DNA of 62,470 nt, counting the filler, from Sphacelaria rigidula (Eukaryota), in the NCBI GenBank assembly GCA_964200075.2. It is 5 parts of 5 records of this genome, joined end to end, with 100 filler letters (N's around TTAATTAATTAA, not from the genome) between each part and the next. Parts side by side here need not be neighbours in the genome. Positions count along the whole stretch, not along the records: positions 1 to 12,416 come from CAXNAA020003800.1; positions 12,517 to 24,931 come from CAXNAA020003801.1; positions 25,032 to 37,445 come from CAXNAA020003802.1; positions 37,546 to 49,958 come from CAXNAA020003803.1; positions 50,059 to 62,470 come from CAXNAA020003804.1. One strand, given 5' to 3'. The stretch's first letter is position 1. Every line of letters begins with the position of its first letter. Shown here piece by piece: positions 1 through 62,470 of this stretch. The notes under the pieces were generated by a model, which saw only the letters and a program-made list of their open reading frames with translations, searched no databases and had not been told where the DNA came from. Both the position numbers and the translations under genes were made by a program.

Positions 1-1164
1 CTTTCCTACCCTGAATAATCTTACTTCGTGTGTACACATAGTCTACGCAACTACGATTTGGTTTAAATCCTGCTTGTGCCTCGCTGATTTTGTCTTCCTT
101 TTCTAGCATCGTTCCTACTCTATCGTTCAGAATCTTACAGAACGTTTTCCCTACCGTGCTCAGTAGCGTTATTGGGGGGGGGGGGGAACAAAAAGGGAAA
201 TTAACGTAGACAGACCTAAACGAAGGTTACCCATGCGGCCGAGGAGAGCAGGATGGAGACAACAGAACGTGTAGCCAGATGTGAACCGGACTGGATGTAT
301 AAGGCGAAGGTGGCGGGAATTCACCATCCCTACCGTGTCTATATTTTTCTCGATAATTCCTTCATTCCATTGTACCCTTCCCCCACTGTGGGGTGTTGTT
401 ATTTGATGTTCTCGTTGTGTCTAGTGTACTCCTTCATATGGCTGTCCCTCAAATGGCTGCGTACGGCGGGGGCGTACCTGGCCGGTGAAAACCCGACATG
501 GAATATTGCAGCATGACAGGAATGTGGGATACCGTGCTTCTGTCTTGAAACTGAGTATACCAGTAACACGTACACCTTAGTTTTTGAGAGCCTTCGCGCA
601 TGTGTAGGGTGAGGAAAGGGCAAGCCAGGCGTAACCTCGGCGGGAAATACACCCCGGCCTAGTAGAGGTACAAAGATAGAGTCATGCGATTTTCATAGCT
701 GCGGTTAGCGACCTTTGGTTCTTGACTTTGGTTCTGTTTCAGCTTGGCTTCCTGTGTCGAGTAGGAGCATTGGGCTCTGTCCCCGGCAATCCGTATGGTC
801 GCCTGCGGCAACGGATCTTATGGGCTTAGTTTCATTTTTTCTTCCTATATCGCGTCTGTGTTACTTATTCGGGGTCTCGATTTACTTTTTATTTGATTTT
901 GGTATACATTATTTAGGATTTATGCTATACGGTAGGGGTTGCACATTGGGACTCAGATCTTTCTCATTCAGAGACTCCTCAACTTAGGAGCTACACAAGA
1001 ATATGGGTCAGGGCATCCCAATTTTTAAATACCCCCAGCCCACCGGAATGCTAATCGTTGCGGGCCTTCACACATTTTATCCTTCGTTTCTTGGATGGGA
1101 TAGAGGGCTCCTAACAGTCCGAATCGCAGACAAAAATTGTGCACCCCTCTTGGGTAGTTAGCCG

Positions 1165-1270
1165 GTGACCACGGAAGGCGTCCGCATCAGATGCCCAGTA
1201 CGGAAGTAAGAAGTACTGCGCAGATATTGGAATGGTTTTTAATGTGAAGATATCAACAACAACAACAACA
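1165..1270 (+). repeat. Retroposon-like 3' end with (CAA)n tail
   Basis: GTGACCACGGAAGGCGTCCGCATCA..TTTTAATGTGAAGA plus (ACA)n; repeated at 15256-15375. Confidence 0.6.
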
Positions 1271-1837
1271 GTCGCATATGCCGTGACATTAACGCAGTGT
1301 AAAATGCAGCACGATCGACGGACCAGTGGAACAAAAGAAGGTTTCCTATTTGCCGATGTGCCGTATCAGACCCTGGAACCCATTGCTGTTTTTTTAATGA
1401 AATGTTTTATATAATAGCGCGTTTGTGCTGGTTATTGTCGATGGATAAAATTGGACACACTTCATCCGCTGCGTGGTGTGATTGGACAAACCTCACCCGA
1501 GCTCTCCAGGGGGGACATTTCCCCTGCACCCGCCGCGTGTGCTCCTGGATTCCTCTTCCGTCTTCCATCATAAAATGGGTGTCGTCGGCCTCTTCTGCTT
1601 CCATCCTTTCCTTTGTCAGAGCTTCTCATAATAAGGGGCGTTTGGCCCGGGGACAGGAGGGGAGGGTTCCAAAAGGGTTGATAAGTTCAACCCCATTCTC
1701 GAGGAGACTTTTTCAAGAAACACGGGATTTTTTAAATCGAAGATGATTTTTTTCGAGGATGAACCTTGTTGAAAACCTATATGAGCATCGAAATATAATT
1801 TTGAAAAAACAGTGCACATGACCACGCTTTCGTGATA

Positions 1838-3045
1838 TTGAGAGTAGAGGATGTGATTGAGAGGGAGAAGCGATCAATCAATGAATTAATAGTTTCGGGT
1901 TCCGAAATGCCCCTTCACGAGGCCCGATACGCTTTCTGTTGTAGCTTGCCACTGAAGCCCGTATTGATATCTCTGAGTAGGATATCGACGTGTAGCCGTA
2001 ATGAGCACACGCCAGTGTTACGGGCAAAGAAAAGCACACACAGAACGAAACGGCCAACTTAAAGCGAATGATGAAACCCACTCTCTGTCAACACGCTCTA
2101 CCCTCAATCTCACCGAAACGTTGTAAAATGCACGCCCCGGCCGTGATGTGTGGCTTCGCTCGCCCTCTGAAGAATAATCCATCCACAATTTGCGAATTCC
2201 GTACCGGAAAATCTCGACCTCCGATCATCCCCCCCGATACAAGAACTATGGTCAATGGTCAGACGACTAAGGCAAGCAACAAATGAGTACGCCCCCTTAC
2301 AAGAACTGTTCTTATTTGCAAAAAAATCCCCTGTGGCACGGTATTTATTATTTATAGATTCCCTACGAGCTGGACCAGCAGTAATTCCCACATTATTTGC
2401 ATGTCACACCATAACTCATCAACTTTACAAACTCAGCCCGACTTGAGTATATCGGTGTGACCTGCAGACCAACCTGGTAACGCACGGCACCGCCGCTGAA
2501 TGTGAAAAAAAATGAAAAAAAAATGTGCTGCATAATGTATGAACTTACCGACGGAACAAAAAAGAAATCCGTCGGGATTCGAGCTCGTGACCTCCATGAC
2601 TAGAGTCTCCGGTATCACTTGAATTAAATGGGCGCAGCGGTGCCACACAAAAATTTGGATGCTCCGCCAAACTTTTGGAACTTTCAACCGAAATTGCATC
2701 AGGATCTCCTCCACACAATGACCCACAACTACACCAGGAATGCCCCCGTAACTCGTGAAATTGAGAGTAGAAGATACGTTTGAAAGTGAAAAGCGGTCAA
2801 TTGATGAGTGCATTTCAGTTCCGAAATGCCCCTCCACGAGGCCCGATATGCTTTCTGTAGTAGATTGCCACCACTGAGGGCCTGTGATATCCCTGAGTAG
2901 GATATCGACGTGTAGCTGTAAGCACACGCCGGTGATGGAGACGAAGAACAGCACACTCGAAATGAAAAAAATGGCTAAGTTAGAGCGAATGATCAAAACC
3001 ACTCTCAATCAGAGCTCTATACTCTCAATCTCACGAAAACGCTGT
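1838..3045 (+). repeat. Diverged ~285-bp direct repeat pair (1838-2123 and 2761-3045)
   Basis: Shared TTCCGAAATGCCCCT..ACGAGGCCCGATA and CTGAGTAGGATATCGACGTGTAGC. Confidence 0.8.
2248..2291 (+). mobile_element. Poly-C-ended insertion, short copy with TSD
   Basis: TGGTCAATGG..GAGTACG flanked by CCCCCCGATACAAGAACT and CCCCCTTACAAGAACT. Confidence 0.75.
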
Positions 3046-4587
3046 TCCGTGGAAAACACAGTCTCGTGGCCAGCTTCGTCTGCAACACGCAAAAAATGTG
3101 TTGAAAAAGTTTTTCTCGATCCACCGCGGGTAAAAAGGGGGGAAGGGGGGGGCGGGGGCAGCAGGGGATCCGGATCTTTTTTTCTTATTATACCCCGCAA
3201 AATTCATATTCTGATTCCAAAAACGAATGGAAAAAAATGAAACAAGCGAAATAGAAGTGAGGATGAAGTGCGAATGAAGTGAAGGGGCGCAGGAATTTCA
3301 TATTTTGGCGGGAACCACAAAATGTACAACACATGTAGTTTCCCAGTACAGGTGTCAGTTAGGATCGGTGAAATGAAGCCCTTGAACCGCGAGCACAACC
3401 CACATGTTGAATCGGCATCAATTTCACTCGAAAAATTATGTGTGACCCGGATCGGCTACCCTCGCATCAAATTGTCAGTAGAAAGTACGTGATAAAAAGA
3501 ATTGTACGTACAAGTACGTACAAGTATGAAAATATTACACCGGAATCATACCACAAACACCAAGAAAAGGTTGACGCCAGGCTCTCATTCAGTACTCACA
3601 ACCACAAAAAGTGCGGTGCAAGCATTGGTATTGTTGAATTCCTCGGGGATCATTAGGTCATGTGCGAAATCAATTAGCCATTCGATCAACTACATGAGAC
3701 ATAAACATGCACATTACACTTGTGGAGCAGTCAGTGTGCGAGGACGCAGTTCAGCACACAATACACTACAGTGGCGGTAGTAGTGTAGACCACCTATGCT
3801 TTGTGTGCAGTTCTGCCTGTACATAAACAAGCGCAAACGTAGCACTTCGTTGCATTGCCAAGGCCTAATATGGTACAGGATGAGCACCCCCAGCCCGCTT
3901 ACACAAGACGACAGTTCACTGTTGTACTACGATGTCCAGATCTTCACATGGAGGGTGTCTCCAACTAGCGCGTACATACCGTGAGGTGTCAAATGACTCA
4001 TAGACTGCTGCACCCGAATCTCAGATTCTTACTATGTCTGTCTGTACAGTACTTGCACTGTCTGTGAACTGTGAACAGGTTGAACATGCGGCACAACCCT
4101 TGCCTCTTGGGCTTTTGATTGACCAACAGACGACACACAGACGTACCTCCGTAGGTTCCATGATTCTGTATGGTAGAGACTTCGCCTTATTTTCTCCCAT
4201 CCGCAAGCCACCAACGCGCCGTTTTTGTCTGGCGCTCCTCACAGCTGAAGGGCTTCATCAGCGATTCCGACCTTAGGGTGACTGCCACAGACGACGGTAG
4301 GAGAGCACCAACAAAGAAGAACTACGCAGAATATTGCCACTATTGATCGCAATCTCATACCGGTGAAAGTCACCGGTTAGACGGGCGGCTGGCCGTGTGC
4401 GTGTCTCCCGAAGCGTTCTCACGTATAGCGCTCTCCGAATTCGTGCCACGGACGTTGGAAGCGCTTCTCCCAGCGTTCAGAGAGAATCGAACCGCACCGT
4501 CACAGCTACCGCTAGCTGCTACTATTCCTCGGTCTACGAATACTGTAGGTAGCTCATAGCAGCTTGCATCGACTGTGGCTGTGACTC

Positions 4588-4932
4588 ATGTCCAAAGTAA
4601 CCATACTCAGAGGGAGCTCGCGTGCGGCGGCGGCGGCCGCCGCGGCCGTGGCCGAAGGTACAATTGCCAAGATGAGCATCGAAGGGCGATCGTCATCCTT
4701 GGTGCGGGCTGCTCCGGGGCGGTTTTTCTCGGCTCAAGCTCCGCTTGGGCTGCCGTTGGGCACACCGAACGGGGGGGGCAGTAATTACTGGTATAAGTGC
4801 CTAGCGGCGGTAGCTGTGCCGGTGGGGGTTGCTGTGGTACTGGGTTCGGCGAGCTTTGCTGAGGAACGACAACAGAGTCAGCAGCGCCAACAGATGAGAA
4901 GCGATGACCTAGAGCCACCGACGATAGAAGAT
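4588..4932 (+). CDS. Ser/Thr protein kinase (CAMK-like), exon 1: N-terminal extension with presequence-like and hydrophobic segments
   Basis: ATG 4588, 115 codons ending PPTIED, then donor GTAAGT at 4933; phase 0 joins cleanly to exon 2 (FYILDSG). Confidence 0.75.
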
Positions 4933-7600
4933 GTAAGTTTCAGTGTATGGCTGAAAAGGATTTAAAAAATGTGTTCCGATTGAGGGCGAATCTTTTCAAG
5001 CGACGTACATCGTCCCACCATTCGAATGAGCCACCGCACCACAACAAACGTTAGTACAAGTATAGAGGTGATGTACGCCGTCTTGTGCGAGGGTTGTAGG
5101 TCTTTCCCTTTAATGTGTGGGGATATCTCTGGTGTGTTTTTTCATTCAAAACCTGAAATCCATGGCTGACGACGATAAACAAAAGCCAACTGCCACAGGG
5201 TCATACCGGAGTCGTTGTCGATTCGCCGGACGGTAGCGTACCATCGGTTGGATATTACTCGGGCAGTGCAGTGTACATCTGACCGAGGACGAGTCCAGTG
5301 TATTGACCGTTGACATTCAACACAACAACACAGCGGAGTGTTGTACAGACGATCACTGCGTTTCAGGATTGTATACCGTTGTACCGTACCGTCTGTACTG
5401 ACTGCGAGGAACCAGCAACGATGAAACTCAAATTTCGTAAAGGTTGTGTAACTCGTACAGTAGTAGCGATAATAATAAAATCAATCAAGGGTGGGGGGCA
5501 GCGATGGACAGCGCGACCGACTGGCACGGTCAGGGCATTTGGCGGGAAGTGGCCGGGAAGTTAATTGCATACACACCCTTGGTATCCAGTTCATGTAGGC
5601 ACGACGAGCGTATTCACCTCATGATTGACCAGTATGCGTACACGAGGTGGCGAAAAAACGTATAGGAATGGACCCGAAAACGAGAAACGGGTGGCTTTTT
5701 TCAGCTCGCCCCATGTCTGCGCCAGCTCGTTTCGTTTCTATCGAAAGTGACATCTCCATTACACACTGTTACGGTAATGTGTCAAGTGTCGCCCTAATCA
5801 TACTCTCAACCTACGGAGGATATTACTGTATACGTTCGTTTTCCAGGCGCTGGGTACGACTGCCCTGTACTCCTGTCCAGCTTCTCCCTTTCGCCCACCT
5901 GGTTGTCTGTTGAGCTTTGGCGAAGAGCATCTCAGCTCTCGGCACAGTGTAGTACCAACAACACAGGCAGACGATACGCATCTTATTTTGAGTGCCGTAG
6001 AAGATGTTTTGTCTAGAGAGAGCTCGGGGGAAACAGTATGCGCATCAAGAATAAAAATGATGTTGCCGTGCCTCGAGCAGCAGACGCGTCGCATACGTAG
6101 TTGACGTTTTGTTGACAATGTCCTTTACTCATGTTTCGGTGGCTTGTATGTGAAACAATCACTGATTAGTGTGTCGGAAGTCAGCCCCAAAACAGTGCAC
6201 GTATCTAACCATCACCATGACACCAAGATGCTCTCTGTGTCTCCGTCCGGTATGAAAGTGATGGGCGGATGATTCATTATTCCCGTCGTAGCCACCGGGA
6301 CCACGAACGTGCTCAAAATTCAAATTGCCGACACGCCAACAGCACGGTTTACTTCAACAAGTACTAGTTTTCTGTTCCCTCGGGTGTTATTTAGACACAG
6401 ACGAAGGGGCGACGTACGATAGATCCCTTGTTCTTCGTCACGCCCAAGTACATTTGCTGAGCCATGGTGCTGTTCTAGCACTGCCAATGCTGTTCGGAGA
6501 GCGGTATCGTCAACAAGGCGCAGCAGGCTGGGGCTGAACCTTGAGCCTTGCAGTTGGCAGCCGCTCACAAGTGCAAGTACGTATCGAGTAAGCACCACAA
6601 AATGCCGCACAGCACTGACGAGTGACTATGCGTCGAGAAGATCGCAGTTGGGCCGCACATTCAACCACTTTGAACCTTTCAGCCCCTCAAGGTCCTCCGT
6701 CTCACATGTCTCATCACATGGCTTCTGACATCAAGATTGATGACCCCGTCTGGTCGCGAGACTTACGCTGAGATTGTATTAAACTGTTGCCGCTACAGTG
6801 TGTTTGATGTGCTTCATACTTCACGTTGTATACGTCACTACAGCTAAGAGTACGTGGATAAATGCTGTCGGTATGCACGTCTACAGAACGTGTCTGGCGT
6901 ATCTTCAAGTTTGGCCGAAATTCATACAACAATCTCCTCTGTACTGCTGTATTTAGATGCCCGGCGGGGAGTCTCTCCAGTCCAAATAAAGCACACGTAC
7001 TGCACAGTACATGCACTGCGGTACGGTGCCGACTTGATGCGCTTTACGGTCCCTACTGCACTGCTGTACCGCAAGCACTCCACGTGCCAGAGCCAAGCAC
7101 CAAAGTACGGTTGTTGTGCACAAAACGCTCGTGACATGAGTGCTTGTCTGCTGCAGATTTCTCCTCGTCGGTAGGATCACGAAGTTCAACTTTCTGCGCT
7201 GTATCGATCCGTATCGATATCGACCAGTTCTGACGGTGCTCTTCTACTGACTGTGCTTTGGTAAGGCCCCCTACCCTAGCTTGACTGTTTCAGCGCCCGC
7301 GGCCTGCTGCGGCTCCTGACAGTCCCGTAGATGGCGGTGGTGTAGTAGACAAGGAAGACCCTAGCAGGCCGCTGCTCTAAAACGATCTTGCGTACCTTCC
7401 GTATATCAAAAAGATCGCAGCAACGTGCGTACGCTATTGCCATTCTCCAAAAACAACTGGCGGGACTCGAATCGCATGAGTAGGCCGGGGGGCGCTAGAA
7501 GCGTTAACCCTTCAACCGCCAGAGTTTGTCATGGTATCTGTTCAGTCGGCATCGTTTAATACAATCGCCCACCCTTGAGGTCACAACGCTAAACCCTTTA

Positions 7601-7641
7601 GGTGTACTCATGATCATGCATGCCATAGTCATGGGACCATT
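7601..7641 (-). mobile_element. Poly-C-ended insertion, short copy
   Basis: GGTGTACTCATGATCATGCATGCCATAGTCA is the reverse complement of the family 3' end. Confidence 0.65.
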
Positions 7642-8034
7642 GGGGGGGAAATGATGGCCACTCTATGAATGACCCGCCGTGGCGGTCAACGGGTTAACTC
7701 GAACCCTGACGCAAATCCAAGGCAGGCCGAAAACCCTTGGTCACAGTGTGTGCTGACTATTGCAGAGCTTCAGATAGGCGCTAACTTGGGCCGAAAGTCG
7801 TGCTGTGCGCACTGGACTCGCGCTCGGAAGTGTCAATTCCCTGAAGACATGAATCTGATGGTCGAGGCTGAAATCAACTTTGTTTTACACTTGGGAAATA
7901 GGTCAAGGGTTCACGTAAATGCAGGTGAATGTCCATTTCTGTATGGCAGATCATGTGATGGGAGGATAGGCGTTTCTGCTCGTAAATTTGGGTCGATATT
8001 AACCATGCATACCATCCCTCATCCTGCGTTGCAG

Positions 8035-8226
8035 TTTTATATTCTGGATAGTGGCACACTTGGGAGGGGGCAGTTCGGCACGGTCTGCCCGGCCGTAGAT
8101 CGCGCCACAGGGGAGGTGGTGGCGGTCAAGTGCGTGCCTCGTTGCAAGCAAACAGAGGAACATGTGGCGGAGGAGATTGAGGCACATCGACAGGCCGGCA
8201 AGCACCCCAACATCGTCGGTCTCAAG
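8035..8226 (+). CDS. Ser/Thr protein kinase, exon 2 (subdomains I-IV)
   Basis: Acceptor TTGCAG|TTT; LGRGQFGTV Gly loop, VAVK, alphaC Glu (EEIEAH), HPNIVGLK; GT at 8227, phase 0. Confidence 0.93.
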
Positions 8227-8830
8227 GTTTGTTGCTTGCTGGCGTTGTACTCTGCTGCATCGTGGTCCGACTTGTGTTGATGGGAATTGGCAGCTCACAG
8301 TCGGAGTTTAACGGTGACGTTGCGCGGGTTGGTCGTCTGCGGTGCAGGGTCTGTCATCGATCGCCAGTTTGCTGTTCACTCCCGTATTTTCTGGACTGAA
8401 ACCGGGTCCGACTGGGGCGTTGAAAGTGTAGGATTATGCGTTCACTCGTTCGCCGCCTCCTGGATCATGACCGAGAGGGGCAGCAGAAATCGAGTACCGT
8501 AATGCTTGCCCTCTGTATTACCAATAAGAGCTGCATCTGGCATTAGTCAGCACGGGAACGCTCGAGAGTGCTATGGTACAGTATGCAGCGATCCCGCCTC
8601 CCCTGAGCGCGTTGCTATTTCCCGACTTTTTTTGCCATGCTTTCATGCGTTCACGATATGTTTGTTGTCGCAACGCCGTCGAGGAACCGGACAAATTGAG
8701 TGCGCAAAGACGGCTGATGTTAGCAACTGCTGTGTTAAAATACTGTTTTGTCCTGCGCCACGCGTGTGTGTGGTTGGGTGGGTGTTTCTGTGGGTATTTT
8801 GACTCGTTCATGCGTGAATAATGAACACAG

Positions 8831-9454
8831 GGCGTGTTCGCGGCGGAGGACTGCTGGTACATTGTGATGGAGTTCGCCAGTGGAGGTGAGCTGTACGAAC
8901 ACCTTACCTCGAACGCAGAGCTCGAACAATGGGAGGCACGCGATCTACTCCGGGAGATCGCGGAGGCTGTAGCCCACCTTCATTCTCGCGGCGTCGTGCA
9001 CGGTGACCTCAAGCCCGAGAACTTGCTCCTGAGGGAGCCTCCAGAGGTGAAGAGAAGGCATGGGGTAGGGGCAGGGGCGGACAAGTTCGATGGCGATGGC
9101 GCTGGGCCGGAAGAAACACATGATGCTTGTGTCGCCGCGGGTTCCTTGTCCGTGGGGTCGACGTATCGCGGAACGGGAGGAGGGCTTGATGGGGCGATGG
9201 GGGGAGGGGGGGGCGAGGTGGCTGCGAGGACTGGGACAAGTGGGAGCGTGTTGCTGGCGGATTTTGGGTCGAGTTTTATGATCAACAATGGTGGGGAGGG
9301 GGGCGCGAACGGCGGGGTTGGAGACGGGGTGCAGGGGGGGCCGAGGGCTGCGAAGGAGTACACGGTGGCATATTCTGCGCCTGAGGTGGTTTGCGAAGGG
9401 TCGATGGATCAAAGTGCGGATGTGTGGTCTCTCGGGGTCATTGCTTACGTCATG
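8831..9454 (+). CDS. Ser/Thr protein kinase, exon 3 (subdomains V-IX)
   Basis: Acceptor ACACAG|GGC; YIVMEFASGGELY, VHGDLKPENLLL, LADFG, YSAPE, DVWSLGVIAY; donor GTGAGT at 9455. Confidence 0.95.
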
Positions 9455-9662
9455 GTGAGTATTGAGTTCTGATGTACGGATTGCGGCACGCCGTCGGAGG
9501 GCGGGGCGGGGAGGATTATGTAGATTTCAAAATGAAGTTGTCATCCATGCTTTTTCTTCTGCGAGACGACATGGACAGTTCGAGAACAGTTTCAGTACAC
9601 AGCGCATTGACATCTCTGCGGACACTATTTTTCCCTTACAGACGCTGCTGTGATCACACCAA

Positions 9663-9744
9663 TGCTCCGTCTCGAAAGGGATGCGTGGTCAATGGTCAAA
9701 CGACTAAGGCAAGCAACAAATGAGTACGCGCCCCCCCCCCCCCC
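9663..9744 (+). mobile_element. Poly-C-ended insertion in kinase intron 3
   Basis: GGGATGCGTGGTCAATGGTCAAACGACTAAGGCAAGCAACAAATGAGTACGCG followed by a long C-run. Confidence 0.75.
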
Positions 9745-10031
9745 TCACGAGACTGTCCTTTGAACCACAACCCTTTGGTCTGTAAAGGGGGTTGTATATG
9801 ATATATGTTTTTCAAGGGCTGAAACACACTACCCCTCTACAACAGTGTTCTACTGCGTGGTCCGCTCTACCCTCGCAGAGTAACCGCATTTTTCACCACG
9901 CCGTCCCCAGCAAAAACACCTCCACAGTCGGCACACGTGCCAACATCGCCCCGGATACCGCCCAAACACCGTCAACATCGTCGTAACTTGGTACTTTGCC
10001 GTCTGTTCGGTCGAATTTCCTACGAGTACAG

Positions 10032-10250
10032 GTGAAGGGGCGTCATCCGTTCGATCCCAACAGCGAAGCCGATGAGGACGAGATTGTGGACAACGTGGTG
10101 AACTCCGAGCCTGACTGGACAGGGCTGGATCCGCAAGCCGCCGATCTCATCCGCAAAATGCTCTCGAGGAACCCCAACGACCGTCCTTCGGCTCGCGAGG
10201 TCCGTGACAGCTCGTGGCTTCAAGTCACGGAGCGGCCCCATTCGTGCTGA
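10032..10250 (+). CDS. Ser/Thr protein kinase, exon 4 (subdomains X-XI, stop)
   Basis: Acceptor GTACAG|GTG; GRHPF, ADLIRKMLSRNPNDRPSA, TGA. Spliced total 115+64+208+72 = 459 aa. Confidence 0.92.
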   Translation: MKGRHPFDPNSEADEDEIVDNVVNSEPDWTGLDPQAADLIRKMLSRNPNDRPSAREVRDSSWLQVTERPHSC

Positions 10251-12416
10251 TGCCCTGTCGACAGATCGTTGGTACCTGAAAAATGACGCCGAAATTTTGA
10301 TGTGATGGTGTTGTGCGAGAGGGAGAAAGGTGGAGGTGTGTGTTCCCAGTAGACGATTTCGGACCGGGGTAGATGGGTTCATTTTTTTTGGCATATTCGC
10401 GCGGGGCGGTTATATCTTGAGGGACAAGGGGGGTGCTTTTTTTATGCATCGTGCGAGCCTATGGGAGCGATTGCGCATTAATTGGCCTTTTTTGCCGCCT
10501 CGTGCACGTAATCAGCAGTTGTCGATTCTGGCTTGACTGGCAAAGAACCAAAGGTTCCGCGAAACTGAGGGCATGGGGCATGCTCATCCGTTCAAGATAA
10601 GACTCGGAATACTCACGGGAAATATTTTTCACGATCCGCCAAGGAGTGTTGTTGGGGTATGTTGTGTGTCACTCATGCGGTGTCGCAAACACACATACGG
10701 TGTTAGCCAGTGTGGTTTTAGAGGACACCCCAGGGTTGGGGCAGTGGTAGAATAGTATAGTGAAGTAACGGTTTGGCATCCGTGTTGGTGTCTCGCGCTT
10801 CACCTAGCAAAAACAGAGAAGACAGCGCCAGTCATTGAGCACGCTCATGGTGGTGTGGACCACAATGTCCACCACAATGGTGCACCAAAGAACACAAATT
10901 TGATCAGCGGAGTGACCACGGAGGACCCGCACTTGAGTGCTGCTGCTGGGCGATGAATGCCTTACTGTTTATTCACGTGAGGGATGGAGAGAAGAAGGGA
11001 CTACGGGGGGAAAATACCCCCCAAGAGCTTGGAATGCAACTGGTGTTACAGGAATGTGGGACTAGAACAGAACACGGGGTGCAACACACCGGTAGGTGCA
11101 ACGCACCGATGGCTTCACGTAGAGAGACACATTTTTGCTCGGTGTCGTGGTGTTGGAAGAGGGAGCTTTAGGTAGTCGTATACGATTTCGAATTATTGGA
11201 GAGGTGGGAGTGCGCGAGAGAGGAGCGATTGAAGGTAAACCTTTTCTTGTTTTCCTGTTTTTTTCACCCCCGTGAGGGTCTTGATATCTCAAACGGAGGA
11301 CGCATTGGGCGCTCGCTCAATGGTTTGCCGGAGGAACTGCAAGTGGGATCCCGGTTTGTTTCCGGCAGCTGGAGTACACGTAGGCGAGAAGCTTGCTGCT
11401 ACCACGGGAGTTGGAAACAAGTGGGAGGAGAGAGAGGAAAAGAGACTATGCAGGGATGGAGAGCATGAAACAACTAACATCTGATATATGTTTTTGGAGT
11501 TGGGCGATGGTTTTGGGCTCTAGCGCCGTACGAATTTACAAACGGAAAACTGAGCTTGGACGAAAAAATGGACTTGGGGGGGGGGGGAAATACTTGAATT
11601 GTTGACAAGATGAGCGGATGCAGGTTGCGTGACTTCCGTGGTGTGTGTGTGTGTGTCGTGTGCATTTGTGTCCGATTGTGCCGTATGCCGTGTGTACCTG
11701 TGTGTATCGTAGTCGTGTATCTGTGCTTCGTGCAACTCAGTTGTACTGTAGAGGGTTTGTGGGCGTCTGTCTTGTGCGTGTGCTTAGAGTGTCGTTGAGT
11801 GTTTTGACCCCCAAGAGATTGTTTTCGGGGGTTATTGTGGATGTTTCTTCACGCGAGTGTTTGCTGTTGTGTGTCGAGTTCGGCCGGGTGTCGCCCGGCG
11901 ATGAAATACGATATCGATTGTGTGTGCGGGGGGGGGGGGGTGATCCGAGGGAGTTCTCGTGGCGGCAATTCGTGTGCAAGCCGATTATTGTACGTTTATC
12001 GTGTGTATTCGAATGCGTGTATGATGTTTGGAGGGCTACTATTATATGCCACACGATTTTGTCGTACGCTGTGGACTAATTTTATATGTTTAGTTGCAGG
12101 GCTGTCTGTGCCTGCCACTTTTTTAGCGTGATTCAACGTCATTTTTTTTCTCGGTGTCTCCACTTGGTGTAGAGATGAAAGATAGACCGGACAAGCAAAA
12201 ATAATGTGATTCAATTTGATTAACATGCATCACGATCTTGTGTGCACACCGAACATGTATTGCTCCGTGTGTTCTCATCGTTCTTGTGTGTTGGGATTTC
12301 CCCTAAATATATGATGCCTCTCATTGGCATTATTGCCACCCCCCAATCGCGGTTCCCCCCCCCCCGCCGCCCCCGCCCCACCCACCCCCCCCCCACGACA
12401 AAACCCACACGACCAC

Positions 12417-12516
12417 NNNNNNNNNNNNNNNNNNNNNNNNNNNNNNNNNNNNNNNNNNNNTTAATTAATTAANNNNNNNNNNNNNNNNNNNNNNNNNNNN
12501 NNNNNNNNNNNNNNNN
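12417..12516. other. Assembly gap with artificial TTAATTAATTAA linker (also 24932-25031, 37446-37545, 49959-50058)
   Basis: Identical N44-linker-N44 structure of exactly 100 bp at four places. Confidence 0.95.
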
Positions 12517-12678
12517 ATGCGAGATCAATGGTCTGATGACTATGGCATGCATGATCATGAGTACACCCCCCGCCCCCCCCTCCCCCCCGGCGTGCTTCGT
12601 CCCGGCTGTGTAGGGATGCGAGGTCGATGGTCCTATGGCTACGGCATGCATGATGATCAATGCAACCCCCCCCCCCCC
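12517..12678 (+). mobile_element. Two tandem poly-C-ended insertions upstream of the PP1 exon
   Basis: Two successive family 3' ends, each followed by a C-run. Confidence 0.75.
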
Positions 12679-12730
12679 ATCCATAAATGCTCAACCATTC
12701 TCCTCTCCGGTGTTCTTCTCCGCTGAAAAG

Positions 12731-12904
12731 GTGGTAGAAGATGGGTACGAGTTCCAGGCGGACCGACAGCTGGTGACGCTCTTCTCCGCGCCCAACTACT
12801 GCGGGGAATTTGATAACGCCGGAGCTATCATGTCGGTCAACGACAACCTTGTGTGTAGTTTCCGGGTGCTTCGCCCTGCCTCCCACCGACGGTACATTAC
12901 GTGA
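12731..12904 (+). CDS. PP1: Serine/threonine protein phosphatase PP1-type catalytic subunit, terminal exon (partial gene)
   Basis: [36 protein letters not shown] matches the PP1 C-terminal signature (SAPNYC); preceded by a pyrimidine tract and AAG acceptor. Confidence 0.9.
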
Positions 12905-15255
12905 AAGTATGCATTCCAGTCCAGCCAGTGGAGTCTTGACTCGTTGAGTTTCGTTGATTCGTCGTTAGTTTTGTTCGTGTTCTTTATTCATTCATCATCT
13001 ACGGGGAGTGTTGTGACGAACGGTGCTGTCATTTGGGTGGTTATTGGGAAGTTTGTTAATTTTATTTCGCCATTTTTTTTGCGTCTGACCGTGTCTGATT
13101 GTGTGTGCGTGTCGCCTCTTTCTATAGTGACTGTGTGTGTTTTACTCTGCGAGTGTCTGTGTTTGTCTGTGCTTTCAGCATACAACATACCATTTACCGT
13201 GTCTCTCTTGTGTGAGCACCGCCACATTCACAAGCGGATGGCTCTTCTTTTTCTTCGAACGTTTCCCCCTTCCTCTCATCATCATGCATCGCGCTGGCCG
13301 TACTGGGTAAAACTAGTTATACAGCCACCCTTCTGGTATTGTACTGCTCTTATTTTTATTCCTTTCTTGTACGAAGAGGACACGTTTACTTGAAGACGTA
13401 TAAGAGCCTGGTTTGTCGTTTAATTGCGGTTTACTATCCCCCATCCCCTGAACCGTGTGAAGAGTCACTGAAGCGTCCAAGGTCAACTCCACGTTGTGGT
13501 GTGCTGCAGCTGTAGTCCTCGTCAGTGGTTCTGGTGGAAGAATCGAGTTCATTTCTGTCCCCCGAAGGGCGAGCGAGCGAGCGAGGTAAAGAGAACGATA
13601 TTCGCATCGACCTAACGTTTCAACGTGTTGGTTTAATAAAACAGATACCCCGGTCAATATAGAGGTGTGTAGCGATCAGCTTTTTTGTATGTATGGGTAT
13701 AGACCTTTTAACCGCACACGTGACTGTGAGGACGCTGACTTGGACCTATGGCACTGCCATGGGCGTAAATCTCTGCGGTTCCAGAGGATACCGTAGGCTA
13801 CGGACCATTATCCATTGCTCGGGGCGATAAGAAACCTGACCTGGATGTCATGTTGAACTACGGCGGCCACGCCCCCGAAAATTTGGGTGTCCCTAGATAT
13901 CTCGAGTCATTGATTTTTTTTTTCCGATGAATACGAGACTGTGCGGCAGCACGGTGTCTAATTTGGTGAAGAAAACTGAGCTTGTTGGGAGGTTCTTCTC
14001 GCCTCAGGTGGTGATGCTCCGTCAGCTACGATGCCTGTCTCGTCATTTGAGAAAGATCTTACAGGCTCTATCGAAATAGATATCCCGGGAAATTGAGAGA
14101 AGAGGACACAACCGTCGGAGTCGAATACCCCCTTGACCAACACTATACTGCGCGGATGACGTTCGAGTGCTGTGTTTTGTGTCCTTTGTGCGGCTGAGAA
14201 TATGCTCTTGGTATGGGGGGGAATGGAAATTGGGGGGGAAACGGGGGGGAGGTATTGTTCTGGTCCGGCGGTTCTGTGGTTGTTGGAGCGAAAAGAGTCG
14301 CGTGATGAATGCCGCATAATTGAGCAACCGGGACACGGAAATTACGTTGTCGTGTCGTCTTTTTTCACGTGCCCGAGTGGCTGTTGCTGGCGTGGGGTGT
14401 TGTATTTATTGGGATTTTTTGAATAGGCAGTGCACACACGCACTTACAGGCCAATCAGGTTATGGTGCGGCGGCATTGTTCTCATATGGGGAGGGGCGAG
14501 AGGGGGGGAGGGGAGAGGGATCGCCGTCGCTGGAGTTACCTGTTTGTACATACGCATACGGAATTTTGTGCATGTCTTACGGAGTTGGGTGAAACTTTAG
14601 AAGAAATTGCTCGTTGTCTTTGATCATATTTTCGCTTTTTTTGGTGATGTTTCAACGAGTCATCGTATCTACAGCACTGCTGTAAGCCTCGTTTTTGCTT
14701 CCCGGTGGTGAAGTGAGGGACATCTACCGTCTGTTGTGCGCAAAAATGATGAAGATTCCTTTGATGTCTACGACAGCCACTTGTTATACCTTCGGTGAGC
14801 GAGAGGTTTTATCGCTATAGTGAGAACGGGTAGCTACATTTCATACGTGATACTCCAGTTTGTACGGCCGCGAGGGTGTCCATCTGGACCATACATACTT
14901 TTTGCAAGTGAAATTGAAGCCGCTTCAGCAGATGACCCATGCTCACCGTCGAAGGGCTGAGGCTCCAAATGACGGGTAACTCGAAAAATTTGTGTGGTGG
15001 CATGAAGGTGCGCGGCGATCGTTCTTGTGCTCGTTGTATCGCTTGCGCATGTGTTGGGACATGATTCTAGGTGAGTTGCGCATGATCGCATGCTTGGCGA
15101 CGTTCTGTTGACACCTCACGCGTCATCGGATCTTCTGAGGGATTGTTATTGTTATTATAATATTTTTTATTGTATCTTTTGTCTGTGTTGATTTTTCTGG
15201 AATTCTGTTTTTTTTTCAAATCATTTCCTTATCCTCAGGTTTGGGTAGATAGCGT

Positions 15256-15375
15256 GTGACCACGGAAGGCGTCCGCATCACTTACCCAGTACGGTTGTTA
15301 CGTAGGAGATAGTGCACAGAGGTCGGAACGGTTTTTTAATGTGAAGACAACATCAACAGCGACAACAACAACAAA
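15256..15375 (+). repeat. Retroposon-like 3' end with (CAA)n tail, second copy
   Basis: Matches 1165-1270. Confidence 0.6.
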
Positions 15376-17985
15376 CACATCCTGTACCTTGACCGAGACA
15401 TTCGCGTGTGTACACGATGTGATCTCGGCGAAAATCGGTACAATCCGTAAATGAGTTGCATTCATCCACCTGGGGTCCCCGCAAGGCCACGAGGCATGAT
15501 GTTCCTACGGTCGTTGTCGTGCACAAAGAAGACAATCGAGCTAGGAAGCAGTCCATGCGCATGCGCGATGGGCTCGTCGTGAGGGCTGCCCACGCCATGA
15601 CTTCCCGGAGATCCGCCTAAATACGCTGTCGAAGTAATTCTACATGACAATGGTCGTACCAAAGTAGCATGGCGTGTCAAGTGTCTAGGGTGGTGTCGCA
15701 AAACCTTCGAATTAGATAGAGGGCAATTGCTCTCTCTTCCGCACGTCGCGTGATCATCTCATCTCCGCAAAGCCGTCCAGCACGGCAGCAAGGGGCACTA
15801 CAGAAATCCACGATTCGGGAGAGGAAATGCACGCGTACATTCCAATTTCACAAATAAAAATTGGTTTCTGCTGCGGGTAAAAATTCGACTTCGTGGTTTT
15901 TTGCGACTCCGTTTTTGCGTCAGGATTCTTACGACCTGATTCTTGCGATCGGATTCTTGCGATAGTTTTTTTGCTAGATTCTTCCAATCTAAAACCCCTA
16001 TCGATTTCGTGTTTTTGGGGATCACTTCGTCAAACGGACACCAAACGCATCCTGCTCCAAGGGGCACCTGGACAAACAGCAGTTGCCGTTGCCCACCTAG
16101 TATCATCCTCAAAATAGGAGTCTTGAGTAAGAACCACCCGCGTTTGGTGCCCATTTACAAGGATGATCTACATCGAGTATTTTGCTCCAAAACGTACCTG
16201 ACAATGGGGCAACACCCCCTTACAGACAGTAGCAATGCTAGCGGATCCTACGTCCTGACAGTCTGTGACAGTCTGGTAGCAGGCAGGGTGGTTGTGGTAG
16301 TGTCCTTCCAGCGATGTCAACTTACAGTGCACTGGAGCAGAGTTTGCAGGTTAATATTTCGGCGATTGCGCCTCACCTACAGTTCGCCCAGATGTGGATT
16401 TTTTCTCGATATCACCGTGTAATATTATTACATACATGTACAGGTGGAAACATACCAGACTCTCCGTCTGATTATAAGTCGAGATGTACCAGACCCTGCA
16501 TCATATATGAAAGTGTGCCCAACCTTGGACAAAAGATTTCTACAGTCAGTGCGACCACGCTGTTGGAAGTGTAGTGCATGCAGTGTGTTGTGTGTTGTCG
16601 TCTCATCTATTCCGGACGCTCCTCTGCATCTTTCGGTATATGTGGGCGCACCAGCCGCGGCTGTGTTACCATTGAGTTTCGCCCAAGATACAGGCGACCA
16701 TTACAGCGGCGGAGGCGGCCATTCACTCCTACGTGCGCCACCTGGGGCAAACGCACGCTGTAGCTGCAACACGGACAGCTTTACAACATGTGACGTAGCG
16801 ATATACTGCAGCGCGTGGCGTGATATCCTGCGTACACGTTTGCCGTAGATACACGCGGGTGCATTCATGATGTAGCGAACTGCATAGGACAACGCGACAT
16901 CAATGCAGGACAGGGATAGGCTAAGGATATCACGTCCTGCGGTGTGCTTTATCATGCTGCACCCTACCGCTGTGCAGTGAGCAGGTACTACCGCCGAATG
17001 TGTCCCGATGCGGTTGGTACACGCGGTAGTTTCGGCTCCACACCCGTAGCGTAACCTGTGCACTGAATTGAATAAAACACATAGAATTAAATTACACGCG
17101 CGGAGAGCGTTATTTTCGAGCAGTACGCGCGCTAGCGTTTTCCGTGTTGTCGACATCGTGCCAGCGCGCGTGCACACTAAAGCGCTGTACTCCCCTGTGG
17201 CAGCCTGTCATGGTAGTGCTCCTCATGTTTCATCACGCTTTATTCGAAAACACGCAGAAGAGATGCCAGCGAGTCCATCGTTGTTGCACTGGGATATAGA
17301 ACCCCCGCCTGCTGCGTGTTGTACCAAGAAATAAGTAGTGTGTGCTGTCGTTCCATCTACTCTGGACACTGGTCTACACCTTTTGGTATATGTGGGCGCA
17401 CCAGCCGGGGTCATACCGGAAAGGTCAACACACGAGCCTTTTCTTTCTTATTTGTTTTTAATACCCCACCTTCCTTCTGCGGTGCTTGCCATTATTTTCT
17501 ATCGCGAGAAGAGTACATCATCCCTTTCCCTCGTCGACCGTTACGTCGAATGTTGTGCACCCACGACATATTAATAGTCGCTCTCCACTGTTGGGCATGG
17601 AGTGAGAAAAAATCCCAGATCGCTCCGAGATTTGAACCCACGACGCAACCGGCAGAAGGCTTCGAGGTTACCAACTCAGCCACCGGGGCGACCGGTCGTT
17701 GCTCACTATGTACCAAATAATATACCGTACCAGTTCAAAAACGGATCTGCATTATATATACGCCACCGACATGCTCTGGTTATCATGAACTGTGTACGAG
17801 GCGCGGGAAGCGTAGCTTTTGCCAAGGAATACAAGGACGCAACCATACTGCAGTATAGGCAGTATTTTTTCATACGTGATTCGAACGAGACACAAGACGA
17901 AGCATTTACATCATGATAAATACCTGGGCGTTGTGGTACTGAAACGAGTCCACCGGTCTTTACACTACCTACCGTACGGAGATAG

Positions 17986-18247
17986 CAAGGGTTGGACGAA
18001 TCAAGGATTTGTCCGGAAATTATTCGATTTTTAGTGTAATTGATTCGTACCGTGCGAATCAATCCTTAGGCTTTATTTTCAGCGTTGCAACCCAGGAGGT
18101 AGGCGTAGCCCAGGCACGTGGAATGGCGCAAAAGTTGCGTGGAGACCTGTTTGACCAGCGGTCGACTTTTTTCTCTCTTTCGAGCAACCAGGCCTGAGAA
18201 ATCAGGGATTTGGTGATTCGAATCGGCGATGATTCGTCCGAACTATG
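17986..18247. mobile_element. hAT-like MITE
   Basis: Imperfect TIRs CAAGGGTTGGACGAATC and GATTCGTCCGAACTATG; 8-bp TSD GGAGATAG/GAAGATAG; second copy at 29920. Confidence 0.75.
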
Positions 18248-18935
18248 GAAGATAGATACCACGTATAAATAACACAAAAACTTACGGGCAGACCTTTTCA
18301 CTTTAGAGAGAAGGGCCCGGCCGAGACCACTCCGGTTTCGCCGCCGAAATCCGAGACGGCAACGCCACGAACACCGAAATGAATTGAAATTGGAAGCGCC
18401 CTGGACACAGGGCAATCTATGGACAATTAATCCTCCAACAAAGACGAACGCTTAGAAGAGAACGTACACCCACGACACAATCGCCACTTTCACAGGATAC
18501 GCGTACTACATGGATACTCAATCCTCCAACAAAGACGAGCAGTTGGGAGAGAACGTACACTCACTCTGCAACCGTCGCTGTCGAAGGATACTCGTGCTCA
18601 ATACGCGTAGCTCTTGACTCATAGTAGTGCCTGGGGTGTAAAGTGGTACCTTGTACATACGGAAATCCTTCCTTCCTACGCTTATCATAGGAGGTATTAT
18701 TGGGAGGATGCGTCATGTGTGACAGTTTTGTACATGAAACGTGAAAAGCGGCGACCATAGTAGGCAACATTCGAATACCCCTTTTTCGAACGAAAGCTAT
18801 TTTTTCAGGTTCTTCGCTTACCAAGAAGACTCCTCACGGCAACCTTTCGATTCCAAGCTATGGGGGACGAGATATATTATTGCCTGATAAAACTTTCCAA
18901 AAAATATCTCATGAACGATAAATTTTGAACGATAT

Positions 18936-18998
18936 CCCAGCCAACCGGTCGTTGTTTCCCAGCCAACCGGTCGTTGTTTCCCAGCCAACCGGTCGTTG
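18936..18998. repeat. 21-bp tandem repeat, 3 copies
   Basis: (CCCAGCCAACCGGTCGTTGTT)3. Confidence 0.9.
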
Positions 18999-19102
18999 GA
19001 AGTCCTACGAGCATACAGCCTCAGGTTCTCGCTCTGTGGTGTTCTTGCTCGACCAACCGATCCGATGTTCATGATGAATAATACCATTGTTCAGTCTTTT
19101 CC

Positions 19103-20656
19103 CTGGACAATATTTAAAAAAGGATACATCCTGGTGCGTTTGGAACAAAAAAGGGTACTGTATGTTTCGGTTTGGGGCGCGGCGCTGCACGCAGGCTGAA
19201 CACCTCCAAAACATGTTCCAGCGCTTCAGCCACACGTCCAAAGGTGTCTGGGCAGCACGTCCGATCATTTTTTTTAGTTTCACACGTGGTACTAGGCTTA
19301 ACTACGGTGTAGAAAAAGACAGCCTGTGAGAGTACCCTTTTGTTGTAAACAAACCACGAGGGTATACCCTGCTCTCTGCTGAAAAATCATCTTGCCCTTT
19401 CTTGTTCACCTGTGAGCCTTTTAATGCTCAAGTGCATACCCTTCTTTACTCTCTTTTGTAAAGTGGTGACCGTACCGCCGGCTCCGCAGAAGATTCGCCG
19501 GGCAGTCTTGACCATATCCACTTTTTTGTGAATGACACCCCGCCAAAAAGGCCGAAATCCAACGACAAAGGACTTGTAGCCCCCTGCTGGTTGGCCCGCA
19601 GACCCCAAAAATCCGACGATGCATATAGCACGCGAACGCTTGTGTGCCGGAGCCCGCAAAGATGCAACGAACATGCGTGAAAAATCTTGCCGACACAAAC
19701 GCCCGAACGGCATTACAGTACATGTTCGTTGGATCTTTGTGAGCTCCGGCACACAAGCGTTCGCCTCCGGTATGCATCGTCGGATCTTCTGAGTCTGCGG
19801 GCCAACCAGCAGGGGGCTACAACTTCTCGATGTTAGGTTTCGACCTTTTTGGCGGAGTGTATTTCGCAAAAAATGGGTATGGTTATGACTGTTCGGCGCA
19901 TCTTCTGCGGAGCCGGCGGTACGGTCACCATTTGACAAAAAAGGGTAAATAAGGGTATGCACTTGGGCATTGAAACAAAAGAGGGTAAGATATTTTTTAG
20001 CAGACCGCAGGGTGTACCCTCCTGGTTCGCTTACAACAAAAGGGTACTCTCACAGGCTGTCTTTTTCCGCACCGTAGTTAAGCCTATTATAGTACCACCT
20101 GTGAAATTAAAAAAATGGTCGGGCATGCTGCCCAGACACCTTGGGTGTGTGGCTGACGTGCTACAATACATTTTCGAGGTGTTCAGCTTGCGTGCAGCGC
20201 CGGGCCCCGAACCGAAAAATGCGATACTCCTTTTGTTCCAAACGCACCAGGGTGTATCCTTTTTTGTATATTGCTCTATCTTTTGCGGAGCCGGCGGTAC
20301 GGTTACCACTTCACAAAAAGTGTAAAGAAGGTGATACACTTTGGCATTAAAACAAAGAAGAGCAAGATAATTTTTCAGCAGACCGCAGGGTGTACCCTCT
20401 TGGTTTGTTCACTACAAAAGGGCACTCTCACAGGCTGTCTTTTTCTGCACCTTAGATAAGCCTATTATAGTACCACGTGTGAAACTGAAGAAAATGGTCG
20501 GGCATGCTGCCCAGACACCTTAGGTGTGTGGCTGAGGCGCTAGAACATGTTTTCGAGGTGTTCAGCCTGCGTGCAGCCCACGCCCCAAACCGAAAAATGC
20601 GATACTCTTTTTTGTTCCAAACGCACCAGGGTGTACCCTTTTTTGTATATTGTCCA
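19103..20656. mobile_element. Foldback element with ~570-bp inverted arms and a duplicated outer right arm
   Basis: 19103-19676 is the imperfect reverse complement of 19721-20272; 20278-20656 repeats ~19903-20272. Confidence 0.8.
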
Positions 20657-21351
20657 TTTTTCTTCTCTCCGCTTTATCGGCTATTCATGGCGCTACAGCC
20701 GAAAAAAAAACGTGTTTTGGGATCATACATGGTCAGGGACATGCCCCAGGGACACTTCCCAGGGACACTCCCCAGGGACACTCCCCAGTGAACAAGGTTG
20801 TGCTCCGTATTGTTCCGACGACGCAAACTTGGGGAGTGTGTCCTCAGCACGACCTGCTTCTTCCTCAATGGACCCCTACCGATTCTCACACTTTCGAGAA
20901 AGGTGACAAAATCTAGATGCACGGGAGGAAAGTTTTGCGGCAGCTTCATTCCGGCTCTGCTGTCTGTATTTGCTCCTCCTCGTTCTCCTCGTCCTCTTCG
21001 TTGCTCTGTCTCGACACTTTCCGAAGCGTGCTCCGTCTTGCACACCACGACACCCCCAAGCTAGGTCACTCCACCTTTTTTTCGGGTTCCTGTAGCACGT
21101 GCTTCCTTGATGGGTTGCGCGCACGACAAAGCTCCATGCTGGAAAGAAACGGTACCGCATGATACATTTGTCAGAGAAATATGCACAACGGCATGCTATT
21201 TTCAACGCTACTTTCATAGCACAGGTCCTCCACTACTATGCAGGGGATGCACCGAAAATGTCGTGGGGAGAGGAATGCGCGATCGCAGGGGAGTACCACG
21301 AAGATACAGTAAACACTGGTTTTCCAAATTTTGAGTATGAATATTTTTTTC

Positions 21352-22906
21352 GAGGATGAAGCTTGTGAACCTTCATTAGCATCGAAACATTTTCGAAATA
21401 GTAGGGCGAATATGCACTCTCTGTCCGCGATAGTGTGGCCTCGTTCATCCTCAAAAGAATCAACCTGCAATTTGTAAAAACACGTTTCTTACCGAAGAAT
21501 TCCGACCTGCGTTTCATTCTCGTACAACAGCCTGTTCTTACTTGTCAGAATCCCCTGTGGACGCGGGATTTTACAAATTGCAGATACGAGGTGGGCCGGC
21601 CTAGACGCGAATTTTTGGCTTGCAGACCCCGCCTCACCTCAATTTTGAGAGTTGGACTTTCAAATTTTGTACGGGGAATGAATAGGGCATGGTAAATATA
21701 TTGATGCTGGGACAGTTATTTTTTTTCTTCGTAGTGAGTCAACTGAATTTTCCTGGTATGAATAGGACATAATTAAAATAATTACAACGGGACGGAAAGT
21801 TTCTTTCTTCCGTGAGTTAACAGCTTCTTGACCCAGCGTTATTATCTTTGTCATGACCTTTTCGTTATTCGTACCAAATTTGAGAGTACAAATCGCAAAA
21901 TTAAAGTGAGACGGGGCGATTCAGAAACCAGGCCGGAAAAAACCCCCGACCAGTATTTTCCAGGCCATTTACCGGCCCAGGGTTGATACTTGTGTTTTGA
22001 GATTTTGTGTGGGACCTTGCTAGGCCATAATGACCCCAAAAAAGTAGGATATGTTGATGTTTCTTTTTCTTTCACTTGTTTAGGACGTTTTAGTAGAGTA
22101 GAAACCATACTTTCACGAGGACGACCATGCCTCTCCAAAAACAATAAAAGTTGAAGGTCCATTTTCTTTGTCTTCAGCATGCCTTTGCGATTCTTGATGC
22201 TTAGGTTCAAATTACAATTCTGAAAATTGAGCTGACAAACTGAGATGAGGTCCGAGAACATTGTTTATTTTCCCTCCAAAGCTCCGGTAAAACACGAAAA
22301 AAAACTGATCTTTTTGTTTCATTATGCACTAGCGGTTTCTCTACACGAAATATCCAAGCACAACTCTCGAAAACTGAGACGCGACATCCAGATTTAGCGC
22401 ATTCAGTGCCTCTGCTCGTAACCTATTGATGCTAGTATGGAACGTCATGTGCGCCATACCTCGAGATAGATAACGAAATAGGTGAAGTTGATAATATCGA
22501 TCGTTTCCCTGTGCTCCAGGGAATGTCCACAGCAAAGATCGTCACCATTCGCTGTATATTTTGTTCGGGGTTTCATATTGACTTTAGTATGGACGCTATC
22601 TCCGTACGGTATAGGAATTACTAGACACGAGGTTTAATCAACGAGAAAAAATTGCCCTAGCCTTTTTCGAGCAGATAGGCACCTTCCTCTTGATCAGACG
22701 ATAAATACGATGTGCGGATCACGGCCCAACTCGTCTCTGTCGATGAGATATGACTGTCAGAGCTCAAGTCCGCGTCTAGGCCGGCACAGCGTAAATGTTT
22801 TTTTTTGTTAGGATGAGCGAGGCCACACATCACGGCCGGACAGTGCATTTGCATCTTGTACCGGAGAATATTCCGATGCTCATCAAGGTTTCCATGGTTC
22901 ATCCTC
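21352..22906. mobile_element. Non-autonomous TIR element, GAGGATGAA...TTCATCCTC
   Basis: ~43-bp imperfect inverted ends; the same end motif occurs at 1755; the interior recurs inverted at ~60400-61280. Confidence 0.6.
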
Positions 22907-25900
22907 AATGAACAGCTCATCCTCCATGCGTGAAATCCCTTATTAATAGGTGACGCCGCATCAAGTGAGGTGGAGCCCAGACGCTCGACTGCATTCAGAT
23001 ACTACCTCTACAACACTATATACGTAGCCCAATGCACATTGCTGCAGGGCCAGCGCACTGTAAGAGCCACAATTCACACAGGCATACTGTGTCTGGGGTC
23101 AAGCACTGTGCAGCATTAGGAAGTGGAAGGAGAGGGAGGCGGGGAGGTGTAGCAGGCACGGTTTAGTACGGATCAAGACTCGAAAGTAACGTCACTTACG
23201 GGTTCACGGTTCAGTAGGAAATATCCCATAATCAGTGATGACGCCCCATCAACTCTAGAGAGATCACACCGCAGCTCGGCCAACGGGTGTACAGGACAAC
23301 ACAGCAGACGGCCGCGAGGAAGGACACACACAGGCGCGAAAACAAAGTCACACACAATCTTTTTCTCTCCGCCACAGGTGTTCGAACGGAATAGGCGGAG
23401 GCTAGAAGCAGCTAGCCTCTTTCTGCTGAATTGTAAAAAAAAATTGAAGAAGGGGAGCGTGTGGACGCTTGATCCGCTCTACCTTAAGCCGCACTTACTC
23501 CTACCCCGCCTATGCGCGCTGCTGCGGACTACCATGAACCAGATATGCCACAGTATGCTACAGTATGAGGAGTGACGAATGAAGTACAAGTTTGTGCCAC
23601 GGGTTTCGAAGATTGGCGTGCGTGAGGTGTCATGGCGTCGACCCCTATCCTACCCCCCGACCCCACCACAGCCACACACACGGTAGGGTCGATGGGAGAC
23701 TAAGGACGACCAAACAAATCAGGTGGTGATATATAATGTAGAGAGGGAGCAAGCTAGCTATAAGGTCACATGAAATGTTCAACGAGATCATGAGTAAGTC
23801 CCCCCCATGATGCGGTATACTACCATGAACGATACCAAGCAACAACAACGGTTTTGTTGACGTGCACGGGTAGCTACCAACAGAGTATCTCATCAAGCAC
23901 ACTGTCTGTGTGATATACCGCTCACAATATAGGTAAAAACAAAGTACCGCCCATTGTACCGGCACTTTGTTGTGCACAACATAACGCGTTCCATGCTGTG
24001 CATTACATTTTCTACGCCAGCGAACGACTACGAGCATACCGGTACGGTACCACACTACGTGCCATTCATAGATTACCTGTTTATTAGCATTACCATCATT
24101 CACGTATTTTGTTGTAAGTCCGTATGTCAGTGAACGTACCCCAGGGAAAGAAATGTTTTCGATGAGCTCTCCACCATTTTCGTGCCCCACTCAACCTTCG
24201 GCGTTTCCCTCACATTACATTGCATCGATTGATTGATTGGTTTGTTGCACATTCACTGATCTGACCCTCGACGAGGAATACAGGCATGGTCATTATCCAC
24301 AATCCACAGAAGTCATACTCGAGGTAAACAAAACGGGAAAAAAAAAACTCCCTGAAGAAACTCGAGAAAGAGAAAATATGTAAGGAATAGAAAGTAAAGC
24401 AGAACAAATGGAGAAAAGTGGACGGGAGCATCGGACCGAAATAAAAAGGAAAATGACGGGAAAAGGAGAAGAAAGGTAAAGTCGGTCCCCATGCAAAAAA
24501 TAACAATGGACAAAAAGAAGGCCGGCGTTAGGAAAAGCAACCGTGCATTATGAGCTTGTAAACCTGGCCAGAAGTATATACATGATACAGAACACACCAT
24601 TCGAGGAACAGGTGAGGAAAATCCGCGGTGAACGCGGTTAGACAGTACTGGGAGATTTACCAGGTGACTCTAGTACTACTTCACCTTGAGACGACACCCG
24701 GACGAATTGTACTTTTTGGACTTTTTGGATGTGATGAAGGGTGAAACTCCTGTGGCCAGCGCGCAACATGTACGCTAAGTTTAGCTGCTCTGATCACTTC
24801 TTATTTCCCAGCGGAAAAAACCCAATGTATCAGCGTGAAAATAGGGATCAGTATATCCATGACGTTGGATACGCGGAACGACCCCAAACCATCGGCCAAT
24901 ATCTCAGGATATTCATGAGCGGGGAGGGGGGNNNNNNNNNNNNNNNNNNNNNNNNNNNNNNNNNNNNNNNNNNNNTTAATTAATTAANNNNNNNNNNNNN
25001 NNNNNNNNNNNNNNNNNNNNNNNNNNNNNNNCACTATTCAGACCACCCCACGCGGGAAATCATCACTATTTCAGCCAGATATCTACACCCATGATCCCGC
25101 CTTGAGCGAAGCTTGCAACCGATGCCACGTACTGGGCCGATGCTCTCTTGTGTCGGGCCCGCCGCTCGTGTGAACTTTGTCTACTTCACGGCTGATATCA
25201 GCCGAATGCTTGTCACATGGTTCTTCTATGCGTGCATTCCGGTTTTGGATTTTTTTTTTTTGGCGCAGGACTGAATGGCGTACACACGGATCTGAGTTTC
25301 GCCAATCTTAGTCCCCCCGATTTGGCACAGATTGGGGTCCCGCCAGTTTCGGGATTAGTCCCCATAAAAAATGGCCTTAACCCTTTTAGGAACGACCCCC
25401 CACTAACATGGGGTTAACCGTGTGGGAGTGAAATAATGGAAAATAAACCAGGGAGCGACCTGTCCAATCACGGCAAGGCGAAATTTATCGACCAGACCCG
25501 AACGACCAGCGCGGGCGCGGGGACTGTTGCCGAGTGTGATGTCACTGCAAATATCGTGTGGGGACCCTATTCCTGGCCCAGATAAGCCTTCCCAGGTTTC
25601 CAAAGCCAGGATGCCCGGAGCATGGCTTATCGTATTACTTGCATTCAGTATAGCGTTCCCGGGATTTCACGGGAGTTTTTTGTGGTCGCCAGCCTATGCT
25701 TGAACGTAGTAATGACACTGATACATGATTGAGGGGTGGAAATCGGGAAGAAGTGTACATGCTACCATGTGGTTATTTTCACGAGGCATTAAACCCAGCT
25801 GGGCCATGGAAGGACCAAAGGAGCTATCGTCTTGAATCCTGCCTATCCCTCTGCCGATGCCTTGCATAACAGAGTAAGAATGTATGTTGTGGGCGGGGAT

Positions 25901-26523
25901 GAAGAAGCGGTATGTAGGCAGTTGACCTCGGTAACTGAGAACTGCCCAGAACGTGCAAGGAAGTATGCAGCGGCAGCTGCTGCTGCTGTGGAAGAGGCGT
26001 ACTGCACTGTACTGTACTGTATGCATGCGCGCCGCAACGCTCATACCCTTCGAAGAGAATTTGCCGCTTGCAACAAGAAGGGAAATCGCGGCCCACCCCG
26101 ACCGTAGAGGGCTGTGTGGCAAGGTGATCGGGACAATGATATCATCCAAAGCCACCAGTGGCGGGCGGCCCGCCGGTCGCCGCATCCTGTTGGAAGCCCT
26201 CTACGGTGACCCATACTGCTTGGTACATCAGATGTACATTACCTAATGCACACCCTGCTGCTGAACATAGATTGGATGATTCTTTCGGTCTTCCTCATAA
26301 CCCTGCGATTACATCCGCGGATTTCAGCAACATGAAACCACTGTTTCGTGCAGACGCCAGACACGTCATTTCTAACCATCCTCATTGATCGCTCTGGGGG
26401 CCCGGTCCCAAAAGGGTTGAACATGAATTTCCATTGTATCGTTTCAAGAGAGGTTTTCTGGTAAACCGAGTGCTCGGTATACCCTTGTATACCTCTCCCT
26501 TAATGATATATATATATATATAA

Positions 26524-26796
26524 GCCGCGCCCCGGTGGTGTAATGATCCGACTGTCACCATTAGGGTGGAGAGAACGGGGGTTCGATTCCCGGTGCGTTG
26601 GGTTTTTTCTTCGTAGAGTATGATTTTCACCGTGGAAAGCGTGAGGACGTGAGTTGACGCGGTGCGGGAGTGCTGATCCAATCCGCGAGATCAAAATGAA
26701 AGGCACGTACCGGGGGAGAGAAGGGTTGTTCCCTCGAGACCACGGACCCATCCCGAGGAAGGGGAGGGATTTAAAGTGTTAGGGAAAAGAAAAACA
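26524..26796 (+). mobile_element. tRNA-headed SINE
   Basis: A box GGTGGTGTAATG, B box GGTTCGATTCC, body AAGGCACGTACCGGGGGAGAG shared with other copies, A-rich end. Confidence 0.75.
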
Positions 26797-29700
26797 TAGA
26801 CCGTGGGTAAAATCAAGAGATCTGGAAGGTACGCTTGCGACGTGGCGCCTCATTGAACTTTCGACATGACCTAGTCAATTATTTATTGTACAATACAGGA
26901 CCCACACCCAGCACGATTCCCCCTTGTTGTGATGCGGAAGAACACCACCGCTCCATTCCACGGTCTAAAAGCTACTCGAGCATGTGAACATAGCGGCCAA
27001 GACAGCAAACACTGGAGAGGGTACATAATTACTGCTGTACAGCTGACTGGAATAGAAAAACAGAAAACCGCATACCAGTGCTGCAGCAGTACAGCAGCCG
27101 ACTGAAGCCAACAAGGGTGCGAATCAACCTCACCAGTGAAAATCAAGAACCTACACACCTCCTACGGTACCCAGCAACAGACATTGAGACTGCGCTTGTC
27201 GGCAGCTCCGGCAACTTTATACGAAGTCTGCCGTGCAGCTTCGCTTCGTTTTCCTTGTCCTAAACACGTGCTGCAATGAACCCGCTGCGCAAGGCATCGT
27301 GCCGCAGCCAGTGAAGCTGTGAGCTGTTTTATTAAGTAATGTACTGCTGTGTACTCCTGCGACAGACTGCTGCACTGGCTGTCAACAGCGAGTTAAAACA
27401 GTGGGGGAATGACGGGTATGTCCGGTTCAAGAGAAACGGAGTTCGGTTTTAGAGAGTGGTGTGCCAAGCTATTTTGACCTCTCTTAAACCAGCAATTCTC
27501 TCAAACGTCTCTCTCTAAACCCTTTTGGAACCCTTGATGGAAAATTGAGGATTTACATTTGACTTTTTTGGGGGCGAGAAATGGTTGTTTTTCTACAGCC
27601 TTTGAGCAAACGATTCGCCCAAAGCGTGCTTTTCAGACCCGTGCGAATAGAACGTGGAAGAAAAGAAGGTTCTCTATTTACAGTTGTGACGAATTGCTCG
27701 ACCCGTCGGTGTTTTCTAACCCCCGCCAGAGTGCATGGCTGACCTTTCGTGAAGAAATCTTCACGCCGCACCTGCAGTAGATGCTTCTTGCCGCATCATG
27801 GCAAGCCTGCGCCTAAGTTGCAAAAACAAAGGCGACGCCGACGGCACACTTATCTCAGTGATGCCCTCGCCTACTCTCTGTATTCGGAGACAGTCACCGT
27901 CAGGCCATGTGGGGATGTGTTCACCTACTCCTCTGTACCGCGTGTGATCATGATATTTTCAGCTGATTTCAAGTGTAAACTCACGTCATGCACCTTACTG
28001 TACTCCGTCGTCCGCCTTGATACGGCACCAAACCGCGGTTTGATCACTCCATACGGCGACGAGGATGCCACGTACCCCCCCGTTATACATACTCCTGGTG
28101 TAGCGTAGGCGGGGGGCGTTACTTTAGCACATTATCCGATACAGGCTGTCACTTCGTAGGCTGTGATATTACCGCATATCTCATGCTACGCTTTGTGCTG
28201 TACGTCTCCACGACACCATCTGTATAATGCGGGTTGATCATGCCTGAACGTTGCAGAGCCCCACTTTGTGCTGCGTAAGGTGTATTACTCCGGCTTGCGC
28301 TATCGCGTTCGGACCGTCTGTCCTCGTGGGCGGCGTTGGGGTTTCATGCAATGATATTACACACTTCATGTCTTCTTGCATGGAACACCGTAACACCGTT
28401 ATTCAGTTATACTGGACTGTAGTGAAGTTTGAAGTGTGTTTACTGTCTGTAGTTATAGTTGGGTCAGGATGATTGCGACAGGCTGTCCCGATCGGTTGTC
28501 GACCGTTTGCCAGTATGTCGTCTGTCTGGACGCTGGCATTCACGTCCGCCTGATGTCTTCCACATAATCCTGTGTGCCTCCCAGCGTTTTCTCTTGCTGC
28601 GGTTACTGTGCTGACGTTCGGTAAGCGGGCGGGGGGGGGGCGGTGTGCTCCGGGGGACAATAGACTGTCCCAACCGCTCTTGCAGCTTTTTTAGCGAAAC
28701 GCCTGTTAGCGTCCTGACCGTACTTCTCAGCCACCTCTTCCGGCTGAACGTGAAGTGCATATGGGTCGCTCTTCAGCGCTTTCACATGTGGCGACGGGAT
28801 TTCCACTTGCTCCGCCATATCATTGTCGCCGTATAGCGTGGCTTCCTACCCTCGCCAAGTCTCGATGATCCAGCCCACCATAACGGTGCACCACTCTGAA
28901 GTCAAGTATATTAGTGCGCCACTTCAAGTTCAAGTACACTACTGTAATGTGATATATTCGCGCACCGAACTCGAATTAAGGTATTTCACAGATTCCCACT
29001 GACAAAAATTGCATATATGGGAGTTTGTACTGCTCTGCGAGAGTTTCGTCGATGCATACAATTGGACGCACTCTCGCCGCCCGTCGCGTATATCATTGGA
29101 AAAACCCAACATGACCGCTCCGGGGTTTCATTTTCGGTACATCCATGGCATATGCTTCTGGCGTCTCCTTTGGTCTTTCACAGTGAAAATGGTTGTCGTC
29201 GGTCCTTTCTTCTTCGTCACAACTTGAAAGAATGAGGCGCCTGGCCCGCGGAAGGGAGGGGAGAATTCCAAAGGGTTAAACTGTGGCCCCCACTGTACAC
29301 ATAAGTTGGAATAAGTGGGTCTGGGATCGCCGTGCCTTTTGTCACGCATATATATATATATGCATATATGTATATATCTGTTGTAGTGAGTGCAGCACGG
29401 AGTACAGTACAGTACCGGGCATTTACATTGGGTTGGTGGAGAACACCACGAGAGGTAACAGTGCCACCAACGCAAGAGGTATACTATACGGCATGTACGA
29501 AGGTTTCACAAGCCGTAGCCGACGGGCGCTAGAGTCTTTGCAGCAGACAGACTACTCCCCATCACTCCAATCTGCGTGCTCAACCATGGCCATAATACTG
29601 CTACAGTTGTCATACTCCAAAAAAAGGTAGTTTATATCTGTGTCTAACTGAGCGCCCGGAGGCCATGAAAGAGTCACTAGCGCATACGATTGCCATACTT

Positions 29701-29919
29701 GAAATGTCGGCGGGACTGTCAGTCCGTGTTATCGGAACGGAAAGCCTTGGGTGCTGCAAGTTGGTGTGTCTTGTTGGCCTTGTCTACTGGAGGCTCAGCG
29801 CCAAGTAGCCGCTGGTCGAAGCAAGGTTTTTTTGCAGGGTAAGCTCACCCATGCGGTTTCCATGCGTGTTTGCTTGTTTGCGTACCAACGTCTGTTCGTC
29901 CTGTCAATAGTAACAATTG

Positions 29920-30169
29920 CAAGGGTCGGACGAATTGATGATTCATCTGGAAATTACTTGATTTCAATGTAATTAATTCGTACCGTACGAATCAATCCTT
30001 AAGCAGTGTTACCAGCGTCGCAACTCACGTACGGGCAGCCCAGGCACGTGGAATGATGGCGCCGAAACCTCCTTGATCAGCGTTCAATCTTTTCCTCTTT
30101 TTCGAGCAACCAGGCCTGAAAAATCGTGGATTTGGTTATTCGAACCGGCGATGATTCATCCGAACCGTG
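29920..30169. mobile_element. hAT-like MITE, second copy
   Basis: Colinear with 17986-18247; 8-bp TSD AACAATTG/AATAACTG. Confidence 0.72.
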
Positions 30170-33100
30170 AATAACTGGCTGTTGGGGGTGGGGGGTGCTT
30201 TTACTCAATCCTGCTCCGGTCCGAAATCAAAACGGCGCCCGACCACACCCGCATGCGCCGCCTGCAGCACGTACGCCCCCCACCAAATACACCACGCCCT
30301 TCATCTGTTCAGCAAAAGACTACTGAACGTTGGCGCGATCACGGCTACTACACCGTCTTGTTTTCAATTGAGACGACGATGCCGCCGGCCCCGGCTTATG
30401 CAGGAATGACTGTACTGTGCTCTCATGCACGGCATGTGCGTAGCAATGATATTTGTTCTTGTACGCGTTGTCTCTCCATCAATAGCAATCGTTCCGAAGC
30501 CCTGGCTAATGGTAAGAGATAAGCGGCGGTCGGTCGTCGGGCGCTGAAACGCAAAGGTTCGTACCGCGTTTGCTCGATTGTCGCACAGTACGGTAGCTGA
30601 CACTCTATGTAGAGATCATATGTAGAGATACAGCGGTGATCATTATCCACAATATAGACGTTTCCAAGGTAGACAAAACTAAAACGCTCGCTGAAGAAAG
30701 GGACAATGGAAAAAAAAATGAAACAAAGTGAGTAGGACCAATTATTATCGAAATGAAATTTGATTGCTCAAAAGTGTGTATTTTTTGCCCTTCGGCAGCG
30801 TTTTGGCGTCAAGAGACGGCGAGGCGGATAGTGTCACCTCGGAATGACTCGCTCTACTGCGTGGGAGGATTCGAAGATTCCCGTACAGTTCAACGAAGTT
30901 TTGTGCGCGCAGTTAGAGTTTTGGCCGAAAACAGAATATCGCGCAAACCTTGCACATTTGCAAAAGTGACCGTTATGGGGTTCACCTCTAGCCTTTTCGC
31001 CGTGTGCAAAGGTTGTGGGATTTGTATTTTTTCGGCCAAAGTCAAACTGCACTCACCTAAAATCGTCGAAGTGTGTGAAATCCTCGCAGTATTGTCGAGC
31101 AGGTCATTCTGAGGTGATGTTTCCCGTCTGGCCGTCTTTCCAGGCGAAAACGCTGTCGAAAGGCCAAAACAGGCACTTTTGGGCAAAAACTTCCGTTCCC
31201 ACAAGAATTGGTCTGAACTTGAAGAAAAAAAGCAGCCTCGAAACCAAGTAGGAGAAGGAAAAGAGAATATCGAGAGGCAGGTAAAACTGGTCCCGATGAA
31301 CAAATAATGAGATGAACTAGAAATGGCTGTTCACTGCGCAATGGCTTGAGGTGAAGAAGCCGTGAGCAAGGAACACACACTGTGGAAAGGCGATTTCCTC
31401 CACGCATTCTTCTGGGAAATTTCCCCAGAAGTGTTGTATCATAATCACCCTCCCTTTTATCAGCCTTTTCGTGTGCTCTTTTGACAACGAGAGGTTTGCA
31501 GAGACAACCCCTTTCGCCGGCTAGCGGTAACGAGTTTTGAGCGTTTTTTTTCTCATGTCTTGCTTGTTTCGTGTCTTGGTTTGCCAAGCTATAGCTAATA
31601 GAACTACCTCCGCGCAACACTTCCCCGTGCGTTTGTCAACTCTGCGTACTAGTCACGCATCGGTTTTGTTATCCTCCGCCAAGTTTACCAAAGCTCACTT
31701 TGGTACCGTATGCCTGTTTGAGGTTGGTAACGCTTACCACGGTATCCAGCCACCACGGTAATGCAAGGTCATTTTTGGATGATATTTGATCACCCTCGCA
31801 CACATCGGAACAGGAACCCGCCGCCATGATGATGCACGGTCATTTTTGGATGGTAACGGTCTACCCTGGTACTCATTAGTACGGGACCCAGCTACATGGT
31901 AATGCACGGTGTTTTTGTATTTTGTGTGTACTTCTTTAGCGTGTGGGAACCCACGGCGTGAACTTATGCATAGACGTCCGAACAAGACGAAATCGTGCGT
32001 GAAGCAAGACGAAACGGTGTACCATAAGTGTTTAGACGTGATACTTCTTTCTTTGTGCTTTCGTGCTTCAGCGTGTGCGTGGTGTCCACCGACAAGAAAA
32101 CTGTAGCGCCCTTGAAAACACAAAACTCGAAAAAAAAACGTCATTCGAAAAGAGGAAAAATATTCGAATAAGAAGAAAACAAACAGAAGTTGGGGGAAAT
32201 CTGAGGTGGTCTTGCGACGGTTGTACCCGCGACCTATTCCCTAGAGATTGTACACGTATCGCCGACCCACTGAGGTGACGTGATTGATGACTGACTTTGG
32301 CAATTCATGTTGCTTTCGTGCGCAATAATCAATTGTGAGCAATATTTTGCGCAGTATTTATTTGGATGGTGAATAGAAACTACAGGAATACCATTCTCTT
32401 GCGCGGTATTTGTTTGGACGGGAATAGGAGAATATGTTGCTCCATAACAATTTGGATGGGAACGGGAGAACGTCAATTCCTTGGTCACGGCTTGGATGGT
32501 AATGGTAATTCCGATTCATCATGGTACGCACTAACTTACCGATTACCATGGTTTCACCGTGGTTAATCCCACGTCGAAGAAAAAACGATGTGAGGCTTGC
32601 TTATTTGTATACTTTATTCAGCCCAAGCACCTTGCCCTTCATGAATGTTTGTAGTGGTCCACGTAGGACCCTCCTGAGGGGGGGTGTTGCCCTAGGTGGA
32701 ATCAGTTGAATATGATGTTCTAAAACACGGAACAAAAAGTTCAAGGGCTGAGTCGTGCAGTATTGCCATCTTGTACATATCCACACGGAACTGTATAAAT
32801 TTGTCGTGGGCCAGGTTTGATATTACTTGTACCATGCGTACATCAACGATACTGCGGTCCTGAAAAATTGTTTGGTAAGAGAGCTCATGATCGCACAGTA
32901 CAGTAGCATTAACATAAACATCAGGGCAATTGCCTAGAAAAGGTGTTTTGCCTAAGAAAGGTACGAAAACTGACCAGAAATGTGAAAACACTGCAAAACA
33001 CCCAATCTAGACTGTTTTCGCGCCGATTTGTTCACGCACATCAATCAGGGGGCTCCTTGGCACCCGGGCCTCTGAAAAAAAGCAGGAAAAAAACATGTTG

Positions 33101-33299
33101 CTCGCGATAAATGGCCATGCGCAAAAGGACGTCTCGTCTCGAGAAACCACTTCCCTCTTCTAGGTCAACTATTCACCAGGTATACCTGATCCAGGAGTTA
33201 TTTTCAAATCGTACCTTATCTGGGCCACCGATCAGCGGAGAAAGTACCTGTCCAGGGCCATCACTTGCTACACTGTATCTGATATCGCACACTGCGCGC

Positions 33300-34520
33300 A
33301 AGGGAGTCCACGCGTCAACTCCAACCATGGCGCCCACACGTTCGGCTCTTTTCCGGCTCACTTGCCGTTCACGGATGCCACAATGATCATGCCCCTTTCT
33401 CCCCGGTAATGGTTCCCGAATCCCTCCACATCGACACAAGACTGGACGCACAACTCACAACGCGTCGGCCGTTAGTGCTTGCGGAGGATTACCGTATGCA
33501 ATATGGTGCTGGTGCGATCTCGGGGGAATCTACCTTCGCCAACGGAGGAATGGGTGGCATTCGGGAGCTTGGCGACATTTGTCTGTGAGACAGTCGCTCT
33601 CCAGCGTCGGTCGGATGCGAGGGCTTCGCCGTCGAAACGCACTTCCCTATCCTCGCCTCCTGGTTTCGCTTGGCGGCTGGGTGCGCTCCGTCCGAGGGGA
33701 CGGATGGCGGCTGAGGCCAGTCGATGATTCGATTCCATCTCGGGGTGTATAGTTACATTCCGGACGAGTCTGCGTTCTTGCTGTCGTACTAGGATGGAGT
33801 CCAGGCGCCAGCGGTGTTCGACCTTCGGCCCCGCATACGTGCGAGCGATCGAGCTTTCCCCGCGAGTTGGTGTATGAACAAATGTGTCGGTGGTGGTCAT
33901 CTTATGTTCTGCAGCGCATTTCAGTAAGCGTCTACCATTATTATTCCGGCCGTCTCTGCCATCCTCTGTCAATACCCGAACGCCATGCATGCCCCCTCCT
34001 TCTCCCTTGCCGGTACGAGCATTGGCATTCATCATGAGTATTCGATGCTCATTGGTGGGCGCTTCAGCGAGTGAACTACTGAAGGTTTTCCAGAACTTGG
34101 TATTTTCAGAGCCTTGTGCTGTCTCAGTTGGAGCATACCCTACGATGAAGGTTGTGGTCACTCTATGCCTGAACGTTACTCGTACCTTTAGGATCCTTGC
34201 ATCCCTATCTTCGGAGATGATGACTTCTGGGCTAAGCGTGCTGGCGGTAGACTCCTTCATGGCGAGGCTGACTCCAAGCACTCCCGGTTTACCCTCGTCT
34301 CCATTGCAATGACCACTGCAGTGAACGATGTATCCTGCTGCTGGTACGTGGAACGTTGTTCTTCCATCCCGACGGATTTCTTGAGGGGCGAATAACAGTT
34401 TTATTTGGACGCAGGAAGCAGCAGGTCCCCTGCGTGGCCTGTGCCATTGAAACCTCTCTCGGCCAGGGTTCGTATAATCTAGGTGGCTACTACTAGCTCT
34501 TTGGATCGTGACATTGCCCT
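33300..34520 (-). mobile_element. Degenerate non-LTR retrotransposon, APE endonuclease domain (RTE-like)
   Basis: ORF 33472-34281 has VGYAPTE, MNANARTG, NNNGRRLL, LDSILV, SNHRL (decayed DYIL/SDH motifs); upstream LVVAT*IIRTL resembles the VATWNVRTL start; stops and frameshifts; no RT domain seen. Ends approximate. Confidence 0.8.
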
Positions 34521-37500
34521 TGCGGCAGCGCGACTGGCGCGAGCCTGAGCGTCGGCTGCTCGCCGAGCTGGTCTTTCCCTCCTTCTATTCCTTCGATTTT
34601 CTGGGTCTCTTTTCTTCTAGTGTTTGATCTACCCTTCTTGGGCTACTCGCTGTTTCCACGTTCTCTTCTGCCTACGCTGGTTCATGCCTGTTTGTTTTTG
34701 CACGGGGTTCAGCGGGCCGCGCGCACGTCGACCTCCACCAAGGCGACCTTTATGCTTACACGCACGTCGCTGTCTACCCTCAGAGCTAAGGCAACAATGC
34801 TTTCTGCGGTGGCGATGATTAATCAGGTTAGCGACCCCCGCCGGCAGGAGAAAGGCGTGGTCCGATATCATCGCCATGTAACAGCAAATTTACGGGTGGT
34901 GACCACCGTATGGTGCAGTCAGTAATGACAGCGCGATTGACGTTCAGTCCCACATCACTGTGGTGCCGAGCAGTTGACAGTAGGAGTTGCTTACTCTCCG
35001 CATTAGCCGAGTGTTGTATGTACCCTTCCAGGGGTCGCTGCCTTCAGCTGGCCTAACCCGGCCTCGGTGGTTCGGGTCGACGCCCAGGGGAGGGTATCGA
35101 CTGTATCACGAGTGGTGGACACCGTAAGGCTTGTGCGTGCAGGAGCACTTTGACAGAAGGAGTCACCCAGCTCCTGCACGGGCGTGGTACGGAGCAGTTT
35201 GACTATGGGTGTCACTGACTCTCTGTACTATCCTGAATGCTGTGTTTTTCCTCGGGCCGCTGCCGTCAGCCGCCTCAACCCGGCCTCAGAGGCTCGGGGC
35301 CAAGGCCGGGGGAAAGCGAGATATATTCAAAATAATCGAAACAGCCGTCAAGAAGGGAGAGGTTCCTCAAACCACTTCAATATTTTCCCGCTCTACTACT
35401 ACTGCACGCGTAGCCCAGGCTGCCCATACGCATCACATAATTATTTTCTGTCTTGTGAGTGGTACGAGTATGTTTAGCCAAGCTGTACGGAACAGGTCGT
35501 CAATTTTGGTTCACGTGAAGAGGATAAAGCCCACCCCGTTCCCCCACATGAAACTCCAACTAATGTTGAATGCGATATTCCTTGTTCGGCAGGTTTCCGC
35601 AGTGAAGAAACGGTTCCGACTGACAAACTCGGGGAATATCAAGCGAGGACAGACCGGAATGCGACATAACACGGGGCCGAAGGCGCCAAATAGAAAACAA
35701 AGCTTGCGCCAAACGCGGCTCGTTCACGGGCAGCAACGCAAGAAGTTACTGGAGATGCTTGGGGGTGCATAGCGTCGTCACTTGTTGTTTTTAGAGTTGG
35801 GCAAGATGTTTTGAATGAAAGGCCTCTAATAGGAGGCTTATTCGTTCTGTGCAGGCAGGACTTTTAGTTCGGCCGATTTAAAGATGCCTTGGGTGATCGC
35901 ATGTTTCCCCCGTGAAAAAATTGATGTTTCTTTCCGATGGCTCGCGTCGTTGCACCTTCGCTGTCAGAGGGAGGTGGACAGACAGGCTCGTACATACCGT
36001 TCAAGCGGCCCGTATATACTGTTCGAGAGCCACTTTTACACGAGTTTTGTCCGGTGTTGTCTTTTCTGCTTTGCGAGGGGGGTCGTAGGCGCCCCAAAAC
36101 CATGGTTTTCTTCGTCAGACCCTGAGGCTAACCCTCACAAAAGTCTCAACCCAAGGCGGACCAACAACCCTCGATGAAGGGAGATGCCTACTTTGCCCAA
36201 CGTCAAGTGTCCGTTGGCAGAGCTGAAACGGACATATGATCGGATTCAAAGCGCGTGCTGACTACTCGTACGCTGGGCGAGCCTTGGGGACTGTGTGTAG
36301 ATCCCAATGTTCACACTAGGGGAAACTAAGACCAAGAATAATCCAGCCATGGATTTGGGGTGCCGGGTTCGCGAAAATTATGTTGCAAATTTTTACTTCA
36401 AAGTACGAGTATATAAATCGAGCAGATGGGTTTATCGAACGAGTGGAGTGGCTCTTGGCATCTGTAGATTTCACTCCACGGTTGTCGAGCGGAATTCTGG
36501 TACTCATCGCTCGCGACTTTCTGGTACTCTTCGAGTCTCAAGACCTGACGGCCCGACCTGGCTCCAACATAGAGAGCGGCTGCAATGAATCCCTTCTTAC
36601 TAGAGATGTGATCCGATCCGTAACCGACGGATTTTATCTGGATTTGCCGAATCCGGATATCCGACCCGTGCCCTGTTCCAAATCCGTTGGTTATCCGTGC
36701 CTTCGACCCACAGTGCCAATGACTTGGCTTGAACTTGACCGAATGTCAGATTTCGCCACCATTTTTAAGGCGGCCTCGCCACTACATCCCCGGGATTTAG
36801 TCGGGCCGCCTGTCGTGATGAACTTCAATTAGCAATATGCACCAATGGTTCGAGGTAGTCGGGTTCTGCGATCGTCTGCCATGAGGCTACTGTACGCATG
36901 ATTGTACGCATGGTGGTGGTATAACGTTCAGATCTATCGTGGTCATTGTGTAATTGTTGTCATAAGGGTATACTACAGCAATCTTAGCGACCCGCTGCCG
37001 ATACGCCGATAGGTGGTGCACAGTGTTGTACTCTTTCGCCAAATAGTGGGTCATCACGTGGATCTAATGTTCATGTTCATTTTTGAAAATCATAGTTTTG
37101 GTCATTTTTCATCTGTCGCATAGTTCAGCCATGCCGCAGTGCCCGTGCTTCCCTCACACAAGACTGCATGGCCGAACGGAATGCCTATGCTGTGCAACGA
37201 GTCACCGGGAATACCGAATGATAGTGGTACAGCGTCTCAAGTATGCGTAGTTGTCCCGGATCCGTCAATCCGCCGAAAAAAAGAAATATATTGGAAAAAT
37301 ATGATAGCCGATCCTAATTTTTGGGGTTGGTTCATAAAATGAGGTTGAAGTCCCATCCCTTCATTGCAGGGAAGATACGAAAGAGTAACACAGAGCGAAA
37401 GTATCCTCCCCCCTCCAAACTCCACGGGAGACCGCGAGAGTAGGTNNNNNNNNNNNNNNNNNNNNNNNNNNNNNNNNNNNNNNNNNNNNTTAATTAATTA

Positions 37501-37777
37501 ANNNNNNNNNNNNNNNNNNNNNNNNNNNNNNNNNNNNNNNNNNNNATAATAATAATAATAATAATAATGATGATAGTGATAATAATAATAGTAATAATAA
37601 TAATAATAGGGGCAGTGTGAATATGAATACCGTATGGTGACCTGTATGAGGTATGTTTTGATTCTAGACACAACCTTATAGTATACCCTCAATAGGTTCG
37701 CCCTCGTACTGTACCAGTATGCAGTAAGAGTCTCACATGTGAGGTTCATTGAAAATCCTGCCCCCCCTTGTTAATCG

Positions 37778-37840
37778 CGAAAGGGATGCGTGGTCAATGG
37801 CCAAACGACTAAGGCAAGCAACAACTGAGTACGCGCCCCC
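37778..37840 (+). mobile_element. Poly-C-ended insertion with imperfect 18-bp TSD
   Basis: Flanks GCCCCCCCTTGTTAATCG (37760-37777) and GCCCCCCCCTATTAGTCG (37841-37858). Confidence 0.75.
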
Positions 37841-37955
37841 GCCCCCCCCTATTAGTCGTATGATCAGCTATTTTTTCCTCCGATGCCATTCGTTCCTGGT
37901 GTTGATTACTGTTGAAATTATTATGAACAAACAATCGCACATATACACAACGCAG

Positions 37956-38099
37956 GTAGAGCGAGGTTGCCGCGTAGGCGACAGGGGTTTCGACGTATTG
38001 TTCGTATCCAGAAGGAGCCGCTTGAGACAGGGCACGCGCTTCACCAGGAGGGGAATAGACGACAGCGGAAACGTGGCAAATTTCGTCGAAACGGAGCAG
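37956..38099 (+). CDS. SAC1: SAC1-family phosphoinositide phosphatase, first visible exon (5' part missing)
   Basis: CGCAG|GTA; SRRSRLRQGTRFTRRGIDDSGNVANFVETEQ is the conserved Sac-domain motif; GT at 38100. Confidence 0.92.
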
Positions 38100-38946
38100 G
38101 TGGGGTTGCTTGAGTTTTGCTCGGGCTGGCGGGGTGGGGTTAGGTCGGGTAGTTCAAGTGAAAACATGAAGACAAATTGTGCACAGCTGTGACAATAAAT
38201 CAATCGATCTATCAACGACGCATTTTACATTTCTACACACACGTATGACGTGCTGTTTTCTTTCACGTAACACGTAGTGGAGAATGATTTCACCAACCCC
38301 TCCCTCACGAGACTGTCATTTTAAGCCTGCTTCGCTTCACCACTCTTGTACTTGACCCTTCATCATGCAAGGAGGAAGGAGATCTATCGATGGTGATTTG
38401 TCGGCTGAAATATTTCAAGGAGTGAAGGAGGCGATGATAGCACAAAACATGCAAAAATGTGCTGGTGTCCAGCTTTCAACGAGATGAAACCCGAGGCTTA
38501 GACAAGATTTGTTTTCCAGAGCTCGGTTCGTTCTTGAACTTTCAACCCGACGTTTTCAAAAGCGCCCTCCCCCGACCCCCTTCCCTTGTTCATTTGTATT
38601 GCTGTACGTAGTAACGTTTGGTGACGTAGAGGTGATGTTCTTCGTTCCCCTGGGATTTATATATCTGTTGCAGTTCGCCACAATCTTGTCGGCCTGCACC
38701 TGATGGTGTTTCTGTTCGTCAAGTGAAGATGATCTATCCGCACCTTTCCCCATCCTTGTAGTATCAATTTTGCTTTCAGTTGCTGGTGTGTCAAGTCTGC
38801 CACAGTACGACGTTTCACCCTCCATTCTTTTTTTTTTATTTTCAAATTCTGCTCTTTCCCCCCCTTTTTTGTTGTTGCTCTTGTTCCTTCCTGACATATT
38901 TTGGTGTTCGTCCGTGTTTGTATCATGTCCTTCTCATTACCCGTAG

Positions 38947-39092
38947 TCGCTGCTCCACGAAGACCACAGCCTGACGTCACATGTGCAGATTCGTGGGTCT
39001 ATCCCCGTGCTCTGGAGCTCCCCGACTAACCTCCGGTATCACCCCAAAGTCCGGATCGACCCAGACGAAGAGGCCTCCCTCAGGGCACTCAG
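38947..39092 (+). CDS. SAC1: SAC1-family phosphatase exon (absent from ORF track)
   Basis: CCGTAG|TCG; SLLHEDHSLTSHVQIRGSIPVLWSSPTNLRYHPK (QxRGSIP motif); GT at 39093, phase 2. Confidence 0.9.
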
Positions 39093-39486
39093 GTAGGGTG
39101 TCTGTACAACGACGTACGGTAAAGGGAGGTGGCGGGTGATGGTTGCCTCAAATTCATATTCTTGATCTAGCAGCAGATACTTTCTTGCCTCGTCGTCGAC
39201 GGCGCAACTCCGAAACGACAGCTCCGGTACGACTGATGAAAAATCAAGGTTTCCTTGCTTCAGGGTGCTCCCCGTACATTTGAAAATTGAACGTTACGTT
39301 CACATTACGTTCATCACGTAAAACAAAATTAACGTTCACGTTACGTTTCGGCCGAAACGTAACGTGAACGTAACGTGTAACGCGATGACACGTGTAACGT
39401 GTATAGTCCTGCTTGTTTCGGGCAAGATCATGGTGGTGGTGGTGATCACAATGAGGAGGAGCGTATGAACTGGATAACGACAGTGC

Positions 39487-39820
39487 AAAACGCGGTCTAA
39501 TTGTAAAGCTGACACCATAAGGGTGGAATGAACGCGGGTTCGATCGCTGCCAGATGCGCTTGGATTTTTTTTTCTTTTTTCTTTTTTCTCCACGGTAGTT
39601 GTACTTGTGTCTGATATCCGTCGTTGAAAGCGTGAGAATGCGAGCAAACAAGAAAAGAGTTTGTTCGGCTGAGTTCGTTTGATTAGAGTCGATCCGGGAA
39701 TGCCAATTCAATCCGCGAGACCAAAATGCAAGGCGTGTACCGGGCAGAGAGGGGTTGATCCCTTGGGGTTCGCGGACTCCTCCGGAGGAATCGGGAGGGT
39801 TCAAAGTGCGACTTGAAAAT
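39487..39820 (+). mobile_element. tRNA-headed SINE, diverged copy in a SAC1 intron
   Basis: GCGGGTTCGATC head; body AATCCGCGAGACCAAAATGCAAGGCGTGTACCGGG matches the 26524 copy. Confidence 0.65.
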
Positions 39821-39911
39821 ACATATATATATGTGCATATATATACAACAACCTGACATCAGCTCTCTGCCTCTGCGCGGCCGTCAAATCTACGAAAAAA
39901 TAACAAGACAG

Positions 39912-40347
39912 TCAACACTGCGAGGATTTGATTGGCTTGTACACGGGCGCCACCAATACCACCGCTGACGCCACCAGCGCTGCGGATGCCGCTGGCGATG
40001 TCGGCGGCAGCGGCGGCAGTATACTGTTTGTGAATCTGGTGGACAAGAAGAAGGAGCAAGGTGCCCTAGGAGAAACGTTCGACTCTGCCCTCAGGATTGT
40101 TGCATCCGGCGTCGGTAGCCACCGTCAGAATCAGACGGATGGTGCTGACGCGGATGGTGACAGTGATGGCGTCCCTCCTGACCGCAATCCTGAGCTCACG
40201 GGAGCAGCCGTTGAGGATGGTGCGACTGCGAGGAATGCGGGGGCGGCGGCGGCGGAGACGGGGGAAGCTTCTGCCGGTACTAGTGCGAGCAGAGGCCTAA
40301 ATCTGGTCGGCTCCCTGCGACACGTGTGGTTTGACTTCCATCACGAG
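39912..40347 (+). CDS. SAC1: SAC1-family phosphatase exon
   Basis: GACAG|T completes the phase-2 codon; QHCEDLIGLY, VNLVDKKKEQGALG, WFDFHHE; GT at 40348. Confidence 0.88.
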
Positions 40348-40442
40348 GTACGACTGTATCGTATCGCTGATGGTGTGCGATGCACTTTTGACAATATTTA
40401 CCGTCGTACAGGACGCGAACACGATAATTCGACGGTGGAAGC

Positions 40443-40525
40443 GGGGAGGGGGGGGGGGCGTACTCATTTGTTGCTTGCCTTAGTCGTGTGACGATTGACC
40501 ACGCATCCCTTTCGAGACGGAGCAC
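40443..40525 (-). mobile_element. Poly-C-ended insertion in a SAC1 intron
   Basis: G-run then CGTACTCATTTGTTGCTTGCCTTAGTCG..CATCCCTTTCGAGACGGAGCA, the reverse complement of the 9663 copy. Confidence 0.75.
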
Positions 40526-40817
40526 TGGAGGGGAAATCGTGGATGGGAAGCAATGTTTGAAGTTGTTGTGACACTCGTACGGTAGGGGGGTGGGGAAGTA
40601 GAACGTGTGTGGTGTCGGTATGGTTTGCGTATATCTCGAGAGGACGCAAGGCCAATGATTTTGATGAGGACAGGTATGACTAAAATACGCGAGTACTCCG
40701 GAGTATCCATTTTTGAAACAGTGGTTGCCCCTTTGTCCTGTGTTCGTTTGCATACATGCTGATGAACGTTTCCTAACCTTCTGTCCCTTACCCCCCCCTC
40801 CCCCTACAATATGCACC

Positions 40818-41292
40818 TCACTTGCGTAAGCTAGGCAACCAGGTTACCGATTTTGTTTTTTTATCGCTTGCTTTTTTCTTTCGGAAACCATGATGATAGG
40901 TCGAGCCAGATGATTTTGTGTGAGGTGGAGAACCCGAACTCCGCACACAGGGGATGGTCGTACGTAGTGTTGAAATAGGGAAATGCCCATGAGGCAGTAT
41001 AAGCCGTGGCTGCCTCTGGAAGTGGCGGCACCAGGAATTGAAGCAACTCATTAAAGCCCGTCATCCATATTCAAGATAATCGGTACGCTCCGGGCCGAAC
41101 AATCTTAGCAGGATGCAGCTCACCTTCATGTGACTCGCTGAACATATCACGCCGCTTCGCGCTTCGTGCTTGCGAGCCTGGTCCGGCGAAAACCCGGCTT
41201 GTTCCGTCCGGACTTTGTAGGGATGCGTGGTCAACAGCCACATGACTAAGGCGTGCAACACCATGAGTACACCCCACCTCCCCCCTCTCCCC
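40818..41292 (+). mobile_element. Long (~470 bp) copy of the poly-C-ended element
   Basis: Colinear with 43897-44380 from GCGTAAGCTAGGCAACCAGGTTACCGATTT to CATGAGTACAC; C-rich on both flanks. Confidence 0.8.
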
Positions 41293-41333
41293 TATACACA
41301 CACGCATACTGTTCCCCGTCGTATTGCGATCAG

Positions 41334-41531
41334 TGTCGGAACATGCACTGGGAGAACTTGGACAAGCTTCTGGCTATCGTGGATAAAGAATTCGGAGAAC
41401 AGGGGTTCTACCATGTGGGTCCTGAGGGGGAGGTTCTCGGTGTTCAGGATGGGGTCGTGCGAACGAACTGCATGGATTGCCTCGACCGAACAAATGTGGT
41501 GCAGAGCCTGCTCGCTAGAAGGAGTATGTTG
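41334..41531 (+). CDS. SAC1: SAC1-family phosphatase catalytic exon
   Basis: QDGVVRTNCMDCLDRTNVVQS with CX5R(T) motif at 41469-41492; CAG acceptor, GTGAGT donor. Confidence 0.96.
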
Positions 41532-41777
41532 GTGAGTTCAAGTGGTGTACACTGTACAAGTATTTTAATGGATGTTTTGAAAATTCAGTTACCTTCGTAC
41601 GAGGGGGCACGTACTCTCAAATATCTGCACCGCACACTCACTATTATTTTAGTCCAGGATAAGGAGGTGGGGGGGGGGGGGGGGGGAAGGGGGGGCGTAC
41701 CCCAATTCCGGGAAATGAAGCGGTAAGGTGAGGCGGGACGGATTCTTGAAGNNNNNNNNNNTTTTGGGTATGGTTGT

Positions 41778-41818
<41 letters not shown>

Positions 41819-42906
41819 GGGGAAGGAGGGGCGTACTCCAATTCCAGGTAATGAAGCTGTCAGGTGCAGTCGGACAGATCTCTGAAGTGAAGTTGAGTCA
41901 AGCATGGAATCTCGTACTGGTTTTTGGAGTGAAAATATGTGCATGTTTGCTTTGTTTTGTCTCATTTCTATCTATCTCCTCCCGTTCCTCGGGGCGAGTC
42001 CGTGATTTCAAGGTATCGGAATCCATATCGAACCCGGTTCACGCCTTACATTTTGGTAATCTTGGATTGGGTCAGCACTCCCCCAACGCGTCGACGATAG
42101 CCTAATAAACTCATGATATATAAATATAAATATATATATATTGGGTGTTCACGTCTTCGTGTCTCCAACGACGGAAATCATATTCTTGTGGGATGAAAAG
42201 CGAAAACCAGGCTCATCCGGTGGAAATCGAATCCGCGTTTTTGTCGACGTAGTGGCCTCAGTTGTATGCATCAGTACAACAAAGGGGCGCGGCGGCTTTG
42301 TTATGAGAAGTTGACGAGAATTGACCGTGAGTCAGAGAACCGAACAGGCATGAAACTAGAAAATAAGAGGTGAAATAAGTTGCTGGATATGACGGCTGCA
42401 AGCTGTAGTTATGGGGTAAGAAAAAGTCGGGTCAGGTCAGGTCAGGGGTACTAAGGTGAACAGAGTCACCCCCGCAGAGGATGCAGGTGTCTGCAAAGCT
42501 TTCGTTAGCTGTCTTTCGCTCGATATGGGCACTATTTGTGTTTGGTCCAAAATATGAGAGACGGCGAGGGCCGGGCGGGCGGAGGAAGAACCTAGGGAGG
42601 CATATAGCCCCGTGTTGCAAGTTGTTCCAGTATTTCCTTGTTTTCCGTTTTTTTTTTCAGTGTGTGTGTGTATTTGTGTCTGTTATGAACGTTTCAGGCT
42701 GCTCGGCGCAGACCTAGGTTCGTCTTGGTCCTTCTTGAGTCCGCCCCCATAATGTGACGTACCTACACATGGACTGAAACAGCTTAGTGCGCCTTGAACA
42801 TCGAGATGGTTTGCGCACGGACTTGGGTATGAAGAAGCCAGGCATGCATCCACGCGCAAGACTTGTAGTTCGAAGTCACAAGCATTTACGCTTGTTTCCC
42901 ACCAAG

Positions 42907-43058
42907 GTCCAACTGCATGCGGTGGGGGTGGACCTGCCCGATCCGGAGGGGGCCAATAGCACGGCCCTGGCGCTGACGCTCGACATGCTGGAGATGCCGG
43001 CCGAGGAACTGGAAAGGCGCTTTAGGGACGTTTGGGGCAACAACGCCGACGAGATCAG
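42907..43058 (+). CDS. SAC1: SAC1-family phosphatase exon
   Basis: CCAAG|GTC; FRDVWGNNADEI; GT at 43059, phase 2. Confidence 0.9.
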
Positions 43059-43121
43059 GTGCATTGTGGTATTTCGTGTACATTGGAGTACCTTTTATTT
43101 TCTTCTCAAGCATAAAATTTA

Positions 43122-43300
43122 GTCGTTGAAAATGTGAGAATGCGAGAAGCAAACTCAGGTTTCGTGACGAGGGTCGATGCGATGCGGGAGGGCTGATCCA
43201 ATCCACGATATCAAATTGAACAAGGCGTGTACCGGGGGAGACGGGTTGATCCAGTGAGATCAAGGGCTCGTGTAGAGGAAGGGGGCGGGTTGGAAGTGAG
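43122..43300 (+). mobile_element. SINE body fragment without head
   Basis: GCTGATCCAATCCACGATATCAAATTGAACAAGGCGTGTACCGGGGGAGA matches the 26524 and 54908 copies. Confidence 0.6.
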
Positions 43301-43621
43301 ATGGGAGTAAGAAGAAGATGAGCCCAGGTGGGGGGGCGCTAGGTGCGTTTTGTCGTTGAGTTCGTTTTTCCCCAGTCACAATACTCCCAATCACAACGTG
43401 AGATATGTTGATCATAGCATCGTTGGCTTATTTTTCGCCACGAAAACGCCAAGGTGGGGACTTGTCCGTTTTTATTTTGTCTCATGACCAGATTTCTGCA
43501 GCCGCACTCTTGCAGGTCTGTTTCCTACGGTAACTGCTACCTCCGTTGTGCACTTAAGTTTTGTCCTTGAAATCGTGCGCCTCCGAGTCGTAGAGTACCC
43601 CCCCCCCCCCCCCCCGCCCGC

Positions 43622-43653
43622 TGATGACTATGGCAAGCATGATCATGAGTACA
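43622..43653 (+). mobile_element. 32-bp poly-C-ended insertion with perfect 12-bp TSD
   Basis: CCCCCCGCCCGC at both 43610-43621 and 43654-43665. Confidence 0.8.
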
Positions 43654-43850
43654 CCCCCCGCCCGCCCTCGAGCCTTCCTGTATCCTACCATGTTGTGTCG
43701 CTTGGTAGGTGTAGGCGATTCAGATATTGTACTGTGGTAATTTCGTGGAAAAATCATTTATCGGAAAACCCAGGCAACTTTGTCTGTGTCACGAAGATTT
43801 GAACAAACGGTAGGATCCCTCCCTCCCTCCTTCCCTCCCTCCCTCCCCCA

Positions 43851-44381
43851 CATTAGGTTGGCGTCGGTTGGCAATGACGCTGTGAAACACACCACTAACT
43901 GCGTAAGCTAGGCAACCAGGTTACCGATTTGCTTTTTGCGCGCTAGCAGTTTTTTGCGGTAACCATGATGATGGAGCTCGAGCTGGGTCATGTTCTGCCG
44001 GGTGGGAGAACTTTGATTCCGCGCGAAGGGAAGGGTCACATGGAATACGCAGTGTTTATATCGTGCGACACTCGTGAGGCAGTGTGTAGCACGTGAATGT
44101 CTTTGGAAGTGTCGACCCCGTAAAATGAAGCAATTCATTGGAGTTTGTCATACAAATAGAAGGTAATCAGTACGCTTTGGGCGGAAAAATCTGAGCAGGA
44201 TGCTCCTCAATCTTCATGCGACTCGCCAAACACATCACGGCGCTTCGCGCTTGGTGATTGATTGCGAGCCTGGTCCGGCGAAAACCCGGCGTGCTCCGTC
44301 CGGGCTTTGTAGGGATACGAGGTCAATGGTCAGATGACTACGACATGCAACATCATGAGTACACTCCACCTCCCCCCTCCC
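43851..44381 (+). mobile_element. Longest copy of the poly-C-ended element
   Basis: Colinear with 40818-41292; lies between a (CCCT)n tract and the C-rich tract of the next acceptor. 5' boundary approximate. Confidence 0.8.
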
Positions 44382-44403
44382 ATCCCGCGCCTGCCCCCAA
44401 CAG

Positions 44404-44535
44404 CATGCTTTACGCAGGTACCCCTGCGCTCAAGGGTGACTTCACGCGCACGGGTCAGCGGACGAAGCTTGGGCTCCTCCAGGACGGAACAAACTCTGCT
44501 ATCCGTTACGTTGTCAACAATTTCCAGGATCACAG
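44404..44535 (+). CDS. SAC1: SAC1-family phosphatase exon
   Basis: [49 protein letters not shown]; donor GTAAG. Confidence 0.93.
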
Positions 44536-44871
44536 GTAAGGGTTGAATATAATGAAGCACGTGAGGTCGTGGTAAGGTGGAGACGTGTGGAGAGGAAGGG
44601 GATGAGCACAATTCCATGGTATAATTGTTCGGTACTGTAAGGCTGAACACGAGTTGTTTAACCTACTCACGTCCCGAGTTGATGAAACATGCACACAGAG
44701 TTTTTTGTACTTTCATTTCGTCGTTCTCGCTCTCGACGTGGTCGCATCGATGATGATGATGGGCCGTGCTCTCTGTGCGATCTCGAACGGCATAGACAAT
44801 GTTCCGACTGAAAGTAACACGGCCGTTCTCCGCCCTCATGCGGCACACTTACGCACACGTCAAACGTGCAG

Positions 44872-45532
44872 GCGACAAGAGGCAGTGGACTTGCTGTTGG
44901 GCATACACCGGCGTCCGGTAGACTCAGATGGCAATCCAGTTCCTGAGACCATCAAAGAGCCGCTTGATCTTGATCTGTGGACAACCCGCCTTTCTCCTCT
45001 ACCCCAAGGCGACGCCACTATCATGAGTGGCGGCGAATCGGAAGCTCTAGCTACCGCTACTGTTGTCGGTGAAGGCAAAGATGATCATTTTGGGACCGGA
45101 AGAGCAAGGAAACGTGATCAAAGTCGGGGATCTGAAGGCGAGGGCAAGAGTTGTACAGAAGATGGCGGTGAAGGTGACGGTTCCAAGGTCGTTGGGCGTT
45201 TTTCGGATCGCTCCTCAGAGCTGTCCCCAGACGATTCCTCGTCCACTGAATCAGAACTGAGAGATGGAGAGGAAGACATTTTGAGTGTGGGATTAGATGG
45301 AGACTTCAAGGGCCGGCCACGCGGTGGAGGGGTCGCGGGAGTGACTGGATGCCCCGCCGCTGGAGCGTCGGGTGCTGCAAATGGGCTCGATTTGAGGGTG
45401 GGCGGAAATGAGGCGAGGCGGGTAGCTGAGGGAAGGGGAGAAGTGGGCAGCGGTGGGATTGTGGGTAGGGTGGCCGGGACGGCGCTGGCAGAGTTGCGCA
45501 TGGCAGGACCTTACTCTGCGTTGGCTTTAACG
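44872..45532 (+). CDS. SAC1: SAC1-family phosphatase exon with long low-complexity tail
   Basis: TGCAG|G; RQEAVDLLLG (end of the conserved Sac1 region), then G/S/D/E-rich sequence; donor GTAAGC at 45533. Confidence 0.82.
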
Positions 45533-46395
45533 GTAAGCCATGGCGTGGTAGGAGGTGGTGCCGTCTATAATGGTGGTAGACGACGGAAAGTATTACCTCA
45601 CGGGGGTATTTTCTCAACATTATGATTGTTTTGGCGAAAGCTGCTTCATCTACTCGCTCATGTTGAAACGGTGCAGCAATAATCGACCCTCTCCCTCCGT
45701 CTGAAGAGTATAGGTGTAGTTGCGCGTAAGAGTCTAGACTCAAGTTTCAAAGAGGTCCGAGGCTGCCAGCCGTAGATCTTCCCATAAATATTTCAAAATT
45801 TAGATACTCTTGCTGCTGTGCTGTCAAGGTGTACTCTACCGGAAAGCTCATTTATTGCTGTGTACTGTTCATGATGAGCTTGTACTGAAAGGTTTATAGA
45901 CGTGGCACCAAATGCTACATTCACGTACGCCCCCGCCCCTTCTCCCTCCCTTGCTCTCGTCCACCTGTTCGCTCAACACTCGTGACACTGCACGTGGCCG
46001 CCGGGATCCCATGACCTATCATGGACCGAATAGGCGCTTGTGCTCATGGCCGCAAGAGAAGGCAATCTGCTGGCATCCGGCACGGGTTTATTGGGGGGGA
46101 AGGGGGCCGGAGTGATGCCTGTGGACACGTTGTTCCTCCTCGTCGTAGGGCTGGCCGCTATTCCTCTTGTCATATCTTTGCTGGACGCTCGATGACAAGG
46201 GCTTGAGGCGGGCCGTGCACGCGGAGGGGGGAAGAAGGGGAGGGGTCAGGACTTGATGTAACTGGCCATACCCAGGGTATACGTCGTAGTTTACTTGGTT
46301 TATGGCATTCACCCTTGTCCTGTAATGGGTAGTCACGGGGGTGCTTGGCTTTCCCTTTCGATTATGTCTTTCACCTTTTCCTCTCGAGGTTGCAG

Positions 46396-46455
46396 GTTGG
46401 GCTGCCTATTTTGTGGCTTTGTCTTGATCTGAGCTCCTACTCAGCTTTGCCTTAG
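46396..46455 (+). CDS. SAC1: Putative terminal exon of the SAC1-family gene (hydrophobic tail)
   Basis: Pyrimidine tract plus TTGCAG|GTT, phase 0; VGLPILWLCLDLSSYSALP then stop. Supported only by splice signals and hydrophobicity. Confidence 0.5.
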   Translation, partial: VGLPILWLCLDLSSYSALP

Positions 46456-49139
46456 ACGTTATCCTGTGAAGAGGCGGGGCAAAGGGAGGAATAGAGGACC
46501 ATGCTCAAGTTGAAGCATGTTTTCTCTGTCGTTCAAGTATGCGTAGATCGCATTTAAAAAAATTGAACGATTGTCTTCACCTCTTCGACACTACGATACA
46601 CGTTTAGTAGTGAAATTGGAAAGAGGATGATGGGTGGAGCTGCATTTTTTTCTGTAAACGTTGTGTGAGCCACTATTTTGTTGTTTCGATACCCTACGGC
46701 GTATTTACTTACCGTGGTACGAAAGAGAGCGCAGCGCTCGTGGGCTTCGAGTGCAGAAACCATAACCTCTGCCACCCTCCTGAAAACGCCTGCACTACTC
46801 ATCTTCGTGTTTGCTTCTTCCGAAAAGCACAATTTCTCTGGTTTATCTACGCCCACAAGCTGTTCTAACCAGGGTTCATTCAGCTACTCGTTCTACTCTG
46901 TATGTTCCGAGGTTCAATGGAGCAGACCGAGATGCACTGATCGAGGAAGAGCGTACAGCAGCAAACAAGAAATGTACGCATGCCGATGGTCGATGTTCCA
47001 ATTTTCAAATTGGTTGCCTCAGGCTATTTCGGATTCGGCATTAGATTTCTGTAAAAGAAAACACTCGTTTTTTCGGAATACTTTTCGGAAAACAAGAAGA
47101 AAACAAAACAAAACAAGCAGAACGTTTCGAAAAACTGTTCAAAACATGACCCCATTATATGGAGTACAGGGTACTACACTGAACACAAGACAACTCTGCA
47201 GTGGTACATGGACTACAGAGTACTACACTGAACACAAGACAACACAACAGTTCTGCAGTGTTTTTGAGTTTTAGAACCTGAAGACGGACAGCTACCACCG
47301 CAACCTTGCAGCATTGAGCACGAGTTAAGCACAGGGATAAATACACTGCAGTAGCTGGGTATGCTTTGTTATTTTTTGTTGGCGAAAACTTGCGCGTCTT
47401 CTCTCATTCTCTCATGGTAGGCATTAGCGACAGAACTGCTTGGTACGGTGGGCAACCGAGTTGCGTGCACGCTCATGGATAGTGCAATTTGGACAAAGCT
47501 GCACGTTGCTGAAGTCCTCTTCACGTCGCATTGTAAGCAGGGAGAACTGATAGTTCTGGGCTGTCTGCACTGCATGCTGCCCGCTTCTCCTTCATGTCCT
47601 CCCGGACGAAACACGCACACACGCACTCCTGCTTGCAAGCGATGCAGACAGTACAGACTGTGTGTACTATACACGAGTGACCATGTGTCGTGACACGAAT
47701 TTCACTGTACTTTTTTGATCGAAAGCTTGAACATCCACCTGGACCCAGCTGCATCAAAACGAGATTTTTTGCGCTCAGATCGATTCCACCGCTCCATTTT
47801 TTCCACCGAAAAGGCAGGCCCTAACCACCAGTCTCAAGTCCTACAGTATCGACAAACCTTTCTCACATCTGTTCAGAATTCGTTGAGAAATGATGATTTG
47901 TGTGAAACGCGCGCGCAGCACACGCTTACAAAACGGTCAGCAACGACACGTTCTCGGTTGTGTTTGACACGTATGCAGTCGCCATTCGTCCAATACAGAA
48001 CGGAATTCTGTCAGACAAAGACTACCGTGTGTAGATTAACAAGAGCTAGCAGTGAAACTAACGCGCGTGAGTGGTGGGTGTCGTGCGTGTTTTTTTGGGC
48101 TGGGTATGTAGGTGTTGTGTTGTCTTGTTGTGTTGCCTTGTTGTGTCTTGTCTACAGTATTGCACAGACCTTGGACCTGCTTGGACCAACGACCATTTCA
48201 CGACCCGCCGCATTTCTCAATCTGCGTGCAGATCTGGGTTCACATCTGTTCAAAACTGCTTGTCGATAAGACTGGGGACTGGTCGTTATGAGGCCAATCC
48301 CCTGTCACAAGGGGACTGTGAAAAAGGGGATAATCCCCTTCGTTAACCTCTAGACCGCGACGTGGGGTGATCTGCTGAATCGGCACCAATTCACACTTGA
48401 AAAAAGAATCCGTGATCCAGATGGAATACCCGCTTCGCGGTCTAAGGGTTAAGAAGGGCCCTAATAGCTCAAGCATTCTCTCTCCTTCACGCCGGCGGCT
48501 CAGATGCCGCCAAAGAAGGCGAGTCCCATAGCTCTTCATTGAAGGCGTATGTCTCTTCTGTCCCTTTTCCATTCCATTCCAATGTAAGAAAGGGTAGGAA
48601 ATTGGAGGCGCGATGCGACGCAGAGCAATCTATACTACATACAGCAGTACGAGTTTGCAAAAAGCGCTATGGCCGCAGTCACACATGGGAGGGAAGATGG
48701 ATATTGGGTTTATGCAGCAGTATGCGTCTCAGCTTCTTCGGCGGCCGTTCTAAATAGCAAAGCCGAGAGGACAGGTGGTGAACATACGGTATGGAGCAAC
48801 ACTTACTTATGGATACAGTACAGGTTTTCAGCACAGCTACACTGTTATGGGGGTGCATAGGGGCCGATTTTGGCATTATATTCCGGGAAAGTGTGCATCA
48901 ACACCTGTCTGCAGAAAGTGGATCGTAATTGAGCCAATCGTGTCAATCACAAATACACACATCACCTCGAAACAACGTCCTGGTTAATCTGAAATGTACC
49001 ATTTTTCTTCTTCTTCTTCTTCTTCCTGTTTTATCGAATGTATTATAGGCCTATATGTCTCTCCGCTTATTACTGGAATCAAGTAAGTCGTGTCGTTTTT
49101 GGGTCCATACTTTATCCAAATGATCGAATGGTCCTTCTC

Positions 49140-49470
49140 GGAACAGTAATTTACATCAAGACAAACAGTATGCACGGCCTGCCCTATACAAACCACAAAC
49201 AGTAATTACGGCCTGCCCTGCCCCCAGCGTCACCGTTCGAAAAAAGTGCGGAACACTTTTCACAAAATGAACGGTAGTATTCACGGCCTGCCCTGCTCTC
49301 AGCGTCACCGTTTGAAAAAACAGACGGAACGGTATCCACAAAATGAACGGTCCCGGCGAAAAAGGGCGGGTCACAAACAGTATTTACGGCCTGCTCTGCT
49401 CCGGGCATGATTGTTCAAAAAAATGGCGGTTCACAAACAATATTTACGGCCTGCCCTGCACAAAATAAAC
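49140..49470. repeat. Degenerate minisatellite with core CAGTA..TACGGCCTGCCCTG
   Basis: Core recurs about five times with variable spacing. Confidence 0.7.
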
Positions 49471-49698
49471 GGGGGTGGTTCGGTGGGGGCTATCGCGGCA
49501 TCACTCATATACAACAACAGAGCGCTTGGCAAAAATACAAGAGCCCGTGAAAATGGGAAATCGTATCGGGAAATTTCAACGGGAGACTGTCAACTTTGCT
49601 CAACAGGCATCACGGAAATGCACGACTAAATCGAGAGCGGAAACGACATCACGGAAATGCACGACTGAATCGAGAACGGGAACGAATAACAGAGGATT

Positions 49699-49958
49699 CT
49701 ATAAAATGAGGTTCATCAATGAAATGAGGTTCGAGCTCGAAACAGTACTTTCTCCAAGCTTTCAGCGATGGTGCCCAATGACTTGTCGGCCTAATGCCCC
49801 TCGATCGCGTAGATACGTTTTCAGCGCATTTTATCGACTGTGAGCTTACAGCGCTGTCCGAAACCGCCATTTCCACTTATTTTTTAGGGGGGGTGATCTA
49901 AGGGAAGACAGCAGTTTCAGTCAGCGCTGTAAGCCCACCGAGTCGGTAAAATGCGCTG
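49699..49958. mobile_element. Second copy of the 52299 palindromic MITE, cut by a gap
   Basis: CTATAAAATGAGGTT, GCCCCTCGATCGCG, CAGCGCATTT, then the inverted arm begins before the Ns. Confidence 0.72.
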
Positions 49959-52298
49959 NNNNNNNNNNNNNNNNNNNNNNNNNNNNNNNNNNNNNNNNNN
50001 NNTTAATTAATTAANNNNNNNNNNNNNNNNNNNNNNNNNNNNNNNNNNNNNNNNNNNNATACGAAGATTTTAATCCTCCGGGTTCTCATCCTCAATCAAT
50101 AGCACCATCCTCAACATAGATGATTGGCTGTTATATGCGAGAAAGGTCTAAAAAACGCGTGATATAGTACGCGCCAAAAAAGGCAGCAAAAGGCGTGGTT
50201 AAAGCGGCTTGGGGACGACATATGCGCGATTCATGCGCCCCCCCCCCCACCACAACGCCTTTCCCCCCCCCTCGTAGTAAGGAGGAAACCTCACACCCAA
50301 CACTTACCCCACGACGGGTGAGTATGCCGATCATCTAGAGGCTCAGCTAGACCATCGTGTGGCGATCATATGGGGTAAGCGTCTCGAGCGTTCGGATAGC
50401 TTTATTGCTCGAGGCACTGTGGGAGTTGAACCCACTGAAACCCCTCGTCAACACGATGCAGTGCACGTGGCGCCCTACTCTAATGAGAGTCAGATCTTGT
50501 GCATGCAATGACTGTGCTGAGCTGCTGATTCTACTCCGTGCCCCATAAGCCCCCGCACACTAGAGCACTTCTTTGATCGGGACATCTTTGTGGTGTGCAA
50601 TATGCCAAAGTGCGGCACGTTTCTAAGTGGAACACGACCAACAAGGCGGATCCATTGATCGCTCGGTTGATTGATCGATCGATTGGTGCACATTGAACTG
50701 ATCCGCTCCGAATCCAGCAGCTATGTAAGGGGGACCGGGAGGGGGGGAGGGGGGTGCTCCCGTTGCTAAATACATGTGACACAAAGGTACATACGTTTAC
50801 TCAGAAATACCGCAAGAGACGCCGAAGACCAACGGTCATGTGCGCGAAATTCCCAAAGGTATGTGCGTGAAAAACAGTACACACAACTCATCACCAAGCG
50901 GCCAAAGGCGGGAATACGCGAAATACTAGAAACAGAAGGAAGACGAAAAAGCGTTGGAGGTGAAAAGTCTAAGCAGAATAGGATCCCGGCTCCTCGAGCC
51001 GTGTAAATACGTATATCTAGAAGGGTACTCTTGTGAAGACTCCATCCAATGGGCTGGTGCGTGCTTGACTTTTCCTGGGTACCTTCCATCTCCTTGAAAC
51101 TTGTTGATGCTGCCGTGCGAAGCCTGGCTTAACACCTGGTTTTATAACTACGGCATGCAAGATCATGACTACCCCCCCTCCCCCCCCCCCCCCCGAAAAC
51201 GCCCACTTGTGCTGGCGACGTGAGCGGATAGACTCAGAATGTTATTTCCGAGAAAATACGCTGGGTTTGGTGACATGGTAAATCACTCGGTAAAAAAAAC
51301 GATTATGTGGAGTGTCATGGTTGCTGTTGCTGGAGGTTGGGGTACATGGTTACACGGCATTGATTCCCGGAGGGTGAACAATAATACTTACCCCGCGTGC
51401 ACACCTCTCGAGACCCGTGCCTAGTGGTATACAGGACGGCGAGGGTCCATGAAAAATTAATACAAGCAAGGTCCTAGAGATGGTGCCAGGTCGGTCTCGA
51501 CAAATGCCATCGGAAAACCCGCACCACAACTTCCGGGGTCGATACGCTTGTTTAGTGGTCGTTTTTCATTCAGGAGCTCGATCATGCCGTATAGGTGAAA
51601 ATATTCCGTCGCGTGAAGTACCCTCGCACTATACGGATACCTCCCTACGTCAGTACGGAAAAGGGTGCACGTGTTTTTTCGCTCACCCTCCTGCAGAATC
51701 TTTTCTCATTGTGCCGTGAGACGCTGGGACCTCGTACTTGCGCATGGTGAAGGCTGCGGGTGAGAACGCCGACGCCTGACAGACAAGAGATGCATCGAGC
51801 GGAGCAAGCGAGTGCGAGAGAGAGGGAGAGAGCGAGGAAGAGAGCGTGCATGAAGTGCCGAGATTTTAAAGACCTGCTGACCCGTTTGGAATTCGCGATT
51901 ATTGCATGGATGATGCCCTAGACGAAGGCCACAGTGCCTCAAGTGGTAGCTATGGTTCGGATTGAGGTTCAAGTTTTTGTGTCTTGGCTGAGGCTAACCA
52001 TTTTGTTACCTGCTTATTACGCCACAAAACTCCTTGCACAGCACATGCGAAGTCGAAATGATTGCCCATACCTTTCGTGTGTCAGAACGTGTAGAAAAGA
52101 CGGAAGATACCGGAGCCTGAGACAAGAAAATCTTCCGCAGCGATGAGCTCCGTCTGCGAGATCGAGCTATTTTCTCAGGCCTCGCTAGCCCAGCCCAACG
52201 CGGGGTGAAGGCTCTCGTACTTTCAACCAGAAGGTGCAATAGAGTGGGCACACTGCTATACGGATCTCATCGGGCCAAAAGGCTGTGAACAGACAAAC

Positions 52299-52713
52299 CT
52301 ATAAACTGAGGTACCCTAAAATGAGGTTCAAGCCCAAAGCAGTGCTTTCTCACGCTTACAGCGACGGTGCCCGACGACTCTTGTCGACCCGATGCCCCTC
52401 GATCGCGAAGGTTAGTTCCCAGCGCATTTCACCGATTCTGTAAGCAGGCAGCGCTAAGCGAAACCCTCATCTTCCCCTGATTTGGGGTAGGGTGTACTCA
52501 TGATCATGCATGGGGTAGGGGGTGTTATCAGAGAAAATGAGGTTTCGCTCAGCGCTGCAACCTCACAGAGTCGGTAAAATGCGCTGGGAACTAACCTTCG
52601 CAATCGAGGGGCACTAGGCCGACAAAAGAGTCATCGGGCGCCGTCGTTGTAAGCGTGGGGAACGCACTGTTTTGGGCTTGAACCTCATATTACCGTACAA
52701 CCTCATTTTATAG
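52299..52713. mobile_element. Palindromic MITE with ~185-bp arms
   Basis: CTATAAA.TGAGG to CCTCATTTTATAG; the arms are near reverse complements. Confidence 0.8.
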
Positions 52714-53871
52714 AGTTATCCGTTTATACGGATATTATTAGGGCAACGTGGGCATTCGAATCCGTTCTCGCTACCGTGTCGGCCGCTGCGCATCTCTATT
52801 CTTATATCATCCATGCACAGCACGTTTTCACTCCGGCAAACTCTTCGTTCTTGATCCTGGGCGGTGAAGACTTCGAACAAACTTTGTGGCGTATGTAGTC
52901 AACAGTGCTACTTACTGCCTTCTGTGTAGTAGAGATCGTAATGTTTTTGTAGTGTAGGCACCCGGCGTGCCAATTGAAGCAATGCCTTTGTAGCACACGC
53001 GGACCAGCAGCACTACAACGCTGTCCTCAGTTGGACTGGCCCCCAAAGGTATCTGTGAGCAATGTACAGTAGCTCATGGAACTCACCTTGATCTGCTGCT
53101 CCTGGGTCTGCTCAAGCGGACGCGCGGGAGCGTTAAACGACGGCGGCGGCTCCACGCGCAGGGGGGTATCCACACGCGCAAACCTCCTCGGCTGTCCGGG
53201 TGCACCGCCGCTGTGCCCTGAAGGGGACATCCCTTCCGACCCGTACCCACCATCTCTCGTGTCTGCCTCCTCTTCCTGTTGATCGTCGATATCGATACCC
53301 AACATGTTGTCCAGCAAGAAATGCTGTGGTTCACCCGCGGTCATTTGATCGACGTCATTATTATTGCCCTTGTCGATACCACGGCCGTCCATTAGAAGCT
53401 GACTGTATTGCTCATGTGCACCAGTCATCGCGTCGAGGGCGTTGCAAGCTTCCCGCCGTCTTTCTGTCACATGTGTTCTGTGTCGGATGTTTGCCCATGA
53501 GTCTTGACGTGTGTATCTTGTGCCAAGGGGTGCCGTCTAACAATATCGAGGAGACGCAAAGGTATACCCGCCTGTACCCGGTGTTGTCGCGAAAGCTTGC
53601 AGTAACGGTTTCCGGCGCTGTCGCATGCACAACATCCAAGATACGTACTGTACACACTGTGTGTTTCGTGTGTCTTTGTGCCGTCTAACATGATGTTTTG
53701 CCAGAAAAGCTCGCGGATGACGACTTCGGTACAGTCGTTTGCGAAAGATCCGAGATACGCACTCTACACAAAAAGCTCGCGGATGACGGTTTCGGCGCTG
53801 TCGTTTGCACAAGATCCAAGATCCAAAATTCAAGATCCGAGATCCAAAATTTAAGAACCAAGATCCATCAT

Positions 53872-53940
<69 letters not shown>
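53872..53940. repeat. (TG)n microsatellite
   Basis: Seen directly. Confidence 0.95.
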
Positions 53941-53941
<1 letters not shown>

Positions 53942-54907
53942 ATGCATCATGCGACACCCCCTCTGGCTATGTCATAACCCGGATGCAAATCAAACACGTC
54001 CATGTACACACAAGACTCAAATTGGCTATTTTTTTCCAAATGGAAATTAATGTAGGTATGGTTCTCGCAAATAGGTCTCGAAAATACGACCAATATATCG
54101 CTGGCATAGCAGCAGCAAGAAGTCCCGATCGCCATTCGACCAAATCGTCGGGAGCATCCTGGCTGTGATTGCATGTCACCAGTCGCGCAGTGCCTGGAGT
54201 TGAGTATCTTCACGCTAGTAGGGTCGGAGGTAGACGAAGTACTGTATACCGACAGGTGTAGACTGGCGTCCAGAAAATATGGGATAACAGCACACACAAA
54301 CACACACACTAGCTGGGTCGGCCGTAAAACGTACACATGTGACAGCAGTAGCAACTCTTTCAGTTTACCGAGTCAGCCCCACGCAAGTACATCGCTGTGA
54401 GCTGCAGACCAATCTGGTCATGACCGTTGTGCCCCCCCCCCAAAAAAAATAAAATAATAATAATAATAATAATAACGACGAAAGCTTTACTGTATAATAT
54501 ATTACCTCAACGACGGAACCAGATTCCGCGAAAAAGAAGGGGATCAACCGGGATTCGAACTCCTCGTGACCTTCGTAATAACTACCATGTCTCCTGCATC
54601 ACTTCGATTCCCGCGGTGCAGCCGTCACACAAAATTTTCCACGCTGGGCACAATTTCAGGAGTTTTCAGCCGAAATTCTATCGGATCTTGTGCGCGCAAG
54701 TACAAAATTTGCAACGGGGGATGCTGGCTTTTTTTCACGAAAATATGACTTTATAATAGTAGTAGTATTTTACTAGTTGTGCTGGAATTTCAAATCGCTT
54801 CAACTTGTTTTTTCTTCCTAGACATCCTCGGAGATGTTGCGCATGTTGAAGATGTCGTGTCACAATCTCAGCGCCCAACTCCTAAAAGTAAGCCCCGCAT
54901 CAAGACT

Positions 54908-55210
54908 GCCGCGCTCCGGCGGTGCAGGGGTCCGACTGTCGCCACTAAGGTCGAGAGAGCGCGGGTTCGATTCCCGATGCGTTGGGTCTTTTCTTCGTGA
55001 TATCTGATTTCCACCGTGGAAAGTGCGAGAACGTGAGTAAACAAAGTAGTTTACTGAGTTTGTTTGAAGTGACTTGACGCGGTGCCGGAGTGCTGACCCA
55101 ATTCCCTAGACCAAAATCCAAGGCGTGTACCGGGGGAGAGATTGCTGATCCCTCGAGACCACGGACTCGTCTCGAGGAAGGGGAGGGGTTCAAAGCGTGT
55201 CGAAAAAAAA
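54908..55210 (+). mobile_element. tRNA-headed SINE
   Basis: Colinear with 26524-26796, including B box GGTTCGATTCCC and CCCTCGAGACCACGGAC; ends in A8. Confidence 0.75.
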
Positions 55211-56370
55211 TCACGTGTGAACCGACAAAAAAACTGTCGGGTGGCTCAGCTTATAGTATGAAGCAGGTCTTCAAATTGCTCTCCCTGACCTCGTTGAGTA
55301 TCTGCTGCAGTAAAATATTTCGGTGAGTTGTTTCTTCCTTCCCCTATAAAGTCGAAGACGTTTGCAACAACAAATGAAACAGCCCCGTTAATGAAGGCCC
55401 TAACATTTCTGCAGGCTGTAGTCGCTACAAACACCCTAGCTAGTAGGTCTGGAGCGCCATGTAATCCGTCAGATGTTAACTCCTTCCTTCATAACAGAAG
55501 CTGAACCGGTGAGAGGCTGTTCCAGGTTCACATTGGGACAGGCACACCGGGAGTTTGGTCATCATCTCCACCATCAACGAAGCCCTATACAGCATCCTCC
55601 GACATCCACCCTCCAACCCCAGTTTCCCTCCCCTTCGCATCCGTCTGTCACCTTCAACGCTTTGGCCGCGACGAGTTCGAGATATTTCAAGAAGCTGCAA
55701 CTCGTACACAAAGACCGATGCACCAAGCAGTCCATCGACCGCGCGAGTGGACTCTCTCAAGAGGACAAACCTCGGGGTCAAGGGATTAAAACCCCTTGAC
55801 CGCCCATGGTAGTAGGTAAAATCTGTTGAGTCAGTATCTTCTTCACTTCATAATCGAGTCCCCGAAAGAGTCCTCAATTTACTTCGTCGGCGCACTTTTT
55901 TTTCTTGATCGGCGCACGAAGGGACACAACTATTCCAAGGGTGCGTTGGATAGGGTCATGTCCCGAGTAGTTACCCTCCCGAAATTTTATGTTGCGATAG
56001 TCTTATCTTCAAACTCTTCCCAAACACTACACAGGTGCGGTTGCAACATTCTACCCAATAATATTTGGTCAGAGTTGAGCACGACCTCAATACTCCACCC
56101 AGCTTTGGGTACCGTAGAGTTCGATTTTTCAAAAAAGCCAAATGTGGGAAATATACCTTTGTACCCTACCAAACAAACCCTTGTTTCGTCTCTTCCTTTC
56201 CGGCAAGCCCGTAGCCACTCTGTGCTCGAATGAAACCAAACCCCAGTATATATAGAATGCAAGGGCCCACGGGGCGTTTCGTACGGTCTGTTTTTAAATC
56301 AACACAGGACAAAGAACAAGGAGAAGGACTGATGCCGCAATAGCACCCCCACCCCTCGCTCATGTTCGCA

Positions 56371-56435
56371 GGGGATACCTGGTCAATGGTCAAAGGACTA
56401 ACGAAAGCAACAAATGAGTACGCCTCCCCCCCCCC
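56371..56435 (+). mobile_element. Poly-C-ended insertion, short copy
   Basis: GGGATACCTGGTCAATGGTCAAAGGACTAACGAAAGCAACAAATGAGTACGC plus C-run. Confidence 0.7.
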
Positions 56436-59400
56436 TAGGAATGTGGCAGGTTTAAGAGGGCAAAATCTACATGCGAATGAAAACGACAATAGCCGAGCAA
56501 CTGTGAACTCCCACGCTCGAAAATGTTTTCGTCAATGTGCCCTTGTGAGGCGCTTCACGCGGTATGACACCAACTGCCATGCGCTGCATGACCATTTTCT
56601 TCGTGGCAGTTTTGGGAGTGGGGGTGGGGGGTGGGGGGGGGGGGGGGTTATCGCGGCTCCACTCGAAGTAAATATACTCTCGATTTATCCACTACACCCA
56701 ATATGTGACGTATCATGGTTTGCTCAATCACCGATCATGAAAAAGCCCTCGCTGGTAGGTGGTGCAGTAGTACACACCCAACCCTCAACACTAAAAACAC
56801 ACACGTCATTGACTGCTGCTGCCGCTGCTACGCCCCACTTGATGTAAAAAAAAACTGCGGCCCTCCCGCATAAGCTATTACCACCACTGCTACTACTACT
56901 ACTGCAGTAAAATGCAATCACGCTTCAACGCAAACGTGAGCAACGACGTTCTTGTTAAGGGGTTCGGAATCCACGATGAACTTGAGCGCCTCACCACAAA
57001 GTCCATACTTCCAGTCCCCCGATTACATGTCAAGTGCCGGCGCGCTTTGGACCGAAAGGGAGGAATGGGGGGAGGGGGGGGTGAAAGGGTGCTACCTCGA
57101 TGGTGATATTTTGGTGTGCTAAGAATGCTACTGCAGTGACCACTTGACAAAACAATAGTTGCAACCAAGGGGCTCAAGAACCCCCGGGACACAAACCAAC
57201 TGTGGCGGATGTGATGCTACGCTTATCTTTTCCATTCCATCTCGTGGTTGACGCCTAAATCACCACGCAAAACTGCCATGGCTGGTGGGCTGGTGTCGTG
57301 TGTTACGTGCCTATCCGCGTCTCCACCAGCTGAGCCAGCCCGCCTTCTCGGGACCGCCGTCTTGGCTTGCTGATGGTGTTGATACCCCTGCTCCTCTCTA
57401 AAGTCACACCGACAATCGGAAGGGGGAAAAAAAAGTAAAAGAGAAGAAAAACAGAGGTTAAAAAAAATAGCAAAGGAAACAGAAGAAGATGAAAGGGAGC
57501 AGAAAAATGAAAAATATGAAAAAATACCTAAAAGCAAAGAAGCAAAGAGAAGAAGCAATCAGAAGGAAGAAAAAAAGAAAAAAATCAACCAAGGGAAAGA
57601 AAAAAAAAATGATCTCCACAAGAAAAACACAGGGAAGCATACACGCATGTACAGCAGCGTTTTCTCTTCATAACATGATCATTAGTGTATGTACGCGAAG
57701 TGTTAGAACAAAAAAACAGGCGATGTAAGTGAGATGAAAAAAAAATATATATATATGGTCACCGAAAGGGAAACCGGACGCATGAATATGAAACCCTGAT
57801 ATATCTACTTCTCCGTGGAGAGCAATTGGACACACAAGTCACCAACAAGAAGGAGAAACAACAATCATTTTTTATGCCAAAATCGCGTGGAACGATCGAT
57901 GATGGTGGCATGGTCGAGAAAAAAGTGAGGGGAGAATACATGCACTGATGCCGCATAATGAGTTGGATTTTTGCATCATCATCTTCCACTCGCACGACAC
58001 GCTACAGGCATGTGTTTTTGTGACATTTATGTCTTCAGTTGCTCAGTAAAGGTTCGTGGACGTAGTGTGGAGCGCGCACAAGTTACTACAGTAAGCCCTG
58101 AAGGGAGTGGGTTTCTCATGGGGGCCAGATATATCTGGCAAGCTGGTGGTCGTGAAGCATGACTGCTCCAGGGGGTTGTCTAGGGGACCGAACTTTACGT
58201 TACGGAACCCCAGGGGCCCAAGAAACGTGTCCTTCATACATGCACTACACAGATGATACATAACACAGGTCAGGTCGCTTTTTTTGCACACCCTAGACAA
58301 TAATTTTTTTTTAAAAAGAGAAAAATGATGGAAACAAATACGCTTTTGCTCCGTTTACGCGTTTTTTTCTTGAAATTAAGCTTTTTTTCTTTTCTTTTCA
58401 CGCCCACACTTCAAGCTCTTTGAGCGCAAATTAGGCACTGCTTTATGAGCCTTATTCGCGTCCTTGCTGTGGCGTTGTGGCAGTATCCCCTCACGAGGCC
58501 CACCTTCTAGGATGAGGACAAGACGACAAGTTGGGCATTCCAAAGTATTGACGTTCCTTTTTAATAAAAAAATGGAACTTTTCCCTCAATCATTGAGTTT
58601 GAAGGCCACAACCTGCACACCTGCCCCCTGTCCCACCTACGGAAACAACAAATCCCACTACTCTCATAATACATGATCTAGCAGTACGGCATTACAGCGT
58701 CTCGACACAGAGCACGGCATCCTTTGGCCTCTCGCCCGGCAAGATGCACGCTGCAAGCTACCGCCGCCCCCTCCATCATCTATCGCCAGTCGACATTGAA
58801 ATCTTGTCGAACTACCGGTACCGATTGTACCTAGTAATGAAAACCACGGACTCAATCCGGTCACCTAACGCTTTCTCCTACCGGGAATTCAAGCACCCGC
58901 TCAAAATCAAAAGCACTCGCTCCGTAGACGCGGGCGATGGCTGGATGAGTACAATACCCATCGCCACGAGACACCAACCGGGAAGCCCGTTGTTGTTGTC
59001 GTCCCACAAAGACAGCAAACCACCATGACCTCGGGGGTTACAGAGGGGAAAACACCAAGCTGGCGGATCTCGTTCTCGATGTAGCCTGCGTGCTGCTTCA
59101 TATAAACGACGTCGATCAGCTTGGTTCGTTCATTCATGATAACTCTCCCCTGTTGCTGCTATTGTTGTACTGTAGCTGTACGCTGTACGAGTGTACCACT
59201 GTCGTCTCAAATCACATTTTTCAAAACAACACAGTACCACGTGAAAAGAGTATACAAAAACCAAGTGAAGGGTTTTGTTGATCAGACCCGCAACAAAAAT
59301 GGGAACACGAAAACACAACCATCGAAGTTTGAAGTATTGAAGCCTAAAGTCTACCGGTCTGTCCGGTGACAAGTCACGCCACATGGAGCACTTGCGGGCA

Positions 59401-59591
59401 GTTGCTAGAGTGGCTGTAGGAGGCGCATGAAAAAAAAAATGGAACTCTTCACTACGGGTTTCAAGCATATTACGCTCGTTGTAAGCTCAAAAACGCTAAA
59501 TCAAGCTCAAGTTTATGCGCGCATACGGAACGATGGGCCTGACTAAAAAGAACAGGAGAGAAACAAATAAAAAAATAAAAAAGGACCATCA

Positions 59592-59627
<36 letters not shown>

Positions 59628-60399
59628 GGTTCTTCTCATTAGGTCTTCTGATTTGCACCCAAAAAATCCATTCCTTTACGAAGACTCACGGTGTACATAT
59701 CCGTTACACATACCTCGATGTCTGGCCTTGCTATCTCCGCTTCAAGCCTTGGTTGTTGCGACCCCTGCCCTCCCGCCTCCGTGGCCTGTGCACGCCTCTT
59801 GTCCTCGGCGCGGATCATCGCCCATATCTCCTTGTTGGTGGGGGGTTTGGGGCCCTCCGGAGGGTACTCGATGAACTTGTACTGTGATTTGAGTGGGATC
59901 GTGCATTATGTTCCGTTCCGTTCAGTTCAAGTTCCGTTTCGTTCCGATTGGTTTCTTGTTCCGATTCGTGTTTTGTTCCGCCCCAAAAAACACGTTACGG
60001 AGGTTGTCTGTTTGGTTATTATGAATCCATGACGGTTCGTCATCTGGGTGAGTCATGGATTTTTTTTTCTGGTAAAAAATTATGCCGATTCAACAGATGA
60101 CCTGTGCTAGCAGCCAAAGGGTTGAGACGGCGGCCGGCCCTTCCTCCGAAGAAAAAGATATGAAAAACAAAAAACGCACGAGAATTTAAAGAATCAAGAG
60201 ATACATGTATGAATGAATGACAGAATAAATAAACGATTTCATGAATTCATAGCGATGCTACGGTAGGCGTGCACTTTTTGCGCGAAATCTTGTCTGGTTC
60301 GGGGGCTCCATACGATTCTCGATGCACAAGAATATGGGTCAGGGTATCCCTGTTTGCAAATTCATTCGGGATATCCCTACGAGCTGGGCCAGCCTAAAA

Positions 60400-61280
60400 A
60401 CGGATGTAAGCTCTCAAAGCGATATCTCAACGACACAGATGAGTCGGGCCGTCATCCGCATATCGTATTAATCGTCTGATCAAGGGGGAGGTGCCCATCT
60501 GCTCAAAAATCTGAGCCATTTTTTTCGTTGATTAAACCCCATGTCTAGTAATTCCTATACCTAGCGGAGATAGCGTCCACACAAAAATCTATATGAAACC
60601 CCGAACGATCGATTAAGCGGATGATGACGATTCTTGTTGTGGACCTTCCCTGGAGCACCGGGGAGACGACAGATACCCTCACCTTTACCTGATTCGTAAT
60701 CTATAATCTACAGATATGGCGCACATAAATTTCCACACTAAAATCAGTATATTACGAGCAGAGGCACTAGATGACCTAAATCTGGATATCGCGTCTCAGT
60801 TTTTGAGAGTCGTGCTATGGAATGTGCCACGGAGAACCGCTAGTGCATAATGAAATGAAAAACACAACTTGTTCCGTTTTTTTTCGTTTATTTCCATTTT
60901 TTTCGTGTTTTTAGGGGAGTTTTGAGGAGAAATGAACATTGCTCTTAGGCCTCATCTCAAGTTTTCAGCTCAATTTTGAGAATTGTGATTTGAAACTTGG
61001 CATGGAAAACGACAGAGGTATGCTGGGTAAAAAAAACATGGGCCTTCATTTGTTCATTTTTCCATGAGAGGCTCGGGCGTTCTCGTAAAAATGGTCGTTA
61101 CCATACTAAGACGCTAATCAGTGAAAAATAAATATAAAAACCAACCTCACCCACTTTTCTTGGTTTATCATGACCTAGCGAAGTCCCGCACAAAGTTTCA
61201 GTGCGCAAATACCAAAGGGGGACCGATAAACGGCCTGCAAAAATATTGTTCCGAATTTCCGCCGGCCCGGTTTTCCAAAG
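60400..61280 (-). repeat. Inverted dispersed copy of the ~21950-22770 interior
   Basis: Colinear reverse-complement blocks such as TTACGAGCAGAGGCACT, CCGCTAGTGCATAATGAAA and TCGTCTGATCAAG. Confidence 0.8.
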
Positions 61281-61549
61281 GTAAATTCGCATTTTTTTCT
61301 TGGAATTGGAGAGTAAAATTTGATATGGACAATCAACAGGGCATGAAGAAATGCTGTCTGTGAGGTCCCGAAGTTTTTTTTTTTCCATGAGTTAGGGGCA
61401 ATAATCAGTCTTGAGGTTTTTAGTAAAATGCCCTCAACTCATGAAAAAAAAACTTCGGAACCTCACAGACAGCTTTTCTTCATGCCCTGTTGATTGCCCA
61501 TACCGAACTTCACTTTACAACTCCAAGAAAAAAAATGCGAATTCACCTG
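61279..61549. repeat. Inverted repeat with ~120-bp arms and ~28-bp spacer
   Basis: CAATCAACAGGGCATGAAGAAA versus TTTCTTCATGCCCTGTTGATTG, with matching flanks. Confidence 0.85.
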
Positions 61550-62410
61550 CAAAGTACAAATCTGCTTGTAGGCTGGTCCAGCCTGTAGCGCATTGGGATG
61601 GTAGTCCCAGCGTACTCACACACATCTCATAAGTCATGTTATGGATGAGATAAAGGGCTCCTCACAATTCTAATCTCAGAAAATATTTGTGCCCTCCTAC
61701 CGTAGCATCACCCATGAATAAATGAACGAATAGATGAATAAACTAATAGACTGATGAATGAACGAATGAACAAATGAATGGACGACGCCTATCGATGTAC
61801 CGTACGCGCAAATCCCCGTTAAGAGCAATATGTACTCTACTATAGGTTATTGTTGTCATCAGTCGCAGCTGGAACGTTCTGGGATTGTTTGACGCCCTAG
61901 CATGGATACATACATCGCAACATGATCGGGCAGTTTATTTTCTTCAATTACAGTATAAATTTTTTGTGTGTTGACTACAATACGTCGTAATCTCTGAATT
62001 TTGCCGTGTCCTTAACTTCCCCAGTGAACGCACAAGCCGTACTTGCTCCCGAGGTTGAGTTTGTCCCCGTTCGGCGCCAAAATATCCACGGTTGACGAAT
62101 GCTGGGAAAAAACGTGACACAAAGCCGAAGTGGAAGCCCAAGTCTGAGGCGAAGTCTACGCCTAATCCCCAGGGTCATGCTACCATAAGGAGAGGGGTAT
62201 TTGATTCCACGGGAATAAGGGCTCATGGGTGTGTCGGACGACCAAACACACTCGCGATGTGCTTGTATTTGGGTATAAACGGTGTCAGGCTGTATGAATG
62301 AGACTGATTGATTTCTCGATAACAAGCGCGTTTGAGCAACTGTTGCTGCTTTCAACGACGATTTGAAGCGCAATTTCGCGGAAGTGGTGCACAAAATACC
62401 ACCCCCCCCG

Positions 62411-62461
<51 letters not shown>

Positions 62462-62470
62462 ACCCCCCCC

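Follow-up and report, generated by a model that had tools for sequence, protein, structure and literature searches.

Short C-tailed copies in Sphacelaria rigidula contigs and their probable LINE partner with an AP endonuclease

Copies sharing a 3′ end

The window, meaning the whole stretch of 62,470 nucleotides that was analysed, consists of five contigs (12,416 to 12,412 bp) of the Sphacelaria rigidula assembly GCA_964200075.2. They are joined by N44-TTAATTAATTAA-N44 linkers at 12417, 24932, 37446 and 49959, so that it is not a single locus. An earlier note, made from the sequence alone, had listed about 13 copies ending mostly in GAGTAC(A/G)C plus a C-run. We recovered 13 of 13 by BLAST and in anchored print-outs; the pair placed at 12517 starts at a contig edge because the window is made of joined contigs. 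The 3′ end is fixed in all the listed copies, mostly GAGTACRC followed by the C-run, and the 5′ ends are cut at differing points, as had been noted, giving lengths of 20 to ~530 bp in the window besides the RT fragment described below. The window has 21 occurrences of GAGTACRCCC with at most one mismatch, where 5.1 would be expected, and 0 of 100 shuffles attained that number.

The listed copies sort into three groups (Table 1). The A-type copies are 3′ ends of an autonomous LINE, and the B-type copies are 5′-truncated non-autonomous elements, two of them with variant ends (..CAATGCAA+C13 for 12589-12678 and ..GACTA+Cn for 51145-51194). The L-type pair shows 76% identity over 482 aligned bp, with 31 bp near the 5′ end identical. 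In the copy at 40804-41292 there is no ORF with a Pfam match, and homology to the LINE tail covers its final ~70 nt. The other probably starts at about 43851, since the flank following the LINE tail in contig L010 (see below) has a match at 43876-43889. Additional to the earlier list are the LINE RT fragment, a stub, and two copies of a second family that has only GRGTACGCCCC+Cn in common with the main one.

Table 1. Copies and related features in the window, by position
Feature	Position	Strand	Junctions, tail and basis
LINE copy, 5′-truncated, RT-coding	1..173	-	runs off contig start; C13 at 174-186 directly upstream on element strand; tblastn to L006 ORF residues 816-872, 89% aa identity; blastn to L010 3311-3483, 82.7%
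A-type, about 48 bp	2249..2296	+	TSD TACAAGAACT at 2238-2247 and 2298-2307, C-run before each (C7 at 2229-2235)
B-type, 41 bp	7601..7641	-	C7 (7642-7648) adjoins 5′ end; 3′ tail only CC; no clear TSD
A-type, 83 bp, C14 tail	9662..9744	+	5′ junction without C-run; 97% identical to L010 5087-5165
B-type, cut by contig start	12517..12588	+	C-rich tail C6 G C8 T C7
B-type variant, 90 bp	12589..12678	+	head-to-tail after C tail of 12517-12588 copy; ends ..GATCAATGCAA + C13
A-type, 72 bp	37778..37849	+	17-bp TSD at 37761-37777 and 37842-37858, 2 mismatches, starts C7/C8
A-type, 85 bp	40442..40526	-	tail C11 T C4 G; 5′ flank CCCCTCC
L-type, non-autonomous, 450-489 bp, 5′ limit uncertain	40804..41292	+	C8 T C5 just upstream
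Second family copy	41669..41751	-	shares only terminal GGGTACGCCCC + C-run (C18); 5′ end lost at 10-N assembly gap
Second family, other copy	41778..41887	-	ends GAGTACGCCCC..C40
Stub, GAGTAC + C18	43593..43615	+	C-run is target of 43622-43667 copy
B-type, 46 bp	43622..43667	+	exact 11-bp TSD CCCCCGCCCGC at 43611-43621 and 43655-43665
L-type, non-autonomous, 465-531 bp	43851..44381	+	certain from 43900; (CCCT)n..C5 tract upstream
B-type variant, 50 bp	51145..51194	+	ends ..CATGACTA + C7 T C15; 5′ junction without C-run
B-type, 20 bp	52492..52511	-	centre of foldback repeat; TSD CCTACCCC at 52512-52519 and 52484-52491
A-type, about 79 bp	56357..56435	+	tail CT C10; 11-bp TSD at 56346-56356 and 56426-56436, 1 mismatch

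Self-BLAST of the window gave no inverted partner end, in agreement with the earlier note. TIR and Helitron readings were rejected on this ground, on the variable TSD length and for want of a hairpin-CTRR end. When the L- and B-type passengers were examined as possible SINEs, ARAGORN found 0 tRNAs and Rfam had no match on the copies at E<=1; of its four sub-threshold matches in the window, none lies on a copy. These scans thus revealed no small-RNA source (tRNA, 5S or 7SL RNA) for the 5′ part of the passengers.

Over the copies, contig depth adds up to about 1e6, compared with about 30 on flanking single-copy DNA, although this depth is not a copy number. Poly-C/G runs of at least 6 number 77 in the 62 kb, and the contigs end in such runs. 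One record of run X6 joins 38945-39089, 39909-40345, 41332-41530, 42906-43055 and 44869-45531, in the manner of a spliced transcript, which places copies in the skipped, intron-like parts.

Target sites, duplications and tails

Five copies have clear TSDs of 8, 10, 11, 11 and 17 bp that start in a C-run, among them all four sites for which variable duplications of this kind had been claimed. The match is 10/10 in the 2249-2296 copy, with a C-run ahead on both sides, 8/8 in the 52492-52511 copy, and 11/11 in the 43622-43667 copy, where the duplication begins inside the C-run itself. A clear TSD was not seen in the 9662-9744, 51145-51194 and 7601-7641 copies or in either of the old L-type copies.

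Insertion into poly-C, likewise proposed before, is borne out by the 5′ junctions. A run of C5 or more lies within 25 nt upstream in 8/12 copies, where the background frequency is 2.8% (P about 2e-10), and in 6/10 (P about 9e-8) when two copies sitting behind another copy's tail are left out; the C-run is absent at the remaining 4/12 junctions. In the 2249-2296 and 37778-37849 copies the 5′ C-run falls outside the unique part of the TSD and was thus in the target before insertion. A paralogous empty site was found in the foldback at 49830-49958, which is without the insert of the 52492-52511 copy and has C7 at that place. Four sequencing runs compared with contig 4 showed no polymorphic empty site and no joint cleanly skipping a copy, because their contigs break at the repeats.

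The C tail belongs to the element. Tails of C14, C7TC15, C13, C6 and C8 are carried by copies without a preceding 5′ C-run or by full-length copies, and since the 9662-9744 copy has no C-run at its 5′ junction, its C14 tail arrived with the element.

The autonomous LINE and its relatives

The earlier note had asked for a search for an RT/endonuclease ORF, and one was found outside the window, in contigs L004, L006 and L010. These are of metagenome or MAG origin and may come from a related species. A tail-pattern scan of metagenome contigs gave 9 matches, 2 of them true and 7 chance matches in bacterial coding sequence; L010 was added by a protein scan of genome contigs, and its MAG holds one copy only. 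The full LINE is ~4.9 kb long, with L010 and L006 sharing 78.5% identity over 4,910 aligned bp. Its one ORF of ~1,360-1,400 aa encodes, after an N-terminal region, AP endonuclease and reverse transcriptase domains, carries a Cys/His motif at the C terminus (Pfam for L006 and L004: Exo_endo_phos, E 7e-13 and 3e-11; RVT_1, E 1e-30 and 8e-33), and ends ...CVVNGQ(T/M)TKASNK. In all three contigs the TGA stop lies within the conserved terminal motif (..AAA TGA GTACGC Cn), which leaves a 3′ UTR of about six bases and the C-run.

Two links tie this LINE to the window. The last 79 nt of L010 are 97% identical to 9663-9741, and the 173-bp RT fragment at 1-173 follows a C13. The claim that the autonomous partner is absent from the window thus held for a full-length copy and for endonuclease sequence, neither of which was found there, and failed for this minus-strand RT fragment. 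Pfam detected no RT and no endonuclease in 74 of the 75 window ORFs of at least 120 aa (the one at 12461-12964, which overlaps a linker, was left out); the fragment was too short for that scan and was found by tblastn only.

An ORF with AP endonuclease and RT thus leads directly into exactly the tail that the window copies carry, and these copies have a fixed 3′ end, variable 5′ truncation, variable TSDs and no terminal repeats. The finding of this partner lends decisive support to the earlier reading of the copies as retroposons made by target-primed reverse transcription (TPRT). In all likelihood they derive from an APE-type LINE of a brown alga, or a close relative, together with non-autonomous elements that borrow its 3′ end.

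The same note knew of no described family of this kind, a view that the literature does not sustain. The RTE layout (PMC2887409), Ectocarpus RTE and RTE-X elements (PMC12477816) and insertion into (C)n (PMC8557442) have all been published. In RTE LINEs a short simple-repeat 3′ UTR adjoins the stop codon and TSD length varies, and RT slippage is one proposed origin of their tail repeats (PMC2887409). Here too the stop codon leads at once into a very short 3′ UTR of simple repeat, so that in layout the 3′ end of the C-tailed LINE corresponds to the published RTE type (PMC2887409); the LINE itself may belong to the RTE, the RTE-X or another clade. Lepidopteran RTEs that generate microsatellites resemble it in their single APE+RT ORF, short simple-repeat 3′ UTR, TSDs of varying length and many short 5′-truncated copies that seed repeat tracts; the present LINE differs in its mononucleotide C-run tail, in TSDs that start in C-runs, and in its longer ORF, ~1,360-1,400 aa with a C-terminal Cys/His motif compared with 990 aa in HmRTE-e01 (PMC2887409).

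[quoted passage not shown] Compared by description, RTEX-N1_Ec32 and the L-type elements (465-531 bp) are both abundant and non-autonomous and share only the 3′ end of a LINE (PMC12477816). Ectocarpus proteins annotated 'unnamed protein product' have 48-66% aa identity to the partner ORF, and one ends ..NGAPSRKGRVANGQMTTASNK; the link is one of homology to these gene models, which may belong to the families RTEX-1/2. A C tail and C-run targets go unmentioned in the main text of PMC12477816, 3′ ends are not described in the RTEX literature that was found, and among the literature matches listed on poly-C LINE tails none concerned a C-tailed LINE. The kind of element is already described, and the unusual part is the C-run tail on a familiar LINE type.

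The 3′ core, priming and alternative readings

A 14-nt core, TGCGTGGTCAATGG, overlaps the final ORF codons (CVVNG). It is identical, synonymous sites included, in LINEs of only 35-40% aa identity (L011-L017, L012), and is largely retained in the non-coding L and B elements. Judged from these sequences, the 3′ core is under nucleotide-level constraint. Distant relatives have the same core but an (ATT)n end, with TGA-GTAT and then ATTAT.. in 10/16 ends. Five 3′ ends folded thermodynamically were no more stable than shuffled sequence (z -0.4 to +2.1). The only structure with support is a small hairpin of the 3′ region, in which 2 of 11 pairs covary among 10 sequences, the structure being derived from the same alignment.

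In mammalian L1 the TSD starts with a homopolymer corresponding to the tail, as pairing between the nicked strand and the RNA 3′ end would predict; its poly-A tail comes from polyadenylation and its nick site is TTTT/AA. Unlike in L1, the C-run here follows a conserved, element-specific 3′ core, and recognition is therefore likely of the 'stringent' type. Whereas TPRT as such is supported, we infer that a G-run primes and that the RNA is recognised through the 3′ core; the TSDs are consistent with a G-rich nicked strand as the primer. The element protein would bind its own RNA at the conserved final ~55 nt, of which the L- and B-type passengers carry a copy. The endonuclease would nick a G-run on the bottom strand, opposite a C-run of the element strand, and the G-rich 3′ end would pair with the terminal C-run of the RNA and prime reverse transcription. 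A second nick 8-17 bp downstream would give a TSD that starts with the C-run, and early stops of reverse transcription would leave 5′-truncated copies ranging in length from 20 bp up to ~1.8 kb or more. Each insertion would deposit a new C-run, and hence copies would come to be stacked head-to-tail.

Such stacking, seen at 12517/12589 and 43593/43622, would also suit Chlamys-group Penelope-like elements or their non-autonomous derivatives. Chlamys elements use a GIY-YIG nuclease and are reported to insert into (C)n and (CA)n repeats; like the copies here they show (C)n targeting, 5′ truncation, head-to-tail arrangement and non-autonomous derivatives sharing the 3′ end, in many elements (PMC8557442). 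Ectocarpus has three Chlamys families with 4,782 copies, 27 of them intact (PMC12477816). However, the ORF that ends in the exact tail has Exo_endo_phos and RVT_1, that is, an AP endonuclease, and gave no GIY-YIG match at E<=0.01, which largely refutes this identity. An RT fragment of the C-tailed LINE is present in the window, the pairs are also explained by a C tail serving as the new target, and no pseudo-LTR structure was seen. We regard a Chlamys origin as highly improbable.

Given the C-tailed LINE, it could still be that priming does not involve the C-run: a preference for C/G homopolymers would reside in the endonuclease or in a DNA-binding region of the protein, the tail would arise by slippage or read-through, and the match of tail and TSD would be a by-product. 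RT slippage is one origin offered for RTE tails (PMC2887409), and tail length here ranges from 2 to 18 or more. In the 2249-2296 and 37778-37849 copies a TSD that includes the C-run is indistinguishable by sequence from one that starts just after it, and the 7601-7641 copy has C7 upstream yet is almost tailless, which the simple priming model does not predict. We consider this account rather unlikely, as the exact TSD of the 43622-43667 copy begins in the C-run, tails exist where the target had none (9662-9744, 51145-51194), and the (ATT)n-tailed relatives indicate that the tail repeat is heritable per lineage. Another suggestion is that the ~70-bp A-type copies form a mini-element in its own right, or arise because copying tends to stop or to switch template at ..TGCTCCGTC. 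Among the five A-type starts, three fall within about 6 nt (9662, 40526, 56357), and 40524 is joined to the G-run at 41667/41668 in 22 (X1), 30 (X3) and 3 (X4) contigs, so that these starts are less random than plain 5′ truncation. Against this, joints with 20-24-letter sides in repeats are weak evidence, the other A-type starts differ (2249, 37778), as does the RT fragment, and loose ends at 40525 run on into the LINE (CGTTCCTACTCC.., the reverse complement of L010 ..GGAGTAGGAACG); we think such a unit unlikely.

Returning to G-run priming by the C-tailed LINE, we put forward tentatively, as a possibility somewhat short of even, that this lineage swapped an A-rich or trinucleotide tail for a plain C-run, primes on G-runs and itself builds the poly-C/G tracts of the genome, since each insertion plants a new target, and that TGCGTGGTCAATGG with the small hairpin is an ancient RNA handle for the reverse transcriptase. 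If true, the handle would be unusually ancient, and the 3′ core overlapping the stop codon is a candidate RNA signal read by RTE-like reverse transcriptases. The system may offer a clean natural example of tail-to-target pairing in TPRT with a base other than A, in which homopolymer tracts can be produced, and later used again, by a single very abundant LINE together with its passengers. Such C/G tracts break short-read assemblies of this alga, as at the contig ends of the window. In annotating brown-algal introns, short fragments with a GAGTACRC(C)n end may be assigned to the C-tailed LINE instead of staying unclassified.

Copies of the C-tailed family and their junctions

At one mismatch or fewer, the window has 21 matches to the motif GAGTACRCCC where 5.1 were expected, and 0 of 100 shuffled versions gave as many as 21. 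In self-BLAST and anchored print-outs the last 45-90 nt of the copies align, marking the end of a repeat family and more than a motif, and all 13 copies named in the earlier note were found to exist. They comprise 3' ends of an autonomous LINE (A-type), short 5'-truncated non-autonomous copies (B-type) and two long non-autonomous copies (L-type). Among the five A-type copies, three have nearly the same start, within a few bases at ..TGCTCCGTC, and many contigs from the sequencing runs join a G-run to this same start point; such clustering is a hint of a preferred stop, or of a mini-element. Summed contig depth in three DNA runs, which is not copy number, was ~1e6 over the copies versus ~30 on flanking DNA, showing that the family is very abundant. 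The second repeat family at 41669-41887 (-), perhaps the passenger of another LINE that has the same last bases, has very long C-runs (C18, C40) and a 10-N assembly gap between its copies.

Clear TSDs of 10, 17, 11, 8 and 11 bp were mapped for five copies; the old L-type copies are without a clear one. In 8 of 12 copies, five or more consecutive C's occur within the 25 nt upstream of the 5' junction (window-wide background 2.8%, P ~2e-10); the count is 6/10 (P ~9e-8) when the two copies sitting behind another copy's tail are left out. In copies whose TSD includes a unique part, this 5' C-run falls outside it and so was already in the target before insertion. The tail also travels with the element, as the copies at 9662-9744 (+) and 51145-51194 (+) carry tails of C14 and C7TC15 without a C-run at the 5' junction. 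The copy at 7601-7641 (-), with C7 upstream and almost no tail, fits this model poorly.

Features mapped in the window and in related contigs
Feature	Position or locus	Strand	Description
A-type copies			five copies, 48-85 bp
B-type copies			six copies, 20-90 bp; variant last bases in 2/6
L-type copies	~40804-41292, 43851-44381	+	two copies, 465-531 bp; 76% mutual identity over 482 aligned bp; 31 bases near the 5' end identical
2285 copy	2249-2296	+	TSD TACAAGAACT, 10/10; C-run precedes on both sides
37827 copy	37778-37849	+	TSD 17-mer, 2 mismatches; begins with C7/C8
43647 copy	43622-43667	+	TSD CCCCCGCCCGC, 11/11
52490 copy	52492-52511	-	TSD CCTACCCC, 8/8
56416 copy	56357-56435	+	TSD 11-mer, 1 mismatch
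Second repeat family	41669-41887	-	two copies 136 bp apart; shares with the C-tailed family only terminal GRGTACGCCCC + C-run
LINE RT fragment	1-173	-	encodes RT residues 816-872, 89% identity; C13 directly upstream
Foldback (palindromic) repeat	52311-52698		~390 bp, arms 85-87% complementary
Second partial foldback copy	49773-49958		end of contig 4
Linkers	12417-12516, 24932-25031, 37446-37545, 49959-50058		N44-TTAATTAATTAA-N44
Contig ends in or beside long C or G runs	62402-62470, 12339-12394, 24926-24931		e.g. C51 at the window's end
RTE-like LINE copies with (ATT)n tails	L011, L013, L015-L018, L020-L022, L024, L026-L030, L032-L038		contigs CBDBCZ01..., 0.09-2.8 Mb

The autonomous LINE partner and its relatives

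A degenerate tail pattern was searched over metagenome contigs and gave nine loci, seven of which were dropped as chance matches in bacterial genes. The other two (L004 and L006) have the A-type tail and the same upstream sequence, with one long ORF upstream of the tail (1,426 aa stop-to-stop in L006) that contains Exo_endo_phos and RVT_1 domains. Scanning genome contigs at the protein level yielded a full-length copy, L010, in a mis-binned MAG; it is 78.5% identical to L006 over 4,910 bp, which puts the element at ~4.9 kb. At its C-terminus the ORF reads ...NGAPSRKGCVVNGQTTKASNK, and the TGA stop falls within the conserved end (AAA TGA GTACGC, then C6 to C13), so the A-type copies are the coding 3' ends of the LINE. 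The earlier note had placed the autonomous partner outside the window. Among ORFs of at least 120 aa there, indeed, no RT or endonuclease was found, but an RT fragment is present at its very start; together with the 97% identity of 9663-9741 to the last 79 nt of L010, this shows that the partner occurs in this genome and that the window has a piece of it.

Two further features of the partner were observed. In the ~230 aa before the endonuclease, a conserved block (..VLVFGV..EFK..GL..F..EGEHFRV..) occurs in L006:122-4399(-), at residues ~60-130, and at the N-terminus of P0121; it has no Pfam match and is possibly a fused RNA-binding module. Just behind the C tail of the full-length copy (L010:5166-5259), a 14-mer and further similarity are common with the L-type 5' part (window 43876-43889). 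The similarity suggests a passenger inserted in the LINE tail, and an L-type 5' end that would lie upstream of 43900.

Relatives of the partner ORF in Ectocarpus sp. are 48-66% identical, one gene model ending ..GRVANGQMTTASNK. More distant ones, with 35-40% identity, come from Mb-size contigs that carry the label of a Nitrospirales MAG; 10 of 16 of their ends read ..GGGTGCGTGGTCAATGGCGTAAGCGCTACGGCAGCAACATGAGTAT, then ATTAT.. The many LINE copies in these contigs suggest that they are eukaryotic and mislabelled; a contig labelled Nitrososphaerales (L012) is similar to them. The 14-nt core TGCGTGGTCAATGG is identical across the partner and the distant lineages, synonymous positions included, and is largely kept in the non-coding L- and B-type elements, a pattern that favours a cis-acting function besides coding. 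In 10 sequences, pairing is 93% for a small stem-loop (TGGTC-loop-GACTA) set in a longer imperfect stem, against 23-44% in slid controls, and 2 of its 11 pairs covary; the structure was itself built from the alignment on which it was scored. Folding of the 3' region was no more stable than that of shuffled sequence, and the predicted hairpin is tentative.

Make-up of the window and the foldback repeat

The five contigs (12,416, 12,415, 12,414, 12,413 and 12,412 bp) are chained by linkers, so that no feature can be followed from one contig into the next. Exons code for a protein kinase, ribosomal protein L35 and a SacI-homology protein; the sequence is eukaryotic, and among named sequences the kinase exon is closest to one of the brown alga Scytosiphon (44% identity). 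The host is taken here as a brown alga or a near relative of one; sequencing runs containing this DNA carry the labels of one coded organism and of 'algae metagenome'. C/G runs of six or more number 77 in 62 kb, several at contig ends, as expected if assemblies break at such homopolymers. Sub-threshold Rfam matches to the plant miRNA precursor models MIR837 (42.6 bits vs gathering score 117) and MIR9746 (41.3 vs 79) at 61350-61475 (+) most likely reflect a hairpin-forming inverted repeat rather than a miRNA. Three GGGTACACCC matches at 20010-20638 (-), spaced ~240-380 bp, form a tandem-like repeat unrelated to the C-tailed family.

The 20-bp copy at 52492-52511 lies in the centre of a foldback repeat. 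A paralogous foldback (49830-49958) is without the insert and one TSD copy and has C7 in that place; it may represent an empty site, a weak one given the low identity of the two foldbacks (~75%). The foldback, too, has very high summed contig depth (~2e5), suggesting an abundant MITE-like family with a central C-run.

Probable class of the element and proposed role of C-runs

By anatomy the copies are most likely an RTE-type LINE with passengers. Descriptions of RTE-type LINEs give an AP endonuclease and RT ORF, a simple repeat soon after the stop, differing TSD lengths and short 5'-truncated copies (PMC2887409). The partner has the same layout, namely a single AP endonuclease and RT ORF, a simple repeat almost directly after the stop, here a C-run, variable TSDs and many short 5'-truncated copies. 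Chlamys Penelope-like elements also insert into (C)n and are described from Ectocarpus (PMC8557442, PMC12477816), but theirs is a GIY-YIG class nuclease (PMC8557442), whereas the partner has an AP endonuclease and no GIY-YIG hit at E<=0.01, which largely rules out this identity. In Ectocarpus, a TE survey describes LINEs of the RTE and RTE-X types along with a non-autonomous family of ~600 bp that has an RTE-X 3' end, an arrangement matching that of the LINE and L-type copies here; the main text of the survey makes no mention of C tails (PMC12477816). The C-tailed family may already be in a curated library; literature searches turned up no published account of a C-tailed LINE, weak evidence that none exists.

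The earlier note read the family as retroposons ending in, and inserting into, poly-C tracts by target-primed reverse transcription, a reading supported by the partner's AP endonuclease and RT ORF ending in the tail, the 5' truncation and the variable TSDs. As it also proposed, the nicked bottom strand would end in G's, because the TSDs begin with the C-run, and could pair with the C tail of the RNA. Alternatively, the nuclease may merely prefer homopolymer DNA, without pairing of tail and target. Every insertion leaves a new C-run, which accounts for the head-to-tail stacks (12517/12589 and 43593/43622) and agrees with how dense C/G runs are in the window. A C-run tail and C-run targets are uncommon traits for an RTE-like LINE.
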